Virus record (IMG/VR): IMGVR_UViG_3300036795_000250
Location: 32,001-96,000 of that record
Origin: a virus
DNA: 64,000 nucleotides
Reading direction: 5' to 3' (one strand)
Shown here in pieces: positions 1 through 64,000 of the stretch (position 1 is the stretch's first letter; each line of letters starts with the position of its first letter). Below the pieces are notes generated by a model that saw only the letters and a program-made list of their open reading frames with translations, had not been told where the DNA came from and ran no database searches. A program made the translations under genes and the position numbers.

Positions 1-27
1 TAGCCAATCACTAGGGAGTGGATTAAC

Positions 28-510
28 ATCGGAAACATCGTCTTCGACGTCGCCAAGGGCCGCGTCAACGAATACATCCACCGAGTGTTCGTCGAGGATC
101 CGGCTAACGCTGTGATTGTTCTCGTCGCGATTCAGACCTCGGGTATTCAGGCCGATGGGACGCTCAAGCGGTATCTCACGTTAGGAGCTCTCCTGGGCTC
201 GACCAATCTGGAGGCGACCAACACTGGCTATGCGCGCAAGTCGCTCAGCAACTCGGTGATCACTGATGTCACCGTCGACAACACGGTCAGCGACTTGGCC
301 AAGTCCGCCATTCCCAACCAGACCTGGTCGGCAGTTCAGGCTACCGGCGGTGCTTGGTCGAAGTTGCTGGTCTGTTTTCGTCCTGACTCGACGAGTGGTA
401 CCGACGCGAGCATTGTGCCGCTCACCGCACACGACTTCATCGTCACGCCGGACGGGAACGACATCATCGCTTCGTTTAACGCGTCTACCGGCTTCTTTTC
501 CGCAGCGTGA
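28..510 (+). CDS. Actinophage minor tail/virion protein (probable non-canonical ATC start at 28; first GTG at 85)
   Basis: Frame reads IGNIVFDVAKGRVNEY..EATNTGYARKSL..AWSKLLVC..IVPLTAHDF.VTPDGNDI, typical of small actinophage tail proteins; SD-like AGGGAG at 13-18; in-frame TAG at 1-3. Confidence 0.7.
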   Translation: MGNIVFDVAKGRVNEYIHRVFVEDPANAVIVLVAIQTSGIQADGTLKRYLTLGALLGSTNLEATNTGYARKSLSNSVITDVTVDNTVSDLAKSAIPNQTWSAVQATGGAWSKLLVCFRPDSTSGTDASIVPLTAHDFIVTPDGNDIIASFNASTGFFSAA

Positions 511-536
511 GTTGGTGTTGCTAAGGAGATCACCTC

Positions 537-3512
537 GTGGTTCTGGGCATCACGTTCCCGATCACGCTGCCGCTAGCAATCCCGGCTGCGGTAGCTGACG
601 CGGATACGGGGGCGGGAGCCGATGGGACAAGTCTGGGTGTTGCGGGCAGTACAGATGTAGGCGCGAGCGTTGACAGCGCGAGTATCAAGGTCGTGTCGCT
701 GTTTGTTGGTCTCACATCGGAGACTGACTCCGCGAGCGCTGTCGCGCCGCAGCACTCGGTGCTGGTGAGGACGGCATCAGAGTCTGAGGCTGTCTTCGCA
801 GTATTCCCTCAGATACCCGTTGCGTACGATACGGAGACCGCTCAACCCGTATCCCCACAACAATCTGTGCAGGTCTCGGCAGCAGTAGGTGCTGATGCTG
901 CCTTCGGCGTGGCAGCCGTACATTCGGTCCGTGTTGTTGCCGCCTCGGAGTCGGACAGTGTATCGGCGGTCTCCGTAGCGAATGTCTCGGTCCTCGCCGC
1001 CACGGAGGTCGACGCTGTTTCAGCGGTCAGCCCTTCGCATGTCGCACACATCGTCACGGCCACCGAGACGGACAGCAGCATCGGCGTACCAGCCGCTCAC
1101 TCCGTTCTTGTTCGTGCTGCCACGGAGCAAGACTCAACGTTCGTCGTCAAGCTCCCCTTTGTGACTGCCGTTTTCACGTCCGAGGTGGACACAGCGCTTG
1201 CTGCTCATGCGGCGCACAGCGTATCCGTCGTGTCCACGCCCAGCGACAACGAGCACGCGCAGCCGATGTCGGTTGTCCGAGGGGTTTCGGTAGGCGTCCC
1301 GGGCTACGTGGAGACCGCTCAAGTCGTGGGCGTTATCCACAACCACGTTGTGGCGGTGGGAGTCGCTCATGATGTCGAGGTAGCTGAAAACATCCCGGTC
1401 AGCAATTCTCACATCGTTGTGGTGGGTACGGCGGCTGAGACCGAGACTGTCGGCGTTGTACTCCAGACGCACTCGCACACGATCCCGGTCGCGGCTGCGT
1501 ACTCCGGCATCGTCTCAGGGTTTGTCTACCCAAGCTCCACCACGTTCCCCAGCTCGACGCTGTACGGCGGCAGCACCGTGGCGGGAGCCGACCGTGCGTT
1601 CCCGGTCATTCCTGCGAGGAAGTCAGCTGCTCCGCCGCTGATGGACGTGACGATCACGGCGATCGCACCGTGGTCGTACCCCTTGCAGCCCGCTCCGCTG
1701 TTGACCGTTGAGTTTGACACGTTCATCCCGTCTGCTCGCATCTCCTATGGTGACGAGCTGTCGTTGCAGCCGGTCGGGTTTGAGGTACGCGTCTTGGCTG
1801 CACCGACCTACAGCACTGTGCTCGCGATTATCGCGGACTGGTCAGAGTTGGTGTTCGGTCCGGCGTTGTCGGCCGAGGGCAATGGCTCGGTCACCATGAG
1901 CTTGGACTCTCCATTTTGGCTGACGACACTGCCCGGGGGCCTGGCGGCCACCGCATTGTTGGACGACGAGCATCTATGGGAGGTCTGGGAAAACGGTCAA
2001 TGCCGGTTCCAATTCCTCGGGATGACCGTCCAAGAAGAGATCTTGGAAGCGTCGGGAGGGCACGCGGTCTCGGTGTCCGGGCCAGGAACGGCGGAGGTGC
2101 TCAAGTGGGCGCAGATCTTTCCGCCAGCTTTCCCCGCGATGACAGGAGATCTCGGGCTCAACTGGCAGTTCAACATGCTGGGAACTCCGTCAACCAGCTC
2201 AATGGACTGCTGGCTCCAACTGCTCCAGGCTGCACAGGGCCGAGGCACCATCCCGTTCGTTGATCCCCAGTTCACTACCACCACGGACTCGAACGGCGCT
2301 CCGTGGTCGGATATCGGCATCGCTGGGCCCTGGCTCCCGGTTCTGGGTATCGACCTGTTGGCCGCGTTGAACACCGCGACCGGGCAAGACACCAGCACGG
2401 GACAGACCGGCACCTCTGGTCAGGACTCCACCGCGTCCGTGACTCTGGTGGCCGACTGGAAGATGCTGCCGCAGTTCAAGTTGCTGGCGGCTCCGGTGCT
2501 GGGCACGCATAAAGAAGACACAGTCATCTTCTATGACAACAACAGCAACGTCACTCGGACGCGGGTGCGCAGCCGACAGAGCATCGCGAACTATGAAGCG
2601 GTCATCGTGAACAGCGTCATCGACTACTCGCTGGTCACAGATTCCACCTCGATCGCGAAGTGGAACCAGCGTGAAATGCTGTCGTACAACGAGGCCATGA
2701 CTGATCCAGCTCAGCGAGATGCGCTGGCGACCGCGTTGCTGGATGGGCAAAGCGACGAGCAGTCTGAGTGGGTGCTGGCCGTCGCATACGGCGTGAAGGG
2801 CAGGATGCCGTTTGTTGACTTCGACGTCGGCGATTGGATCGGGGTCGAGCAGTACTCCCCGACTGGTGTGGACCCGCTGACAGGCACCCCGACCGGCGGC
2901 ACGACGGTCGTGGAGTCCAACCGAGTCGTCGCTATCGTGATTCAGGTGAGCGCCGATAACACCGTGTCGATGGAGCTGACGCTGAACAGCACCCTCACCT
3001 CGTGGCAATCCGCTATCCAGCAGAACATTGCTCGGGCGCTGACGATTGCCAACACAGTGCCGCCCGGGTTCGGCACCAACCAGGCCAGCTATAGCTCATA
3101 CAGCGCTACCGTTTCGCCCACTACGGTGTCGACGTTGATCGGCGGATGGGTCGAGACGAGCAGCCCGTCCAACACTCACGTGAGTGTGGATAGTGGCGGG
3201 TTTCCCAGCGTGCCCGGGAGCACTGCGCTGACGATTCAAGACTCTGGCTCATACGCCATCACCCTCCAAGCCGCCGACACGCCAGGTGCAGGTGGTGATT
3301 GGGTTGTGAGGTTGACGTACAACAGCTTTGATTCTTACGCTCCTGCAACGCAAATGGTCTTGTATGTAGGGTCTACTGTCGTTGCTACTTCCCCGAGTGT
3401 TAGTCAAGCGATCTATATTCCGCGCGGTGGGTATTTGACCTTCTCTGTACAGGGCACCGCGTCGTCGCCGTCAGGGCAGCAGGTAGTTCTGGACGTGTTG
3501 AAAGTGAGCTAG
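537..3512 (+). CDS. Large minor tail protein: N-terminal ~22-aa A/V/S/T repeats, central tail hub-like region, beta-rich C-terminus
   Basis: 991 aa; repeats (A/T)(A/T)(S/T)E(T/S/V/Q)D(S/A); YPSSTTFPSSTLY motif; PFVDFDVGDWIGV typical of siphovirus minor tail proteins; follows a tail gene. Confidence 0.7.
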   Translation: MVLGITFPITLPLAIPAAVADADTGAGADGTSLGVAGSTDVGASVDSASIKVVSLFVGLTSETDSASAVAPQHSVLVRTASESEAVFAVFPQIPVAYDTETAQPVSPQQSVQVSAAVGADAAFGVAAVHSVRVVAASESDSVSAVSVANVSVLAATEVDAVSAVSPSHVAHIVTATETDSSIGVPAAHSVLVRAATEQDSTFVVKLPFVTAVFTSEVDTALAAHAAHSVSVVSTPSDNEHAQPMSVVRGVSVGVPGYVETAQVVGVIHNHVVAVGVAHDVEVAENIPVSNSHIVVVGTAAETETVGVVLQTHSHTIPVAAAYSGIVSGFVYPSSTTFPSSTLYGGSTVAGADRAFPVIPARKSAAPPLMDVTITAIAPWSYPLQPAPLLTVEFDTFIPSARISYGDELSLQPVGFEVRVLAAPTYSTVLAIIADWSELVFGPALSAEGNGSVTMSLDSPFWLTTLPGGLAATALLDDEHLWEVWENGQCRFQFLGMTVQEEILEASGGHAVSVSGPGTAEVLKWAQIFPPAFPAMTGDLGLNWQFNMLGTPSTSSMDCWLQLLQAAQGRGTIPFVDPQFTTTTDSNGAPWSDIGIAGPWLPVLGIDLLAALNTATGQDTSTGQTGTSGQDSTASVTLVADWKMLPQFKLLAAPVLGTHKEDTVIFYDNNSNVTRTRVRSRQSIANYEAVIVNSVIDYSLVTDSTSIAKWNQREMLSYNEAMTDPAQRDALATALLDGQSDEQSEWVLAVAYGVKGRMPFVDFDVGDWIGVEQYSPTGVDPLTGTPTGGTTVVESNRVVAIVIQVSADNTVSMELTLNSTLTSWQSAIQQNIARALTIANTVPPGFGTNQASYSSYSATVSPTTVSTLIGGWVETSSPSNTHVSVDSGGFPSVPGSTALTIQDSGSYAITLQAADTPGAGGDWVVRLTYNSFDSYAPATQMVLYVGSTVVATSPSVSQAIYIPRGGYLTFSVQGTASSPSGQQVVLDVLKVS

Positions 3513-3820
3513 ACCGTCGCGGGCGCGTGTATGCTCGACACCAGCACAGATGTCCCATGCTGTGTGTCTGGCCGCGAAGGATCCGGCCCGAGCCTCCGGG
3601 ATAGCCGCTGTGGAGGTTAACAACAATGGTTGCTAGCTTTGTCGCGTTAAGATATGAAGCCCTCAAAGCGTTCCGCACCGACGATTCGTACGCTGTTTTA
3701 ATCGCACGCACCGCTGTCGTGATAGGTCGTAAGCGCTGCGCCCGGGGATCACACCCGCAGCTGGCACCAGATCGCCCGCTATCCATGCGTGAGAACGCGT
3801 CCTGAGAGGGTATCTCGCAG

Positions 3821-5449
3821 GTGACTTCTCTGATGCCGTCGTCAGGACGGTTCACCGACGCACGTCGGTTCGAGTTCGGCGAGGCCGTCCGTCGGGCCGC
3901 TGACTTCCAGCTGCCTCCTCTGTCCTATTTCAACAGTGACCCATGCCCGCAACACCAGGAGATTCACGCCGACTGTCGGCAGTGTGGCATCGTCTTGCGG
4001 CGCCACCAGCGGATCGGTGTCGCCTGGTTGTACGTGGTGCGGCGCGGCTTGATAGCCGACTCGATGGGTACGGGTAAGACCGCCCACGTGGCAGGTTTGT
4101 TGGCGCTGCTCATGCAGGCTGGTGAGCTAGACGATGACCGAGCAGTCATCGTGGTGCGTTCGGGGAGCCCGGTGATGCAGTGGCAAGCCGAGCTGAACAG
4201 GTTGGTCCCGACACTGGGCGTCAGCGTGGCTACCGGCACGCGACAGGAGCGTGTGGAGCGCTATCTGTCTCCGTGGCGCGTGATGCTGATGGGCTACCAC
4301 ATGTTCTCACGCGACCTGGAGGATATGCTCAACTTCCCGATCAACACGCTGATCGTGGACGACGTGGATGCCTTACGGCACCGGGAAAATAAGACTGCTT
4401 ATGCCATCAAGCGTCTAGCGCGAGACTGCAAGCGAGTGGTCATCCTCTCGGGCACACCACTTCAGAAGCGGCTGCCGGAACTGCACTCGGTGCTGGAGCC
4501 GATTGGCGGGCGAGAGATCTTCGGTTCCGAGCTGGCCTTCCGCCAGCGGTACGTGCGCGAGGAGAAGGTGAAGGTCTACGCCCGTCGCCGCGAGGGTGCG
4601 CCGCAGGCGATCAACACCACCAAGGCCGTCGGCTACAAGAACATTGACGAGTTCATTCAGCGAATTCGGCCGCTGGCCCTGCGGCGCACGGCCGCCGACA
4701 TCACCGATGTCGACCTGCCCGCTGTCGTGTCCCAGGACGTGTTCCTAGATTTGTATCCGGTACAGCACGCCCGGTACCGCGAATTACAGGCCGGGGTCCT
4801 GAAGATCATCAAGGCGGAGGGCACCACCGTCTCCCGCCCGGCCGCAGTAGCACAGTTCACCTACGGCGCGATGCTGTGCTCCGGGCTGTGTACGTTGGGC
4901 GAGGCAGATCGGCCGAAGTCCTCGATCAAGCTGGATTGGCTGGAGGAGAAGCTGGTCGAAGGAGACCTCAGCGACGAGAAAGTCGTTTGCTTCATGAATT
5001 TCAAGAATTCCATCCGGGCGATGCAGGAGCGGCTGACTCGGGCTGGGGTCGGCTACGTCACCATCTGGGGCGAGGAGAAGAGGCCGGCGGCGCGGTTCGC
5101 GGCTCAGGAGAAGTTCTGGCAGGATCCGAACTGCCGGGTGCTGATGGGGACCAGTGCGATCGAGCAGAGCCTGAACCTCCAGATTGCTCGGCATCTGGTC
5201 AATGTGGACACCATCTTGAACGCGGCACGGATGGCCCAGCTCTCGGGTCGGATCAGACGCGACGGGTCTAGCCACTCGACCGTCTATGTGCACAACCTCC
5301 TGACGACGGGGACTCAGGAGGAGCAGTACCTGCCACTGCTGGAACGAGAGCAGGCACTCCAGGACGCCGTCTGGAATGAGCAGAGCGAACTGTTTCATGC
5401 CTTGTCGCCCTTGGCATTGTTGTCTTTGATCGGTAAGAGCAGCGTGTAG
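3821..5449 (+). CDS. SNF2-family (SF2) helicase/ATPase
   Basis: LRRHQRIGVAWL, Walker A IADSMGTGKT, motif III LSGTPLQ, LRRT, SLNLQ, QLSGRIRR; Walker B reads DDVD. Confidence 0.9.
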   Translation: MTSLMPSSGRFTDARRFEFGEAVRRAADFQLPPLSYFNSDPCPQHQEIHADCRQCGIVLRRHQRIGVAWLYVVRRGLIADSMGTGKTAHVAGLLALLMQAGELDDDRAVIVVRSGSPVMQWQAELNRLVPTLGVSVATGTRQERVERYLSPWRVMLMGYHMFSRDLEDMLNFPINTLIVDDVDALRHRENKTAYAIKRLARDCKRVVILSGTPLQKRLPELHSVLEPIGGREIFGSELAFRQRYVREEKVKVYARRREGAPQAINTTKAVGYKNIDEFIQRIRPLALRRTAADITDVDLPAVVSQDVFLDLYPVQHARYRELQAGVLKIIKAEGTTVSRPAAVAQFTYGAMLCSGLCTLGEADRPKSSIKLDWLEEKLVEGDLSDEKVVCFMNFKNSIRAMQERLTRAGVGYVTIWGEEKRPAARFAAQEKFWQDPNCRVLMGTSAIEQSLNLQIARHLVNVDTILNAARMAQLSGRIRRDGSSHSTVYVHNLLTTGTQEEQYLPLLEREQALQDAVWNEQSELFHALSPLALLSLIGKSSV

Positions 5450-5479
5450 CGGGGTCTGAGTCGAGGGTGAGGTGGCAGG

Positions 5480-6466
5480 GTGGAGGAGCCCTACGCAGTC
5501 TTGCAGGGCTATTGGAGCTGGCGACAATTCATTCAACCGGTGCCGCGTTATCTGACCGTGCTGCTGGGGATGGTGCGTTCATGGGTGATTGACGGCTCCG
5601 AGCCGTCTCGTCAAGCCATCAGCTCGTTCCTGGATGATAAGCGTGCCCTCATCGAGGGCGAGTTGCGCTCCCACGACAATGCGCCCGACCTGATTCCGTT
5701 GCTCGATGCATGTTTGGCGCTGGACGCGATGCATCGTCCGGAGCGCCCGGAGGTTCCGGTCCGAGCGATGCGGCCTGAGCTGGCCGCGTTGGTGCGGCAG
5801 TACGAGCGGTTGCCGAAGGCTGTGGCCTGGAAAGTCTGGCGCACCGCGCCCACCCAACTGGATTTGGATGAGCTGACCGGCATCGCCAATGCCGCCCTGG
5901 TCGCCTCGGCCGCCCGCTGGCCGGCGCACTGCGCGAAGCACGGCTACAGCCCGACCAGTGTCGAATATTTTCAGTACGTCGCCACCCTGCGCATCCGTGG
6001 TGCGGTCTATGACGCGCTGCGCTCCGAGGACTGGGTCACCCGCAAGATCCGCCGGAACGCCAAGGCATTGCTGGCTGCTGGTCAGGAGACCGGGGCCTCA
6101 CTGCACGAACTGTCACAACGAACCGGGTTGTCGCGCGATGACGTGCAGGAGACCTTGCTTGCCATGACGCAGGCGCCAGTCTCCTTAGAGCTCCAGGAGG
6201 TGGAGTTCAGTGCTCCCGAACAGGCTATTGAGTCGCAGGTTGCCGCGAAACAGATCCTGAACGTGTGTGCCGACGCTATTCAGACACTGTCCGAGGAGAA
6301 GCAGAATGTGCTGGTGCTCAAGTACTACTGCGACATGTCCTTGGATGAGATAGCGGAGCAGCTGGAGCTGCCGAAATCTCGAATCTCCGCTCTCCACATC
6401 GAGGCTGTACTCGCAGTGCACGCTGCGATGCGCGCCTACGTCGATGATGTGTCCGAGGCGAGCTAG
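5480..6466 (+). CDS. Sigma-70 family RNA polymerase sigma factor, FliA/WhiG-like, with ~90-aa N-terminal extension
   Basis: RIRGAVYDALRSEDWVTRKIR (FliA/WhiG signature RIRGAxxDELRxxDWVPR), PVSLE, region 4 LSEEKQNVLVLKYY..MSLDEIAEQLELPKSRISALH. Confidence 0.88.
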   Translation: MEEPYAVLQGYWSWRQFIQPVPRYLTVLLGMVRSWVIDGSEPSRQAISSFLDDKRALIEGELRSHDNAPDLIPLLDACLALDAMHRPERPEVPVRAMRPELAALVRQYERLPKAVAWKVWRTAPTQLDLDELTGIANAALVASAARWPAHCAKHGYSPTSVEYFQYVATLRIRGAVYDALRSEDWVTRKIRRNAKALLAAGQETGASLHELSQRTGLSRDDVQETLLAMTQAPVSLELQEVEFSAPEQAIESQVAAKQILNVCADAIQTLSEEKQNVLVLKYYCDMSLDEIAEQLELPKSRISALHIEAVLAVHAAMRAYVDDVSEAS

Positions 6467-6468
6467 CG

Positions 6469-6891
6469 ATGACTAAGGCACATGAGAAGAACATGCTGAG
6501 CCGCCACCGCGTAGTCGGCGGTCGTCGCCACGGCAAAGTCTCCACCTATGCCCACGGCTGCAAATGTGTGCTGTGCAAGGCGGCGCACAGTGCCTATGTC
6601 GCCGAGTTCCGCAGGAAAGCTGTAGCGGCACGCTTCGTCGACGCGGACGGCAACCTGTGCGCACCGGTCCCGGAGCACATGCACGGCAGGCTCAGCACCT
6701 ACGGCAATCGCTCCTGCCGCTGTACCCGGTGCCACCAAGCCCGGAGCGACTACCACTACCGGATGTACGGCCCAGCGCGCCAGAAGCTCGCACCAGAGGA
6801 ACTCGCCCGCCTGCGGCGCTCGGTCGGGCTGGCCACCGACACCAGCACGGCGACTATGGCACAGAACACGGCACAGACCAAGGAGTACTGA
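6469..6891 (+). CDS. Small protein with two HGxxSTY..CxCxxC zinc-binding repeats
   Basis: HGKVSTYAHGCKCVLC and HGRLSTYGNRSCRCTRC; motif common in actinophage proteins. Confidence 0.75.
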   Translation: MTKAHEKNMLSRHRVVGGRRHGKVSTYAHGCKCVLCKAAHSAYVAEFRRKAVAARFVDADGNLCAPVPEHMHGRLSTYGNRSCRCTRCHQARSDYHYRMYGPARQKLAPEELARLRRSVGLATDTSTATMAQNTAQTKEY

Positions 6892-7265
6892 TGGCCGGAC
6901 TCGATATGTCCAAAGGCATCCCGCGTGGACGTCCGACGCGGAAGATGCCGACCCCGTTTCAGCGGAAGAGTATTGCGGTCGGACCGCGCGCCGATGAGCA
7001 GCGCCGGGTATGGCAATGGATCCCGCCGTCCGCGCTGACCGAAGGTGACGTCGTGCCAGGCATGGGGCTGGTACACCGGGTGCGGGAAGTGGTGGTCGCA
7101 CCCGGCTTTGAGAGCGGCATGGCGCCGATCGACATCGTCGATGCGATCCTGTGGGCGGTGCGCATCGACGCGGGAGTACCCGACTCGCAGGAGTACGAAG
7201 TGGACGCCTCGACGAACCTCTGGGCGTTCAGCTGCGAGCGAGAAGGGACGAGTGCTGGTGGGTAG
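6891..7265 (+). CDS. Hypothetical protein (MAGLDMSKG...)
   Basis: AAGGAG SD and ATG at 6891 overlapping the previous stop; fills the gap before dnaB. Confidence 0.6.
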   Translation: MAGLDMSKGIPRGRPTRKMPTPFQRKSIAVGPRADEQRRVWQWIPPSALTEGDVVPGMGLVHRVREVVVAPGFESGMAPIDIVDAILWAVRIDAGVPDSQEYEVDASTNLWAFSCEREGTSAGG

Positions 7266-8769
7266 CAGTTCCTACGAACACTGTCAGACGGTGCTGGTTG
7301 GCATCCTCGCTGGCCGGCGAGACCTCTTGGAGCGCGCGAACCGGCGCCTGATGCCCGAGCACTTCAACGATCAGACACTGCGCAACGTGTTCATCATGAT
7401 CAACCGCTACTTCGAAGTGACCGGCGGCATCCTGACTCGATCCGCCGTGGACGACATCCTGCGTGGCAGTGCGGCCGACGCGGGCCGAGTGGCGCTGTAT
7501 CAGGAGACGTTCGACCTGCTGGTCAGCCGGGCAGCGGATGACGTGGCCGTGCTCTGGTCAGTCGACCAGATCGTGGAGCTCGCCGCCGAGCGAGCCACCA
7601 GCGACGCGTTGGTGCAGGCGATGGCCATCCTCAATCATGGTGCGCAGGATGAGAAGGGTGAGACCCTGCGCGGGCACGGCGATGCGCGTCATCACGTGCT
7701 GGCTGCGTTCGCCGAAATCGACAAGGAGCTGGCCAAGCAGGCTTCGCCCGAAGGCGACATGCGGAGTGAGGGTCGCGAAATCGCCGACGAGTACGAGACT
7801 CGCAAGCAGCTCAAGCGCTCCAACCTCGCCGACGGCTACCGCTTCGGGATCCCGTGTGTCGACGATCTGACGGGCGGGCTCCAGCCTGGGGACCTCGGTC
7901 TCATCGCTGGGTACACCAGCGCAGGCAAGAGCGCGCTGTTGGTGCAGTTGGCCTGGCACATGGCTATCTGCCAAGGCAAGAACGTCGTGGTGGCGACAAC
8001 GGAGACGCTGCGGCCGGCGGTTCGGCGCAAAATTATCTGCCGACATTCCCTGCTGCCCCAGTTCGGCCTTGCCGAGGGGATCAACTCGCGAGACATCCGC
8101 CGTGGCAGCCTCAGCACGGAGCACGAGAAGATCCTGCACGATGTGCTCAACGATTTTACAACCAACCCCGCCTACGGCCACCTACACATCATGCAGGTGC
8201 CCTATGGAGCGACGATCCCCGCGCTGGAAGCACGCCTGATGCGGGTTCACCGGCAGTGGCCGATTCATCTGGTGGCGATGGACTACCTGCAACTGCTGCA
8301 CGGTGAGCGTGAGCGGCGTCGGCACTCCGATCGCGAGGAGCAGTCCTCCATTGTGAAGGCGGCCAAGCAGTTAGCCACGACGTTCGATGATGGCGGTGGC
8401 TTGTGCGTGGTCTCGCCGTGGCAGGTCAATCGGACCAGCCGGGAGATCGCCGGTCGGGAGCATCACTATACGTTGCAGGCACTCTCCGAGACGGCGGAGG
8501 CGTCCAACAGCCCTGACGTGATCATGTCCATCTTGGAGCCGGCCGACACCGCATCGCGCTACGTCGATCTCTTGATGCAGGTGTTGAAGAACCGCGACGG
8601 TATGCGGACCTCGGCGCAGACCATGGCCGTGCGCGGGGACTATGCGACCTCTTCGTTCAGCGAACCCACCCAGGGTGCGTCGCTGACCGCGCTTGCCGCC
8701 GGGAGCGGCTCTCTGGCTGCATCCCCCGCGAACTCCACTGATGGCGAGTCGTTGTTCGTGTCGGGCTAG
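7258..8769 (+). CDS. dnaB: Replicative DNA helicase, DnaB family
   Basis: N-terminal LMPEHF, GIPCVDDLTGGLQPGDLGLIAGYTSAGKS (Walker A), MDYLQLL, QVNR, VLKNRDG; start set at GTG 7258. Confidence 0.9.
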   Translation: MGSSSYEHCQTVLVGILAGRRDLLERANRRLMPEHFNDQTLRNVFIMINRYFEVTGGILTRSAVDDILRGSAADAGRVALYQETFDLLVSRAADDVAVLWSVDQIVELAAERATSDALVQAMAILNHGAQDEKGETLRGHGDARHHVLAAFAEIDKELAKQASPEGDMRSEGREIADEYETRKQLKRSNLADGYRFGIPCVDDLTGGLQPGDLGLIAGYTSAGKSALLVQLAWHMAICQGKNVVVATTETLRPAVRRKIICRHSLLPQFGLAEGINSRDIRRGSLSTEHEKILHDVLNDFTTNPAYGHLHIMQVPYGATIPALEARLMRVHRQWPIHLVAMDYLQLLHGERERRRHSDREEQSSIVKAAKQLATTFDDGGGLCVVSPWQVNRTSREIAGREHHYTLQALSETAEASNSPDVIMSILEPADTASRYVDLLMQVLKNRDGMRTSAQTMAVRGDYATSSFSEPTQGASLTALAAGSGSLAASPANSTDGESLFVSG

Positions 8770-8836
8770 CCAGCCCAGAGCACCCGATTTCGCCCGTATG
8801 CAACTGGTTACGGGAACCGATGCCGGTTCCCTGTCC

Positions 8837-9712
8837 TCACGCGGCTAGCTGTACCGGCTCGACGCCAGTGCTCGGCAGGATCACCAATTCCAGCTCACAC
8901 TGACATTGTGGGTGCCGTGGCGGTCCTTGCAGGTCCCGGAATACCGGGATGGGTTTGCGTCCGAGGGTGGCCGTGTAGCTGAACTGCGTGTCCAGCCCGA
9001 TGATGGTGCCCTCCAGCGCCAGGCACATGTCACAGGGATCAGCCGAGGTCGTCATCCACCGCTTCCCCAACCGCAGGGTGGGGTGCTCCCGGCCGAACTC
9101 CTCATAGCTGTCCTGCTGGATCTCCGACTGTGCCTTGGTCACCAGCACGCTCATCACGCCCCGCACGCGCAGATCGAGCCGCTGCATGGCCGTGTTCACC
9201 GCTGCCGCGACGGCGAGCGCGCGCAGGCGCCCCAGCTCCCGCGTCACGTTCGTCGTACCGCCGGGGCGTTGCTGGTAGGAGGGTGGCGGGGTGACACCTC
9301 GATAGGCGGCCGAGGCTAAATTCAAGATGTCGGTCTTCGCGTCGTCCATCGCCCGGTCGAGATCCGCCAGCACGCCGGAGAGATAGCCCGATGGCCACAA
9401 CTCGACGGCGGGTGGCTCGTAGCCCAGGCCGGCGTACTCGCGCTCCAGCTTGCTGCGCGCGAACCGCATCGACGCCTGGTAGCTGGCCGTGGCGAGGTCG
9501 GCCAGTTTGGTGTGGGCGTCGTGCAGCTCGGTGTCCAGCGCCTGCAACACGTCGGCTCGATGCAGCACCGCCTCGGGAGGCTTGCCCGGGTTGTTACGCA
9601 CCACCTGCCCGGCATAGCGGGTGAAGTGTGCCGCGATGCGCCGCACGTCAGCGAGGGCACGCCGCTGTACTTGTTCCTGGAGGCGTTTCGTCGCCATCGA
9701 GCTAGCACTCAC
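8837..9712 (-). CDS. MuF/gp7-like minor head (head morphogenesis) protein
   Basis: KRWMTTSADPCDMCLALEG and PPRHPQCQC motifs; downstream of portal. Confidence 0.8.
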   Translation of the reverse strand: MSASSMATKRLQEQVQRRALADVRRIAAHFTRYAGQVVRNNPGKPPEAVLHRADVLQALDTELHDAHTKLADLATASYQASMRFARSKLEREYAGLGYEPPAVELWPSGYLSGVLADLDRAMDDAKTDILNLASAAYRGVTPPPSYQQRPGGTTNVTRELGRLRALAVAAAVNTAMQRLDLRVRGVMSVLVTKAQSEIQQDSYEEFGREHPTLRLGKRWMTTSADPCDMCLALEGTIIGLDTQFSYTATLGRKPIPVFRDLQGPPRHPQCQCELELVILPSTGVEPVQLAA

Positions 9713-10059
9713 TGTGGTTCACCACGTCCCGCTGACCCTGTGAGCGTCTCGTGCGTGTCATGGGTGAGGTCCCGACGCAGCCGCACATCGGCCAGGCTGT
9801 TGACTTGCCAGAGCAGTGCGGCACCCGTGTACACCGCCAGCGCCACAATGGACAGTGTGGATCGGTCAATGAGGTTGACCACACCTATCCCCGAGTACAC
9901 CGACATCACCGCGACCCGGCAGGTCACTGTGCGAACCAGGTGTCGGTGCACTCGATCTGGCGGCCCTCCGCGCAGCCGCACCAATGACACGGTCTGTATC
10001 GCCACGCTCTCTAAAGACACGAACAGGTACAACGCGGCGAGGACTAAGTCAAGGATCAC
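9709..10059 (-). CDS. Membrane protein (about 3 TM)
   Basis: Hydrophobic segments; overlaps both neighbours. Confidence 0.65.
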   Translation of the reverse strand: MILDLVLAALYLFVSLESVAIQTVSLVRLRGGPPDRVHRHLVRTVTCRVAVMSVYSGIGVVNLIDRSTLSIVALAVYTGAALLWQVNSLADVRLRRDLTHDTHETLTGSAGRGEPQ

Positions 10060-10433
10060 AATGAGCCTCCACCGCGCAGAGCTTGGGTCAGCTGCTGGTT
10101 CAGTACCGCGATCTGTGACTCCATGCCAGACATTCTGGCTTGCTGGGTAGCCATCCTCGCTTCCCAGTCATCATCCAAGGTCTTAATTTGCTCTCGGTGC
10201 TTGGAGGCCATGTCATCTAATTGCTTCTGGTAGTCTTGCTCCGACTCGCGCAATTGAGCTCTCAGCCGCGCAACTTCAGCCTGTAGGGCCTTCACGATTT
10301 CTTTCCAGGATTCTATGTCGGTCATATCTTGATCCTGGTTGCGCTTACGCTTTGCCGCATAGACCGGAATCACGATAGCACCGATCGCAGTAACTATGAT
10401 TGCTACGATCGCAGTGATATCAGACGCTGTCAT
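10056..10433 (-). CDS. Membrane-anchored coiled-coil protein
   Basis: N-terminal TM (IVAIIVTAIGAIVIPV), KRKR, then heptad-rich helix. Confidence 0.7.
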   Translation of the reverse strand: MTASDITAIVAIIVTAIGAIVIPVYAAKRKRNQDQDMTDIESWKEIVKALQAEVARLRAQLRESEQDYQKQLDDMASKHREQIKTLDDDWEARMATQQARMSGMESQIAVLNQQLTQALRGGGSL

Positions 10434-10857
10434 GCGGCTCCCCCTTAGTTGTTCGATCAGCTAGGTTGATAAATGACCGAATCGTCAAGTAGAGGAACAC
10501 TCCCCACGACAACACGTTGACAATCGTGGTTCCGCCGTCAGTCGCCCAACGAATCCAAAACGCCAACCACCACACCAGCACCAGAATGGTCGAGTAGGTA
10601 ACCGATATCACCACAAGCAGCTGATAGGTCGCCTGTAGGCAGGCTATCGATAGCGCACCAGCAGCTAGGTAAGCTAAGCCCCAGCCCCAAGCTGGGATCA
10701 AATCCAGCAAGTTGGCATAAGAAGGTGTGTTGTGGTAGCGGTCAGACTGCAACCAGAGTGTCGCGCCGAGACACAAAAAGACGACGGCCATGATGACCAG
10801 GTGCGACTTCGTATCGGTCAGTCGCAACCATCCCCGCATTTTTCGTGCTCTATTCAT
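10420..10857 (-). CDS. Membrane protein (about 4 TM)
   Basis: Four hydrophobic stretches; WGWGLAYL motif as in actinophage membrane proteins. Confidence 0.7.
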   Translation of the reverse strand: MNRARKMRGWLRLTDTKSHLVIMAVVFLCLGATLWLQSDRYHNTPSYANLLDLIPAWGWGLAYLAAGALSIACLQATYQLLVVISVTYSTILVLVWWLAFWIRWATDGGTTIVNVLSWGVFLYLTIRSFINLADRTTKGEPHDSV

Positions 10858-10934
10858 TCGCTGTCACGTCCCTGATGTCGGCCACTGAGATGGTCGTTGG
10901 CTCTACTGTCTCGTTTCTGACCCAGGCCCCAAGA

Positions 10935-12614
10935 TCAATCCTCGGCGATCAGCGCATTGAGTTCAGCTAGCGTGTGAATCACGGCCGGAGGCCCCGCCGC
11001 GTCCAGGAGCAATTCCCGAGCCAACCCCGAGAGCGTGATCTCGCCAGGGTCGTCCTCGGCGCTGAACCGGGTGGTGCCACCAACCGAGGTGCGGACCCCG
11101 TGGCCGGGGCCGGGGCCGCCTTGTGGCGCTCCGGTGCTCCTGCTCTGCCGGACAGGTCGCCCCGGGCGAGGTGCGCCGCTGGGCCCGAGCGAGCCACCCG
11201 CAGGCGTGCCGCCGGGCGCTGTCGCGGGTTCCGGTGCCGGGGCAGGCGCGATGTTCGCCTCAGCCTTGGCAAGCTTGGCGGACTCTGCCATCCGTTCTTC
11301 GATGGTCTCGTAGTCGATCTCCAGCCCCAGCTCTTCGGCGACTTGTTTCTCCAGCTCGTGCATGAACTCCGGAGTGCAGCTCTGGAACTCTGGGGAAACG
11401 ACCGCCAGAGTGTTGAACATGTTGGTGGCGATGCCCTTTTGCTCGGCCGTGAGCGGACCAAATCGAAATTTAGGGTAGAGACCACTATCGAAGTTCCAGT
11501 CAATGAACCGGGGGATTATCTTATCGTTGATGAAGCTCTCCACCTCGGCCATGATGGTGTCGAGCATCAGAATGAACATGGCGTCAGACTGCTTGCCGAA
11601 GTCGACCAGCGTCGTCTCGCTCGCCCCGCCACCCTGAGCGTCATCGAAGAACGGCGCGAGAATCGACTTGCTCATCTGGCTGTTGTGGTGATTGATGAAG
11701 GAGAGGAAGTCGAACTGAGTACCCTCCTTCAGCAACTCGACCGTGTACCCGTCCGGGACGGCCAGGTACTGAGCGAAGCCGAGGTCACTCAATGCCTTCG
11801 TGAAGTTTGCTCGCTCCTCCGGAGTCGGCGAGGGGGGTAGGTGACCGACACGGGTACCCGTTGCTGCTCGCTGCGCAGCCAGGTGCGCGACAAAATACAG
11901 ACGGACCTTCTTGTCCCAGTGATAGAAGGCTGCTTCGAAGTAGCTCTTGCCGTAGAACAACTGCTCTTCTTCTTGGCAGGCATGGTAAACGGCTGAGTCC
12001 GGAGGGATCTCTACGTCGATGTACCGGCCCATGAACATGACACGTTGCCGAAATCCCCAGAAGTTTCCGTTCTTGTCCAGCAAGAAGTAGATGGTTTGCG
12101 GGGGGCGCCAGGCCATCTTTTTGAGGGTCCACTTGCCTTTGAGTGGACCCTTCTTCGGTGACCAGTACACTAGTTCGAAGGGCGCGAAGCCATCGAACAC
12201 GGAATTAAGTACCTGTGAGATCACCCGAGTCCACGGTGTCATCATGCCGCCTTGTGATGATGGCATCGTAAACATCTGCTCCACGAAGGTAGCCTCGTCT
12301 TGACCGCCCTTCTGACCGGCCGCAGGAACGAACGTGCAGGTCGACAAGGCAGCGCGGATCGGCAGCACGATCAAGCGGAACAGCGCGCGAGCCTGACCGT
12401 CGGTCCGTCGCATCGAGACAAGCTGCTCGGGAGTGACCTGATCGTCTCGGTAGACTTCCCAGGCGTTACGGTAGGGAGTGACAAAAGGCTGCCACATCCC
12501 GACACCGACTTCGATGTCACCCTTCGGCGATTTCGGAGTGACGCCGTTCAGGATCGTCTTCGACGAATCGACTAACCCCGCCAAAGCAATGACGTCGTTA
12601 TCGTTGTCTGCCAT
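10935..12614 (-). CDS. Portal protein (Mu gp29/DUF935-like) with Pro/Gly-rich C-terminal tail
   Basis: DGFAPFELVY, FYGKSYFEAAFYHW, FINHHNSQMSKSILA, IIPRFIDWNF..YPKFRF; directly after terL. Confidence 0.88.
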   Translation of the reverse strand: MADNDNDVIALAGLVDSSKTILNGVTPKSPKGDIEVGVGMWQPFVTPYRNAWEVYRDDQVTPEQLVSMRRTDGQARALFRLIVLPIRAALSTCTFVPAAGQKGGQDEATFVEQMFTMPSSQGGMMTPWTRVISQVLNSVFDGFAPFELVYWSPKKGPLKGKWTLKKMAWRPPQTIYFLLDKNGNFWGFRQRVMFMGRYIDVEIPPDSAVYHACQEEEQLFYGKSYFEAAFYHWDKKVRLYFVAHLAAQRAATGTRVGHLPPSPTPEERANFTKALSDLGFAQYLAVPDGYTVELLKEGTQFDFLSFINHHNSQMSKSILAPFFDDAQGGGASETTLVDFGKQSDAMFILMLDTIMAEVESFINDKIIPRFIDWNFDSGLYPKFRFGPLTAEQKGIATNMFNTLAVVSPEFQSCTPEFMHELEKQVAEELGLEIDYETIEERMAESAKLAKAEANIAPAPAPEPATAPGGTPAGGSLGPSGAPRPGRPVRQSRSTGAPQGGPGPGHGVRTSVGGTTRFSAEDDPGEITLSGLARELLLDAAGPPAVIHTLAELNALIAED

Positions 12615-12621
12615 AGCTTTA

Positions 12622-12629
12622 CTATCGGT
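12622..12629 (-). promoter_or_regulatory. Candidate sigma-28/WhiG-type -10 element (ACCGATAG) for a leaderless portal transcript
   Basis: Minus strand reads ACCGATAG-TAAAGCT-ATG; no SD before the ATG; resembles FliA/WhiG -10 GCCGATAA. Confidence 0.5.
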
Positions 12630-12671
12630 GGCGAGTCAGCGATCGTTGTGCAACCAGGACCGGCTGTGTCG

Positions 12672-14516
12672 TCAGGACGGTCCGAGGAACTGTTGCCACC
12701 GCATGTGCTCGCTGCCTTGCAGTGGCGAGCCACCCTCCATGTCCCGAGGGACGCCGGCCAAGGATCCGATCGCGGGCCCGACCTCGAAGCTGGCGTTGCC
12801 GAAGAACGCTTCCCGCTGCTGCGGATCTTCCTCGCCCCCGACCTCGACCGCTCCCTGGGCCGCACACGCGAACGCGTCGGCGAGATCCTTGCTGCTACTC
12901 GCCGGGTGATCGATCTTGCCGTTGACCAGCTTGGTCAGCGAGAGCAACTCCTCGCGCAGCAAGGTGTTCTTAGGCGTGGCCAGCCTGCCTTCGTACATGA
13001 TGTCGCGCAGGTTGCGATAGGGCTCGATGTTCGCGTCGGTGCTGACCTTCTTCGAGTCGATGCCACGGGACCGCAGGATCTGCATGCTGTCCTCGGACTG
13101 GAAACCGTCGTAGGTCATTTGCTTGATAGTGAAGCCACGCTGCACCAACTCGAACGCGAGTTGCCGAGCCCATCGAATCTGGATCTCACGGGCAGGCTTC
13201 AGGGAGATGTCCGCCTCGAACGCCAGGACGAAGTCCACCTTGATGACGGGCCGGCGGTCCAGGAACGGGACATCTTCGCCTTCCGGCCCGGCCAGGATCT
13301 TCTCGTACGTTTCGTATTTCTGCACGTGCGCCAGCGCGATGCCAGCCTTGTCTCCGCTGATGGCCATGTCCGCGTGCATGGCGTACACCGCGCCAACAAT
13401 AGGCTTGAAGTCAGGCCGGTAAGCATAGAAGGGAACCCATGCCTTGTGTTCTCGCTTGTAGCTGACCTTGACTGGTGGCGGGACGTCGAGGAAGGTCGCA
13501 TCGACCGCGTCGTGGTTGCGAAAATACGGGTTGACCGCACGAGACGGCTTGCACTCGTACTTGCTCCGTGCCATCACGGGATCGGTCTCATAGTCATCGG
13601 CGAACATGTCCTTGCCGGTGACGCGCGGATTGACCTCCCAGGTGGCGAGTGGGCCGGACAGGAAGTGCCGGGACGCCTCTCCCTTCTTCTTGAGGTCCTC
13701 GCGAGCGGTGCGGGTGAGCTGTTGGATCATGGAGCCGAGGTACCGGGGGTAGGAGATGCGGACGTTCTTGAAGACCTGGGGAAACCGGGTGGATCCGCTG
13801 GTGCGGATCATGTCGAGAATGTTCTCTACGGACTTGGTCGGTTCCCGCGCCGACCGGATGCGCCGGACGACGATCTCACCCTTGCTCTTGAACGCGTCCA
13901 CCTCGTCAGCGATCCCGAGCATGAGGTTGAGACCCTCCTGGGTCTCCGCGTCGCTGTGGCCCGAGATGCACTCAATGTTCTTGGCGTAGGAGATGGTGTT
14001 GATATGCGGATCGCAGCGGTCCTTGAACCAGCCCGACTTCACCGCGCGAGTGATCGGCGTAAAGAATGCTTGCTGGGCCTGAGTGGACGAGGACGCGACA
14101 TTCAGCATGTGGATCGTGTCTTGTTCTGGTATGCCGTAGTACTCCTGAGGGCTAATCAAACACATCAGTAAATACGCGATGCGCATCGAGGCAATGCGGC
14201 AGATATGGTCCTTACCAGAACCTTTACCCCACTGAAGGGTCACGAAGTTTACCATCCTCGTGATATCCGTCCAGTAGGTATCGTTGAACTCTTTAGCCAT
14301 CAACGGATACAGCTCGGGATAGTAGATCCGCTCGGTGTAGCGGACAGCTTCATACTGCACGTCAGACAGCGGCGGGTTACCCAGGTACTTCTTGTCCCGC
14401 ACGAAGATGTCCAGCGGTACTGGTTCTTCGGAGAAGATACGACTGAGGTCAGTGCCGCCCGCCGACGATGTGATCAGGCCGGCGGAGGCACGCATCATGT
14501 CACTGAGAGACGCCAC
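12672..14516 (-). CDS. terL: Terminase large subunit
   Basis: Walker A LQWGKGSGKD, Walker B GIADEVDAF, RISYPRY, nuclease HADMAISGD, YDGFQS, KIDHPASSSKDLADA. Confidence 0.93.
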   Translation of the reverse strand: MASLSDMMRASAGLITSSAGGTDLSRIFSEEPVPLDIFVRDKKYLGNPPLSDVQYEAVRYTERIYYPELYPLMAKEFNDTYWTDITRMVNFVTLQWGKGSGKDHICRIASMRIAYLLMCLISPQEYYGIPEQDTIHMLNVASSSTQAQQAFFTPITRAVKSGWFKDRCDPHINTISYAKNIECISGHSDAETQEGLNLMLGIADEVDAFKSKGEIVVRRIRSAREPTKSVENILDMIRTSGSTRFPQVFKNVRISYPRYLGSMIQQLTRTAREDLKKKGEASRHFLSGPLATWEVNPRVTGKDMFADDYETDPVMARSKYECKPSRAVNPYFRNHDAVDATFLDVPPPVKVSYKREHKAWVPFYAYRPDFKPIVGAVYAMHADMAISGDKAGIALAHVQKYETYEKILAGPEGEDVPFLDRRPVIKVDFVLAFEADISLKPAREIQIRWARQLAFELVQRGFTIKQMTYDGFQSEDSMQILRSRGIDSKKVSTDANIEPYRNLRDIMYEGRLATPKNTLLREELLSLTKLVNGKIDHPASSSKDLADAFACAAQGAVEVGGEEDPQQREAFFGNASFEVGPAIGSLAGVPRDMEGGSPLQGSEHMRWQQFLGPS

Positions 14517-14548
14517 ATTCGGTCCTCTCCGGAACCGGTCAGTAGAGG

Positions 14549-14581
14549 AAAATCCCCACCAGTCCCGGAGGACGGTGGGGA
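14549..14581 (-). terminator. Intrinsic terminator-like hairpin between the DUF6582 gene and terL
   Basis: Minus strand TCCCCACC...GGTGGGGA followed by TTTT. Confidence 0.55.
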
Positions 14582-14615
14582 GCTAGGGACGGCTGGACTG
14601 CGCGCTGTTCGCGAG

Positions 14616-14894
14616 TCAGGAGTCTTCCGAAATCTCGATTCCGATCTTTTTGGCCGCAGCCTTGATCCGGCCCTTGACCTCAGACAGCGTCACGCCGTTG
14701 AGTGGATACTCAGCAGCATTTTTCGGCACGTTGATGTACGCCCATGCCGCTCGAATGCGCTTCTCGTTGTTGAGCGGGTACTTGCCGTTCTTGGGGTCAG
14801 CGTAGACAACCGCACCGTAGGGCTTGGTGCTGGCAGGCTTGGTCTCAGTAGCGGCAGACAGCCGCAGGAACTTGGCTGTATAGGTTCCGGGCAT
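14616..14894 (-). CDS. DUF6582-like small head-associated protein
   Basis: YGAVVYADPKNGKYPLNNEKRIRAAWAYIN motif. Confidence 0.75.
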   Translation of the reverse strand: MPGTYTAKFLRLSAATETKPASTKPYGAVVYADPKNGKYPLNNEKRIRAAWAYINVPKNAAEYPLNGVTLSEVKGRIKAAAKKIGIEISEDS

Positions 14895-14895
14895 C

Positions 14896-15819
14896 TTATT
14901 TACCCTGCTTCTTGTGCATGCTGATGACCGCGTTACCGGCGGCTTTGCGGGTTGCCATTGGAGCCGTCTTCGCCCCGGAGCGGTGGACGCCGATGTGCTT
15001 GCCGCCGGCCGCTGCCTTGACCATGCCGACTCGACCCTGGCCCGGCATCATCACGGCGCCCGCGCTGGTCAGACTGCCGCCGTCGAGGTCATCGCCGTCA
15101 GCGTCCCCATCGCTGTCCGAACTGCTGTCCGTGCTGCTGTTTCCGCTGAGCGCCAAGAGCCTCCCCAGGCTGCGGCTCGACGCCGGGGCCGACATAGCGG
15201 CCGGCGCAGAGCCCTCATCCGGGTCAGGCACGCCCATCGCCTGCAACAGCTCGTCGACCGTCGAACTGGCGGCGTAGACCAGCGCGATGGCCTGCTGAAC
15301 TTCAGGCGGCAGAGACGTCAGAGAGACGCCGTGCAGCAGATCGCATGCCTGATCCAGACAGGCATCCACCGCAGCGGCCAGACTCCTCGGATCGTCGTCC
15401 GCGTCAGGGTACGCAGCCTCGCCTTGGCCAGTGGACAACTGGAGGACCTTGCTCAGCGAACTGCTCATCGTCGCCGCTACCTTTCCATGAGGAGCTGACG
15501 ATGTGTGCGCTTCAGCTCGTTTGGCTTCCCACTCTGCCCATGCTTTGGCTGCCGCCGCTTGTACGTCAGGGTGTACGTGACCCTTGCCGTTAGGAGTGCG
15601 GCCGTCCTTCCAGTCCTCGACGATGCCGACTGCTTTGTGGATGGCCTGTGATTCGCCGAGGCCGCCTCGGGCGAGTGCTTTGGATACGTTTTGAATGTAG
15701 GCGGGCAGCATCAGACCTTTGTGGTGCCACAGACCGGGTCCATCCGGCGTGCCCCACGGGTTGGGCTGCGTCGATGCCCGGGGAGTGTCCAGCGTCAGCG
15801 CGAGACGGTTGTCCATCAC
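14896..15819 (-). CDS. Conserved actinophage head-region protein
   Basis: LPAYIQNVSKAL..ESQAIHKAVGIVEDW..AAKAWAEWE motif seen in head modules; low-complexity C-terminus. Confidence 0.65.
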   Translation of the reverse strand: MMDNRLALTLDTPRASTQPNPWGTPDGPGLWHHKGLMLPAYIQNVSKALARGGLGESQAIHKAVGIVEDWKDGRTPNGKGHVHPDVQAAAAKAWAEWEAKRAEAHTSSAPHGKVAATMSSSLSKVLQLSTGQGEAAYPDADDDPRSLAAAVDACLDQACDLLHGVSLTSLPPEVQQAIALVYAASSTVDELLQAMGVPDPDEGSAPAAMSAPASSRSLGRLLALSGNSSTDSSSDSDGDADGDDLDGGSLTSAGAVMMPGQGRVGMVKAAAGGKHIGVHRSGAKTAPMATRKAAGNAVISMHKKQGK

Positions 15820-16274
15820 AGACCGGCCGCCTGGAACGCCTCACTGAACTTGATCATCAGGTCCTGCCGCGTGGCAGCATCGCTGACCCCGCCCAGCGTG
15901 GCCAGGACCAGGTCCCGCACTTCGGCCAGGATGGCGTCGCGGTTGCCTTTGTCAGCACGCTCCAGCAGGGAGTTGAACTCCCTCGTCATGCTCAACCAAA
16001 ACGTGTTGTAGTCCTTCTGGACAGTCGCGTGAGCGAACCCATCAGCGGAGCCAACCGGCTGGCCTTCCCGCATGCGCAGTACCACGTAGTTGAATGCGAT
16101 GCGCTCGATCAGTAGCTGTTGCACCGTATTCATGGGAAGGTACTGTGCTTCGCGACGCATGCGATGCACGATGACCTCGTAAAGCTGACGCAGCCCTGGA
16201 TCGTCACACACTTCGTCAGGAAGGTTGAATGCTGCGTCGAGAGCATCCAGAGGGCCGAGATCGTCGCTACGCAT
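15816..16274 (-). CDS. Hypothetical helical protein, first gene of the head operon (possible terminase small subunit)
   Basis: AGGAGG SD; overlaps next gene; the TerS assignment is positional only. Confidence 0.6.
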   Translation of the reverse strand: MRSDDLGPLDALDAAFNLPDEVCDDPGLRQLYEVIVHRMRREAQYLPMNTVQQLLIERIAFNYVVLRMREGQPVGSADGFAHATVQKDYNTFWLSMTREFNSLLERADKGNRDAILAEVRDLVLATLGGVSDAATRQDLMIKFSEAFQAAGL

Positions 16275-16310
16275 GGCGTCCTCCTGGCTGGCTTACCGTG
16301 CTGCCTGTAA

Positions 16311-16318
16311 CTATCGGC
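16311..16318 (-). promoter_or_regulatory. Candidate sigma-28/WhiG-type -10 element (GCCGATAG) at the head of the packaging operon
   Basis: 7/8 match to GCCGATAA; lies just downstream of a terminator, so the operon needs its own promoter. Confidence 0.5.
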
Positions 16319-16341
16319 GTGACCCGGTATGGGCGCACAAC

Positions 16342-16377
16342 AAAAGGAGGGTCGCCCTACAGGTGAGCGACCCTCCT
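16342..16377 (-). terminator. Intrinsic terminator
   Basis: 11-bp stem AGGAGGGTCGC/GCGACCCTCCT followed by TTT on minus strand. Confidence 0.75.
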
Positions 16378-16413
16378 GATTCCGCCGCGCTACCGCCGCC
16401 GACCCAGCATAAC

Positions 16414-16611
16414 TCAGTAAGTCAGCGTGCAGTTGATGATTCCGTCAAGGAGTTGTTTTTTGCTCAACGGGTCGAGGCCGCGCCAGTCGACTGTGAACTG
16501 GGCCATCGAGTAACCGTTGGTCTTGCCGTCCGACAGATACTGATAAACCGTGGAGATGCCAGCTACCTTGGTGGGTTGTGTAGTTGCCGTCACAGGTACG
16601 AAACCTTTCAC
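16414..16611 (-). CDS. Hypothetical protein
   Basis: 65 aa, GTGA-coupled to upstream ORF, ends before terminator. Confidence 0.5.
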   Translation of the reverse strand: MKGFVPVTATTQPTKVAGISTVYQYLSDGKTNGYSMAQFTVDWRGLDPLSKKQLLDGIINCTLTY

Positions 16612-16934
16612 TGTGGGCCGATAAGTTCATGGCCATGTTTCTTAGCGTCGTCGGAGATTCGTGCTCTGACATAACTCAGATCGTCATCCAGGCCGGGACG
16701 CCAGTCCTCCGGTAGGTCGTTGCTGGCGAGCCTACGCACGAGGGATGCTTCGGTAACGAGGTCTTCCGCTAATGCTAGATAGCCGTCACTGACTAGATAC
16801 CTGACGATCGCTTCAGCTCTATCCTGATTGCGCTGTCGAGCTATCATGCTTTGTGCCGAATGGCCTTGGATCCGTCGCAGAAGCTTGCGGTATTTGCGAT
16901 AGGTCGACACGGCTTCAGTGACAGTCATTCCCAT
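16608..16934 (-). CDS. Hypothetical protein
   Basis: 108-aa ORF with plausible RBS. Confidence 0.55.
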   Translation of the reverse strand: MGMTVTEAVSTYRKYRKLLRRIQGHSAQSMIARQRNQDRAEAIVRYLVSDGYLALAEDLVTEASLVRRLASNDLPEDWRPGLDDDLSYVRARISDDAKKHGHELIGPQ

Positions 16935-17004
16935 GAGCAGATCTCACCCCTTTGACGGTATGTTACCGAATACGATGTCGTGCTGGCCGCAGGCAGGGTG
17001 AGAT

Positions 17005-17256
17005 ATGGCAGTCCGGATCATGATCGACCCGAATGTCCGCGTGCGCGGAAACCAGACCTATGTAGACCTGGACAGCGACGTGCTCAGCGGCGATGTGCCG
17101 CAGGTCGGCACCGAGGTCGAGGTGTGCGAGGAAGAGGCTGGACTTGTTGGCCGTGCCCGGGTCAGTGAGGTCAACCGGTTGACCGGCTTGGTGTACCTCG
17201 TCGTGGACTGGTCGTCCTTGCGGCGAGTTGAGCCTCCGGAAGGGGAAGGACCTTGA
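17005..17256 (+). CDS. Hypothetical small beta-rich protein
   Basis: IMIDPNVRVRGNQTY..LVYLVVDWSSLR; RBS present. Confidence 0.6.
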   Translation: MAVRIMIDPNVRVRGNQTYVDLDSDVLSGDVPQVGTEVEVCEEEAGLVGRARVSEVNRLTGLVYLVVDWSSLRRVEPPEGEGP

Positions 17257-17312
17257 TGAGCAGGGTCTGGTACATCGACGAGAATTGGGCACAGTGAAGG
17301 AGCCTCAGGTCC

Positions 17313-17531
17313 ATGGATGGCGACACCGTAGATCGCTTGTATGACGCTCTGGGGAATCATCGGTACAAGAAGATCGAGTCCCGCAAGGAACTCGTTCTGC
17401 TGGCGGTTGCGCTGCACGATCGCCTGACAGAGGTGGAGGGTCGCTACGCGGTCGCCCTCGAAGAGGTACGACATCTTGACACCCTGTGCGAGGTCAACGC
17501 CATCGCAGCCGCCGAACCGGGTCACGGGTGA
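17313..17531 (+). CDS. Hypothetical protein
   Basis: 72 aa; AAGGAG/AGGT upstream. Confidence 0.45.
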   Translation: MDGDTVDRLYDALGNHRYKKIESRKELVLLAVALHDRLTEVEGRYAVALEEVRHLDTLCEVNAIAAAEPGHG

Positions 17532-18210
17532 GCTGAAAGGTGTTGCACGATAGCGATGCCCAGGTCTCTGGGGTCGCGTGCGCACCACCGAACTGGCCGA
17601 TGTGCTTCGACCTGCTCACCTCAGGATGCACAAACGGTAGGTTGGTTCGGTTGGAGGTGCGTACCAGTTGGTAGTCCCAGCCAGCCTCGACTCCAGGAAT
17701 CCCGTTGTGAGTGGAGTAATCCTTGTCCCAGGTGTCTCGTAGGTGCTGGAACCAGGTCTCACCCCAGGTGCCCCAGATCAGCGGTGAGAAGTGGTGCGCG
17801 AGGTAGATCATGTCGACATCACCCGAGGAACGCTCGGAGAATGCACACACCCCGAGGGCGCGCTGCGGGCCGCACCTAGCGGTTGCCTCAGTGAAGTATT
17901 CGAGCACATCCTGACTGACCACAATGTCCTCTTCGGCCAGGACGGTGAAGCCTGCGCCGGTACGGCGGAAGACGTCGTTCAGCGCCGTCCACGGGTTGAC
18001 CAGCACACCCAGACGCGTCTCGTTCAGCGTGGTTTCAATGGGAAGGCCCGAGTCCTTGATGACACCAAGCATCTCCGGCATCACGTCGCTCGGCTCCAAG
18101 TAGAGGTATAGCTGCACATCATCGATCCCTCGAACTTCTGCCCAGCTTGCTAACGTCTCCTGTAGATAGTGCGGACGTTGATACGCGGTGAATACCACCG
18201 AGATCTTCAC
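17494..18210 (-). CDS. Glycosyltransferase, GT-A fold
   Basis: VVFTAYQRPHYLQETLASW, DxD-like LAEEDIVVSQD, WGTW, GWD, PEVSRSKHIG..GAH; start GTG 18210 with GGGAG SD. Confidence 0.82.
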   Translation of the reverse strand: MKISVVFTAYQRPHYLQETLASWAEVRGIDDVQLYLYLEPSDVMPEMLGVIKDSGLPIETTLNETRLGVLVNPWTALNDVFRRTGAGFTVLAEEDIVVSQDVLEYFTEATARCGPQRALGVCAFSERSSGDVDMIYLAHHFSPLIWGTWGETWFQHLRDTWDKDYSTHNGIPGVEAGWDYQLVRTSNRTNLPFVHPEVSRSKHIGQFGGAHATPETWASLSCNTFQLTRDPVRRLRWR

Positions 18211-18501
18211 GGTTGGCTCCCGTGGCCATAAGACGGTTGATAAATAAGTGTCAACGCAGATGCAGCTCATCTCTGGGTTGCATGCGGCTGCTGTGTCAGT
18301 GTGCTCGGGATCCGAGCTGGCCGCCACACCGTGATCGAGTCCGGGGAGATCAGGAAGCAGTGTGTATGTACCAAAAACAGGCAATGAGTACCGGCATCGA
18401 TACAGGAATAGGGTGTGTCATCGCGGGACACAGGTGTGGTCGTTGTCCTACCCTGTACCCACCTACCGGATCACTAGCGGATCACTAGCGGATCAGGGTG
18501 A

Positions 18502-19134
18502 GTGCTGATGATGGAGACGATTTCCATACCTGCGCGGATCGCAGCGTTGCCGGTCGACAAGATCGGGCGCCCGGTGCCGTGGTTTGTCGAGTGGATTCAC
18601 GGTGTACCGGACTTCCGGGTCGTCGGCGCGGCCAAGATTGCCGACGCGGTGCGGTTCTCTCTGTGCTGGGTGTGTGGTCAGCACCTGGGACGCTACATGA
18701 CTTTCACCGTGGGCCCGATGTGCGCGGTGAACCGGACGAGTGCCGAACCCCCGTCCCATCAGGAATGTGCGGAGTTTTCGGTGCAGCGCTGCCCATTCCT
18801 GATCACACCGGCCATGGTGCGGCGAGATCGGCACCTGCCCGCCGGGACGAGCGCGCCTGCGGGGATCATGCTCGCCCGCAATCCCGGGGTGGCCTTGCTG
18901 TGGGTGACCCGCACGTTCGGCCTGCGGCGCACGCCGACCGGACCGTTGTTCGTGTTCGGCGATCCCATCAGTGTGCAGTGGTGGGCACAGGGCCGCCAGG
19001 CCACCCGCGCCGAGGTCGTGGCGTCGATCGATTCGGGGTTGCCCGCGTTGCAGGCGCTGGTAGAGACGGATGCCGAGCGAACGATGCTGGACGGCCAGGT
19101 GTCGAAGGCCATGACTCTCGTCCCGGCTGCCTGA
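18502..19134 (+). CDS. Conserved phage hypothetical protein with Cys/His motifs
   Basis: PVPWFV..PDFR..CWVCG..GPMC..EPPSH.EC..CPFL. Confidence 0.7.
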   Translation: MLMMETISIPARIAALPVDKIGRPVPWFVEWIHGVPDFRVVGAAKIADAVRFSLCWVCGQHLGRYMTFTVGPMCAVNRTSAEPPSHQECAEFSVQRCPFLITPAMVRRDRHLPAGTSAPAGIMLARNPGVALLWVTRTFGLRRTPTGPLFVFGDPISVQWWAQGRQATRAEVVASIDSGLPALQALVETDAERTMLDGQVSKAMTLVPAA

Positions 19135-19148
19135 GCAGGAGGTGCTCA

Positions 19149-19328
19149 GTGATCACGGTCTCTCGACATTGGGCCGACTACCGCTGGGCCGGGTGGCAGT
19201 ACGCGCACGCCAACGGGCATGCCGTGCTCAAGACGGACACGAACTGGCGCCTGATCAGCGGATGCCACCTCAGATGGGGCAAACGACACCTCTGGCTCAA
19301 TTGGCGCCGGACAGACATCCGGCCATAG
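19149..19328 (+). CDS. Small Trp-rich hypothetical protein
   Basis: AGGAGG SD then GTG at 19149. Confidence 0.45.
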   Translation: MITVSRHWADYRWAGWQYAHANGHAVLKTDTNWRLISGCHLRWGKRHLWLNWRRTDIRP

Positions 19329-19596
19329 ATCCATACCGTGCTGAGCCGCTGGCCAGGGAAGAACCACTGCTGGTTACAAGTAGCTAACGGTTGAGGATCT
19401 TGCCCATCAAACTGCGGGGCGCGAAAACCGAACTGCGGGCGCGTCGGGTAGTTGGCGCGGATGCTGTCGGTTCCAGCGACGATCAGCATCCATCACCACA
19501 TACGCACGATCTCATGTCCGCGCTGGTTGTTCAGGTCTCAGTCGACCAGTTGGCACGCATTTGTGCACGTTGCCGGATGATGACACTGTTTGATTC

Positions 19597-19899
19597 ATGG
19601 ACATTGCCTTGGTTGTCGCAGCGCTTAGCAAGTTCAACGACGCGGAGTCACCCACGAAGAAAGAGGTGGAGAAGCTTGTCGACGCGGTTAGGGGATCGGG
19701 TATCAACGAGCTCCAAGAGTGGCTGGAGGAGTTGACGGGGCAGGTGGAAGAAGCAAGCAACTCGATCGAAGCGCTGACTGATGCGGATAGCGACGAACGA
19801 GAAGAGTGTTTTGAGGCCGCGACCGTCGATGTAGCTCAGGTGTTGGAGTCACTGAACGATGCATTGGAGTCGGTCAGAGCTGTCGCCCCATCCAGCTAG
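19597..19899 (+). CDS. Small acidic helical protein
   Basis: 100 aa, strongly D/E-rich. Confidence 0.55.
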   Translation: MDIALVVAALSKFNDAESPTKKEVEKLVDAVRGSGINELQEWLEELTGQVEEASNSIEALTDADSDEREECFEAATVDVAQVLESLNDALESVRAVAPSS

Positions 19900-20111
19900 G
19901 CGCTGGTACGCACTCGCTTCATATAGCGTGAGGTGCTACAGTCATTCCTGTCCGTGCTTCATGAGTTCAACTCTCTTGTCGCACAGCGCAGGACAGCGTG
20001 GCCTCCGATCTTCGGGTTGGGGGCCACGCATTTGTGCGTAGGGGCGAGATCAGAGGCGGTATGGTCATGACTTCGCCGTATCGAGCGCTTGTCGCGAGTG
20101 GAGGATATGCC

Positions 20112-20546
20112 GTGATCTCGGTAGAGCCGTGCGTATTCTGTGAGATCGTGGCTGGACGAAGCCCTGCCGAGATCGTGGGTACCTGGCCCGATGCCACAGC
20201 GTTCATATCGCTCGATCCGGTCACTCCGGGACATACGTTGGTCGTGCCGAACGAGCATATTGCCGACGCGGTGGAGCGCCCTGGGGCGACGGCCATGGTG
20301 ATGCAGCGCGCCGCAGAACTCGCTAGCGAGTACCAGTATTCGAACATCCTCACCAATACCGGTACACCGGCCCACCAAAGCGTGTTCCATTTGCACATTC
20401 ACGTCATCCCGCGCTCGGCCGACGACCAACTGATGCTGCCCTGGGGCACGACCGGGGATCCCCATGCTCCGCACTGGTGCCGGGTGGCTGAGCGGTTGCA
20501 GCGCCAGATCGACGCTCTGCTGAACCAGAACGACCGTACTGCGTAG
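20112..20546 (+). CDS. HIT-family nucleotide hydrolase
   Basis: CVFCEIV, PVTPGHTLVVP, HQSVFHLHIHVIPR histidine triad. Confidence 0.92.
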   Translation: MISVEPCVFCEIVAGRSPAEIVGTWPDATAFISLDPVTPGHTLVVPNEHIADAVERPGATAMVMQRAAELASEYQYSNILTNTGTPAHQSVFHLHIHVIPRSADDQLMLPWGTTGDPHAPHWCRVAERLQRQIDALLNQNDRTA

Positions 20547-20565
20547 TCACCGGGCTCGCCAACGC

Positions 20566-20604
20566 AACTCCAAGATTTGGAGTTACTTGGAGCAATTTGG
20601 AGTT
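20566..20604. repeat. Three 10-bp direct repeats (A(T/C)TTGGAG(TT/CA)) plus one inverted copy
   Basis: AACTCCAAG ATTTGGAGTT ACTTGGAGCA ATTTGGAGTT. Confidence 0.7.
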
Positions 20605-20612
20605 GGGGAAGG

Positions 20613-20641
20613 AAAAAGACGGCCCCAAAATCGGGGCCGTC
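20613..20641 (-). terminator. Intrinsic terminator of the EEP gene
   Basis: GACGGCCCC/GGGGCCGTC stem then TTTTT on minus strand. Confidence 0.75.
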
Positions 20642-20668
20642 CTCCAGCGGTGCACGGTGATCGTGTTG

Positions 20669-21517
20669 CTAGCTGTCCTTGTCGAAGGCAAGCTCGGCAT
20701 AGACGTAATCATGGTCGGAGCCGGGGCACGGAATCACGCGGTAGCTGCCCTCGACGTAGTCCGCTGGATGTTCCTTGGACACGACGATGCGATCGATCCG
20801 CAGACCTCCCGCACTCGTCGGGGTGAAGTCGCGTGCTCGCTCGCCGACGTCCCAGAGCCCGGAACTGAGCACCGTGTCCATCGACTCGGTGTTCGTGGTC
20901 CACCTCCCGCTGGAGTCCCGCCGACCCTTCTGTGTTCTCTGCCATGGCCGACCACGCTCGTCGCAGCGCGCTCCCCAGTCCTCATAGAGATGCTCGCCGT
21001 CGGCGCTGCTCGTGGTGTTGAAGTCTCCGCCGATGATCGACGGGAGTTGGCCGAGCTGGGCGGAGAGGCTGGCCTGGATGTCCATCCCCACTGGACCTCG
21101 TGCTCCGGTCCAGTGGATCGGGGAGAGGAAGGTCCTGATCCCGGCGATGGTGGCCTCTAGCACGTCGTAATAGACCTCGCGAACGTCGGGATCGGCTACC
21201 TCATGCACTTCCTTCGGCTTGACCAGGCGGGCGGAGGTGACCATGCCCGGCTTGTTCCGGCTGCCCTTCCGTTGCGACATCCAGGGTCGGAAGAAATCGT
21301 CTCCTTCCCAGAGGTCGTCGAGTAGTCCTACCGCTTCCCAGAGCGGTTGCTGCTGGAACGCCATCCACATTGTGCATTCAGACAAGAAGAGAACATGTGG
21401 TGTGGGTGCTTTCGCCACGATATCGCGTAGCCTGTGTAGCTCGTGCCAGCGCGTTTTCGCGTTCCAGCAGCCGCGCTTAATGTTCAGCACGCCAATGCGC
21501 ACAACCGTCTCAGCCAC
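20669..21517 (-). CDS. Endonuclease/exonuclease/phosphatase (EEP) family protein
   Basis: GVLNI, LFLSE, IIGGDFN, RIDRIVV, GSDH catalytic motifs. Confidence 0.87.
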   Translation of the reverse strand: MAETVVRIGVLNIKRGCWNAKTRWHELHRLRDIVAKAPTPHVLFLSECTMWMAFQQQPLWEAVGLLDDLWEGDDFFRPWMSQRKGSRNKPGMVTSARLVKPKEVHEVADPDVREVYYDVLEATIAGIRTFLSPIHWTGARGPVGMDIQASLSAQLGQLPSIIGGDFNTTSSADGEHLYEDWGARCDERGRPWQRTQKGRRDSSGRWTTNTESMDTVLSSGLWDVGERARDFTPTSAGGLRIDRIVVSKEHPADYVEGSYRVIPCPGSDHDYVYAELAFDKDS

Positions 21518-21792
21518 GTGTCGTATCCCTTGGATCTTGTGTGCTTGGGTAGGCCGATGGGCGAGCTTACTCAGCCCACCCCGATCCCGGGGCAGTTACG
21601 GATTGATTCGTCGCTACTTTCTGCGGCGCCACGGGAATCCGCCGACCACTCTGCCCGGGTGATCTACTGGGTAGCTGGTCTCGGCATGCTGGCAGTTCGT
21701 GCAGCGGTCAGTCCACGATCCCACTGTCTCATCCACGTCCGTGCTAGTGGTGTTGCCGCCGCACTTCGGACACGTTTCCATGGGGACACAGG

Positions 21793-22224
21793 CTAGTGGC
21801 TGACCATTTCGCGCTGGACCGACCTCGCCCGATACCGCAAGAATCGAGCGAAAGCCACGATAGTGTCCTGATCCTCGCTGCTCAGATGCTGGACGAGTCG
21901 CAACAAAGCCACGATAGTGTCTTGATCCTCACTGCTCAGCTGTTGGACCAGCAGTCCCGAGATTCTGGCGATCACACCTGCGGCAGGTCCAGCGTCCTCG
22001 GCGAAGAAGTCGGACACCGGGCGGAGGTATACCCGTGCCAGCTTCGCGAGTTCCAGGCAATCGACTCGCCGACGGCCGCACTCGATCTCAGAGATCGCGC
22101 TGCGCGCGATGCCGGTCAGGTTCGCCACATACTGCTGGCTGAGCCCTTGGTCCTCGCGGGCCGCGCGCAGGCGCTGGGCTAGCTCGCGCTGTTCTGCGGA
22201 TATGTTCTCAGTGGGTGTGCGCAT
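21793..22224 (-). CDS. XRE-family HTH regulator (candidate immunity repressor) with internal 18-aa duplication
   Basis: RLRAAREDQGLSQQYVANLTGIARSAISEIECGRR; near attP/int. Confidence 0.85.
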   Translation of the reverse strand: MRTPTENISAEQRELAQRLRAAREDQGLSQQYVANLTGIARSAISEIECGRRRVDCLELAKLARVYLRPVSDFFAEDAGPAAGVIARISGLLVQQLSSEDQDTIVALLRLVQHLSSEDQDTIVAFARFLRYRARSVQREMVSH

Positions 22225-22231
22225 GGGGAGA

Positions 22232-22303
22232 TCAGCTGACCGGGTTCCCAAGATCCAGGATGGCGGCCACTGCGTCGATCGCGTCCTTGGACCAGTCGCT
22301 CAT
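22232..22303 (-). CDS. Putative 23-aa peptide MSDWSKDAIDAVAAILDLGNPVS upstream of XRE gene
   Basis: ATGA overlap with upstream stop; first 27 nt identical to the start of the 22587-22823 gene. Confidence 0.4.
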   Translation of the reverse strand: MSDWSKDAIDAVAAILDLGNPVS

Positions 22304-22590
22304 CGGCGTGCTGCTTCCTCGTCGTATGCGTGCACTGCTTCCTCAACCTGCTCGACACCGTAGTCTCCCGAGTCAAGCCATTCGACGGCGCGCCACACTT
22401 CAGTCAGAGTGCCGTCGCCTTCGATTCCGGCAGCGGTCAGCGTCTCGTACAGGTGGTCAGTTGCCTTGGTGGCGAGTGAATCGGGCGCTAGCTCACGTAG
22501 CCGGTCACGCACCACCATCAGATCGTTCAGGTCAAGGTTGTTGTTCCAGGCGATCTGTCGGTACAGGAAGTTGTAGTTACCGCCGCTCAC
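22300..22590 (-). CDS. Hypothetical protein (MSGGNYNFLY... type)
   Basis: MSGGxYxYLY-type N-terminus and VWRAVEWLDSGD, seen in phage proteins; GTGA coupling. Confidence 0.65.
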   Translation of the reverse strand: MSGGNYNFLYRQIAWNNNLDLNDLMVVRDRLRELAPDSLATKATDHLYETLTAAGIEGDGTLTEVWRAVEWLDSGDYGVEQVEEAVHAYDEEAARR

Positions 22591-22823
22591 CGAGTCACCT
22601 TGCGGGTCGCCGCCCCGAGCCAACCGGTCAACCGAGCGAGCCGGTGACGACGAGCAGCCTTCCGCTCGGTCCGCCGTACGGCCACGATGCGATCGATCTC
22701 TCTGGAGACGTACTCATGTGCGTCGATCGCGGCCTGGGCTCGGCAGCGCAGAAAGTAGCCGGTCGGATCGTCGACCAACGCGTCCGCGTCAGCCCGGATC
22801 GCGTCCTTGGACCAGTCGCTCAT
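22587..22823 (-). CDS. Hypothetical protein, possibly leaderless
   Basis: ATG at 22823 preceded 8 nt upstream by TACACT (-10-like). Confidence 0.5.
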   Translation of the reverse strand: MSDWSKDAIRADADALVDDPTGYFLRCRAQAAIDAHEYVSREIDRIVAVRRTERKAARRHRLARLTGWLGAATRKVTR

Positions 22824-22956
22824 GAGGCGCGAGTGTAGCGGCCCGTCAGGTGTCCTGGGAGCGCTGCCCGCAAGGGAGCAACCTCGGCGCGGAGCGGCGT
22901 CACGGTGTCCTCTCGTGGCCATACCTGTCCAGCCGTGTCACTCGTTCCAGGACCCA

Positions 22957-23189
22957 GTGGGCACGGAGTGGGCACGACACAGAAAAGCCCCGGCTGAAAA
23001 CCGGGGCTGACCTGCACCAACGAGTGGTGGGCGATACTGGGATTGAACCAGTATCATGGGCAGGGTGGCGATACTGGGTTGAGCAGGAAAAACGCCGTCT
23101 GACCAGCCAATACGGACACCAGTGTCGCCTGCCATAGGGGACACGACAGGACACAAGATGTACATTCGTGTGGGCACGTAGAGGGCACG
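22957..23189. mobile_element. attP: attP: 28-bp core (23025-23052) equal to a tRNA-Val 3' end on the minus strand, flanked by arm-type repeats
   Basis: Reverse complement ACTGGTTCAATCCCAGTATCGCCCACCA = T-arm + acceptor strand + CCA of actinobacterial tRNA-Val; no tRNA 5' half; G(T/A)GGGCACG pairs at 22957/22968 and 23170/23181; adjacent integrase. Confidence 0.88.
22983..23008 (-). terminator. Terminator placed to terminate the reconstituted tRNA after integration
   Basis: AGCCCCGG-CTGAAAA-CCGGGGCT stem with T-run on minus strand, just 3' of the tRNA-like core. Confidence 0.7.
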
Positions 23190-23206
23190 AAATCTTGGAG
23201 GTCTAA

Positions 23207-24499
23207 ATGGCTCGTGGACAGAGACAGTTCGGCAGCATCCGCCTGCTTCCTTCGGGCCGCTTCCAGGCCCGGTACATCGGGCCGGACGGGCAGCGCTACA
23301 CCGCGCAGACGCCCGCAGGCAGACCTCGGACGTTCACTACGAAGGGTGACGCTGGGACCTGGCTCGACGGCAAGCACACGGACATCGAGCGCGGAGTGTG
23401 GGTGGCACCGGGTAGCCAGCCCTCGGTACCCGAGGAGCCTGCCAGACCCGTGACCTTCGGTGTCTACGCCGAGCAGTGGATGGCTGACCGGGCCAGTGAG
23501 CTCGCACAGACCACCTATGACCACTACACCCAACTGCTGCGTGATCACATCAACCCTACGTTCCAGGACACACCGCTGAGCGATATCAAGCCAGCAGGGG
23601 TCCGTGCGTGGCATGGCCAACTGGCCCGCGCCAAAGGGAAGAAAATCAGGGACAGGCCGACGACGCGTGCGCACGCCTACGGGCTGCTGCGCACGATCCT
23701 GGGTGCGGCGGTCGCTGATCACGACCAGAAGTTGATCAGCGTCAACCCTTGCCACATTAAAGGCGCCGGGGTGGCAAAGCGGGCTGTGGACATCGAGACC
23801 GTCACTCTGGACGAGCTGACCATCATCGTGGCGAAGATGCCACCTCGGTATCAGCTGATGGTGCTGTGGGCTGCCTGGTGTGCGCTGCGGTTTGGCGAAC
23901 TGGCCGAACTTCGTCGCTCGGACGTGGACGTCGTCAAATCTGTGGTGCGTATTCGGCGCGGCGTCACGCGCAGCAAGGGCAAGCGGATTGTCAAAGGCCC
24001 GAAGTCCGAGGCAGGGAAGCGGTCGGTCGACATTCCGCCGCACCTGATGTCGTTGGTCATCGCGCACTTGCGAGACCATGTTGGCACTGAGCCTTCGGCG
24101 CTGTTGTGGCCCTCGTCGAGCGATCCCAACCGACACCTGGCGCCGTCCACTCTGTACAAGGTCTATTACCCTGCCCGTGAGGCTGCCCATCGTCCCGATC
24201 TGCGCTTCCATGATCTCCGGCACACTGGTGCAGTGTTGACTGCCGCGACTGGTGCCACCATCGCGGAACTGAAGGCACGGCTAGGTCATGCGACCTTCAC
24301 GGCTGCAATGCGCTACCAACATGCCTCGAAGGAGAGCGGGAAGAGAATCGCCGCTGCGCTGTCCGGCCTCGTGGCGGTTCCCGGTGACACGAGGCCGCAG
24401 GACCAGGTCGACCAGATCCGTCAGCTTCTCGCTGAGGCAACTCTGACTGACGAGATGAAGGCGGTACTGCGCAAGGCAATCGAGGGCGACGCTGCTTAG
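23207..24499 (+). CDS. int: Tyrosine integrase (L5/D29-like)
   Basis: Arm-binding FGSIRLLPSGRFQARYIGPDG; catalytic LRFGEL, KS, RFHDLRH, LGH, RY. Confidence 0.96.
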   Translation: MARGQRQFGSIRLLPSGRFQARYIGPDGQRYTAQTPAGRPRTFTTKGDAGTWLDGKHTDIERGVWVAPGSQPSVPEEPARPVTFGVYAEQWMADRASELAQTTYDHYTQLLRDHINPTFQDTPLSDIKPAGVRAWHGQLARAKGKKIRDRPTTRAHAYGLLRTILGAAVADHDQKLISVNPCHIKGAGVAKRAVDIETVTLDELTIIVAKMPPRYQLMVLWAAWCALRFGELAELRRSDVDVVKSVVRIRRGVTRSKGKRIVKGPKSEAGKRSVDIPPHLMSLVIAHLRDHVGTEPSALLWPSSSDPNRHLAPSTLYKVYYPAREAAHRPDLRFHDLRHTGAVLTAATGATIAELKARLGHATFTAAMRYQHASKESGKRIAAALSGLVAVPGDTRPQDQVDQIRQLLAEATLTDEMKAVLRKAIEGDAA

Positions 24500-24738
24500 T
24501 CCTGCGAGCTGCGGAATGCGCGGAAGGCTTGGGTCGTTCCACACATGAGCAGGACACACACTGGCAGGGTGTCCAGAAGCGTGCCAAACCCCACATAGCC
24601 AGCTACCCAGCCGCTGAAGATGTAGAACGCCCAGCTTCCGTAGGCGTAGCGGATTACCTCAGCTCTGCTCACGAGGATCTACGCTAGCAGAGCCTTCTTC
24701 GCCGCTCACCAAGCCGCCATGCAAGAGAGTTACTGATC

Positions 24739-24972
24739 ATGCCTAGTGTTCATGACCCGAACACCGTCCGGAGCGGTCTTGACCAGTTCTCCGGCGACCT
24801 CGATGCTGCGGTGGCCGCACTGCGCAAGATTGTGGAGCATCCGTTCGCCCAGCGCGATGATATCCTTCTGGACGTTATTCGACCGGCAGAGAATTCAGCC
24901 AATGCCGCGTCCCGTTTGGCGCTCGTTCTAGCCGATCACATTGACCCTATCGCCGAGCCCCCGAAGGACTGA
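24739..24972 (+). CDS. Hypothetical helical protein
   Basis: 77 aa, downstream of int. Confidence 0.5.
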   Translation: MPSVHDPNTVRSGLDQFSGDLDAAVAALRKIVEHPFAQRDDILLDVIRPAENSANAASRLALVLADHIDPIAEPPKD

Positions 24973-24974
24973 TC

Positions 24975-25349
24975 ATGACCGATGATCCCGGGCAACTCGT
25001 CAAGGACTACCGCACGAACCAGGCCGCGTCACGGCGGCTGCGGGGTGCCCGCTTCGGGGCTGGAGGCTACGCGAACGCGGGCATCGAGGCGATAGCTCGC
25101 AGCCGCAGTAACGCTGCGCGCGACCCACTCGTTGAACCGTCGGTCGCGATCAGAACAGCGATCGCCAAGCTTCCGTGCGGCGAGGACTTGATCGCCGCAT
25201 TGAAGGAAGAGGACAGGGCACAGGAGGACCTTAGGAGCGCGCACAGTTGGGGTGAGGAAGGGCTGACGCCCGCCCACCGCGAGACTCTGCGCAACAAGAA
25301 GAAGATCGTGGACGAGTTGGCAACCAAGATGCGCTCGATGGTCTTCTAG
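24975..25349 (+). CDS. Hypothetical protein
   Basis: 124 aa, AAGGA SD, coupled to previous ORF. Confidence 0.55.
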   Translation: MTDDPGQLVKDYRTNQAASRRLRGARFGAGGYANAGIEAIARSRSNAARDPLVEPSVAIRTAIAKLPCGEDLIAALKEEDRAQEDLRSAHSWGEEGLTPAHRETLRNKKKIVDELATKMRSMVF

Positions 25350-25900
25350 GACTCATCGACGAACGTGTCGCCCGGCTCACTCCACTTACGGAAGCACGCT
25401 TCCCGCTCGCCTGGTTTCCACGGCTTGAGCACCCATGCTGGGTCGCTGTCGCCGAACAGGTAGTCGGTCGAGACCTTCTCGGGCAATGCGGCGCGGCCCG
25501 CATGCTCCCAGGCCGGGAGCCCGCACTTGTCGCAGTATCGAAAGGACTGACCGATCCAGTGATATCCCTCGGGGCACGGCACCTCAGGAGACGGCTGGGT
25601 GCTCCGCTCCTCGGTCTCGTCCACGAACAGACCTATGGCGGTGACGGTGATACGTGCCGCTCGGCGGTATTCCCTGTGAATGTCGTCGTGTAGCTCATTC
25701 CATGGCTTGATTGACCACGGAGATACCCGGTTGTCGGCGATGTAGGCAACCTCTGCGGCTTGCTCGATCTCCTTCGAGGTGACACTGCGCCGGAACCCGG
25801 CCGCCAGGATGGTCTTGGCACACCTGACAGGGTTCCCTACGTAGCCCCACGACTTGATCCCTGTCACAAGCCTGGCGAGGTCATCTTGGTCGTTCATCAT
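25346..25900 (-). CDS. Hypothetical protein with C-terminal Cys/His motif
   Basis: CPEGYHWIGQSFRYCDKCG. Confidence 0.6.
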   Translation of the reverse strand: MMNDQDDLARLVTGIKSWGYVGNPVRCAKTILAAGFRRSVTSKEIEQAAEVAYIADNRVSPWSIKPWNELHDDIHREYRRAARITVTAIGLFVDETEERSTQPSPEVPCPEGYHWIGQSFRYCDKCGLPAWEHAGRAALPEKVSTDYLFGDSDPAWVLKPWKPGEREACFRKWSEPGDTFVDES

Positions 25901-26466
25901 TCACTGCACCCGTGCTGGTGGTCCGGGGTTGCACTCCACTGCCTCAACAAGGCGCGGATCTCGGTGACGGCGTCGCTGGAGGTGGCCGATGCAGCGACCG
26001 TGTCGTAGAGCGTGTACGCCGCGAATTCAGGAAGGATAGTGGCTCGGCGCCGCATATCATCCAGCTCACTACGCAACTGCTCGTTCCGCTCGGCGAGAGC
26101 TTGCGCGTCCGCGAGGTTCGCTTCGTCGTTCTCCTGAAAGGCGCGGTATGCCTGCCCTAGCTCGATACGTGCCTGTGCCAGCTCGGAGCGCAGCTGGGCT
26201 ATCGGATGTCGATGAGACGCTGCGGCTGCTGAGGACGCTGCTGCCGAGGACACCCGTGGGCCAGCGGGCCGGAGCGAGTTGGTGTAGACAAAGGCTGTGT
26301 TGCCTCCGCTAGGGTCGTCGGCGCGCCACCGATCGTCAGCGATCTCTGTGTATTCCGGAGTGGAGTGATGCGGACCGACGTAGGTGCCGGTACACGTACC
26401 GGCGATGTCCGTGCAGCTGTCGCCCGTGACGGGGTCTCCAGGGGCGAACCTGTGTTCCTCAGGCAC
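25897..26466 (-). CDS. Hypothetical protein (beta-rich N-terminus plus coiled coil)
   Basis: GAAGGAG SD, GTG at 26466 overlapping the holin stop. Confidence 0.55.
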   Translation of the reverse strand: MPEEHRFAPGDPVTGDSCTDIAGTCTGTYVGPHHSTPEYTEIADDRWRADDPSGGNTAFVYTNSLRPAGPRVSSAAASSAAAASHRHPIAQLRSELAQARIELGQAYRAFQENDEANLADAQALAERNEQLRSELDDMRRRATILPEFAAYTLYDTVAASATSSDAVTEIRALLRQWSATPDHQHGCSE

Positions 26467-26701
26467 CGCTGGTCTCCTTCGCACCGGCATTCCCAGCAGC
26501 ATCCCCTGCGGGCGGCCGATTCTGGTGCCGCGCCAGATAGCCACCGAGGAACGCGACCGCGCCCGGTACGACCACGTCAACCAGAGCTTCAACAGGCACG
26601 GGGAGCACGCCGTGGAACAGGTACTGCGTGAGTAACCAGCACACACCGGCCGCGACGATCGCGCCTGAGGTGGCTGCGGTGACTTTCGGTTCGATATTCA
26701 T
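26459..26701 (-). CDS. Holin-like membrane protein (2 TM)
   Basis: MNIEPKVTAATSGAIVAAG..VVVPGAVAFLGGYLARH, characteristic of actinophage holins. Confidence 0.72.
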   Translation of the reverse strand: MNIEPKVTAATSGAIVAAGVCWLLTQYLFHGVLPVPVEALVDVVVPGAVAFLGGYLARHQNRPPAGDAAGNAGAKETSGA

Positions 26702-26711
26702 GATTTGTTTC

Positions 26712-26897
26712 CTACTCTCGGGCTTCTTTCCAGGGGATGTGCGGTCCACTGTGAGGATGGGTTAGCGGACATCCTCGTTTGACGACAACCAGTTCAGGGA
26801 TTGCTAGTTCTTGTGGAATAGCCGCAATAGCGGCTTCGTGCGGCGCATCATCATGAAACCCGTACGGTGCTTGACACACCGGGCACGGTACCATCAC
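26712..26897 (-). CDS. Small hypothetical protein with CxxC
   Basis: PCPVC..GFHDD. Confidence 0.45.
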   Translation of the reverse strand: MMVPCPVCQAPYGFHDDAPHEAAIAAIPQELAIPELVVVKRGCPLTHPHSGPHIPWKEARE

Positions 26898-26925
26898 GCT
26901 CTCTCGCCCCGTCTCTGTCGTCGCT

Positions 26926-27138
26926 TCAGGCCGTCGGCAGTTGTCTGGCCAATGCTTCGACGTCGTCCAGACTGACCTTCAGCAGGCGTGGACCGACCCG
27001 GTATCCAGGAAGTCGCCCCATCGAGATCCAGCGACGCATGGTGCGCGGCGAGACATCCGCGACCGCAGCCGCCTTCGCCACCGACGCGAGTCGTGTCGGG
27101 AGCCGTGTGCCGGTAGTCTTCGCTTTTGCTGCACTCAC
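26926..27138 (-). CDS. xis: Excisionase-type HTH DNA-binding protein
   Basis: SVAKAAAVADVSPRTMRRWISMGRLPGYRVGPRLLKVSLDDVEAL; GTGA overlap with epimerase stop. Confidence 0.82.
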   Translation of the reverse strand: MSAAKAKTTGTRLPTRLASVAKAAAVADVSPRTMRRWISMGRLPGYRVGPRLLKVSLDDVEALARQLPTA

Positions 27139-28016
27139 GTTGCCTCCAAGGCTTCGGTGATGCCTTGCGCCAGACTGATTGTGGGTTGATAGAACGACAG
27201 CATCTTGCTGGGGTTGCCAACCCGGTGAAAGACACCCGTTGGCGCATCGAGTTTGTGCTCGATCACGGGCGAGTAGCCGACCTGTTGTGCCACGAACCGG
27301 GCCAGTTGGTTGAAGGAGGTGCTGGTGCCCGAGCACAGGTTGGTCGGCCCGTCGATCTCTTGCTCCACGGCGACTAAGGTCGCGCCCACGATGTCATCGA
27401 CATGGATCCAGTCCCGCACTTGCTCACCGTCACCCCAGACCTCAAACGGATCCATCCTGCGCTTCGCTCGCCGGATGAAGCTGGGGAACGGATAAGTGAG
27501 GTCCTGGTCGGACGCGTAGCCAGAGAATGGGCGCAGCACGGTGACCCGGGATGTCGAATAGGACGCCAGCACCTCGCCCGTGAGTTTCACCCAGCCGTAG
27601 GTCTGATCCGGTGACCCACTGAGATCCTGGAAGTTGATGTCGATTTCGGACAGTCGCCGCGCCACGGACCGTCCTAGGTCTGGCCAGTGTTGCTGGAGCC
27701 AGGTGGGGTAGGCGGCCGAGCTGGAGTAGTACACCGCTCGCGGGGTGCCGGAGAGCTCCAGCCACCGGAAGAACCAGGCATCCAACGCTAAGTTTGTGGC
27801 TATCATGATTGGCGCGTTCTCAATACTCTGACGGCCGCCGACAATAGCTGCGCAATGGATCGCGAGGTCATATCGATGTGTGTTGTTGCGGAACATGTGC
27901 AGGCAGTCGATGCCGTCCTTAACATCCCAGCCTTCAACGAAGTCGCCTCGTGCCACCAGCGCCTTCGTCAGATGACGCCCGAGCAGACCGCTCGACCCGG
28001 TCACCAATACCCTCAC
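27135..28016 (-). CDS. NAD-dependent nucleotide-sugar epimerase/dehydratase (extended SDR)
   Basis: VLVTGSSGLLG, HCAA, YSSSAAY, YGWVK (YxxxK), WGDGEQVRDWIHVDD. Confidence 0.92.
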   Translation of the reverse strand: MRVLVTGSSGLLGRHLTKALVARGDFVEGWDVKDGIDCLHMFRNNTHRYDLAIHCAAIVGGRQSIENAPIMIATNLALDAWFFRWLELSGTPRAVYYSSSAAYPTWLQQHWPDLGRSVARRLSEIDINFQDLSGSPDQTYGWVKLTGEVLASYSTSRVTVLRPFSGYASDQDLTYPFPSFIRRAKRRMDPFEVWGDGEQVRDWIHVDDIVGATLVAVEQEIDGPTNLCSGTSTSFNQLARFVAQQVGYSPVIEHKLDAPTGVFHRVGNPSKMLSFYQPTISLAQGITEALEAT

Positions 28017-28621
28017 GACCGTACCCCTGCCACTACTTGCGCTCCACCAACGATGTCATGCTTGACCACTGTGAAACCGCCCGCGTTGAGCAGTTCGACA
28101 TACCCCGCCTTGTCCCACGCCCAGGTGTGGAAGGGGTAGTGCGCGTCTGGAGACTCAAACGCGGGCGAGGATGCGATGAGGATCCGCGAGTGTTCAGCGA
28201 CGCGTTGCACGAACAGCTGGGGCGCCGTCAGATGTTCGAGCACCTCCGTCGCAACCGCGACATTCCCCCACTCGATCTGCGGGCCCCAGATGTCGCCATA
28301 GCGCGCATCGACATGCCGAGCGGCCACCGCCGGCCGGATGTTGGAGGGTTGCAGGTCATATCCCCAAGCCCGGCAGGGCACATGCGAGGACTTCAACAGA
28401 GACAGCAGGCCCCCGTCCCCGCAGCCGAGATCGACCACCGTCGGGACAATGCTGGGTGGCATCAGGCTGGTGACCGCCCAGTCGACCAGGCGGGCCGCCG
28501 CTAGCAGTCGCTCCTTATGGTCCGGCTGCTCTAGATGTGCTGCACGTTCCCGCGCCGCATACCATGACGCCGTCGTGTGCTCAGGGATAGTGTCGTCCTC
28601 GAAAAGCTTCCATTCAGCCAC
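28013..28621 (-). CDS. Class I SAM-dependent methyltransferase
   Basis: VVDLGCGDG, GYD, TEVLEHL. Confidence 0.88.
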   Translation of the reverse strand: MAEWKLFEDDTIPEHTTASWYAARERAAHLEQPDHKERLLAAARLVDWAVTSLMPPSIVPTVVDLGCGDGGLLSLLKSSHVPCRAWGYDLQPSNIRPAVAARHVDARYGDIWGPQIEWGNVAVATEVLEHLTAPQLFVQRVAEHSRILIASSPAFESPDAHYPFHTWAWDKAGYVELLNAGGFTVVKHDIVGGAQVVAGVRS

Positions 28622-29351
28622 TGTTCACATCACCATTCGCGCGAACAGACCGCTCATTGGCGAGATCTCGAATCAGCTTTGCCGCAACAGGGAGCTCGAA
28701 CTGTTGCCACAGGCGGAATTCCTCCATGTCGTGGCTGTTGGTGTCCGAGCTGTTGCGCGTGCGGTAGCCGTCATCCCAATCGCTCAGCCCAGCGCTCGGG
28801 TGTAGGTGCTGGATGTGCATGTGCGGCAGATACGTCAGACAGTGTGCTGCTATTCCCAACTCCAGCCAGGCATTGTCCACCCAGAGGTGGTGCATTCGCG
28901 GTGGTGCCATGTAGCCGATGGCCTCGACGATTGCGGCGGTCATGACAATCGCGGTCGGCAGCCGAGGACCTTGGATGCCGTCATCGCCGTACACCATGCC
29001 GGTGCCCATCCCACGGAGCACGCGGATCGCATGGTCGGCCCAGTCGCCCTGCGGCAGGTGGTCATCACCCATGAACGCGAGCATCTCGTAGCGATCCAGG
29101 CAGTGTGCTGCCAACAGGTTGAGCGCCATCACCATGCCTGGTCGATGTCCTTCGGGCAGGATCACGATCTCGCCGGACGTGATGCGCTCTGCCGCGAGCT
29201 CCCGGTATCCGGCCAGCTTCGGATCATCCGCGTCCACGCCCACGAATACGTCGACATCCGGTGCTGTCTCGCGGCAGGTGCGTAGGAGCCGACGGGTATT
29301 GTCCGGGCGCCCTCGGGATGGGACCAGCACTGCGAGTGTGAGTTCGGGCAT
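28614..29351 (-). CDS. Glycosyltransferase family 2
   Basis: VLVPSRGRP, VGVDADD, FMGDDH, HLWVD, IQHLH. Confidence 0.85.
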   Translation of the reverse strand: MPELTLAVLVPSRGRPDNTRRLLRTCRETAPDVDVFVGVDADDPKLAGYRELAAERITSGEIVILPEGHRPGMVMALNLLAAHCLDRYEMLAFMGDDHLPQGDWADHAIRVLRGMGTGMVYGDDGIQGPRLPTAIVMTAAIVEAIGYMAPPRMHHLWVDNAWLELGIAAHCLTYLPHMHIQHLHPSAGLSDWDDGYRTRNSSDTNSHDMEEFRLWQQFELPVAAKLIRDLANERSVRANGDVNSG

Positions 29352-29378
29352 CAGGTCCTCGTTTGCGGAAGTGGGGGG

Positions 29379-29687
29379 TCAGACGGCTGTATGCGGGTGA
29401 GTTGCGTTGACCGCGTCTCGGTAGTCATCCAGCACCTGCTGCGCGGTCGGGGCGTCGTGCGGATGATGCTTGCGGCACACCATGTGCTGCGTGCCCTGGA
29501 CCTGGAGCTTGCCGAGTCTCCAGCAGCCTTTGACGTGGCAGTTCTTGTGTCGTAACCAGCCAACCGCGACGCCGACAATGGTGACTTCGCCGATGTCTGA
29601 TCCCGGGCCGGACCAGAATGCGTAGTGCGGGCCGGTCCCGCTGATACCGAAGAAGACATAGAGCCAGTTGCCGATGTCGGTCCACAT
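29379..29687 (-). CDS. Small membrane protein with C-terminal CHxxxC..CxxHHP motif
   Basis: YAFWSGPGSDIGE..RHKNCHVKGCWRLG..CRKHHP. Confidence 0.65.
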   Translation of the reverse strand: MWTDIGNWLYVFFGISGTGPHYAFWSGPGSDIGEVTIVGVAVGWLRHKNCHVKGCWRLGKLQVQGTQHMVCRKHHPHDAPTAQQVLDDYRDAVNATHPHTAV

Positions 29688-29712
29688 GGCATCGTGTCCT
29701 CTCCGCGCTCAT

Positions 29713-30852
29713 CTACATTGCCTGCATTTCGTCCAGAGAGAGCCGGCGCACGGGTATGGGCGTGGGAATGGGAAGCGGGGCTGGCTGGGCCGAGGGGCGC
29801 CCCTTGCTCAGTTGCTCGCTCATCACCACGATCGCCAGTTCGAGCGTGCAGCGCCCGTCATCTCCCAACCGGGCCGTGGTCTGCACCTGCCACAACACCG
29901 TGAGCGCGGCGAGAATCCGATCGGCGCCGATCTGCACGGCTAGGCGCTCGCGGGCCGCCAGCGCGCTGGCTTGGCAGGTCAACCTCGATCCGCCTTTGAG
30001 GACCATCAGATCGCGCAGGCAGCGGACCAGAGCCGTGGTGATCGTCTGTGGGTCGCCGGTCCGGTACAGTTGCTCATCGACCGCGCGCAGTGCGCTCACC
30101 ACATCAGCGTCATACATCGCCGCTATCAGACCAGGGGCGAAGTCGTCCTCACCCAGCACCTCCAGGAACTGTTCCACGGTGCGGATGCCGACCCGGGTGA
30201 CCTGGTCCAGCAGCATGACGGCATCCCGCATCCCACCATCGGCACGCTCAGCGATAAGGCGCAGCAATGGCTTCTCCGCGTCGAGGTTCTCCTGTGTACA
30301 GATGTGAGCCAGCCTGTCTGTCATGTCGTGTACGGTCAGGCGCCGGAAGTTGAACGTCATGCAACGGCTCAGCACCGTATCTGGTATCCGCCGTAGCTCT
30401 GTGGTGAGTAGAACGAAGACATTGTCGGGAGCGGGTTCTTCGAGCATATTGAGCAGTACGTTAAAGGCGTCCCGACGCAGAGACTGACATTCGTCGAGGA
30501 TCACCACTCGCTTGCGCCCGTTGATGGTATAACGCACAGTCTCCCGGAGCGCCCGGATGTCGTCGACCAATCCGTTGGACGCACCATCGATTTCCAGCAC
30601 GTCCAGCGATTTTCCCTGCAACACCGCCACACAGGACACGCAGGAGCCGCAGGGACCGGGCGTCATGTCGCAGTTGAGGGCCGCGCCGAGGATGCGAGCG
30701 CTGGAGGTCTTGCCGAGGCCAGCGGCCCCTTCAAACACCATGGCCGCTGGGATGGATTCCTTGATAGCCATCTGGCGCAGGATCAATGACACTGATCGCT
30801 GGCCCACTATCTCACCAAAGCCGGAAGGGCGATATTTGTTCGCCAACAACAT
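29713..30852 (-). CDS. dnaX: DNA polymerase III clamp-loader ATPase (gamma/tau), gamma-length
   Basis: LANKYRP..GEIVGQ, GLGKTS, PCGSCVSC, EIDGASN, ILDECQ, EEP, SRC motif, DGGMRDA. Confidence 0.95.
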   Translation of the reverse strand: MLLANKYRPSGFGEIVGQRSVSLILRQMAIKESIPAAMVFEGAAGLGKTSSARILGAALNCDMTPGPCGSCVSCVAVLQGKSLDVLEIDGASNGLVDDIRALRETVRYTINGRKRVVILDECQSLRRDAFNVLLNMLEEPAPDNVFVLLTTELRRIPDTVLSRCMTFNFRRLTVHDMTDRLAHICTQENLDAEKPLLRLIAERADGGMRDAVMLLDQVTRVGIRTVEQFLEVLGEDDFAPGLIAAMYDADVVSALRAVDEQLYRTGDPQTITTALVRCLRDLMVLKGGSRLTCQASALAARERLAVQIGADRILAALTVLWQVQTTARLGDDGRCTLELAIVVMSEQLSKGRPSAQPAPLPIPTPIPVRRLSLDEMQAM

Positions 30853-30916
30853 CGCGAGGCACGCTCCTTCAATCTGTCACCATCAGCCCGGCTCGCAAGC
30901 TGGCTGCATCGTCACG

Positions 30917-31486
30917 TCACCAGTCGTGAGGTTGCGAACTGGTTCGCAGTTGCCGGTACTGCCGCACAGCACCAGCGCCGTCTTGGCAGAAGTCGATCCA
31001 TGGTTCGATCCTGAGCTGTGTGCCGACGAGCCAGAACCATTCTGCGCAGCCCGCAGCACGCACAGCAGACAGGAAGCTGCCGAAGCCATAGGCACCCACA
31101 GGTCCACGCCATGCTCGGGCTTGAGTCTGTTCGAAAAAGCCTTGCTGATATTCCAGAGCTAATGGTTGATGCTGGCTGGTCAGGTGCTGCTCGATGACCG
31201 CACATATCGGGGTGTAGCTTGACAGCAGCATCGCGTTCAGATCGTCAATCACAGCATCAGCGTGCGCAGCGCCGTCGTACCAGCCTTCCCCGAAGTTGGC
31301 AGGTTCATTGCGATAGACACCAATGAATGACAGTCCACTCGCGAGCCAGTCGTCAATCACGACGGCGTTCGCAGCGCGACCTGGCCGAGACACACCTACC
31401 GAGCCGAACACACCGGCATAGCCAGCAGCTTTTAGCTCTGCTCCACTAGAAAAGGTGTCGGCGTATGCGTAGCGGCCTAGCGACAC
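30917..31486 (-). CDS. DUF1906/Rv2525c-like glycoside hydrolase domain protein
   Basis: LKAAGYAGV, GLSFIGVY, GWYDGAAHA..A, PVGAYG, WFW. Confidence 0.6.
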   Translation of the reverse strand: MSLGRYAYADTFSSGAELKAAGYAGVFGSVGVSRPGRAANAVVIDDWLASGLSFIGVYRNEPANFGEGWYDGAAHADAVIDDLNAMLLSSYTPICAVIEQHLTSQHQPLALEYQQGFFEQTQARAWRGPVGAYGFGSFLSAVRAAGCAEWFWLVGTQLRIEPWIDFCQDGAGAVRQYRQLRTSSQPHDW

Positions 31487-31553
31487 GCCGACACCTCACA
31501 GACCTCTAGCTCTGAAAGACACACCATCTCGAAACTGTTTCACCCGTGCGAGC

Positions 31554-32492
31554 TCAGAGCTTCTTAGCACGGATCCATGCAAGTGCTTCCTCAGCCAAGT
31601 GCGGCAGCCGAGTGAACCGATCGAGACGCTCGTGCCCCAGCCATGTACGTAGTGCCGCCGCAAAGGAGTGATCCGCTGACTGCGCCGCCGCAGTGAAGGG
31701 GTCTGGGTGCCCGGTGAGCGTGGTGTAGGCCGTTCCCAGTCCCACCAGATCCAGCCCGGATGGCGTGGTGCCGGCCGCGCTCAGCCACTCGGGCGTGATC
31801 GGCACCCAGACCTCGTCGACGTACTTGTGCCACCACGGCACGGAGATCTCTTCCACCGCGCCCCAGGTGACGCACCGGAAGTCGCTGCCGTCGTAGCCGA
31901 CGTGAATGCAGTGACCGCCGATGCTGGCAGCACCGTCCACCACGGTCCACGGCTGGTTGGCGTTGAACTGATCCATCGCCGACTCCGGGAAGGACACCCC
32001 GACCATCAGCGCACCGAAAACACGCAGCGCGGCTTGGACGTGGGTGAAGTCCTTGATCTGGGCGTAGGCCAGGATCTGATGGCCCGCGATGCCGGACTTC
32101 TGCCAATAGGCCAGAGCATCCGCGAGCACGGTGCCGTTGTCGGTAGGGTTGCTGCCGTCCGGCTGGGTCTGGGCCGGATCGAAACCGGTGACGGCGGAGT
32201 AGCCAGTGAGCAGTGCCGCCGCAGGAACTTCCAGCGTGACACCGGAAGCGTAGGTCGTCCAGGCTTCCAGCATGTGCCCGACGGCTGCCCAGACGCAGCA
32301 CCCGTACTGATCGTTGTTGTACATCGGCCACTGTGCCACCAGTGACGTCCAGTCCACGACCGTGCTGAGAGGTGTGGCGATAGGGGAAGCGGCGGACTCG
32401 GGATCAAGGAACTCGTCCAGAACTAGAGTGTCCCGGTTTGGGTCGTGCGGGCTCCTGCCCAATTTTCCGGCCTGCCTGAGCGAAGACGTCAT
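31554..32492 (-). CDS. Papain-like cysteine peptidase
   Basis: WPMYNNDQYGCCVWAAVGH (Cys), GGHCIHVGYD (His), CVTWG. Confidence 0.72.
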   Translation of the reverse strand: MTSSLRQAGKLGRSPHDPNRDTLVLDEFLDPESAASPIATPLSTVVDWTSLVAQWPMYNNDQYGCCVWAAVGHMLEAWTTYASGVTLEVPAAALLTGYSAVTGFDPAQTQPDGSNPTDNGTVLADALAYWQKSGIAGHQILAYAQIKDFTHVQAALRVFGALMVGVSFPESAMDQFNANQPWTVVDGAASIGGHCIHVGYDGSDFRCVTWGAVEEISVPWWHKYVDEVWVPITPEWLSAAGTTPSGLDLVGLGTAYTTLTGHPDPFTAAAQSADHSFAAALRTWLGHERLDRFTRLPHLAEEALAWIRAKKL

Positions 32493-32627
32493 GGTCGAAC
32501 CTCTCGTCAGGAGGGTATCTGCTGAGACTAACCCGAAGCCTGGTCGTCGTCCATACGCCACGGACTGTCCACATCGTCCTCCAGCGGGACAACTACGGCC
32601 CTGGAACGCCGCAGCTCATGATGTTCC

Positions 32628-33866
32628 TTAACTGCCATGGTAGATCTGCTCCCAGTCGACAGTGGCCGCACAGGTCTTCATGCTCTGGCACCATTCCCAC
32701 GAGGTTTGAACGCGATGGGTGTCAGGGTCGACGATGGACGATGTGCCGGTACACAATTCGCACGGCCGTGGTGGGCATTGCGGAGCTGCAACCCCGTCAC
32801 CGTAGTTGATCGGGATGCCACGCTCGTCGGTCTCCATCTTCCTTGACCTCCCTATCTACTGTCTTCCAGGGACATCAGATGCGCGCAGGCCAATGCCAGG
32901 TCCCGGCACCGTGCGCACGACAGTCGCACAGATCAGGATCGCTACCTACTGGTGTGCCGTCCTGCATTGCTGGGTCGTACCGCACGCCAGTGTTGAAGAA
33001 CAGCCCGGTCGGGTTCTCGACCTTCATCGCCAGGGCGTCGTCGAAGAACCACTCCTCGACCTCACGGATCGGTCGGCCTTCACTCCGATCGAATGAGGGT
33101 GGTTGTTTGATGGACACGGCAATCCACTGGCCTACCTCGGTGACGGTCGCGGCACGACACCGGGAGGTGAACGCTTGTGAGCCATCTGCTCGGATCGGCG
33201 AGCCATGAGAAACGTAATGGACGGCTCGCCCGACGGATGGATTTTGCTCGGTCATCATGGAACCTTTCGCTTCTCGCTATTGCTCTTGGTTGAGTTGGAC
33301 GGTTTTTCGCTTCCAGGACAGGAACTCCGCAGCATCGAACCGTTCGAGCATCGCGGCAAGAGTCGGCTCGATGGACACACCATGCGGGACAATCTCTATG
33401 GCGTAGTCGTCATCTGCCTCGCGGTCCTCAATCGTCACCGACGACTCGCCGGTAGACAGCGTCTCCATGGACAGGTTCCCGCCAGCCGCCTTGAGCGCGT
33501 CATACATCGGCGCACAGGTGTCGGGCACCTGAGCATAGGCAGGGACTCGTTGGCCGTCTGGTGGGCGGTACCACAGCAGTGAGACAATCATGAGGGTCAC
33601 CTCGTTCCTGGGATCAGAGCTCTCAGCAGGTTCTTCTTCAGTACCTGCTCATCCCACAGCTCGATCTGTCCCGGCACTACTTGCGAAGGGTTGAGCGCGT
33701 CGAATGAATATTGGTCGACTGAGCACTGGTCCACTTCCGGACCGTCCTTCCACCACACCACAAGCTTCAAACCAGCAAAGAGCGGGTGCGGCATCTGTCC
33801 TATGAAGACCCAGGTGCCAGTGTGGTTGGTGACACGGACGCCGGGTGTGAGATCAGAAACCTTCAT
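32628..33866 (-). CDS. Run of four small hypothetical genes (32628-32837, 32875-33258, 33277-33600, 33597-33866)
   Basis: Co-oriented, with RBSs or overlaps; 32875-33258 has the common actinophage PSVGRxVHYVS..CRAAxVTEV motif. Confidence 0.55.
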
Positions 33867-34519
33867 ATCTCCTCCACCTGGGTAGTGCCGTCATCGCCAA
33901 GCGCGAACCGATAGCGTTTGTCAGCCACGTCAAGGAACTCATCCTGGTGACTGACCAGGATGATCTGGACCCCGCTCTTGTCGGTCAGGTCTCGTAGGAA
34001 TTCAGCCATCAACGGCACATACTCCTTACTTAAATGGGCGAATGGTTCGTCCAGCACCAACACCGAGTCCCGCCACGCAGGTTTGGAGAGCAGCAACACC
34101 ACCAGCCGAAGCAGGAATCCCACCACTGCGGCGAGTCCACCGCCTCGGGCCGCCATGATGTCGGTGTCGATGACCCGCCCGTCAGTCAGTGTGGAGCGCA
34201 CGATGAACTCCACGCTCGCCTGCTTGCCACGGTGGCTCGTGATGATGTGGAAGGACAGCTCATCGCCGAACACCGTGTGCAGTCCACGAGTGACGAGAGC
34301 CTCAATCTGCGCCTGCGCGGTTGCTTGCCGCTGCTCGCCAATCGTCGAGAGCACCGTCATGACGTGGTCGTAGCGATCGATCTCCGCTTGCAGCTTGACG
34401 ACCTCGCTCTGGATTTCCTTGCCGTGCGATGCCATGTGGCGCGCTTGCCCGGTGAGCTGGTCCAGTTCCCGTTGCATTGCCTGGATTCGGCTGATCAGCG
34501 GTCCTAGTTCGACATCCAT
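33863..34519 (-). CDS. Rad50/SbcC C-terminal half (coiled coil plus ABC signature, Walker B, H-loop)
   Basis: ARGGG, VLVLDEPFAHLS, ILVSHQ; no Walker A. Confidence 0.85.
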   Translation of the reverse strand: MDVELGPLISRIQAMQRELDQLTGQARHMASHGKEIQSEVVKLQAEIDRYDHVMTVLSTIGEQRQATAQAQIEALVTRGLHTVFGDELSFHIITSHRGKQASVEFIVRSTLTDGRVIDTDIMAARGGGLAAVVGFLLRLVVLLLSKPAWRDSVLVLDEPFAHLSKEYVPLMAEFLRDLTDKSGVQIILVSHQDEFLDVADKRYRFALGDDGTTQVEEI

Positions 34520-35659
34520 CTATGTGATCCAGTCACTTGACATTTGTTGGATGACGCCGACCGTGCCCGCGTCGTCATCACGCAGCATCAGCGGAGCCTT
34601 CTTCGTCTTGCTGCTGTTGCCGAGCTTGAAGAGACAACTGACGCCGGACTGCGATTGCAGTAGCTCCACGAGGCGCAGGTGGTTCAGGATCAACTCTTGA
34701 TCCTTGCTGTCCCACACCACCGTCAGCGCCTCCTGCGCGCTGTTGCCCTGCTTGTCGGACGAGCTGATCGTCAGCGTGCCGGGTGTGAGCGCCAGGCGCA
34801 CCGCGCTGGTCTCGGGATCGGCATTCACTCGTACCCGTTTGATCGCATCGATCAACTCCTGGCGGCCCAACTCCAATGGGTACCTGTTCTCTAACGCCGG
34901 GCGTAGCAACAGATGCTCGACGTCCGGGAAGCGGGTCATCAGCTTCCTGAGGACGAAGACATCAGCGCCGATCCGGAAGGCGCAGTGGCGTTCGCCGGTT
35001 CCGATTTCTAGCTCGGTAGACTCACTGCTCCGCAGCAACTTGCTCAGGTCATCGACCGCGTTGGCCGGGATCTGGAGCGAGAGCGGGAACTCCAGGACGC
35101 TCGCTTGCTGGAACCGCAGACCGTCGCACGCGGTCAGCCGACTATGGGCAATGTCGATCATCATCAGCGCGATGCGCTCGATGTTCTTGCTCACCGCCCC
35201 GCGCACCGAGGCAAGAGCGGTCAGGAAGCGCGCTCGGTCGGTGGTCGCCCAGACCATGGTGTCCAGGTCCGGCAGCGGTGGGTAGTCACGTTCCTGGGTA
35301 AGCCGCACCGTCCAGCGGGCCCGGCCGATGCGGATCTGCGCGGTGCTGTCGGCCACCTCGATCTCCACGGTGCCGGCCCGCGCCCCGGCCGAGCGCATGA
35401 TCTCCATCATCCGCTTGGCGGGCACCAGCACCGTGCCACCGTGGCTGACCTCGGCCACCGTGGTCGACACGAGCATGGATTGCTCCAGGTTGCTGGCGAG
35501 CACCTGCACCTGGTTCGCAGATCGCTCGGTGCTGCCAGCTGTCAGTTGGAAGTTCTTCAACACCGGCAGCAGTTCCTTGGTCGTCACGACCACGAACGCC
35601 TTTTCCAGGAGGGCATGCAGCGCCCCACTGTCAGCGCAGAAGAACAGGTCGGTGCTCAT
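34520..35659 (-). CDS. dnaN: DNA polymerase III beta sliding clamp
   Basis: 379 aa; LPVLKNF, ASNLE, DYPPLP, ACDGLR, RFPDVE..L, LIDAIKRV. Confidence 0.9.
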   Translation of the reverse strand: MSTDLFFCADSGALHALLEKAFVVVTTKELLPVLKNFQLTAGSTERSANQVQVLASNLEQSMLVSTTVAEVSHGGTVLVPAKRMMEIMRSAGARAGTVEIEVADSTAQIRIGRARWTVRLTQERDYPPLPDLDTMVWATTDRARFLTALASVRGAVSKNIERIALMMIDIAHSRLTACDGLRFQQASVLEFPLSLQIPANAVDDLSKLLRSSESTELEIGTGERHCAFRIGADVFVLRKLMTRFPDVEHLLLRPALENRYPLELGRQELIDAIKRVRVNADPETSAVRLALTPGTLTISSSDKQGNSAQEALTVVWDSKDQELILNHLRLVELLQSQSGVSCLFKLGNSSKTKKAPLMLRDDDAGTVGVIQQMSSDWIT

Positions 35660-35898
35660 GCGCCCAACGCTGCCTGGAGCTGTTGCACCTGCGCGGCCAG
35701 ATCTGCCTTCAGGCTTGTGAGCAGAGTGAGCCCCTCGTCGATCGTGGTGACGCCAAACTCACGAGCGAGCGCCGCCGTCGACTCTCGCACCGTGGCGATG
35801 GCGGCATCTCGTTGATGCTGTGCCTTGGCCTGTTCTCGCTGCGCCGCCCCGATCCGTTCTTTGATCTGGCGTATCTGGTCGTCCAGAGTGTCGGTCAT
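35656..35898 (-). CDS. Small coiled-coil protein
   Basis: 80 aa heptad-rich, LAREFGV. Confidence 0.6.
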   Translation of the reverse strand: MTDTLDDQIRQIKERIGAAQREQAKAQHQRDAAIATVRESTAALAREFGVTTIDEGLTLLTSLKADLAAQVQQLQAALGA

Positions 35899-36064
35899 GT
35901 CGTGCCTCACATCTCGCAGTCTTGGACTGCGATGACAAGATCCTGGGTGTCCTCGGTGCCTTCCTCGGCACTCGCCAGCCAAAACAGCACTGTGGACACT
36001 GGCTGGTTGACGTCCTCCTGTTTCACACCATGCCGGTCGCTGAAGATGATGGTGTAGAGGCCGC

Positions 36065-36901
36065 TCACAGGAGATCTCCGTTCCCGACTAGCGAGGTGGG
36101 TAGCTTGCCGTTGACTGGTTTAAATTTTATGCAGGCATGGTGCACTGGACAGTAGGTGCACCCGGACGTGCCTTGCTTCGGTTCAAAGTCTTGTTGCCAG
36201 ACATCGGTGGCGAATCGGCAGATCCGTGACCACAGTTGTGCCCGGTCGTCATCGGAGATGGTGAAGCCGAGGACCTGTTCGGTACACATGGGCTGGATGA
36301 GCCCGGTCATGTGTGCGTAGTCGCCGAACATCGCGGACAGCGCCAGATCGTAGAACACCAGCTGCGCCATCGTTTTACGCCAGTAGCTCTCGTTGCGGGT
36401 CGCTTTCAGATCCCAGATTCCCCAGTGCCCCTGTGCATTGCGGGTCAGCAGGTCCATCTCGCCCCGAAGATGGATGCAGGTCGGCTCACCCGTCAGCGAC
36501 GGGATCTGCACCGGCACCGTGAATCGCTTGGCCGGCTCATAGTCGTAGGCCAGGACCAGTCTGCGTAGGATCGGCTCCAGCCGACGCACGAGTTCCGTGC
36601 AGAACTCACGAAGCTCACTGCGGTCGCTGCGCGACTTCCACCGGACCACACCATCTCCGGTCTCCAGCGACTCTTTCTCACACGAGACGATGAAGTCATC
36701 GACCATCGTGATCATCGCGCCAGGGGTCTGCTCCGGCTCCATCAGCCACGCGCGCATGATCCGATCGGCTACGGTGCCGTGGAAGAAGGGGCGCACGTCT
36801 TTGGACGGGTTCCGATGCCCGGTCCTGAACAGCATGCCTTGTTGCTTGCAGAACTCGTGTGCTTGCAGGCTGCTCCACGAGATCGAAAGAGGTTCCATCA
36901 C
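36065..36901 (-). CDS. PD-(D/E)xK RecB/Cas4-like exonuclease
   Basis: ISWSSL..C, FHGT, LRGEMDLL, IWDLK, QLVFY, terminal CTYCPVHHAC. Confidence 0.87.
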   Translation of the reverse strand: MMEPLSISWSSLQAHEFCKQQGMLFRTGHRNPSKDVRPFFHGTVADRIMRAWLMEPEQTPGAMITMVDDFIVSCEKESLETGDGVVRWKSRSDRSELREFCTELVRRLEPILRRLVLAYDYEPAKRFTVPVQIPSLTGEPTCIHLRGEMDLLTRNAQGHWGIWDLKATRNESYWRKTMAQLVFYDLALSAMFGDYAHMTGLIQPMCTEQVLGFTISDDDRAQLWSRICRFATDVWQQDFEPKQGTSGCTYCPVHHACIKFKPVNGKLPTSLVGNGDLL

Positions 36902-37911
36902 GCTGCCCCGTGTAATAGCTCCATGATGAGCTGCTCGGTCTCATGTCCCAGTTGCAACGAGCGGACGTGCTCCATCACAGACTCGATGCTGGTGATCTCG
37001 ATGGTTGCTTCACCGATCGACGCCAAGAACTGGTCCAGATCGACCTGGGTTTGTTTCTTCTGTGCTGCCTCGGTCAGCTTGAACACCTCATCGATGGGTT
37101 TCGCGTCCAGCGGGACACGGGTAAACCGCCCGGCCACTGTGTCCCACTCGGTAGCGACGATCTCCCGAGTCAGGTTGTATTCGTGCAGGCTGCCCCGGGA
37201 CAGAGCGCCGTTATTGCAGTACCGAACACCGTTGACGACAAACTCGCCCGCAGGCTCATGGATGTGTCCGTAGTAGACCGCGCCTTGGTTACCCATGAGG
37301 TCGGCGAAGACGTCGGTCGGGAAGTGTTCGAACTCCAGTTCCGTACCGGGTCGGTAAAACGGCGCATGGGTGACGATGAGCGCGGGAGCCGAGCCGTCCC
37401 ACCGAGTACGCCAATCGTCCAGCGCGCTTGTGATGACACCGCGCGCGTACGCAGACGGAGTGCCGTCCGAGGCGCGGTCGTTCCAGATCTGGAGCCAGGG
37501 GATGCCGAAGATCGGCAGCTCGACCTCGGTGCGGGCGGCGGGGACGGCAGACCACCCCAGCAAAGGACGTGCGCAGGTCCGCAGCAGCACACCTAAGGGC
37601 TGGCTGTCCAGGACGCTCTCGCTACGGTCATGGGCCATATCGTGATTGCCCATGACGATGTAAAAAGGGCATGGGTAGTCGCTGATCAGTTCGATCGATC
37701 GCTGTATGAGCCGATGGCTGGTGCGGGCCGGGATCTTGGAGTGGAAGAAGTCGCCCGCCTGCACCACGGCCGCGTAATTCCGGCTCCGCGCGAGGTCGAC
37801 GGTTTGCCGCAGCAGAGCGAACAGATCATCGAGGTAGGTGTCCGTGCAGGAAGATGGTGGCCGGTCGGCCAAGTGCAGGTCACCGAGCAACAGAACCGTG
37901 CTCATCCTCAC
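36898..37911 (-). CDS. Mre11/SbcD metallophosphoesterase nuclease
   Basis: GDLHL, AGDFFH, GNHD, VTH, YGHIH, NNGALSR. Confidence 0.9.
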   Translation of the reverse strand: MRMSTVLLLGDLHLADRPPSSCTDTYLDDLFALLRQTVDLARSRNYAAVVQAGDFFHSKIPARTSHRLIQRSIELISDYPCPFYIVMGNHDMAHDRSESVLDSQPLGVLLRTCARPLLGWSAVPAARTEVELPIFGIPWLQIWNDRASDGTPSAYARGVITSALDDWRTRWDGSAPALIVTHAPFYRPGTELEFEHFPTDVFADLMGNQGAVYYGHIHEPAGEFVVNGVRYCNNGALSRGSLHEYNLTREIVATEWDTVAGRFTRVPLDAKPIDEVFKLTEAAQKKQTQVDLDQFLASIGEATIEITSIESVMEHVRSLQLGHETEQLIMELLHGAA

Positions 37912-38110
37912 CGTCCTCGATCTTGCGTTCCCAGATGACGTAGCGGTCGCAACCCCAGCACTTCACCTGGTGATAACCTCTCGCCAACATGTCCGCAGCC
38001 CAGGTATTCCAGACGTCAACATGTTTGGGTATGTGCGGATGATGCTGACTCCCATTAGGACACGCCGCTATCTGCTTCTTGGTGGCCTTGTACCGACCTT
38101 CGTTAGTCAT
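37880..38110 (-). CDS. Small hypothetical protein with Cys motifs
   Basis: WAADM..HQVKCWGC. Confidence 0.5.
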   Translation of the reverse strand: MTNEGRYKATKKQIAACPNGSQHHPHIPKHVDVWNTWAADMLARGYHQVKCWGCDRYVIWERKIEDGEDEHGSVAR

Positions 38111-39040
38111 CTATCCCTCCACCGGCCTGCCGCAGGTCGGACATGTGCCTGCATTCACCAGCGCCGCGTGCAGCGCAGCGTGCTCCTCTTGTTCCCGCTG
38201 CTGCCAATGCAGCAGGCTCGCTTGGTACGTCACCGCGCTCTGCTGTGCTTGTCTGATGGTCGTGGTCAACTGGAGGCAGGTATGCAGTTTCCTCTGTGCC
38301 GCGTTGACCTCGTCCATATCCGGCACCGTGCGAACAACACGATCAGCGAGCACCGTCTCCGCAGCGCGCGCGGCATCAAGCAGCCGGGTCAATTTGCTGG
38401 TCTCGCTCTGCAACGCCTCGGCGCTGCGCGCGAGGCGCCCAAGCTCGGCGACGCGATGCACGCGCTGCGGGAGATCCTGAAAGGACTGAAGTTGGGCGCG
38501 GAGCCCGTCAAGGTCCTGCTGGCGCACTTTCAACGTGCTCTGCGCACTGAGCCGACGCCGGTTGGCCTCCCGTGCCGCGTCAAAGATGATGCTGACATTG
38601 GTCAGAGCGCCCAACACTCGGGCCACGGTGCCTCCTGACTGGGTCAGCAGATAGGGACGGTCGAACTGGCCGGCGACGTTCAGCGATGAGCCCTCATCGT
38701 CGGCCGGAATGCCCAGCGCCGTCGTCACCGCCTCGGGGACAGCGCCCGCCAGCTTCGTGAACACCAACTCCTCGCCGCCGATGTTGAGCCGGTACGCGCC
38801 ATGATTCTCGCTGCGCTCGATGGTGGCGATCGTGTCCTCGAAATGCAGGCTCACCGAGGCAGCCTTGGCGCCATGACTGATGTAGGAGGTCCCGCGCGCG
38901 TTGCAAATCAGCATCCGCAGCGCACGGATCAGTGCGCTCTTGCCGCTCGACGACGGGCCCACGATCACCGTGAGCCGCCCCAGGCCCAGCTCGACCTGAC
39001 GCAGCGACTGGTAGTGCTGGACCCGAAGCCGTTCCCACAT
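38111..39040 (-). CDS. Rad50/SbcC N-terminal half ending in a zinc hook
   Basis: LRVQHYQS, IVGPSSSGKSALIRAL (Walker A), Q-loop AGQFD, coiled coil, C-terminal CPTCG. Confidence 0.87.
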   Translation of the reverse strand: MWERLRVQHYQSLRQVELGLGRLTVIVGPSSSGKSALIRALRMLICNARGTSYISHGAKAASVSLHFEDTIATIERSENHGAYRLNIGGEELVFTKLAGAVPEAVTTALGIPADDEGSSLNVAGQFDRPYLLTQSGGTVARVLGALTNVSIIFDAAREANRRRLSAQSTLKVRQQDLDGLRAQLQSFQDLPQRVHRVAELGRLARSAEALQSETSKLTRLLDAARAAETVLADRVVRTVPDMDEVNAAQRKLHTCLQLTTTIRQAQQSAVTYQASLLHWQQREQEEHAALHAALVNAGTCPTCGRPVEG

Positions 39041-40134
39041 CAGACGGAGGGCAGCAGTTGGCGACAGGAGTCGCAACGGCCGGCCACTGCGTAGGGCAAT
39101 TGGCCACCGATCGTCATCAACCGATCCGCCGTCTCGGGGCTCACGTCAGCCTGATTCGCCACGGCGGTCACCGCCTGCATCACGCTGTACATGGACAGGT
39201 TCGTCTCGTCGACCATGGAGTTGATGATCGCGGTGCGCTGCGGCACTGGCACGCGGAATCGGGTGAACACGTCGCGCAGCACATCCACCGTCTCTCCCTG
39301 GATCGAGGTGTCTGCCATTACCTGCACCGCGTCCAACGAGGACTCCAGGCCGCCCAGCACGCCGTCCACCGCCGCTCGCGCCCACTCATAGACTTCCTCG
39401 CTCTGCCCGGCCCGCCGGGACCACGTGCCGCTGCTGGCGTGCGTATCGATAGAGCCGTTCGTGCACCAAAACCGGAACAAATAGCCGTCGATGCTGGTCG
39501 GGTGCTCACCAGACAAGGAGTTCAGGATCTGGAGACCGACCGACCACGAGTCATTTTCGGTCCCGGTCCGCTCGATCACCCGCTGCTTCTCGGGGATGAT
39601 CAGACGCAGCCGGGTGGTGCGCAAGGTGTGCTGGAACTTGGACTTGTCCACCAGCACCTCGCCCACACCGTATTTGTCCTCGATCCCTTGGAGTACCTCG
39701 GACACGAGCCGCTGGTTGCTGAAGGGCAGCAGCGAGTCCTTGCTGACGGCCAGCACCGTGTCCTCGCGCGCGAGGGCCTTGTACTTCGTCGGCATGTGGT
39801 TGTCGCTGTACCAGTAGTTCAGCTGCGGCTCGATCAGCGCGGCCGGGGTACGCAGGGTATAGGCCCGAGGCAGACCGCAGGCGCTGGTCGTCTCCAGCGC
39901 GGCATCCTTGGTCAGCTGGTACTCGCGCCGTCCAATGGAGACGTAGGCATCGACCCGAGCCAAACCATCGGCCGCCTCCAGGGCGTGGTTCCAGCCCGGC
40001 TCCAGCCGGAACCGGACGGGTTCCGTCGGCACCGTGAAGGGCACCGTGGTTAGTGGCTCGGTGGTGGCGAGGATCTCGCGAGTCTGCGCTAGCGAGAGCA
40101 TGCGCCCCCGGACATCGTCGATCGTGTAGGTCAT
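39040..40134 (-). CDS. DUF932-family protein
   Basis: VGLQILNSLSG..IDGYLFRFWCTNG, MYSVMQAVT. Confidence 0.7.
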   Translation of the reverse strand: MTYTIDDVRGRMLSLAQTREILATTEPLTTVPFTVPTEPVRFRLEPGWNHALEAADGLARVDAYVSIGRREYQLTKDAALETTSACGLPRAYTLRTPAALIEPQLNYWYSDNHMPTKYKALAREDTVLAVSKDSLLPFSNQRLVSEVLQGIEDKYGVGEVLVDKSKFQHTLRTTRLRLIIPEKQRVIERTGTENDSWSVGLQILNSLSGEHPTSIDGYLFRFWCTNGSIDTHASSGTWSRRAGQSEEVYEWARAAVDGVLGGLESSLDAVQVMADTSIQGETVDVLRDVFTRFRVPVPQRTAIINSMVDETNLSMYSVMQAVTAVANQADVSPETADRLMTIGGQLPYAVAGRCDSCRQLLPSV

Positions 40135-40169
40135 CGTCCTTGTCCTCTCCCCGGAAGGGGCTTCCTTTT

Positions 40170-41549
40170 TTATGCTTGGGGGTCTGTCGTGATGAGTAGC
40201 CCTGCCAACTCATCGGGATCGGTAATCACCTTGCTCGGCTTACTGGCGACGCGAGCCGGCGCTGGTGCCACGTCATCAGAAGCGGAGTCCTCCTCAACGG
40301 ACACCAGGAGGTCGTTGAGAGCGGAACGGTGCGGCGGTTGCACCGACGGCTCGTCCTCCACCTGCCAGTCGATGTCTCCACCGGTCGTCAGCGACGTCAG
40401 CTCATCGCCGCTCAGCGGCTCGGGGTGGATTGCGGCCTGAACCTCGGCGGGCTGGATGACCAACTCCCGAGCCATCGCGATGGCTTTCCAGCGCCATGCC
40501 GGGTGTGCGTCCGCATAGGACAGAATGTTCTCTTCACCTCGGACATAGAACCGGCCGATGCTGGTCTGGTCCATGTCTGCTGCGGCTAGCGTCTGGTCGT
40601 TCATGTAGTAGTAGCCGCTAGACAGCTTGATGTTGCCGTAGGCCACCAGCACTTGCAGCGCCGACCACAGCTCGTCGAACCCCTGCCCATAGCGGATACG
40701 GATCTCCGCCTCGCGGAACGGCACGCCAACTTTGTTCTTTACTGCCTTGACTTTGACCTGGGTTGATAGAGGGCGCTCGACATAGGCGTCATGGAGGGCG
40801 TCCCACACCTTTCCCTTAATCGTCTTGATCTGGCGGTACTCCAAGCGCAGGCTGGCGTAGTACTTCAGGGCCTTGCCGCCCGAACTGGTGACCTTCGGAG
40901 GCAGCCCGGGTCGCCCGCCGACCATCGCCACTTCTTCCATCAGGTGGTTCAGGAAGACCGCGCACGACGCCGTTTCGGAGAGCATCGCGTTGAGCAGCCG
41001 GAGCAAGCCGGCCAGCAGCCGTGCTCGGTTCATCGCGCTCGTGCGCTGATCGAATGACCCGTCCTCGATGGACGCGGGCGTCATCGCCGCCACCGAGTCC
41101 CAGATGGACATCCGTACCTGACCCGTCGGGATCAGCTTGAGGGCCACCTCGGCGCCTTCTTCCAGCCACGCCGGCTGGACCAGAAGGAAGCTCGGGTGCT
41201 CCACATCCAGACCCAACGCTTTGCTGTAGTTGAGATCCAATGCGTGTTCGTAGTCGAGATAGAGGATGTACTCCTCGCGTCCCGACGTGATGATGTCTTG
41301 CTGCAATCGAGCTGCTGCTTGAAGCGCTGTTGTGCTCTTCCCTGACGAGGGCAGCCCGTAGAGCTCCGTGATGCGACCCAGCGGTATGCCGCCCACGGCG
41401 GAGACGTAGTCGACCGCGATGTTCCCGGTCGAGGTCGCCTGCACCGGGCGCACCACGTCGCTGAACGTGCCAATACGCAGGTTGGACTTCTTGGCGATGT
41501 CCTTGATCAGTGAGGCAACAGAAGGGCTCGACTCGGATACCAAGTTCAT
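40170..41549 (-). CDS. recA: RecA-like recombinase with acidic C-terminal extension
   Basis: GGIPLGRITELYGLPSSGKST, YLDYEHALD, WDSVAAM, SSGGKALKYYASLRL, KNKV. Confidence 0.95.
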   Translation of the reverse strand: MNLVSESSPSVASLIKDIAKKSNLRIGTFSDVVRPVQATSTGNIAVDYVSAVGGIPLGRITELYGLPSSGKSTTALQAAARLQQDIITSGREEYILYLDYEHALDLNYSKALGLDVEHPSFLLVQPAWLEEGAEVALKLIPTGQVRMSIWDSVAAMTPASIEDGSFDQRTSAMNRARLLAGLLRLLNAMLSETASCAVFLNHLMEEVAMVGGRPGLPPKVTSSGGKALKYYASLRLEYRQIKTIKGKVWDALHDAYVERPLSTQVKVKAVKNKVGVPFREAEIRIRYGQGFDELWSALQVLVAYGNIKLSSGYYYMNDQTLAAADMDQTSIGRFYVRGEENILSYADAHPAWRWKAIAMARELVIQPAEVQAAIHPEPLSGDELTSLTTGGDIDWQVEDEPSVQPPHRSALNDLLVSVEEDSASDDVAPAPARVASKPSKVITDPDELAGLLITTDPQA

Positions 41550-41556
41550 CGCCTTC

Positions 41557-42018
41557 TCAACTGGTAGAAGCAGCATCGTGGGCGCGCGAGGCGCTTAGGA
41601 GCGCTGTGGCTGGCGGGTGAAGTAGATAGTCAATGCCTCGCTGTAGAGCATCAGGGCTATTGCGGAGATGACCTAACACTCCTTGGTTACACGGGCCGCA
41701 GAGCAGTCCACGGACACACTGTCCACAGGCAGGTAGCTCGGGACAGCATAAGTGGTCGTGGTCCACCGGAAGCCGCTTCGTTTTACCGGTAGCCCGCTGG
41801 CAGATGTAACACACACCGCCTTGGGCTTCGTATAACTCCCAGTATTGTTCGCCGGTGATGCCGTAATTGCGGAGCACTGTCAGTGAATGTGCCCGATCCC
41901 GATTCGCTCGAACCTTAAGCCGGTGGTGGGTGTGACACCGAGGACCTGGATACGGTGCCGGCCGGGTGCTGGCCGGTCCGCAGTCCTTGCACACCTTCTT
42001 GCGGGGAATGGCTGCCAC
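41557..42018 (-). CDS. Recombination endonuclease VII (Holliday junction resolvase-like)
   Basis: YGIT..Y..L..AQGGVCYIC..LPVDHDH..VRGLLCGPCN. Confidence 0.9.
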   Translation of the reverse strand: MAAIPRKKVCKDCGPASTRPAPYPGPRCHTHHRLKVRANRDRAHSLTVLRNYGITGEQYWELYEAQGGVCYICQRATGKTKRLPVDHDHLCCPELPACGQCVRGLLCGPCNQGVLGHLRNSPDALQRGIDYLLHPPATALLSASRAHDAASTS

Positions 42019-42026
42019 GGCAGTCT

Positions 42027-43121
42027 CTAGGCGTCGAGCTGGTTCAGCAGATCATCGAACGACAACGGGGCCGCTGCGATGGCGGGTGACGGGCTCGCTG
42101 GAGCTGGGCTCGCAGACGCGGCTCCGGGTGCTGCCGACGGTGCCGACGGAGCTAGCTCCGTGCTCGGTACACCGGCCGTGGCATCCTGCACGGCGGCGAA
42201 ACCGGCGCCCGCAGGGTCGGTTGCCGTGCTGGCCGCGTCCTGCCCGCCTGTGAGTAACGTGGAGAAGTCTTCGGTACGCGGCGGGCTCGGTGCGAACTCG
42301 TCCAGGCCGCCAGGGTGATCCTTGAGCAACGCGTCCAGACCCTCGGTGAGAGACTCCGCGCTCTGCGTGGCGTCCTGCTCCGGCTGGCCGTTCACGATGC
42401 GCCAACGCGCCTGCACCTTCTCTAGGTCCTCGATCATCCAGGAGCGCTCGACCTTGCGGCCACAGAACGCCTCCAGGTTCGGAGCCTTGTTCTCCCGGAA
42501 CGTCTGGAGGACGTTGGCCTTCTGCTCTTCGCTGTCCTGCCAGGCGGCCTTGGCCGAGATAGCGATGTCGAACTTCTGGAAGTCACCCGAGAGACAGGGG
42601 CCCAGGAGCAGATCGTGATTCTGGAGGCTGCCCCACTCCGCGACAAAGTCGACCAGCTTGTTGAAGATCGAGTCCGGGAAGGCCCACACCATCAACTGGC
42701 AGGAGAACGGCGAGGCGAGGTCGAAGCCGCCGCCGGTCGATTTGAGGGTGTACCGCACGACGTGCATGGCGAAGCGACGCTCGGGCGGAGATGCCATATC
42801 CGACGTGCTGGCCAGTGCGCACACCGGACAGTTCTTCGGATCGGTTCCCTTGTCCTCCAGAATGCCTTCATCACCGAGGCAGAGCGGCCGGCCGATGAAG
42901 TCCATCTTCAGGACCTCACGAGACTCGCCGCTCTTGGTCTCCACGGGCACGTATTTGGGCTGGCCGTTCACGATGGTCGGCGCGCGCAGCGTGTGAACGA
43001 AGGCGAACGCTGGTTCTTCCGGGCACAGAATCCGGGCCCGTTCATCCTTAGCCAGCTTCAGCTTAGGATAGTCGGACATGCTCGTATTCTTGTTCTTAGC
43101 CTCAAAGCTCATTTGGCGCAT
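42027..43121 (-). CDS. gp32-like single-stranded DNA-binding protein
   Basis: KLKLAKDERARI, CLG..CPVC Zn site, acidic tail PLSFDDLLNQLDA resembling the T4 gp32 tail; next to recA/endoVII. Confidence 0.65.
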   Translation of the reverse strand: MRQMSFEAKNKNTSMSDYPKLKLAKDERARILCPEEPAFAFVHTLRAPTIVNGQPKYVPVETKSGESREVLKMDFIGRPLCLGDEGILEDKGTDPKNCPVCALASTSDMASPPERRFAMHVVRYTLKSTGGGFDLASPFSCQLMVWAFPDSIFNKLVDFVAEWGSLQNHDLLLGPCLSGDFQKFDIAISAKAAWQDSEEQKANVLQTFRENKAPNLEAFCGRKVERSWMIEDLEKVQARWRIVNGQPEQDATQSAESLTEGLDALLKDHPGGLDEFAPSPPRTEDFSTLLTGGQDAASTATDPAGAGFAAVQDATAGVPSTELAPSAPSAAPGAASASPAPASPSPAIAAAPLSFDDLLNQLDA

Positions 43122-43241
43122 AGTTTTTACTCGTCTTCTCGGTTATGGTGGTGTGTAAGGCAGTCGGGACTCGACCGCACGAATCACAGTACGGGGTGCC
43201 TCCGACATTTCACCACGACCTGGTGAGGGTTTATTCGGGCC

Positions 43242-43742
43242 TTACTGTTCCAAGTGGGTGGCAAATTGCTGGCTGCGCAGAATCGTCACGTGGTCTTGTC
43301 GCAGCCCATCAAGGCCACGATGCATTGTCCTAATAGCATCGTAGGTTTCATCGCAGTGCCCAGCCAACGCCTCTGCTAGCCGAGCCTCATGGCGATGTTC
43401 TAAGGTCGATAAGTCAGCCTCGGCATAGCGTTCCCTTGGGCCTTGAAACTCCGGTCCTTGGCGGACCGACGACGTCGCGACTCTCCGCACCGCCCGGTTC
43501 CAGTGATCGTCGGCACTGGCGGTGGCCGCAGTCGCTGCGCGCCGCGCGCGTGCTCGAATGCGAAGCGTTCTCACCAGCAACTCCTCAACCCGGTCGAGCC
43601 GCTGCCGAGTCTCGATGAGGCTGTTCATGACGACTTCGGGGCCGGCCCCGGGTGGCGGGATGGTGAAGGTGAACCGCAGATCAAGAGCCTCCACAAGATA
43701 GTCCTGGAGGAGCCGCTCGACCTGCTGACTATCCACCGTCAA
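43242..43742 (-). CDS. Hypothetical helical protein (position suggests recombination mediator)
   Basis: 166 aa coiled-coil-like, upstream of ssb. Confidence 0.55.
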   Translation of the reverse strand: MTVDSQQVERLLQDYLVEALDLRFTFTIPPPGAGPEVVMNSLIETRQRLDRVEELLVRTLRIRARARRAATAATASADDHWNRAVRRVATSSVRQGPEFQGPRERYAEADLSTLEHRHEARLAEALAGHCDETYDAIRTMHRGLDGLRQDHVTILRSQQFATHLEQ

Positions 43743-44095
43743 TTCGTGGCCCCCACGTATTTAGCAGACAACCTGTCCCACAACGCACGATGTGCAGCCA
43801 GCAGTTGTTTGATAAGAGGGTCATTGCCAGGCAGATCGAGCCGCACTTTCTGCTCCATGGTGAGCAGCAGTTCGGCTTCCTGCTCCAGGAGTTGCCACAC
43901 CTCACGCACCGCTAGTTGGGACGCTGCGGTGCCCGGCAGCTTCTCGGCCAGCATGCGTGCGAGATCCTCTTCGTCCAGGGTGATATCGATCTTGTGATAC
44001 TGGCCGTTCGCGGTTTGCACCGTCACGGCACGTCGCCATCGCATGCAACAGCCTCCAAGAGGTTGGTGGACAAACCCACGATCACGACCGAGCAA
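43739..44095 (-). CDS. Hypothetical protein
   Basis: Between polA and next gene; start uncertain. Confidence 0.5.
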   Translation of the reverse strand: MLGRDRGFVHQPLGGCCMRWRRAVTVQTANGQYHKIDITLDEEDLARMLAEKLPGTAASQLAVREVWQLLEQEAELLLTMEQKVRLDLPGNDPLIKQLLAAHRALWDRLSAKYVGATN

Positions 44096-46424
44096 GCTCT
44101 GACGACGCCATCACGACGGTGGCCTGGCCGAACAGTTCGGCGACGTCGGCCTCATGTGCTGCGCCGAGCCCGGTACGATGCTTCTCCAACAGAATGGTCC
44201 CGCCTGGGGTACGCAACTCGACAACATTGCGCCCCGGAATGCTATCGAGCAGTGCCAGGAATTGAGCCCATGTTGTCTGGTCGGGCATCTGCTGCAACTC
44301 GACAATCACACACTCGGTCTGCGGCAATGGTGTGGTACTCGGTGTAGCCGGGTCTGCGGCAGCGTCTACAGCGGTCTCCGGATTGTCCTCGGTGATAGGC
44401 ACCTCAGGCTCCTCCACCTTCTTCTTGCCGTCAACCACACGCCACACGCCGGCCGGATCCTTCTTCAGGTGGTGCACTGAACCCCACGTTGCGCCGATGT
44501 ACCAGTCCGCTGCCATCTGCGGCCAGCCATTGATCGGGAATATCACGGCTGGTTCCAGTACGTCGATAACCTGCTGCGGGGACAGTGATTTGTGCACGTA
44601 GAAGTTGAGCGCGTCATGGATGTTCATGACCAGGTGTACTCGGTCCATCAGACCAGCTCGCACCAAGACCTTACGAGCGCGGACCATCGCCGCTTTGGGA
44701 ACGTCTCCGGTCGCCGAGGACTGGATCGGATAATTGATGCACGCCCGCTCGCCCTTGTTGTAGATCCAGCGCTCGGTCGAGCCGAACTCCCAGATAGGAC
44801 AGTGCCTGCCGAAGTGGGAGAGCACATAACCATTAGCCTTGCCAAACGCGATCTGGCCATCAGCCCATTGAGAGATATGCGGGTAGGACGCGTGGAACTG
44901 GCTGAACAGCGGCTGTGCTTCCGCGACCGGTATCCCCAGCCGTTCCGCCAGCGACTGCACCTTCATGCCATAGTCGACCGCGAAGTTCAACATCTTCCCC
45001 AGAGAGCGCTCCTTCTCACCCACCTGCTCCACAGGAATGCCCAGCATCAGCGATCCGGTCATGACATGCGGGTCGATCCCGCGAGCGAAGGCATCGATGA
45101 GCGCGGTCTCGTGGGCTTCTCCGGCGATGCCGCGTAGCTCGGCCTGCTCGTAGTCGAAGCCGAGGAGGTAGTGATCGGGCGGGGCGACGATGGCGTCACG
45201 GAAGTTCAGATCGAACGTCTCACCCGAGGCCAGTTCGTAGTGGTAGCGCTTCGGCGTGTTCTGATAGTTCGGATCGGAGAGTGCGAACCGGCCGGTGATG
45301 ACGAACATCTGGAGGTGGTCGGGGTGGACCCGACCGTCGGCGGCGTAGGTGAAGTCGCGTTCGTACTTGACCAGGAAATTGTTGATGAGAGTCTTGATTT
45401 CCTTGTAATCCAGGATCTTCCTGACAACAGGGTGCTTCGCAGCCAGTTCCTTGAGCGCCTCTGCGTCGGTCGACATCGTGCGTTCGGCCTTTGGTTTGTT
45501 CCTGGTGCCAGCGGTGTAGTGACTCGTCTTCATACCCAACTGCGTGAACAGGATCTCTTGCAGTTGCTTGGGTGAACCGAGGTTGATCTGTACCGGCTGC
45601 CCAACCATGGCCGACAGCTCTGCCTGGATCTCCGGGTCGAGCTTGGACTGGAACTCTTGGGCGCGTTGCGCCGCTGCGCGCAGGAAACTCCAGTCGTACT
45701 GAACCCCGTGATCTTCCATCTCACACACAACCTGGATGGTTTCCATCTCCAGTTGGTAGACCAGTGACCGTTCGGTCTTGGCCCGGGTGTAGTTCTCGCG
45801 GTGCAGTTGCAGCGTCCACAGCGAGTCTTCACAGGCGTACTCGACGGCTTGTGGCGACAGCTCCAGTACATTGAAGCGCAGTATCGCTCGCTTGTTCTGT
45901 GGCAGATCGGGAAATAACTCCCACAGCTCGATCATGTCGTGCTGAAAGGTCTCCCTGACTAGATACTTCAGACCGTATTTAGCATAGTCGGCTAGCACAT
46001 ACGCTTCGGCCATCGTGTCTGAGTAGACGGGGAAGTAACCGTTGGCCGCACGAACCGCGTCGCCATAGCGACGGTGATCCCAGAGATGCTGGCGGAAGTA
46101 GCGGGACAGGTGTCGCTTTTCGAATTTCGCGTTGTGGGCGACGCCTTTGCCGGAGATGAACCACGGCCACAGCAACTCCGCGACGGCCTGATTGTCTAGG
46201 TTCTCCGCGTCGTCATGGGCGAGTGGAACATAGCGCGCCCAGTGTTCCGAGTTCGTGAAGCTAAAACCGGCGATGAGGGCTGTCTCTGGGTGGAGGGAGA
46301 ATTTCTCACGTGGCGGGCCGAGATATCCCGTCTCGATGTCGAACGCATAGACGTCCTCATCGATACGGTTGATGTGTGTCTCCAACTCATCCAGAGAGGT
46401 GATGACTCCATAGTTCTTCTTCAT
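44082..46424 (-). CDS. polA: Family A DNA polymerase with 3'-5' exonuclease, no 5'-3' exonuclease, extra C-terminal domain
   Basis: ExoI FDIETG, ExoII HNAKFE, ExoIII YACED; NLGSPKQL, TGRFALSDPNYQN, motif A FDYEQAELR, motif B RSLGKMLNFAVDYG, NYPIQS, motif C NIHDA. Confidence 0.95.
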   Translation of the reverse strand: MKKNYGVITSLDELETHINRIDEDVYAFDIETGYLGPPREKFSLHPETALIAGFSFTNSEHWARYVPLAHDDAENLDNQAVAELLWPWFISGKGVAHNAKFEKRHLSRYFRQHLWDHRRYGDAVRAANGYFPVYSDTMAEAYVLADYAKYGLKYLVRETFQHDMIELWELFPDLPQNKRAILRFNVLELSPQAVEYACEDSLWTLQLHRENYTRAKTERSLVYQLEMETIQVVCEMEDHGVQYDWSFLRAAAQRAQEFQSKLDPEIQAELSAMVGQPVQINLGSPKQLQEILFTQLGMKTSHYTAGTRNKPKAERTMSTDAEALKELAAKHPVVRKILDYKEIKTLINNFLVKYERDFTYAADGRVHPDHLQMFVITGRFALSDPNYQNTPKRYHYELASGETFDLNFRDAIVAPPDHYLLGFDYEQAELRGIAGEAHETALIDAFARGIDPHVMTGSLMLGIPVEQVGEKERSLGKMLNFAVDYGMKVQSLAERLGIPVAEAQPLFSQFHASYPHISQWADGQIAFGKANGYVLSHFGRHCPIWEFGSTERWIYNKGERACINYPIQSSATGDVPKAAMVRARKVLVRAGLMDRVHLVMNIHDALNFYVHKSLSPQQVIDVLEPAVIFPINGWPQMAADWYIGATWGSVHHLKKDPAGVWRVVDGKKKVEEPEVPITEDNPETAVDAAADPATPSTTPLPQTECVIVELQQMPDQTTWAQFLALLDSIPGRNVVELRTPGGTILLEKHRTGLGAAHEADVAELFGQATVVMASSELARS

Positions 46425-46432
46425 CACGAACC

Positions 46433-46729
46433 TCACTGCGGAAGATGTGATGCCGCCTGAAACGCGTGCACGATGGCATCCCGATACGGCCGGTCCAGTT
46501 CCTGAACCTGCGCGGACAACTGACCGAACGGGATCAGTGACCTGTGCTGCGGTGCGCTTTGCTCCTGCCAGAGTGACCACGCATCGTGTACGTCTTCCAG
46601 AGTCGTGTCGAGCCCCTTCGTGAGCGCCAGTAACGAATACATTCGCAGTAGCTCAGGCGGCAGGCCAGGCAGTTCCTGATCGATGTGGTCAATGACCGGC
46701 CGAATATAGGTCACCGGATGGGTTGTCAT
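46433..46729 (-). CDS. Small conserved phage protein with RyR-repeat-like motif
   Basis: VHDAWSLW..HRSLIPFGQLSAQVQELD. Confidence 0.6.
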   Translation of the reverse strand: MTTHPVTYIRPVIDHIDQELPGLPPELLRMYSLLALTKGLDTTLEDVHDAWSLWQEQSAPQHRSLIPFGQLSAQVQELDRPYRDAIVHAFQAASHLPQ

Positions 46730-47116
46730 ACCGTCCTTCCGCGCAGACCGCGCGCTCCTCGTACACATCAAGCTGGTTCATCAAGGCCAACACGGCGCGG
46801 GCAAGCACCCGAGTCTCAGACTGGCTCGCGTAATAGTCGGGTGCCTGCACCGCATACTGGGCTAGCGAGCGTGCCGCCTCAATGTCCTCGGAGATCACGT
46901 CAGCTGAGCCCGCAACTGTTCCACCTCGGCGAGGAGCGCGAGTATGTGGCCGTTGACCAGATCCATCACACTGCCGTCGGGCTCACTCATCAGTCGCTGT
47001 GCATCAGCGACCCACTCGGCTCGTGACCAGCCGCGCCGATCAACGTGGTAGGAGGCAATGACGTGGTCGCGTTGCCGATTGAGGGCTTCCCTCATTTGGT
47101 CATCGATATTCGTCAC
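46689..47116 (-). CDS. Two small hypothetical genes (46689-46898, 46895-47116)
   Basis: Overlapping, co-oriented. Confidence 0.45.
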
Positions 47117-47128
47117 GGCTATCTCCGC

Positions 47129-47977
47129 TCAGGTGACCGGAGACGTCCAGGTCGCGCTCCAGGTGATCGGGCCCACCAGACCGTCCACATGCAGACCCTT
47201 CTCCGCCTGGAACTGCCGACACATGCTCCAGCTCTCCGGGCCGAACATGCCGTCCGTGCTGAGGTGCCAGCCGCGCTGCGCCATCCGCGACTGCCATTCG
47301 GCGATTCCGGGACGGTCCCTGGTCCAGAAGCCGCTGTGGTTGTGGGGGTTGGCGGTCTCCGGGCCGTACCAGTCTCCGGCCGGGAGCGGGAATGCGGGCG
47401 CGATCGAGCCCGGTGCGGGCGGCGGGGGTGATACGGGGCTGCCGCCGAAGAAAGTTGCGTACTGTGCCTCGGAGCCCATCCATACGGACTCGTCCACCGC
47501 ACCAGAGATGCCCGGGATCGCGGCGGCGTCGGTGTACTGCCACAACACCTCCCCGTCGGTCGGAGCCGCCCCGCCCCACTTCGCCGACCACAGCAGGCCC
47601 CGGATACCACCGGGCAACGTGCTGGCCGAGCCGTAGGTCATTTCTTCCGGCACCGGTTCGCCGAGCGCGACCAGGAAGGAGTTCATCCATGCCGCGTTAC
47701 CAGACGTCTCCGCATCAAGGACCTTGGCGTCAGCCCCGGCGACCGCGCGGAAGTGGCCAGCTTCGCCACCAGCGTCTCCGAACCGAGCGAAGTGGTACGC
47801 CGCGACCAGAAGCCCGGCAGCCTTCGCTCCCGCACGGTCACCGGAGAAGTCGGGGTTCGTGTAGGTCGTGCCCTCGGTTGCTTTGATCATGACTGCGTCG
47901 ATGCCGGACGCCTTGACGGCAGCCCAGTTGATCGGGTGTGCGTTATTGCCGGACACATCAATGACTCGATGGCTCAT
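47129..47977 (-). CDS. Endolysin: GH25 muramidase plus C-terminal peptidoglycan-binding domain
   Basis: IDVS, IKATEG, AYHFA, LDAE, WQYTD, VD; Pro linker; WQSRM..DGMFGP..FQ..GLHVDGLVGPITW. Confidence 0.92.
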   Translation of the reverse strand: MSHRVIDVSGNNAHPINWAAVKASGIDAVMIKATEGTTYTNPDFSGDRAGAKAAGLLVAAYHFARFGDAGGEAGHFRAVAGADAKVLDAETSGNAAWMNSFLVALGEPVPEEMTYGSASTLPGGIRGLLWSAKWGGAAPTDGEVLWQYTDAAAIPGISGAVDESVWMGSEAQYATFFGGSPVSPPPPAPGSIAPAFPLPAGDWYGPETANPHNHSGFWTRDRPGIAEWQSRMAQRGWHLSTDGMFGPESWSMCRQFQAEKGLHVDGLVGPITWSATWTSPVT

Positions 47978-47987
47978 GTCGCGTTCC

Positions 47988-49879
47988 TTACTTCATTGCT
48001 TGCGCTAATACTGCGTAAACGACTAAGGCGATAGAGATGCTCATTACTAGCCACCAATCAAGGTTGGCTACGCGATGCCGCGTCCCTGTCGTGGGCAACT
48101 TCTCTGCCCATAACTTTTCCAAGCGCGCCGACTCATCTGTCACGAAGTTGTCGCCGTACTTGTGCCGCAGGAACGCGTTCCATTCGACAGTCCGTGCTGC
48201 ACGTTCACTGACCGAACCTCTCGCCAGGTGGTCTTCCCACATCTCACGCCGTCGCTCGAAGCCGCAACCACATATCCAGAGGGTCCGGAAGACGCGATGC
48301 CTGTTACCGGCGTAGTACATGAGATCAAGCGTGCTATCGAAATCCCAGTCGTCTGTGTGCTGTGAGGTCGGCTGCACCGGCACGATCAGCACACATTTGC
48401 TAGGCGGCATTGAACGGAGGTCCTTACGGTAGGTCACGCAACCTCTTCCTGTCGAGGTATCGGCCCTATGGCTGGGCTTGCTGGACGGTCACTCGGCACC
48501 GTCGATCGAGACGCCGAACGCACGAGCCACGGCGCGGGCAAGGGCCATCGAGAGTCCCGGCAGTTCGGGGATACTGATCCTCGAATCGATGGCCTGGGCG
48601 GCAGCGTCGAGCTGTTCCTGGGTGGCAGGGCGACCCGTCGCTTGCAGTTTCGTGATGGTGCACCAGGGACAGGCATGGGCTGCGAGAAAGGGAGCGTGGC
48701 CCGGGTGGGCCGGGCACTTCTTGAGCTGGCCGATGCTCACCTGTTCGGGCAGCGCCACAGTGTGATGCCAGCCATCGGCGATCAGCCGGTCGGCGGCAGG
48801 GCCCGCGTCGCGACACCGGGTGCAGTTCTCTGGCAGCCACCGCTGGTTGGCCACTGTCGACATCGGATGTGCGATGGCCACTGCGAGATCGTCCCGGTCG
48901 CTCATGACTCATGTGTCCTCGGGCGGCGCAGTTGAGCCAGATACACGCGGGTCAGTTCCTCATAGGAGGCATTGGGATGCTCACCGTGGTACGCCTCCAG
49001 GGCGCGCGCGAGCTCATCCACTCGTTGGGCTTCCCGAGCCTCACTCTTGGCCCGCCAAGCCGCGTACTGACCTAGTTCTTCGTCGTTCGCGGTGTCGGTC
49101 CAGGACGCCGTCACATTCCCGAGGACGACGTCCTCGACGGCGGTTCCTTCTGGGACCGCATCTCGCAGCAGCGCCAGGAGCAAGCCTACGGTCGGTGCCC
49201 CATCGAAGCGCAGGCATGCGCGGACGCCGTTCTCGATCTGGGCGGTCTTCTGGTAGCGGTTCAGGTGGACAGTCACGTCGCGCTTGTCACGATCACTCAC
49301 TAGTCTCTCTCCTCTCCCCGGGTCGGTGCCATCATTAGCGCCCACACACTCACGTGGGCAGTGCGTGCTACGTTGCCCGCAGGGAGAGGCCACGAAATCA
49401 CAGCGTTCTTCGGTAGCGCACTGAGCATTCCCCAGACGGCGGCGCGGCCAACATCTTCCGTGAACTGGATAGTCCAGGAGCCCCGCGCGCCCATCGCGTT
49501 GATGGCTTCGGTTGCCCCCGCGATCATCTGGTCGTTGAGGTCGCTCATGATTGACTGGTTCCCTTCAGCAGCCCGGGAATCATCCCTATTTTCTCGCCGA
49601 CCGAGGTATGCGAAGCCGATCTCGGTCGCGGGCGATGCGCAGCGCGATGACGGAGAGAGTCCGCATCTGGCCCAGGGTCTGCTCCAGCTCGGCGCGCAAG
49701 CGCACCATCTCCTCTCGTAACATCGCCCGGTCCTGGCACGCCCGGCGATAGCCACGCTCCAGCTCGACTCGGGTATGTCGGCTGGGTAGTTCGAAGAAAG
49801 TGACATGCTCGATGCTGCCGTAGCAGATGGCTCGTACCGCACCATCGACCAGCTCGTCCCGTTGTGGTATGGCGCTCAT
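47988..49879 (-). CDS. Cluster of small hypothetical genes (47988-48437, 48489-48905, 48902-49300, 49300-49548, 49586-49879)
   Basis: Co-oriented, mostly overlapping ORFs; no family recognised. Confidence 0.45.
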
Positions 49880-50187
49880 GTCGAGCTCGCTTGGCCCTCC
49901 GACGATCGTTCGATCGGCAGCAGCGACATCACGATGTAGTTCTCCGCAACGCCCACACCCGTGTAGGCAAATCCGATGTGGAATCTCAGCTCGCGACCGG
50001 TCCAGCGATTGTTGGTGCAGTCCTGCCGGTCACACTCGTGGTCCTTGTCCTTGTCGTACTCGCGCAGTCGTAAGGTGTCGCCTGCCTGGAAGCCTCGATC
50101 GTTGAGCCGAACCTCGAAGGTCTTCTCGCCGGACACCAGCCGATTGAAATAGACCGGCCAGGTTTTCAGCTCATGCTCACTGGACAT
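49876..50187 (-). CDS. DUF3850 / ASCH-like domain protein
   Basis: HELKTWPVYF..GEKTFEVRLNDRGFQAGDTLRLREY. Confidence 0.88.
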   Translation of the reverse strand: MSSEHELKTWPVYFNRLVSGEKTFEVRLNDRGFQAGDTLRLREYDKDKDHECDRQDCTNNRWTGRELRFHIGFAYTGVGVAENYIVMSLLPIERSSEGQASST

Positions 50188-51069
50188 CGAGCTGCTCCTG
50201 CACATCAGCCAGGCGGGCCCGTGTCGTGGCACCGCAGCGTGGACACTGCCATTCCGGTAGTACGCTCAACCGGGCTCGGAGATCGCTGATCGTGTCCGTG
50301 GCACTGCGCAGGAGTTCCTGGCTGGCCTCGAACGCGGAGACGTCCTGCTCGGTCTGAGCGATGCGATCCCGCAACGCGGACTCACCGAAGCGGTTCTCCC
50401 ACATCGCCAGTTCGGTCTGTGCTCGTTCCAACTCGTCCAGCAGGTGCGGTCGTTCGCAGCCCTTGCACGGGATGTCGGGCGAGCACTTCTCGGAGCAGTC
50501 GAAGCACCAGGCCCGGGTGCCGGTTGTGCGGTGCTCTCCGCACTCGCGTCCATCCAGGTCAGTGAATTCGGCTCCGTTCGGTGGGGCGCTCACTGTGGTC
50601 TCGGTGTCGGGCTGCACCATGTCACCGTGCAGCGCCGTGTCGAGTTGCCCGCGCAGATCCAGCAACTCTTGGAGCTTGGCCGCGTACGCAATCTGCTGAT
50701 CGAGTTTGGCTTGCATGTGTCGTAACACGACGTCGACGTCTCGCAGTTCGGCGCGGAGCGACTCGTTGATCGTCGCGATCTCCTCCGCACCGTGCAGCAG
50801 TGTGGCAAACGCCTCGTCGTCGATGGGCTGCTCGATAGCCGCTTCGCCATAGATTTGATCGGTCATGCTTCCTCCTGCACCGTAGTAGCGTCCTGTTCGG
50901 TGGGTCCGCTGCCGCGCAAGGCAGCGCGGAACGGGAGGGCCTGGCGGCCGTTGCGGAGCAAGATCAGGTCGAACGATCTGCCGTCGGCCGCGTAGCACCG
51001 TTCCCGGCGGATCGCATCGAGCACGCGCTGCGGGATGGTGAGACGAACATCGACCAGGTTGCGAGTCAC
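50177..51069 (-). CDS. Two hypothetical genes (50177-50866 coiled coil with Cys motifs; 50863-51069)
   Basis: AGGAGG SD at the 50866 start; CGEHR..WCFDC..CKGC motif. Confidence 0.55.
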
Positions 51070-51087
51070 AACTGTTCCCCTTTCCTC

Positions 51088-52026
51088 TCATACCCAGAGC
51101 GTGACGAGGGATTCCAGGACTCCGTCCCGTGCTCCTGCTGCCAGTGCCGCGTCGAGCGTGGCCAGCACCCGCCACCGAGCGCGGCAGTGCTCGCTCGGGT
51201 AGCGGTCGAGCACGGGCAGATATTTCTCCGCCAGGCTGAAGGGCAGATCCGGCAGCAGGGCGATGTCCCGCCGGGACATCCCGGTGTGCACCGCCTCGCG
51301 CAGCTGCGCCATGACGGTCAAGCCGGAATCCAGCTGGCCGACGATGCGCCGGTAGTCCGTGGTAGGCAGCAGCGGGACCAGGCTGTGTGCGACACGACCT
51401 TTCAACAGCATCACCGCATCGGCGAATCGGTCCGTCGGAGCCTCATCGCACAATTCGTCGATGGCCGCAGCACTGGGAGCCTCGTCGAACAGCGCGAGCT
51501 TGCCGCTGACGCTCTTGAGCTGGTGCAAGGATCCCGCGCTGCGCTGTGCCAGGTAGCCCGCCGTGGCATCGGTGAGCGGGACCATGCTCTGTACCCACGG
51601 CACCAGTTCCGACACGGGTGGACGGCGGCACTCCACGATGTGTCCGGCGCGTCGGATCAAGCCGATATGGTCATGGGCTGGCGCCGTAGCCGCGCTGGAC
51701 ACAAACAGTAGGTATGTCATGGGGTTGAGCCGCTTGCGATCGAGCCACCCCGCCAGCGGGTGCCAATCCACCAGTTGCTCCGCGTGCCTGATAGTGACCA
51801 GTCGCGGTACGTCGGCCTGCATGGGGTACTGGTGTGCGGCAGCCCAGATCACCCGGTCCGGCTCGGTGCCAGCGGTCAGACTTACTGAGTCCACCGCACC
51901 GGGTCGCAGTGCCAGGCGCAGCCGGTCGACCAGCTCTTCGACCAGGACCGGCTCGTCGCCGCAGCACCAGGTCACCCGCTTGATGTCGCTCCGGTCTGCG
52001 TGCTGGCACCACTGGTGGAAGTTCAC
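51088..52026 (-). CDS. holA: DNA polymerase III delta subunit (HolA)-like
   Basis: 312 aa; CGDEPVLVEE, RLVTIRHAE, WV..LT..TA.YL....GSL..L....KL, C-terminal LDAAL..G..LESLV; near holB. Confidence 0.75.
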   Translation of the reverse strand: MNFHQWCQHADRSDIKRVTWCCGDEPVLVEELVDRLRLALRPGAVDSVSLTAGTEPDRVIWAAAHQYPMQADVPRLVTIRHAEQLVDWHPLAGWLDRKRLNPMTYLLFVSSAATAPAHDHIGLIRRAGHIVECRRPPVSELVPWVQSMVPLTDATAGYLAQRSAGSLHQLKSVSGKLALFDEAPSAAAIDELCDEAPTDRFADAVMLLKGRVAHSLVPLLPTTDYRRIVGQLDSGLTVMAQLREAVHTGMSRRDIALLPDLPFSLAEKYLPVLDRYPSEHCRARWRVLATLDAALAAGARDGVLESLVTLWV

Positions 52027-52334
52027 GTTGGGCGACCGTTGGGGCTGATGATGCCGCCACTAGGCGGTTGTTGCAGCGGGGCCAGCAGCCGCGTTCGGTT
52101 GGCTTGCTGCGTACCGGCATCCAAGATCTCGGCGATCGCTGTCTCGAAGCCGATCTCAAAGGTCTGGATGTCCTCGTCGGTCAGTTGCAAACGGACCTGC
52201 ATAAATTCGATGAAGCTGTTCAGGCGCAGCATCACCACAGTGGAGCCTTCCAGCGCAACGCCCTGCATCTGAAGCGCCTGCAACTTCTCCCGGTTGGACT
52301 GGCGCAGCGCATTCAGTGGTTCGATCTCGTCCAC
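52023..52334 (-). CDS. Hypothetical protein
   Basis: Overlaps both holB and holA. Confidence 0.55.
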   Translation of the reverse strand: MDEIEPLNALRQSNREKLQALQMQGVALEGSTVVMLRLNSFIEFMQVRLQLTDEDIQTFEIGFETAIAEILDAGTQQANRTRLLAPLQQPPSGGIISPNGRPT

Positions 52335-53131
52335 TAGTGCTCCTCCTCGACAAACGGCTCTATGGCTACGCGAATAGCTAGCGTGTCTCGTACACCTGTC
52401 ACACTGCCCAGCGCTAAAATCATTTTCCGTACAACGGTCTTCTGTTGGGCCATCCCGTATGTTTCAGCCTCGGTAAAGATTCGCCAGTTCCCGGTCGCTG
52501 CTTCATGCAGCCATCGGTAGAGCAACGCCCGAGTAAGTCCGTCGCTGGACTGACACACCCGGTGGAAAAGCCACTGATCATGCGCTGCGATGGCTTGCGC
52601 TAGCCCGAGAACATTTTCCCGAGCGGCCTCGTAGCCCACGATGATCTCGCCCGAGGGCACCGTCCCGGGAGTCAGCGCAGCTGCCGCCGCAGCCGAGCGG
52701 GTGGACATGCCCAGGTCGATGAGGATTTGGGTGACCTGCTTCAGTGGCAGATAGCCACACAGAAAGATCTGCGACCGAGATGTGATAGTGGGCGATGGGT
52801 GGTGCTGTGCCAACAGGATGAACCTCGTGGTGGGGGGTGGCGCCTCCAAGGCTGTCAACAAAATGTTCCACACCGGCTCGCCTGCCGGGAGACGAGTGAG
52901 GATCACCCGCAGAGAGCCTGACGGTGCACCCTGTGCGAAGAGCCGCATGTCCCGCGCGCTGCGGGCCGTCAGCTCATGTTCGTAGATATCCACCGGCCAG
53001 ACACCGTGATGTTGCAGGACATGGTGAGCCAACGTGCTTTTGCCTACATGCGCTGGTCCGATGAGCAGTGAGACCGTAGGCAACTCGGCTTCTAGTGCTT
53101 GACGTACGGACTCATGTCCGATGATGGCCAT
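52334..53131 (-). CDS. holB: DNA polymerase III delta-prime subunit (HolB)-like
   Basis: IIGHESV, LLIGPAHVGKSTLA, NILLTALEAPP..TRFILLA, PTITSRS. Confidence 0.8.
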   Translation of the reverse strand: MAIIGHESVRQALEAELPTVSLLIGPAHVGKSTLAHHVLQHHGVWPVDIYEHELTARSARDMRLFAQGAPSGSLRVILTRLPAGEPVWNILLTALEAPPPTTRFILLAQHHPSPTITSRSQIFLCGYLPLKQVTQILIDLGMSTRSAAAAAALTPGTVPSGEIIVGYEAARENVLGLAQAIAAHDQWLFHRVCQSSDGLTRALLYRWLHEAATGNWRIFTEAETYGMAQQKTVVRKMILALGSVTGVRDTLAIRVAIEPFVEEEH

Positions 53132-53222
53132 GTCAGGCTCCCCAGCCGCCCGGAGACGACAAGGCCGACCGTTCGGCAGTGAACCTCGCGTGCCGGCCTT
53201 GTCGAGACGATGCGAGTGCCCG

Positions 53223-53885
53223 TCACACTCGGATGTGCTGCTGTGCCTCGGCGTCCTGCTGCGGCTCGGTGCTCTGCGGGGCCTCGGTATTCTGTTCGGC
53301 CTCAGTGCTCTGCTGCTCCTCGAACCTCGCAAGAATGCGCGCCTGGTTCTCAGCGGCGACGGCGGCCTTCTGTGCGTCTTCCGCAGCCTTCTGCGCCTTG
53401 GTGCGGCGGTGGCGCTTGGGCTTCTCCGGCGGCAGCCCCACGACGGCGTCATACATCGACGCCGCTTTGCGCAAGATCGTCTCGCCGACCATGATCTTCT
53501 TGCCGGTGGACTGCTCCTTGAGCACGAACCCGTGCCGACCCCGGTTGCCGAACGGGGTTTGGAACTGTTCATCCTCGCCCAGGTGTATTTCGCCCAGGAT
53601 CAGATACTTCTTCTGGCTAAACAGCTCCGACATCTTCGCAGCCCGCGTCTTCGCCAGTTTGGTCTCGCGGCTCAGCGCAGCACTAGCAGCCTCAGTAGCT
53701 GCCTCAGGAGCTGCCGCATGCGCCTCCTGAGATACCGACTCCGCAGCGGGCCGTGAGTCAGGTTGCGCCGCCTCGCGGGCCTGAAAGTGCCCATGCGCAG
53801 CGTGTGACTGCACCTCAGCCTGACCGGAATCGCCAAAAGGTTCAAGAAACGAAGCTTCTCGGTCTGACAACGTGACCTCCCGCAC
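53223..53885 (-). CDS. Hypothetical protein with low-complexity termini
   Basis: Core GRHGFVLKE..VGETILRK; start uncertain (TTG 53870 has GGAGG SD). Confidence 0.55.
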   Translation of the reverse strand: MREVTLSDREASFLEPFGDSGQAEVQSHAAHGHFQAREAAQPDSRPAAESVSQEAHAAAPEAATEAASAALSRETKLAKTRAAKMSELFSQKKYLILGEIHLGEDEQFQTPFGNRGRHGFVLKEQSTGKKIMVGETILRKAASMYDAVVGLPPEKPKRHRRTKAQKAAEDAQKAAVAAENQARILARFEEQQSTEAEQNTEAPQSTEPQQDAEAQQHIRV

Positions 53886-54004
53886 CTATCTGTCTGCGAT
53901 CTTCTTTTCGCAGACGCGTATCGTCGCACTGATCCAGGCACCTACTGGGGCGACTAGCAACTTGGGTTTCTTTTTCGGAGGCTGAGTCCTACCGCGACAT
54001 ACGG

Positions 54005-54469
54005 TCAGCCCTTGACTCTCACTATCGGGATGCCCGCTGCTTCGGCTCGTGCCGTACAGTCCAGTGTGCCTCGATTGCGCGCCCCTATCTTCAGACACGC
54101 GATACCGGTGTCGGCGCCCAGGTTGACCATCGTTTGATTCCGCGCCAGGCCGGCCTCTGGGCAGTAGGAGGTGCCGTTGGCGTGCATCGGACGTGGACCG
54201 TGCTGGCAATCCGGGTCGCAGGCACGGTTCCAGTCGGCTGGGTAACGCACGACCAGTCCGCCCCAGCCCTCCCACAACTCTTCGGCCATGCGGTCGGCGC
54301 CGCGCGCGTTCCCCGAGATCAGCAGCGTGCCGGGCTGCCACGCGTCCAGGAGCGCGGTCCGCAGGAGTTCCTCGTTGTCCCAGTACCGGGAACCGGTGAT
54401 CAGGACGTGGCGGGATCGTGGACGCTCATACCGTGGTGCGGCGCGGGGAGCAAACGCTGCCGTGGTCAT
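54005..54469 (-). CDS. SLOG superfamily (DUF2493/YspA-like) protein
   Basis: VLITGSRYW, ISGNARGAD, YPADW, AGLARNQTMV, RGT..C..A..AGIP. Confidence 0.85.
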   Translation of the reverse strand: MTTAAFAPRAAPRYERPRSRHVLITGSRYWDNEELLRTALLDAWQPGTLLISGNARGADRMAEELWEGWGGLVVRYPADWNRACDPDCQHGPRPMHANGTSYCPEAGLARNQTMVNLGADTGIACLKIGARNRGTLDCTARAEAAGIPIVRVKG

Positions 54470-54669
54470 GGCGTGGGGCCAGGTCGCTGCTTCATTGTGC
54501 TGCCTTCACACACCAATCTCGTGTGCCATGAATCTCGCGCAGCCACTCCACACACGTCTCCTGCTTTCCGGGAACATGCCACGGGTCGGTTCGCAATGCC
54601 ACGTCGCGCAAGCGATGTAGTTGGTGGGCCACCCGCAGCAGCGTCGTGCGGGAACCCTTCACCACAGTC

Positions 54670-54759
54670 AGATAGCTGGTCGCAAGATAGCTGACCACAA
54701 TGCAGCTAGCCAGAAGATAGCTGGCGAGAAGATAGCTGGCGAGAAGATAGCCGGTGATA
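54670..54759. repeat. Six tandem 15-bp units (consensus AGATAGCTGGCGAGA)
   Basis: Read directly; encodes (YLLAS)n in minus ORF 54492-54764. Confidence 0.85.
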
Positions 54760-54776
54760 CGCATAGGAGTCTGTCC

Positions 54777-55466
<690 letters not shown>

Positions 55467-55518
55467 TCAAGGCGCAATGCCGCTCCAGTTTATATATCTC
55501 GTGTGCGCAACCCCAGTG

Positions 55519-55548
55519 ACGCTAGACAGGCAAGATTCGCGCTGTCAA
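55519..55548 (-). promoter_or_regulatory. SigA/HrdB-type promoter for rpf
   Basis: Minus strand TTGACA-N18-TAGCGT. Confidence 0.55.
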
Positions 55549-55687
55549 TAGCTGCGCGATACGCATCTGATTAGCCGCATGCCGTCTCGGCAAGAAAGGC
55601 AGTCAGGCCAGAGGCGCAATAGAGTGTTTCGCTCCGGCGGCACGCGGATGACCAGGCAAGACAGCCTCGAAGTGGTGCAGTGTCACG

Positions 55688-56404
55688 CTATTGGTACGGC
55701 ACTTGTTCGAACGTGGCTTCGTTGATGGTACCAAAGCTAAAAATCGCGCCGTTATGGTGAATGACCTGGAAAATGTTGGTTTGTGTAGGGAACCGTCGGC
55801 GAATAGCGACGAAGGACGCTATGGACTGGAGCGCCTTTGGATACAGCGGTACAACGGTCCGACCGTCTACATGGACAAAGATCACGCTGTACCCGTGCTC
55901 CATGATGCGGCGCAGTCGTTGACCTTCCCTTTTACTGCTGGCGCAGCGCGCATTCGTGAGCACCTCAATAGCTACGGCGCCCACAGTGATGTCGAGGTTG
56001 TATCGATCAACCGGCGTGAAGCAATCGACCATATATCCCCGTGATTTGAGCATCCTGACAATGATGTGCCCGGCGTCAGAGAGGGCCCGCTCATCCCATC
56101 GTCGTTGTCGAGCGACGGCCTGGCGGTGCAGTGCGTGCTCGGAGCTGGGCCGCGCGCGGCGGGCGCGCGCCGCCGCCTCGGTGGGAGTAACACGTTCCTC
56201 AGCAGACAGTTGCGCCGTGCGGACCAGGCCGGCCTCGGAGCAGTTCCGTAAGGGCACCCCAGCCTCGCGAATCCGACGACGGATCGTTTGCAGCCCGGCA
56301 TGATAGTGCTGGGCGAGAGCGAACACCGACTCGCCAGCTACAAACCTACGGACGATCTCCTCGGCATCGAGATCGAGTCGACGACTACCAGTCATCGTAG
56401 CCAC
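55688..56404 (-). CDS. HTH plus PD-(D/E)xK (Vsr/DUF559-like) endonuclease, free-standing homing-type, possibly degenerate
   Basis: GESVFALA.HY...TIRRRI..AGV HTH; YNLDITVGAVAIEV; GYSVIFV. Confidence 0.6.
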   Translation of the reverse strand: MATMTGSRRLDLDAEEIVRRFVAGESVFALAQHYHAGLQTIRRRIREAGVPLRNCSEAGLVRTAQLSAEERVTPTEAAARARRARPSSEHALHRQAVARQRRWDERALSDAGHIIVRMLKSRGYMVDCFTPVDRYNLDITVGAVAIEVLTNARCASSKREGQRLRRIMEHGYSVIFVHVDGRTVVPLYPKALQSIASFVAIRRRFPTQTNIFQVIHHNGAIFSFGTINEATFEQVPYQ

Positions 56405-56412
56405 CCTTCCCG

Positions 56413-57006
56413 TTAATTCCGTGCCGCGAAGAAGTTGCCGAGGTCATGTACCACATTCAGTGCGTTGGACTCGTCGATCTCGCACTGCGCGATGAGCCAT
56501 CGCCGGTAGGCTGCATCCAGATCAGCCAGATTCGAGCCTTCCAGCACGTACTGGGCGTGCTCGTGGGCGTCAGTGATGCTCCATTGCCAGCGACGTTGCC
56601 CGTCCCGGTCGTGGGGCCCCGCGTGTCCTGGTGGGACCGCGACGGCACAGGCCAGGTACGGCGTTCCGGTGAACGCGGACACGGACGGTGTGATGGACAG
56701 GGGGCCAAGGGCAGCGCTGTCCAGTTCTGGCCGATCGGCGCGGAGCATTTGCACGCTCATCGCAGCAACTTGCTCGGGCGCCTGAAGCTTCTCGGTGAGT
56801 TGCTTGAGGACGGCCGCGTCGTGCTGAGCGATGGCCGTCGCTCTGAACACTTCAGCGCTATAGGCTCTGGCCTGATCGATGTTGAGTGCGAAAATGACCT
56901 CACGCGAGAACTCGATGAACAGTACGTAGGTCCCATCAGCAGTGTACTTGGTAGACACCCACACCGCGTCGTCTGCCAGATCTGGTCTATCGGGTTCGTC
57001 GCTCAC
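56413..57006 (-). CDS. Hypothetical protein
   Basis: 197 aa, AGGAG SD. Confidence 0.6.
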   Translation of the reverse strand: MSDEPDRPDLADDAVWVSTKYTADGTYVLFIEFSREVIFALNIDQARAYSAEVFRATAIAQHDAAVLKQLTEKLQAPEQVAAMSVQMLRADRPELDSAALGPLSITPSVSAFTGTPYLACAVAVPPGHAGPHDRDGQRRWQWSITDAHEHAQYVLEGSNLADLDAAYRRWLIAQCEIDESNALNVVHDLGNFFAARN

Positions 57007-57418
57007 TCGCTCGATCTCCTCTTAAGTTGTTGGTGCGTATGGTGTTTCTCTAGAAGCCAATCTGCTATAAAGTATTGGTACAGCGGCCCGTGCTCGCGTC
57101 GGTGAAAGCAGCGAGTACCAGGAAGCCCTAAGACCATGCCGGTTCACGTTACGCGCATAAGCACGCGCTCGCCAAGGCGCTGCGTGTACTCCATACGGTG
57201 TGCATTCCGCTCTGTCTTGTTACCGTGTGACTACTCAGAGAACGATTCTTCTTGCGCCGTATACGATACAGATCATCCACAAAGGTCACGTGTACCGAGA
57301 TAAAACGACGGACAGTCCATTCGGTACACGCAGGAATGGAGATATGCCCATGCGATCAGAGACCGACGTGGTGTATCACCAGGCAGCGCTAAAGGCGGTC
57401 GGAGATCTGGACATGACG

Positions 57419-57456
57419 CCAACCTTTAAATCACCAGCATGTGATTTAAAGGTTGG
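57419..57456. repeat. AT-rich perfect 16-bp inverted repeat
   Basis: CCAACCTTTAAATCAC-CAGCAT-GTGATTTAAAGGTTGG. Confidence 0.9.
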
Positions 57457-57483
57457 TGGCTTTCCCTTGCAATCCAGGATCTC

Positions 57484-58062
57484 ATGAGAAGCCGTCGCCA
57501 GCCGTCACCGATCACCGTGGCCAACGAGCATGTGCCGATCCTGTGGGTATGCCGGCTCATCGGCATGGCCGTGCCCGACGAGATCTTCCGGGCGACCAAG
57601 GTGCGTTGCCCGTTCGGCGCCATCTACCACAGCGACCACGGCGTAGCGCCTGCGTTCCGGATTTATCCCGACGCGAACGATGCCAACTGTTTCGCGAAGT
57701 GCGGTCACTTCAGGCCGGTCTCGCTCGCCGCGTTGGCATGGGACCGTCCCCCGGCGCAGGTGGCGGTCGAACTGCTGGACCGGATCGGCTACCGACCTCT
57801 CTCACTTGCGCAGCTCTGGGCCGCAGCGGTGAGCAGGGAGCAGTCTCCTGACACCACGCTGCTGAGCCTGGCGCTGCGCGCCTATTGCGAGCGGGTGGAT
57901 CGCGACTGGCCGGTCCGTCAGTATGAGCCGGAGATCGCGGTAACCCTGGATCGATGCCTGGCCCTGCTGTCGCGGGTGCACAGCGAGGACCAGGCGGCAC
58001 AGTGGCTGACCGGTGGGAAGGCCGTGATGGACCGAGCGCTGTACCGTGAACGCCCTTGCTGA
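57484..58062 (+). CDS. Stand-alone primase-type CHC2 zinc-binding-domain protein
   Basis: KVRCPF..H.D....PAFRIY....ANCFAKC; no TOPRIM motifs. Confidence 0.65.
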   Translation: MRSRRQPSPITVANEHVPILWVCRLIGMAVPDEIFRATKVRCPFGAIYHSDHGVAPAFRIYPDANDANCFAKCGHFRPVSLAALAWDRPPAQVAVELLDRIGYRPLSLAQLWAAAVSREQSPDTTLLSLALRAYCERVDRDWPVRQYEPEIAVTLDRCLALLSRVHSEDQAAQWLTGGKAVMDRALYRERPC

Positions 58063-58093
58063 TCCAACTGCGGTACAGGTGTGGATTGTCGCC

Positions 58094-58651
58094 TCAGGCG
58101 TGACGCTGCGGCTGTGGTTCCAGCTTGTGCGCCCAGGATTCGATGGCCGCGAGGTCACGGGCGACCATGCCGGTCGCTGGGTCTACCTGGATCAGCAGCG
58201 TCTCGATGCCGTGCCGTGCCGTAACAAACCCGGTACCGCACTCTTGCCAGATGGTGAAGTCGTCGTCCAGCCAGGCGAGTGGGCGAGCACCAGCGAACTC
58301 AGCGACCGCAGCCCACTTCCAGAGCCGGGCGTGGATGCGCAGGCCGAACTCCACCACCGGCAGCACGGGCAGGCCGATGCGGGGGCCAATGGCTTCGTTC
58401 GCTTCGTGCTCCCAGGTGGTCGCCCACACCAACTCCAGGCCCACGCGCTCGGCCAGCGCGAGCAGCGTCGGCCCATGCGTCGGGTTCAGCCGCACCGGGA
58501 GTGGAGAATGCTCGCCACGTGGGGTAATCCAGTGTGTTTCGTACCCGTCCGGGAGGTGTGCCGCCTTTGCCGCGTACGGGTTCAACGGCCCGTCCACGTC
58601 CAGAAATAGGAGCGGACGGCGTGAGGCCAGCTCGCTGTGCCGTAGGCTCAC
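58094..58651 (-). CDS. HAD-superfamily phosphatase-like protein
   Basis: LLFLDVDGPLN, LVWATTW, WK, LAWLDD. Confidence 0.85.
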   Translation of the reverse strand: MSLRHSELASRRPLLFLDVDGPLNPYAAKAAHLPDGYETHWITPRGEHSPLPVRLNPTHGPTLLALAERVGLELVWATTWEHEANEAIGPRIGLPVLPVVEFGLRIHARLWKWAAVAEFAGARPLAWLDDDFTIWQECGTGFVTARHGIETLLIQVDPATGMVARDLAAIESWAHKLEPQPQRHA

Positions 58652-58962
58652 CGCGTCGTCTCTGCGGTCGTCTTAGTGACGCTGACGTAGTCCTTCGCGA
58701 GGTCGGGCCAGGACCCGAAGAACTCCGCCGCGTGGGCCAGCGAGCAATAGCGATAGTGCTTCTTGAAGAGGAAGCGGTAGACCCGAATCGCACGCTCGCG
58801 ATCGATGGTGATCGTAATGATGCTGTAGCAATAGTCGAGCGGTTTGCCACACACCTCGCATCCGGGACGTTCGGCCTCCTCGGCAGTCGCTGCGCTTGCG
58901 GCCTTCTCGATCAACACAGACCCTCCCCAACATCTTGTCTCAACAGCACGTGTTGGCAGCAA
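58648..58962 (-). CDS. Small Cys-motif (TRASH-like) protein
   Basis: CEVCGK..YCSLAH; start uncertain. Confidence 0.5.
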   Translation of the reverse strand: MLPTRAVETRCWGGSVLIEKAASAATAEEAERPGCEVCGKPLDYCYSIITITIDRERAIRVYRFLFKKHYRYCSLAHAAEFFGSWPDLAKDYVSVTKTTAETTR

Positions 58963-59156
58963 TCAACGGGAAGACCAGTGTCCTCGTCAATTAGAGACCA
59001 GTCAACCAGGGAACGTTGTTGTGTGATGCCATTTCACCCATATGCCACAGCTGATGTGGACGCTGTGGCAAGAGCGTCCGCTGTACCAACGACGCGCTTC
59101 AGTACCAGTCGACTCTCCGCAGCCTGACCTGGGATGACGCCTCCGGAGAGCGCGGG

Positions 59157-59504
59157 CTACCGAGCGCTCAGTTGATCACTCGTGTCGTCGACGGCGACGA
59201 ACAGGGGCAGCGCATCGGCCCTGAGTTCATAGCAATGGTGTCGGCCCGGCACGGTCAGGCGCAGAGAATCGCCCCGGCACAATGTCACGTAGTTTTTTTG
59301 CCACAAATACTCTTGCTCATCGGCGTCGAATGTGTCTGTCCAGGTGTGGTCTTCCAGCGTCATTACCCGCGTGGATTGAACAATGCGATGTGCTGTGTCG
59401 CGGAGCCAGTCAGCCACCATGCTGGGCGAGTACAGAATCTCGGACTCCGTTGTCCCACTGCGGCTACTGGATATCGTGACGTGCCAGCGAGTACAGCAAG
59501 CCAT
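59157..59504 (-). CDS. Hypothetical protein
   Basis: AAGGAG SD before ATG 59504. Confidence 0.5.
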   Translation of the reverse strand: MACCTRWHVTISSSRSGTTESEILYSPSMVADWLRDTAHRIVQSTRVMTLEDHTWTDTFDADEQEYLWQKNYVTLCRGDSLRLTVPGRHHCYELRADALPLFVAVDDTSDQLSAR

Positions 59505-59766
59505 GGTTGTCTCCTTGGATCTGGATGACAAGCAACGGCCCCAGTAACGAGACGGGGGATGCGACGCTCGTTACTGGGGCCTCTTGATCTCGGGAGATCC
59601 GACCGGCGCTCACCTTCCCACGTGCCAGCGCGGGGAACCTCGACCGAGAGAGCTGTAAGTCCATAGAAGCGCTAGTGCTGTCGACGTAAGGCTGCTGCTA
59701 CCGATCACATCGACAACCCGAAACGTACGCGTGCGGATAGAACTGCGTCAACCAACTAGACACATG

Positions 59767-59799
59767 AAAAAGGCCCGTACTGATATCAGTACGGGCCTT
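59767..59799 (-). terminator. Terminator of the lsr2-like gene (30-bp perfect palindrome plus T-run)
   Basis: AAGGCCCGTACTGATATCAGTACGGGCCTT, with TTTTT on minus strand. Confidence 0.75.
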
Positions 59800-59869
59800 G
59801 CGTGCGTGTACAGAGTTGGCGGACGTGGGACCGGGAGCCGCCCGAGGACGATTCCCGGTCCAATCGCGC

Positions 59870-60292
59870 CTAGCGAGCGTGAGCCGCGTCGTACTCCGCA
59901 AGAAGCTTCCTGCTCACGAAGCCGTATTTCTTCTTCGTGTCGCCCGTCTGTTCCGCCTTCCAGGCGTGGATGATCCTCCGGTCGGCGTTGGTGAGGTCCT
60001 GGTCGGTGCGCTCGGCCGGTGCCTCCTCCTCGTCGCCGTCAGCCTCGTCGTCCTCGTCGTCGAAAGCACCCTCGTCGTCGAGCAAGGACACCGGGTCCGC
60101 GAGATCGTCATCGGTTGCGAGCCGAGCGACACGGAGGAAGGGCTTCAACGCTTCTTCCAGCAGTTTCCGGTTCTTCTCCGTGACGTCGATCAGGTACCAC
60201 TTGTCGTCGAGACCGAACTGAGTGGTCTGGACGTTCTCAGCCGTGGCGGGGGTGCCGTTGAGGTCGTCGAACAAGATTTCCCTTGTGGCCAT
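59870..60292 (-). CDS. lsr2: Lsr2-like protein with acidic linker and altered AT-hook
   Basis: MATREILFDDLNG..TTQFGLDDKWYLIDVTEKN..L.EALKPF..AR dimerisation domain; C-terminal IHAW..KKKYGFVSRKLLAEYDAAH. Confidence 0.85.
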   Translation of the reverse strand: MATREILFDDLNGTPATAENVQTTQFGLDDKWYLIDVTEKNRKLLEEALKPFLRVARLATDDDLADPVSLLDDEGAFDDEDDEADGDEEEAPAERTDQDLTNADRRIIHAWKAEQTGDTKKKYGFVSRKLLAEYDAAHAR

Positions 60293-60466
60293 CGCTGTGT
60301 ACCTTCTCAAAATAGGCGGTCGGTGGTGGCGATCATAGACGTTATCGAGAATCGTCGACAAGACGTTTCACTCACTCAGCCTGTGAGTCTTGGACCGGCA
60401 CGGACACATGCGGCCGATGTTCTTAGTGAGTGGTTGGTAGCACGGAGACGAGGGAGAAGGAGAGCT

Positions 60467-61494
60467 GTGAACGAAACCATTCGGCTGGCGCGCATCGCCG
60501 CTGCCCACGAACAAAGACAGCTGGGTGGTGGCATCGTGTCCGGCTACTGCGCCGAGTGTGAGCACATCTGGCCGTGTCCCACGTATGTCTGGGCGTCTGA
60601 AGATCGTGATGTGTTCGCCGCCTGGGATCCCGACGACGATGAGGAGGAGTCGTAATGTCTGGAAAAGATCCTATGCACCATCGCATCGATTGGGTCCGGC
60701 TGTGCGCCGCGCTGGAGATGGCCTGCGAGATCCGGGCCTGCACTCTCCACGATGCCGCCCTCGTCATCGGGGTCTCGCCGAGCACGCTGACCCGCATGCG
60801 CCAGGGCCGCACGCTCAGTGCGGACGCGCTGGCCGGACTGGTGGCGTGGCTGTACCCGCAGCACATCCCGCGCTGGATTCGGGAGGTGCCGTGATGCCGA
60901 CGCCCTATCCCGGCAGGGAGAACGAACAGGACCTCGGTGACGGGCACTCGTACACCTGGCTGTACAGCTCGACCGATCAGGTCGTCGGGCTGATCGAGCA
61001 TCATCCGAAGGGCGCTGGCGCGCGGCCAGAGGCACTGTACTGCGGCGGCTACGTAGCCTGGGCACCAGAAGATGCTCAACAAGGTGTGCACCCGCCGTGG
61101 GCCGCATGGCACCAGTTGGTCGCGGGCGGCCCCGGCGATGAAGAGCATCTGACCATCGCGCCGAGCCTGGCCTGCCGCACCTGCCCGAGCCACGGGTGGA
61201 TCCGCGACGGGCGCTGGGTGCCCGCATGACGTCAGGATGGGGTAGGCCATGACGAAGGACCCGCGCACACAGCTCGATGCTTATGCCACCGAGGAGGCCC
61301 TGCCGATCGGCATCCGATCGACCCGCGAGCACCTGGCTCCGAGAGTATTCGCTGCGGTGCGGGCCCTACTGGAGCTGGCCGAGCGTTCCCGTGACCTCGA
61401 AGGTCTCGTTGCCGGTTGGGAGATCGAGCAGACCATCTCAATCGCATTGACACCGCCGCGTCGATCCTCAGTCGCCGACGACCCCTCGGAATGA
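60467..61494 (+). CDS. Four-gene operon: Cys protein 60467-60655, XRE-like HTH 60655-60894, DUF6527-like 60894-61229, hypothetical 61249-61494
   Basis: SD and TAATG/TGATG coupling; AALVIGVSPSTLTRMRQG; LTIAPSLACRTCPSHGWIRDGRW. Confidence 0.65.
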
Positions 61495-61893
61495 GGTGCG
61501 CAGTTCGACATCGGTGGCCTTCTCGACCCGCATGTAGGGGTTAGAGCCAGGCTGGTGTAAAGGCGCATACGGCTTATCGTTGCCGAGCATGAAGAACTCG
61601 GCCGCTTCGTGTTGCTCGACTAGCAGGATCTGATCGAATAGCCAGTCTCGCCACGAGCGCTCCTCATAGGCGGCCGGCGGGACTGGCATCAGGTGATCGA
61701 CGCAGATCGTCCTGTCTTGGTCCGAGGAATCAGGGGCCACAATGCCAATGATCAGCGTCAGCCCGATACTGCCTTGTCCTCGGTCATAACCGTCAACAAG
61801 GGCAAACCGCCAGCCGCGCTTGTAAGCGAGTTGGTCAACCAGGGCGGCCAGCAGATCGGGGTATGGGGCGAGCTGTGTCATGGACTCGGGCAT
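61468..61893 (-). CDS. Conserved actinophage hypothetical protein
   Basis: LAYKRGWRF..PVPPAAY..W..WLFD..VEQHEAAEFF..PY.PLH; start approximate. Confidence 0.6.
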   Translation of the reverse strand: MPESMTQLAPYPDLLAALVDQLAYKRGWRFALVDGYDRGQGSIGLTLIIGIVAPDSSDQDRTICVDHLMPVPPAAYEERSWRDWLFDQILLVEQHEAAEFFMLGNDKPYAPLHQPGSNPYMRVEKATDVELRTSFRGVVGD

Positions 61894-62376
61894 CGTCGGC
61901 CTCCCAGCGGGAGTGGCCATCATAGGGGTGGCGATCGACGTCCCGATAACGCACCCCCGCGCAGAATGCGTCGATCGTGGGCGCGGGATGAGTCCGTCCC
62001 ATATGTACATCAATTGGTACACTAGGGACATTGAGTTGCATGTCGCGATTCGCCTTGGCTGACAACGGAATTCCGACGGCTGCCGATACGGCAAGCTCCA
62101 TACAGCCGTTGTGTCGATACCCCGAATGGGTGATGCTAGTTGCTCGTTGCGATCTGCATCTCTAACGTGAAATAGCTGGTACGAGCTCGTAGCGTTAAGG
62201 TACTGACACTCTAGACCCGGGTGTTATGTACATGTTAGAAGCCATATGGATCAGACCGCTTTGGAGGGTCTAGAGTGCCGACAGTGCAACATCAGTGCGC
62301 GAGGCAACAGCAAGCTTCTCCACGCGTCGCGCCGCTGATATGGACCACTGATCATGGCCACTGAAAGCTGTCTGTC

Positions 62377-63387
62377 ATGACATCCCGGAGAATCCGGTGG
62401 GACGACCGTACGTTATCCCCATATGAGCTGACCTTCGTCCCGCCTAATTGCCGCGCGGTCACGGACCCCAACCTCGCTCGTCAGCGCATCCGCGACGTGC
62501 TGACCCACGCGGAGCTACCGGCCCACCGAGCACAGCGGTACCTGACGCTGTGGGATTCCTGCCTGTACCACGGTTTGCAGGAGTCCGGGCTCGTCGTGGC
62601 ATGCCTGCGAGCGTTGGCTGATGCGGTGGGTTTGCCGTCGAGCGCCATCACCAGGCAATGGTCGGCATGGTGCATCGACCAGCAGGTGTGGGTCTCCGTC
62701 CCGGGACGGCTCTACTCACGACATCCGCGTGCACGCGATCCTCATCTGGGTCTGCGTACGCGGGCATATCTAGTGATCGCGCCCCTGTCATAGCTTCGCA
62801 CAGATCTCAACCGGCACAGCCCCTGCCGATCGAACCACGATAAGAGGTGAGAACTGTCCAATGCCACTACCAGTTCGGTGTGACCGGCTCACCGTCATCG
62901 ACGGCGGATGGCGCATCAAGACCAACGATGCCGGTACCCATTACATCGACGTGCTCTCGATGCTGTTCAACTACCGGATCTGTACGACTCCGATCCGGTC
63001 GCTCTATCTCACCGACCGGCACTGGTGCTACGCCGGGAAGGGTGGTGACGTGTTCCTGCGGTGCGTGCTCGCTGCGTCGGCCTGGGATGGCGCGGACGAC
63101 ACAGAACCCGTGGGCTGGAACAAGAATGGACAGACCGGCGAGTGGCGCGCACCCGAGATCACAGTACCGCCGCAGGACTAGACTGGGTTCCCATGAAACG
63201 CGGGCGGAAAACCCAGACGGTGTACCGAATGCAGGTCAACGAGGGCGGGTGTTGGAGATCGTTGACCCAGCGGAATACCAAGCAAGAGGCACTCGATGAT
63301 CTGGCGGACTCCGAGCTCGACGATCCCGATCTCGAATATCGAGTGACACCGCGCCGCATCTATCCCAAGCGAACGGCGTTCGACTAA
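62377..63387 (+). CDS. Three hypothetical genes (62377-62793, 62861-63181, ~63193-63387)
   Basis: Co-oriented ORFs; the second has IDVLSMLFNYRI..DRHWCY..W.G..EP.GW. Confidence 0.5.
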
Positions 63388-64000
63388 GGAAGGAGGGAGG
63401 GAGGTGTTATGGGCTTAGCACCGGCCAGGCGCAGCGAGTCAGCTGAGATCTGGGGGCGTAACCGTGCGCGTGTAGCGCTAGGGCCGGTCGATTCCTCTCG
63501 GGAACACACAGCAGTGACTCTGTTATATGCAGGGATTTTAGGCGCCAGCCTGACTAGCCTCGCTTCGCTGAGCGCGACTAGCGGCACGTGGTGGTTGCTG
63601 ATAACAGCAATCATGTCGAGCTTCTGCGCCGGCTCCGCACTCGCCATTGTGGACCGTTGGGTGAGTCAGGATCAGTTCTGCTGACCGTTACTGCGTGCTG
63701 GGCACCGAGGTCGTCGGTACCCGAGTCACGGTAACCGGGGTAACGCAAGCCGAGTGCGCCCAATCACTCCCAACCCGCTGGATGGAGGTGTTTTTCGGGA
63801 AATCCTTGAGACACAAGGTGCACGTTCCCGAGTATCGCGCTTTCACCAGGGCAAACCTCTCACGAGGTGGTCACATTTCACACTTTCACAGTTCCGCACG
63901 AACCCGCACGTTCTATCGGATAAATATCCGCTGCGTAGTGCTTGTGCCCAGGGGTAGGGGAACCCGGGGCTGGAAGGCGACCACCAACGGTCTCTTTTAC

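Follow-up and report, generated by a model that had tools for sequence, protein, structure and literature searches.

The family-A polymerase of phage T7 (PolA gp5) uses host thioredoxin, and phage T4 pairs a family-B polymerase (gp43) with a PCNA-like trimeric clamp (gp45) and its loader (gp44-62). The phage described here likewise has its own polymerase beside a dedicated processivity device, though its clamp and loader are of bacterial type. They belong to the same four protein families as the bacterial gamma complex and beta clamp (E. coli, B. subtilis), but the apparent partner polymerase in the phage's relatives is of family A, not family C.

The idea of a clamp-held PolA is not itself new: phages Ma-LMM01 and RSL1 were earlier suggested to combine PolA, beta and gamma, with beta as the possible PolA processivity factor (Kazlauskas and Venclovas 2011, PMC3201878). 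In the available parts of that paper the gamma subunit alone was detected and the make-up of the loader was left open. Similarly, as far as the accessible text of the 2011 (PMC3201878) and 2016 surveys extends, a gamma homolog is the sole loader subunit reported in phages. Compared with Ma-LMM01 and RSL1 as described there, the present phage adds delta and a candidate delta', shares the set with 34 or more related genomes, and additionally has a DnaE. Our literature search found no characterised family-A replicase with a bacterial beta clamp and its own three-subunit loader.

The analysed window is a stretch of 64,000 nucleotides that covers bases 32001-96000 in a virus record 129,193 bp long. 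The record (129 kb, CheckV 96% complete) is the genome of a soil actinophage, of which the window is the core; its relatives span 124-151 kb. The phage probably infects a member of the Pseudonocardiaceae. We call the phage temperate because it carries a tyrosine integrase (23207..24499, plus strand; Pfam Phage_integrase, E 3.7e-16), a homolog of which was not found in any of three compared relatives (G002, G003 and the cultured Microbacterium phage Magritte).

Clamp and loader genes

The dnaX and dnaN genes reported in the initial annotation are real and lie on the minus strand. The first (29713..30852) encodes a short gamma-type clamp-loader ATPase of 379 aa, whose score against TIGR02397 (291 bits) exceeds the cut-off of 250. 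Pfam matches include DNA_pol3_delta2 (E 7.9e-30), the ATPase lid domain (E 5e-11) and, weakly, the gamma3 domain (E 0.0028). Walker A, the four-Cys zinc module, DEXX and SRC, all kept from the bacterial gamma complex, can be read directly in the sequence, and these AAA+ motifs together with collar domain III place the protein among the gamma/tau clamp-loader ATPases. The chain stops past domain III, and full-length DnaX models (567-640 positions) align to it only as far as about 365. It is thus of gamma length and not the tau form, which has C-terminal domains IV-V binding DnaB and alpha. These missing tau domains would couple Pol III alpha to the loader.

The dnaN product (34520..35659, 379 aa) matches the N-terminal, central and C-terminal beta domains of Pfam, the three tandem domains in about 370 aa that characterise a beta clamp. 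It also matches phrog_947 (processivity factor) at E 1.4e-31. Against TIGR00663 it aligns over positions 2-339 of 367 (E 7.7e-26) and scores 91 bits, under the cut-off of 138; its resemblance to bacterial clamps is thus remote. Apart from DnaX, all of the clamp and loader subunits fall under their curated cut-offs.

The holA-like gene (51088..52026, minus strand) encodes a delta subunit of 312 aa, in agreement with its first assignment. On its own the protein matched nothing in Pfam, including the delta domain PF06144, but it aligned over its full length to TIGR01128 holA (E 1.1e-14), and a profile of 13 sequences matched B. subtilis delta (3zh9_B) over its full length (E 2.1e-12). An AF2 model with a pLDDT of 89 has the three-domain delta fold without ATPase motifs and agrees with solved delta subunits, which are its top Foldseek matches (3zh9, 8giy_A, 1jqj_C and 1jr3_D; the best at E 1.6e-12 to 2e-9).

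The holB-like gene (52334..53131, minus strand) is also present as initially annotated, and the source database calls an identical 265-aa gene; its assignment to delta' is less secure. In NCBIfam the protein matches holB models best, at E values from 2.4e-9 to 1e-3 but in each case far under cut-off, and it matches the clamp-loader family phrog_5846 at E 7e-5. When a profile of nine sequences was searched against the PDB, gamma/tau (1e-13) came slightly ahead of delta' (8e-11). A delta' subunit is an AAA+-like stator in which the ATPase motifs have degenerated but the arginine of SRC persists. Compared with the bacterial subunit the protein retains the SRC arginine, S118 and R119 of that motif being invariant across the alignment, while the acidic DE pair of Walker B is missing; two relatives have a deletion of the P-loop. 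The AF2 model (pLDDT 38) was too low in confidence for use. The gene is thus a candidate delta', backed less firmly than dnaX, dnaN and delta, the identities of which are well supported. With gamma-type DnaX, delta and this candidate delta', the phage would encode a complete minimal loader of bacterial type.

PolA and the conserved replication module

Within the window, PolA (44082..46580, minus strand; Pfam DNA_pol_A, E 6.8e-76) is the single polymerase. Alignment with relatives places its likely true start near 46424. The match to PRK05755 covers model positions 293 to 855, and the protein has a 3'-5' exonuclease domain and lacks the 5' nuclease domain. No FEN gene was found either, and because both are absent, Pol I-like primer removal by PolA is not obvious. 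E. coli-type clamp-binding pentapeptides were sought in the PolA sequence and none was found; Q..[LMI][FLW] matches only once, inside the protein (QEILF, residue 341). The C-terminal domain is lineage-specific and present in 157 cluster representatives. In many relatives it ends in a conserved tail with the C-terminal consensus V-D-x-x-x-L-x-x-G-L-x-L, which is absent from the PolA of the present phage. Tail-less PolA is also found in relatives without DnaE (14 of 40 loci).

The clamp and loader genes sit in a conserved replication module with DnaB, a zinc-finger primase-like protein, an SSB-like protein, RecA and Mre11/Rad50. The DnaB-type replicative helicase (574 aa; Pfam DnaB_C, E 1.4e-22; TIGR00665, E 7e-23) is present as first annotated, but on the plus strand (7045..8769) and not in the minus-strand arm. 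A primase zinc finger had also been proposed. Its motif (CPF..H..H...CF.KCGH) does occur in a plus-strand protein of 192 aa (57484..58062), which is 33% identical to a region of Magritte gp59, annotated as DNA primase, but has no Pfam or PDB match. The putative gp32-like SSB (42027..43121, minus strand, 364 aa) is supported solely by its similarity to Magritte gp72 (36% identical), which bears the annotation single-stranded DNA binding protein; Pfam, PHROG and PDB sequence searches gave no match. The large ATPase at 40170..41576 (minus strand) is a RecA-type recombinase (Pfam RecA, E 7.3e-54), and the gene at 36898..37911 (minus strand) encodes an Mre11/SbcD-type phosphoesterase (Pfam Metallophos, E 3.9e-11) homologous to Magritte gp228, annotated as MRE11.

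Magritte (OR553905.1, 133 kb) shares a syntenic replication and structural core with the present phage at 30-51% protein identity, including PolA, DnaN, DnaX, delta, delta', DnaB, RecA, SSB and Mre11. It differs in having no integrase homolog and no DnaE (tblastn at E <= 1e-3). Its clamp and loader genes (gp4, gp62, gp67 and gp247) are annotated merely as 'ASCE ATPase'.

None of the 38 related virus records examined has a DnaE, a count that leaves out the closest relatives (contigs of 130,405 and 38,632 bp), which are known only by delta proteins 70-76% identical. PolA and DnaN occurred together in 34 of the 38, comprising every record at least 57% complete and Magritte, and DnaX and delta were present wherever sought. 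All twenty-five large contigs selected for PolA had DnaN, DnaX and delta (25/25 each) and none had DnaE (0/25). Seven relatives bearing delta gave the same picture (DnaE 0/7; PolA, DnaN and DnaX 6/7 each), the single miss being a 45%-complete fragment. Among six bearing DnaN, none had DnaE and three had PolA; the three misses are 22-32% complete. PolB was absent from all ten records tested, the present genome among them. The initial annotation had suggested looking for polA, dnaN, dnaX, holA and holB together without dnaE; the first four do occur together, without dnaE, across related records, which backs the core of its proposal. PolA, beta clamp, DnaX and delta thus form a conserved, co-occurring module, and these relatives have no candidate phage replicase other than PolA.

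Since PolA is the only polymerase of the module in sufficiently complete relatives, the module most likely runs as a clamp-held PolA. Under one alternative, the clients of the clamp and loader lie elsewhere: they would recruit host Pol III or act in repair, recombination or late transcription, and PolA would replicate clamp-free. Clamps do have non-replicative clients, such as late transcription in phage Mu according to one report (PMC12867686), RecA and Mre11/Rad50 lie in the same module, and the binding of PolA to the clamp is itself putative. However, clamp, loader subunits and PolA occur together in 34/34 sufficiently complete relatives, a complete dedicated loader would be costly merely for borrowing a host enzyme, and the phage clamp is far from bacterial clamps in its TIGR00663 score. 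We consider this alternative decidedly improbable.

DnaE in the variable right arm

The initial annotation took PolA as the only polymerase and named a dnaE elsewhere in the genome as grounds for refuting its reading. Such a gene exists, 2.2 kb beyond the end of the window (record 98203-101853), so that for the present phage a PolA-only replisome is wrong. The protein is an intact Pol III alpha of 1216 aa with PHP, polymerase, finger, HhH and OB domains (five Pfam domains), so that the family-C alpha of a Pol III holoenzyme core is present in the genome, outside the window. It is of DnaE1 type, scoring 1388 bits against NF004226 (cut-off 1002) and under the cut-off of the DnaE2 model. A clamp-binding motif, QFDLF, lies at residue 947, and 469 of the 489 columns invariant across 17 host DnaE1 sequences are retained. 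By polymerase content (no family C in 38 records, no family B in ten), the relatives fit the class of putative PolA-only replisomes with a bacterial clamp, like those of Ma-LMM01 and RSL1, and the present genome falls outside it.

Identity to chromosomal DnaE1 is 66-73% among the best 120 matches, the named ones being from Pseudonocardiaceae and related actinomycetes, and in a tree the protein falls inside the chromosomal DnaE1 of Pseudonocardiales. The core at record 7.6-90 kb is common to G002, G003 and Magritte, while the dnaE-bearing arm (record 95-129 kb) has almost no homologs in these three relatives (one 26% match, in G003). This arm carries further genes of actinobacterial type (DUF6300, Methyltransf_19, HTH_31-DUF5753 and FtsK/SpoIIIE). 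We infer that DnaE1 was captured from an actinobacterial host as a later addition to a PolA-based replisome.

Full-length DnaE-like alpha subunits occur in other actinophages as well, including Streptomyces phages such as Hydra (49% identical to the present DnaE) and Saccharomonospora phage PIS 136, which has a copy (65% identical) paired, as here, with a downstream DUF6300-like gene. In PIS 136, however, PolA, clamp and loader are unannotated, and tblastn with the corresponding proteins of the present phage found nothing. The DnaE of PIS 136 lies in a different host clade of the tree, which suggests a separate capture.

The sparse homologs and actinobacterial-type genes of the arm could also mean that it is a mis-assembly or host flank and that the phage is truly PolA-only. 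Contigs of sequencing run X1 bear on this point in both directions. No single contig spans dnaE, which is split into small pieces where dnaE reads of other organisms accumulate, yet both ends of the gene are on contigs that reach into the flanks at equal depth (10.6-12.2); X1 may be the source sample, in which case the comparison is non-independent. Even if a join were wrong, the left contig, which carries the core, already extends 1.8 kb into a dnaE. The GC content of the core (61.3%) is matched by that of the arm (61.9%) and of DnaE (62.1%), and both also fit the core in tetranucleotide usage (correlation 0.94-0.96). Given also that the size of the record, at 96% completeness, agrees with the relatives' and that PIS 136 has the same gene pair, an assembly artefact is very improbable indeed.

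Possible sharing of one clamp by two polymerases

The proposal that PolA works with the phage's own clamp and loader and no other polymerase therefore fits the lineage, but does not hold for the present phage. We lean slightly towards a reading in which replication across the lineage relies on PolA together with a phage-encoded clamp and loader, a captured DnaE1 having been added in this phage. Gamma3-delta-delta' would load the phage clamp for PolA, which the clamp would hold on DNA; on gene content, the clamp would most likely serve PolA. DnaE1 would have joined this replisome as an add-on and not as its original core, leaving the phage with two polymerases that might use the clamp. Weighing against this reading are the missing E. 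coli-type pentapeptides and C-terminal tail of PolA and the canonical motif of DnaE.

With its textbook clamp-binding motif, DnaE could be the main clamp client in the present phage. It might then be the replicase, alpha working with phage beta and gamma3-delta-delta' as a Pol III-like holoenzyme, and PolA would only fill gaps or repair, as Pol I does in bacteria. The DnaE is intact, of the replicative type and strongly constrained, and the PolA beside it is without the tail that many relatives have kept. In actinobacteria, proofreading is done by the PHP domain; the PHP domain of this DnaE fits the family model and no DnaQ (epsilon) exonuclease was detected (PF00929 unmatched across the genome at E <= 0.1), an arrangement like the actinobacterial one. 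On the other hand, the 38 relatives examined are all without DnaE, and since those relatives retain clamp and loader, these did not evolve for DnaE. DnaE also lies among the cargo genes of a variable arm, DnaX has no tau C-terminal domains for binding alpha, primer removal in the manner of Pol I is not obvious for PolA, and its tail is missing from DnaE-less loci too. For these reasons we regard DnaE1 as the replicase as possible but unlikely.

A more speculative reading, which we think quite unlikely, is that a replicase exchange has been caught midway. PolA of the lineage would sit on the phage beta clamp through its C-terminal domain and tail, with gamma3-delta-delta' loading, and in the present phage the tail would have disappeared and a host DnaE1 been taken up, which QFDLF plugs into the clamp and loader. 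If so, a family-C polymerase would have been joined to a clamp and loader whose evolution had been tied to family A.

In addition to correcting the annotation of the four Magritte genes filed as 'ASCE ATPase', this analysis makes the role of PolA as a clamp-dependent replicase directly testable, as the set is complete here and is shared by 34 or more related genomes, including that of a cultured phage (Magritte). The present genome offers a natural experiment, in which one clamp and loader are found beside both PolA and a captured DnaE1.

Clamp and loader genes of the replication arm

The virus record is 129,193 bp long (CheckV completeness 96 per cent), with the window covering bases 32001–96000, and has a GC content of about 61–62 per cent along its whole length. 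Our rough gene map contains about 168 ORFs. Its left part carries the structural genes; within the window there follows a long arm of replication and recombination genes on the minus strand, and the right arm has mainly small, unknown ORFs. A megablast search of 16.9 kb against phage records returned no matches. Positions are those of the window unless given for the record.

The initial annotation reported four genes for a beta clamp and its loader in the replication arm, and its observations are largely right as a whole. All four genes lie on the minus strand where it placed them; DnaB is on the plus strand (7045–8769). DnaX (29713–30852) scores 291 bits against TIGR02397, for which the curated cut-off is 250, and its sequence reads through a Walker A motif, a four-cysteine zinc module, DEXX, and SRC. 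The protein has 379 amino acids and ends after domain III, and is therefore of the gamma type, without the tau domains. DnaN (34520–35659) matches all three beta-clamp domains. The holA-like ORF (51088–52026) has no Pfam or PHROG match, and it matches TIGR01128 over its full length (E = 1.1e-14). Searches of the PDB with single delta and delta' sequences gave no significant match, so that profiles were required. A profile of thirteen delta homologs matches Bacillus subtilis delta (E = 2.1e-12), and in Foldseek searches the AF2 model (pLDDT 89) is closest to solved delta subunits. This ORF is a delta subunit, and family models likewise bear out DnaX and DnaN.

The fourth ORF (52334–53131, 265 amino acids) is present as reported, while its identity as delta' is less firm than those of the other subunits. 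Its best NCBIfam matches are holB models that all fall below their cut-offs. A profile of nine sequences matches gamma/tau (1e-13) and delta' (8e-11). Across the family the serine and arginine of SRC are kept, the Walker B acids are absent, and the P-loop is lost in two members, a pattern that would be expected of delta'. The AF2 model, built from a three-row alignment, was unusable (pLDDT 38).

Among other replication proteins, RecA is encoded at 40170–41576. Neither the SSB-like nor the primase-like ORF had a match in PDB sequence searches, and PF01807, PF00436, and PF13662 have zero matches in the genome. Across the whole record we did not detect DnaQ, FEN, a DnaG zinc ribbon, Toprim_4, a bacterial SSB, or PolB.

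Several further genes of the window were compared with G002 and G003, two related IMG/VR contigs, and with the cultured Microbacterium phage Magritte (OR553905.1). A sigma-70-like protein (regions 2–4; 5480–6466, plus strand) lies between the SNF2 helicase and DnaB and is conserved in all three; in Magritte it is labelled a DNA binding protein. Most genes of an island at about 17000–27000 are without homologs in these relatives, the exception being one glycosyltransferase-like ORF. The island includes an Exo_endo_phos protein (20669–21517) and a tyrosine integrase (23207–24499), which looks like a lineage-specific gain. On the minus strand, a Rad50/SbcC-like ATPase is apparently split into two genes about 3.6 kb apart, the N-terminal half (AAA_23) at 38111–39076 and the C-terminal half (AAA_21/SMC_N) at 33863–34519, with Mre11, a PD-(D/E)XK nuclease, and dnaN between them; Magritte has homologs of both halves at separate places. 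The replication arm also holds two minus-strand cell-wall enzymes (47129–47977 and 54777–55466), one a GH25 muramidase with PG_binding_1 and the other carrying a transglycosylase-like domain with LysM.

A DnaE gene beyond the window

PolA had been described as the only polymerase. A whole-record search for the Pol III alpha domain gave one match (record 99166–99975), inside an ORF at record 98203–101853 that lies 2.2 kb beyond the end of the window. It encodes a full-length DnaE of 1216 amino acids with PHP, alpha, finger, HhH, and OB domains. With the DnaE equivalog model it reaches 1388 bits, against a cut-off of 1002, and it falls under the cut-off of the model for error-prone DnaE2. At residue 947 it carries QFDLF, which we take to be the canonical internal beta-binding motif, and it retains 469 of the 489 columns invariant in seventeen host DnaE1 proteins. 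Because this DnaE is intact, the claim of a sole PolA is false for this genome. Just past the OB-fold match is an insertion of twenty-four amino acids (residues 1090–1113; record ~101470–101541) that is unique relative to the same seventeen proteins.

The best 120 protein matches to DnaE are 66–73 per cent identical, and those with names are chromosomal DnaE1 proteins of Pseudonocardiaceae and related actinomycetes. Matches from phages are more distant, at 65 per cent for Saccharomonospora phage PIS 136 and 49 per cent for Streptomyces phages. In a maximum-likelihood tree of nineteen rows, rooted only at the midpoint, DnaE sits on a long branch within a Pseudonocardia/Actinoalloteichus clade (support 95/97), and PIS 136 DnaE falls in another clade (94/96). 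The gene appears to have been acquired from a host and later adjusted to the phage's base composition.

Could DnaE instead have been attached to the phage by a chimeric join? We regard this as very improbable. GC content is nearly identical in the core (61.3 per cent), the arm carrying DnaE (61.9 per cent), and DnaE itself (62.1 per cent), and the tetranucleotide correlation of core with arm is 0.94–0.96, compared with 0.97 between the two core halves. Contigs from sequencing run X1 reach both flanks: one piece joins the upstream flank to the 5' part of DnaE, and another, of 28 kb, carries the 3' part and extends downstream, all pieces having depths of 10.6–12.2. Between these two parts X1 has the gene in fragments, where dnaE reads of other organisms accumulate, and the comparison is not independent because X1 may be the source sample. 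A second run, X2, was left out, with only 7 per cent of sampled words present, in short pieces. PIS 136 also has the same gene pair, DnaE followed by a DUF6300-like gene.

Beside DnaE lies actinobacterial-type cargo (DUF6300, Methyltransf_19, and HTH_31-DUF5753; record 101850–104337). Farther along is an FtsK/SpoIIIE-like protein (record 111105–112493), of the same kind as in actinomycete conjugative elements and PIS 136.

PolA and the clamp module in related phages

Magritte, a 133-kb phage whose host is Microbacterium foliorum, is the best phage-database match to DnaN. By local tblastn it shares DnaX, DnaN, delta, delta', PolA, DnaB, RecA, the SSB-like protein, SNF2, Mre11, portal, and terminase, and has no DnaE. 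Four of its genes carry no label other than 'ASCE ATPase': gp4 is a homolog of DnaX, gp62 of delta', gp67 of delta, and gp247 of DnaN. The label is wrong for gp247, as DnaN is no ATPase. Whole-proteome tblastn finds the core (record 7.6–90 kb) common to G002, G003, and Magritte, and the arm with DnaE (record 95–129 kb) almost unmatched in them.

Three sets of relatives were examined. The first, made up of Magritte and six IMG/VR contigs that carry a homolog of delta, has no DnaE (0/7); PolA, DnaN, and DnaX are each found in six of the seven, the miss being a fragment 45 per cent complete. A DnaN search gave eight new contigs, of which two under 12 kb were dropped; DnaE is absent from the remaining six and PolA present in three, the PolA-positive contigs being 72–97 per cent complete and the PolA-negative ones 22–32 per cent. 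The third set is twenty-five large contigs out of seventy-six loci from a PolA alignment search, in which PolA is present by construction: all twenty-five have DnaN, DnaX (two matches weak), and delta, and none has DnaE. PolB was found in none of ten records, our own genome among them. PolA, the beta clamp, DnaX, and delta therefore make up a conserved module, whose genes are identified and co-occur across these phages. Judged by gene content, the module phages form a sizeable group of about 120–190 kb with PolA as their predicted sole polymerase. In six related contigs (G016, G017, G025, G026, G029, and G030) the DnaX model is matched in two pieces (model positions 2/3–60/61 and 85/88–352/353) within a single open frame, with the region of the zinc module apparently absent or substituted.

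The closest relatives, with delta proteins 70–76 per cent identical, are on contigs of 130,405 and 38,632 bp. Nothing exceeded 73 per cent identity among the matches listed in the DnaE protein search, and these two contigs may perhaps be without DnaE.

PolA (44082–46580) has exonuclease and polymerase domains, no 5' nuclease domain, and about 165 extra C-terminal residues. The C-terminus (44085–44603) includes a domain of about ninety amino acids that recurs in 157 cluster representatives (E <= 0.001). Of 150 representatives listed, ninety-one end in a [GSDEV]-hydrophobic-x-[LFIVW] tail and sixty-seven in the stricter G-hydrophobic-x-hydrophobic; the consensus at the C-terminus of the family is V-D-x-x-x-L-x-x-G-L-x-L. 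Among forty related viral PolA loci, twenty-six have a slightly looser form of the tail and thirteen the strict one. Bacterial Pol II and Pol IV have short hydrophobic C-terminal clamp-binding peptides, which the PolA tail recalls by analogy. A complex prediction for two copies of G003 DnaN with the last 150 amino acids of G003 PolA scored 0.00, which speaks neither for nor against binding.

The PolA of this phage ends about ten residues early, without the tail, and no downstream frame supplies one. A tie between tail loss and the gain of DnaE was considered and is weakened by the 14/40 related PolA loci that also have no tail-like end. DnaE was found in none of the searched records among these tail-less loci, which leaves the link speculative.

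The probable replicase of the lineage

PolA, polIII-beta, and a gamma homolog have been described in phages Ma-LMM01 and RSL1 (Kazlauskas and Venclovas 2011; PMC3201878). That paper suggests that beta may serve PolA and leaves the loader composition open. In the portion available of a 2016 survey, the same authors give the gamma subunit alone for phages (PMC4889955). A 2024 paper covers PolA/PolC swaps in Bacillus phages, and the words 'clamp', 'DnaE', and 'processivity' are absent from its text as available (PMC11348598). Among the further papers listed, none deals, by its title or the opening of its abstract, with a phage that combines PolA and beta with the complete set of gamma, delta, and delta'.

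The initial interpretation, in which a phage Pol III-type clamp and loader make PolA processive, fails for this genome through the presence of DnaE, an eventuality it had itself foreseen, and survives in spirit for the lineage, where the module occurs without DnaE. We infer that PolA binds the clamp. In the best-supported reading, the replicase of the lineage would be PolA working with the phage clamp, which would be loaded by a minimal gamma3-delta-delta' complex, and in this phage a captured DnaE1 would have been added to the PolA-based system.
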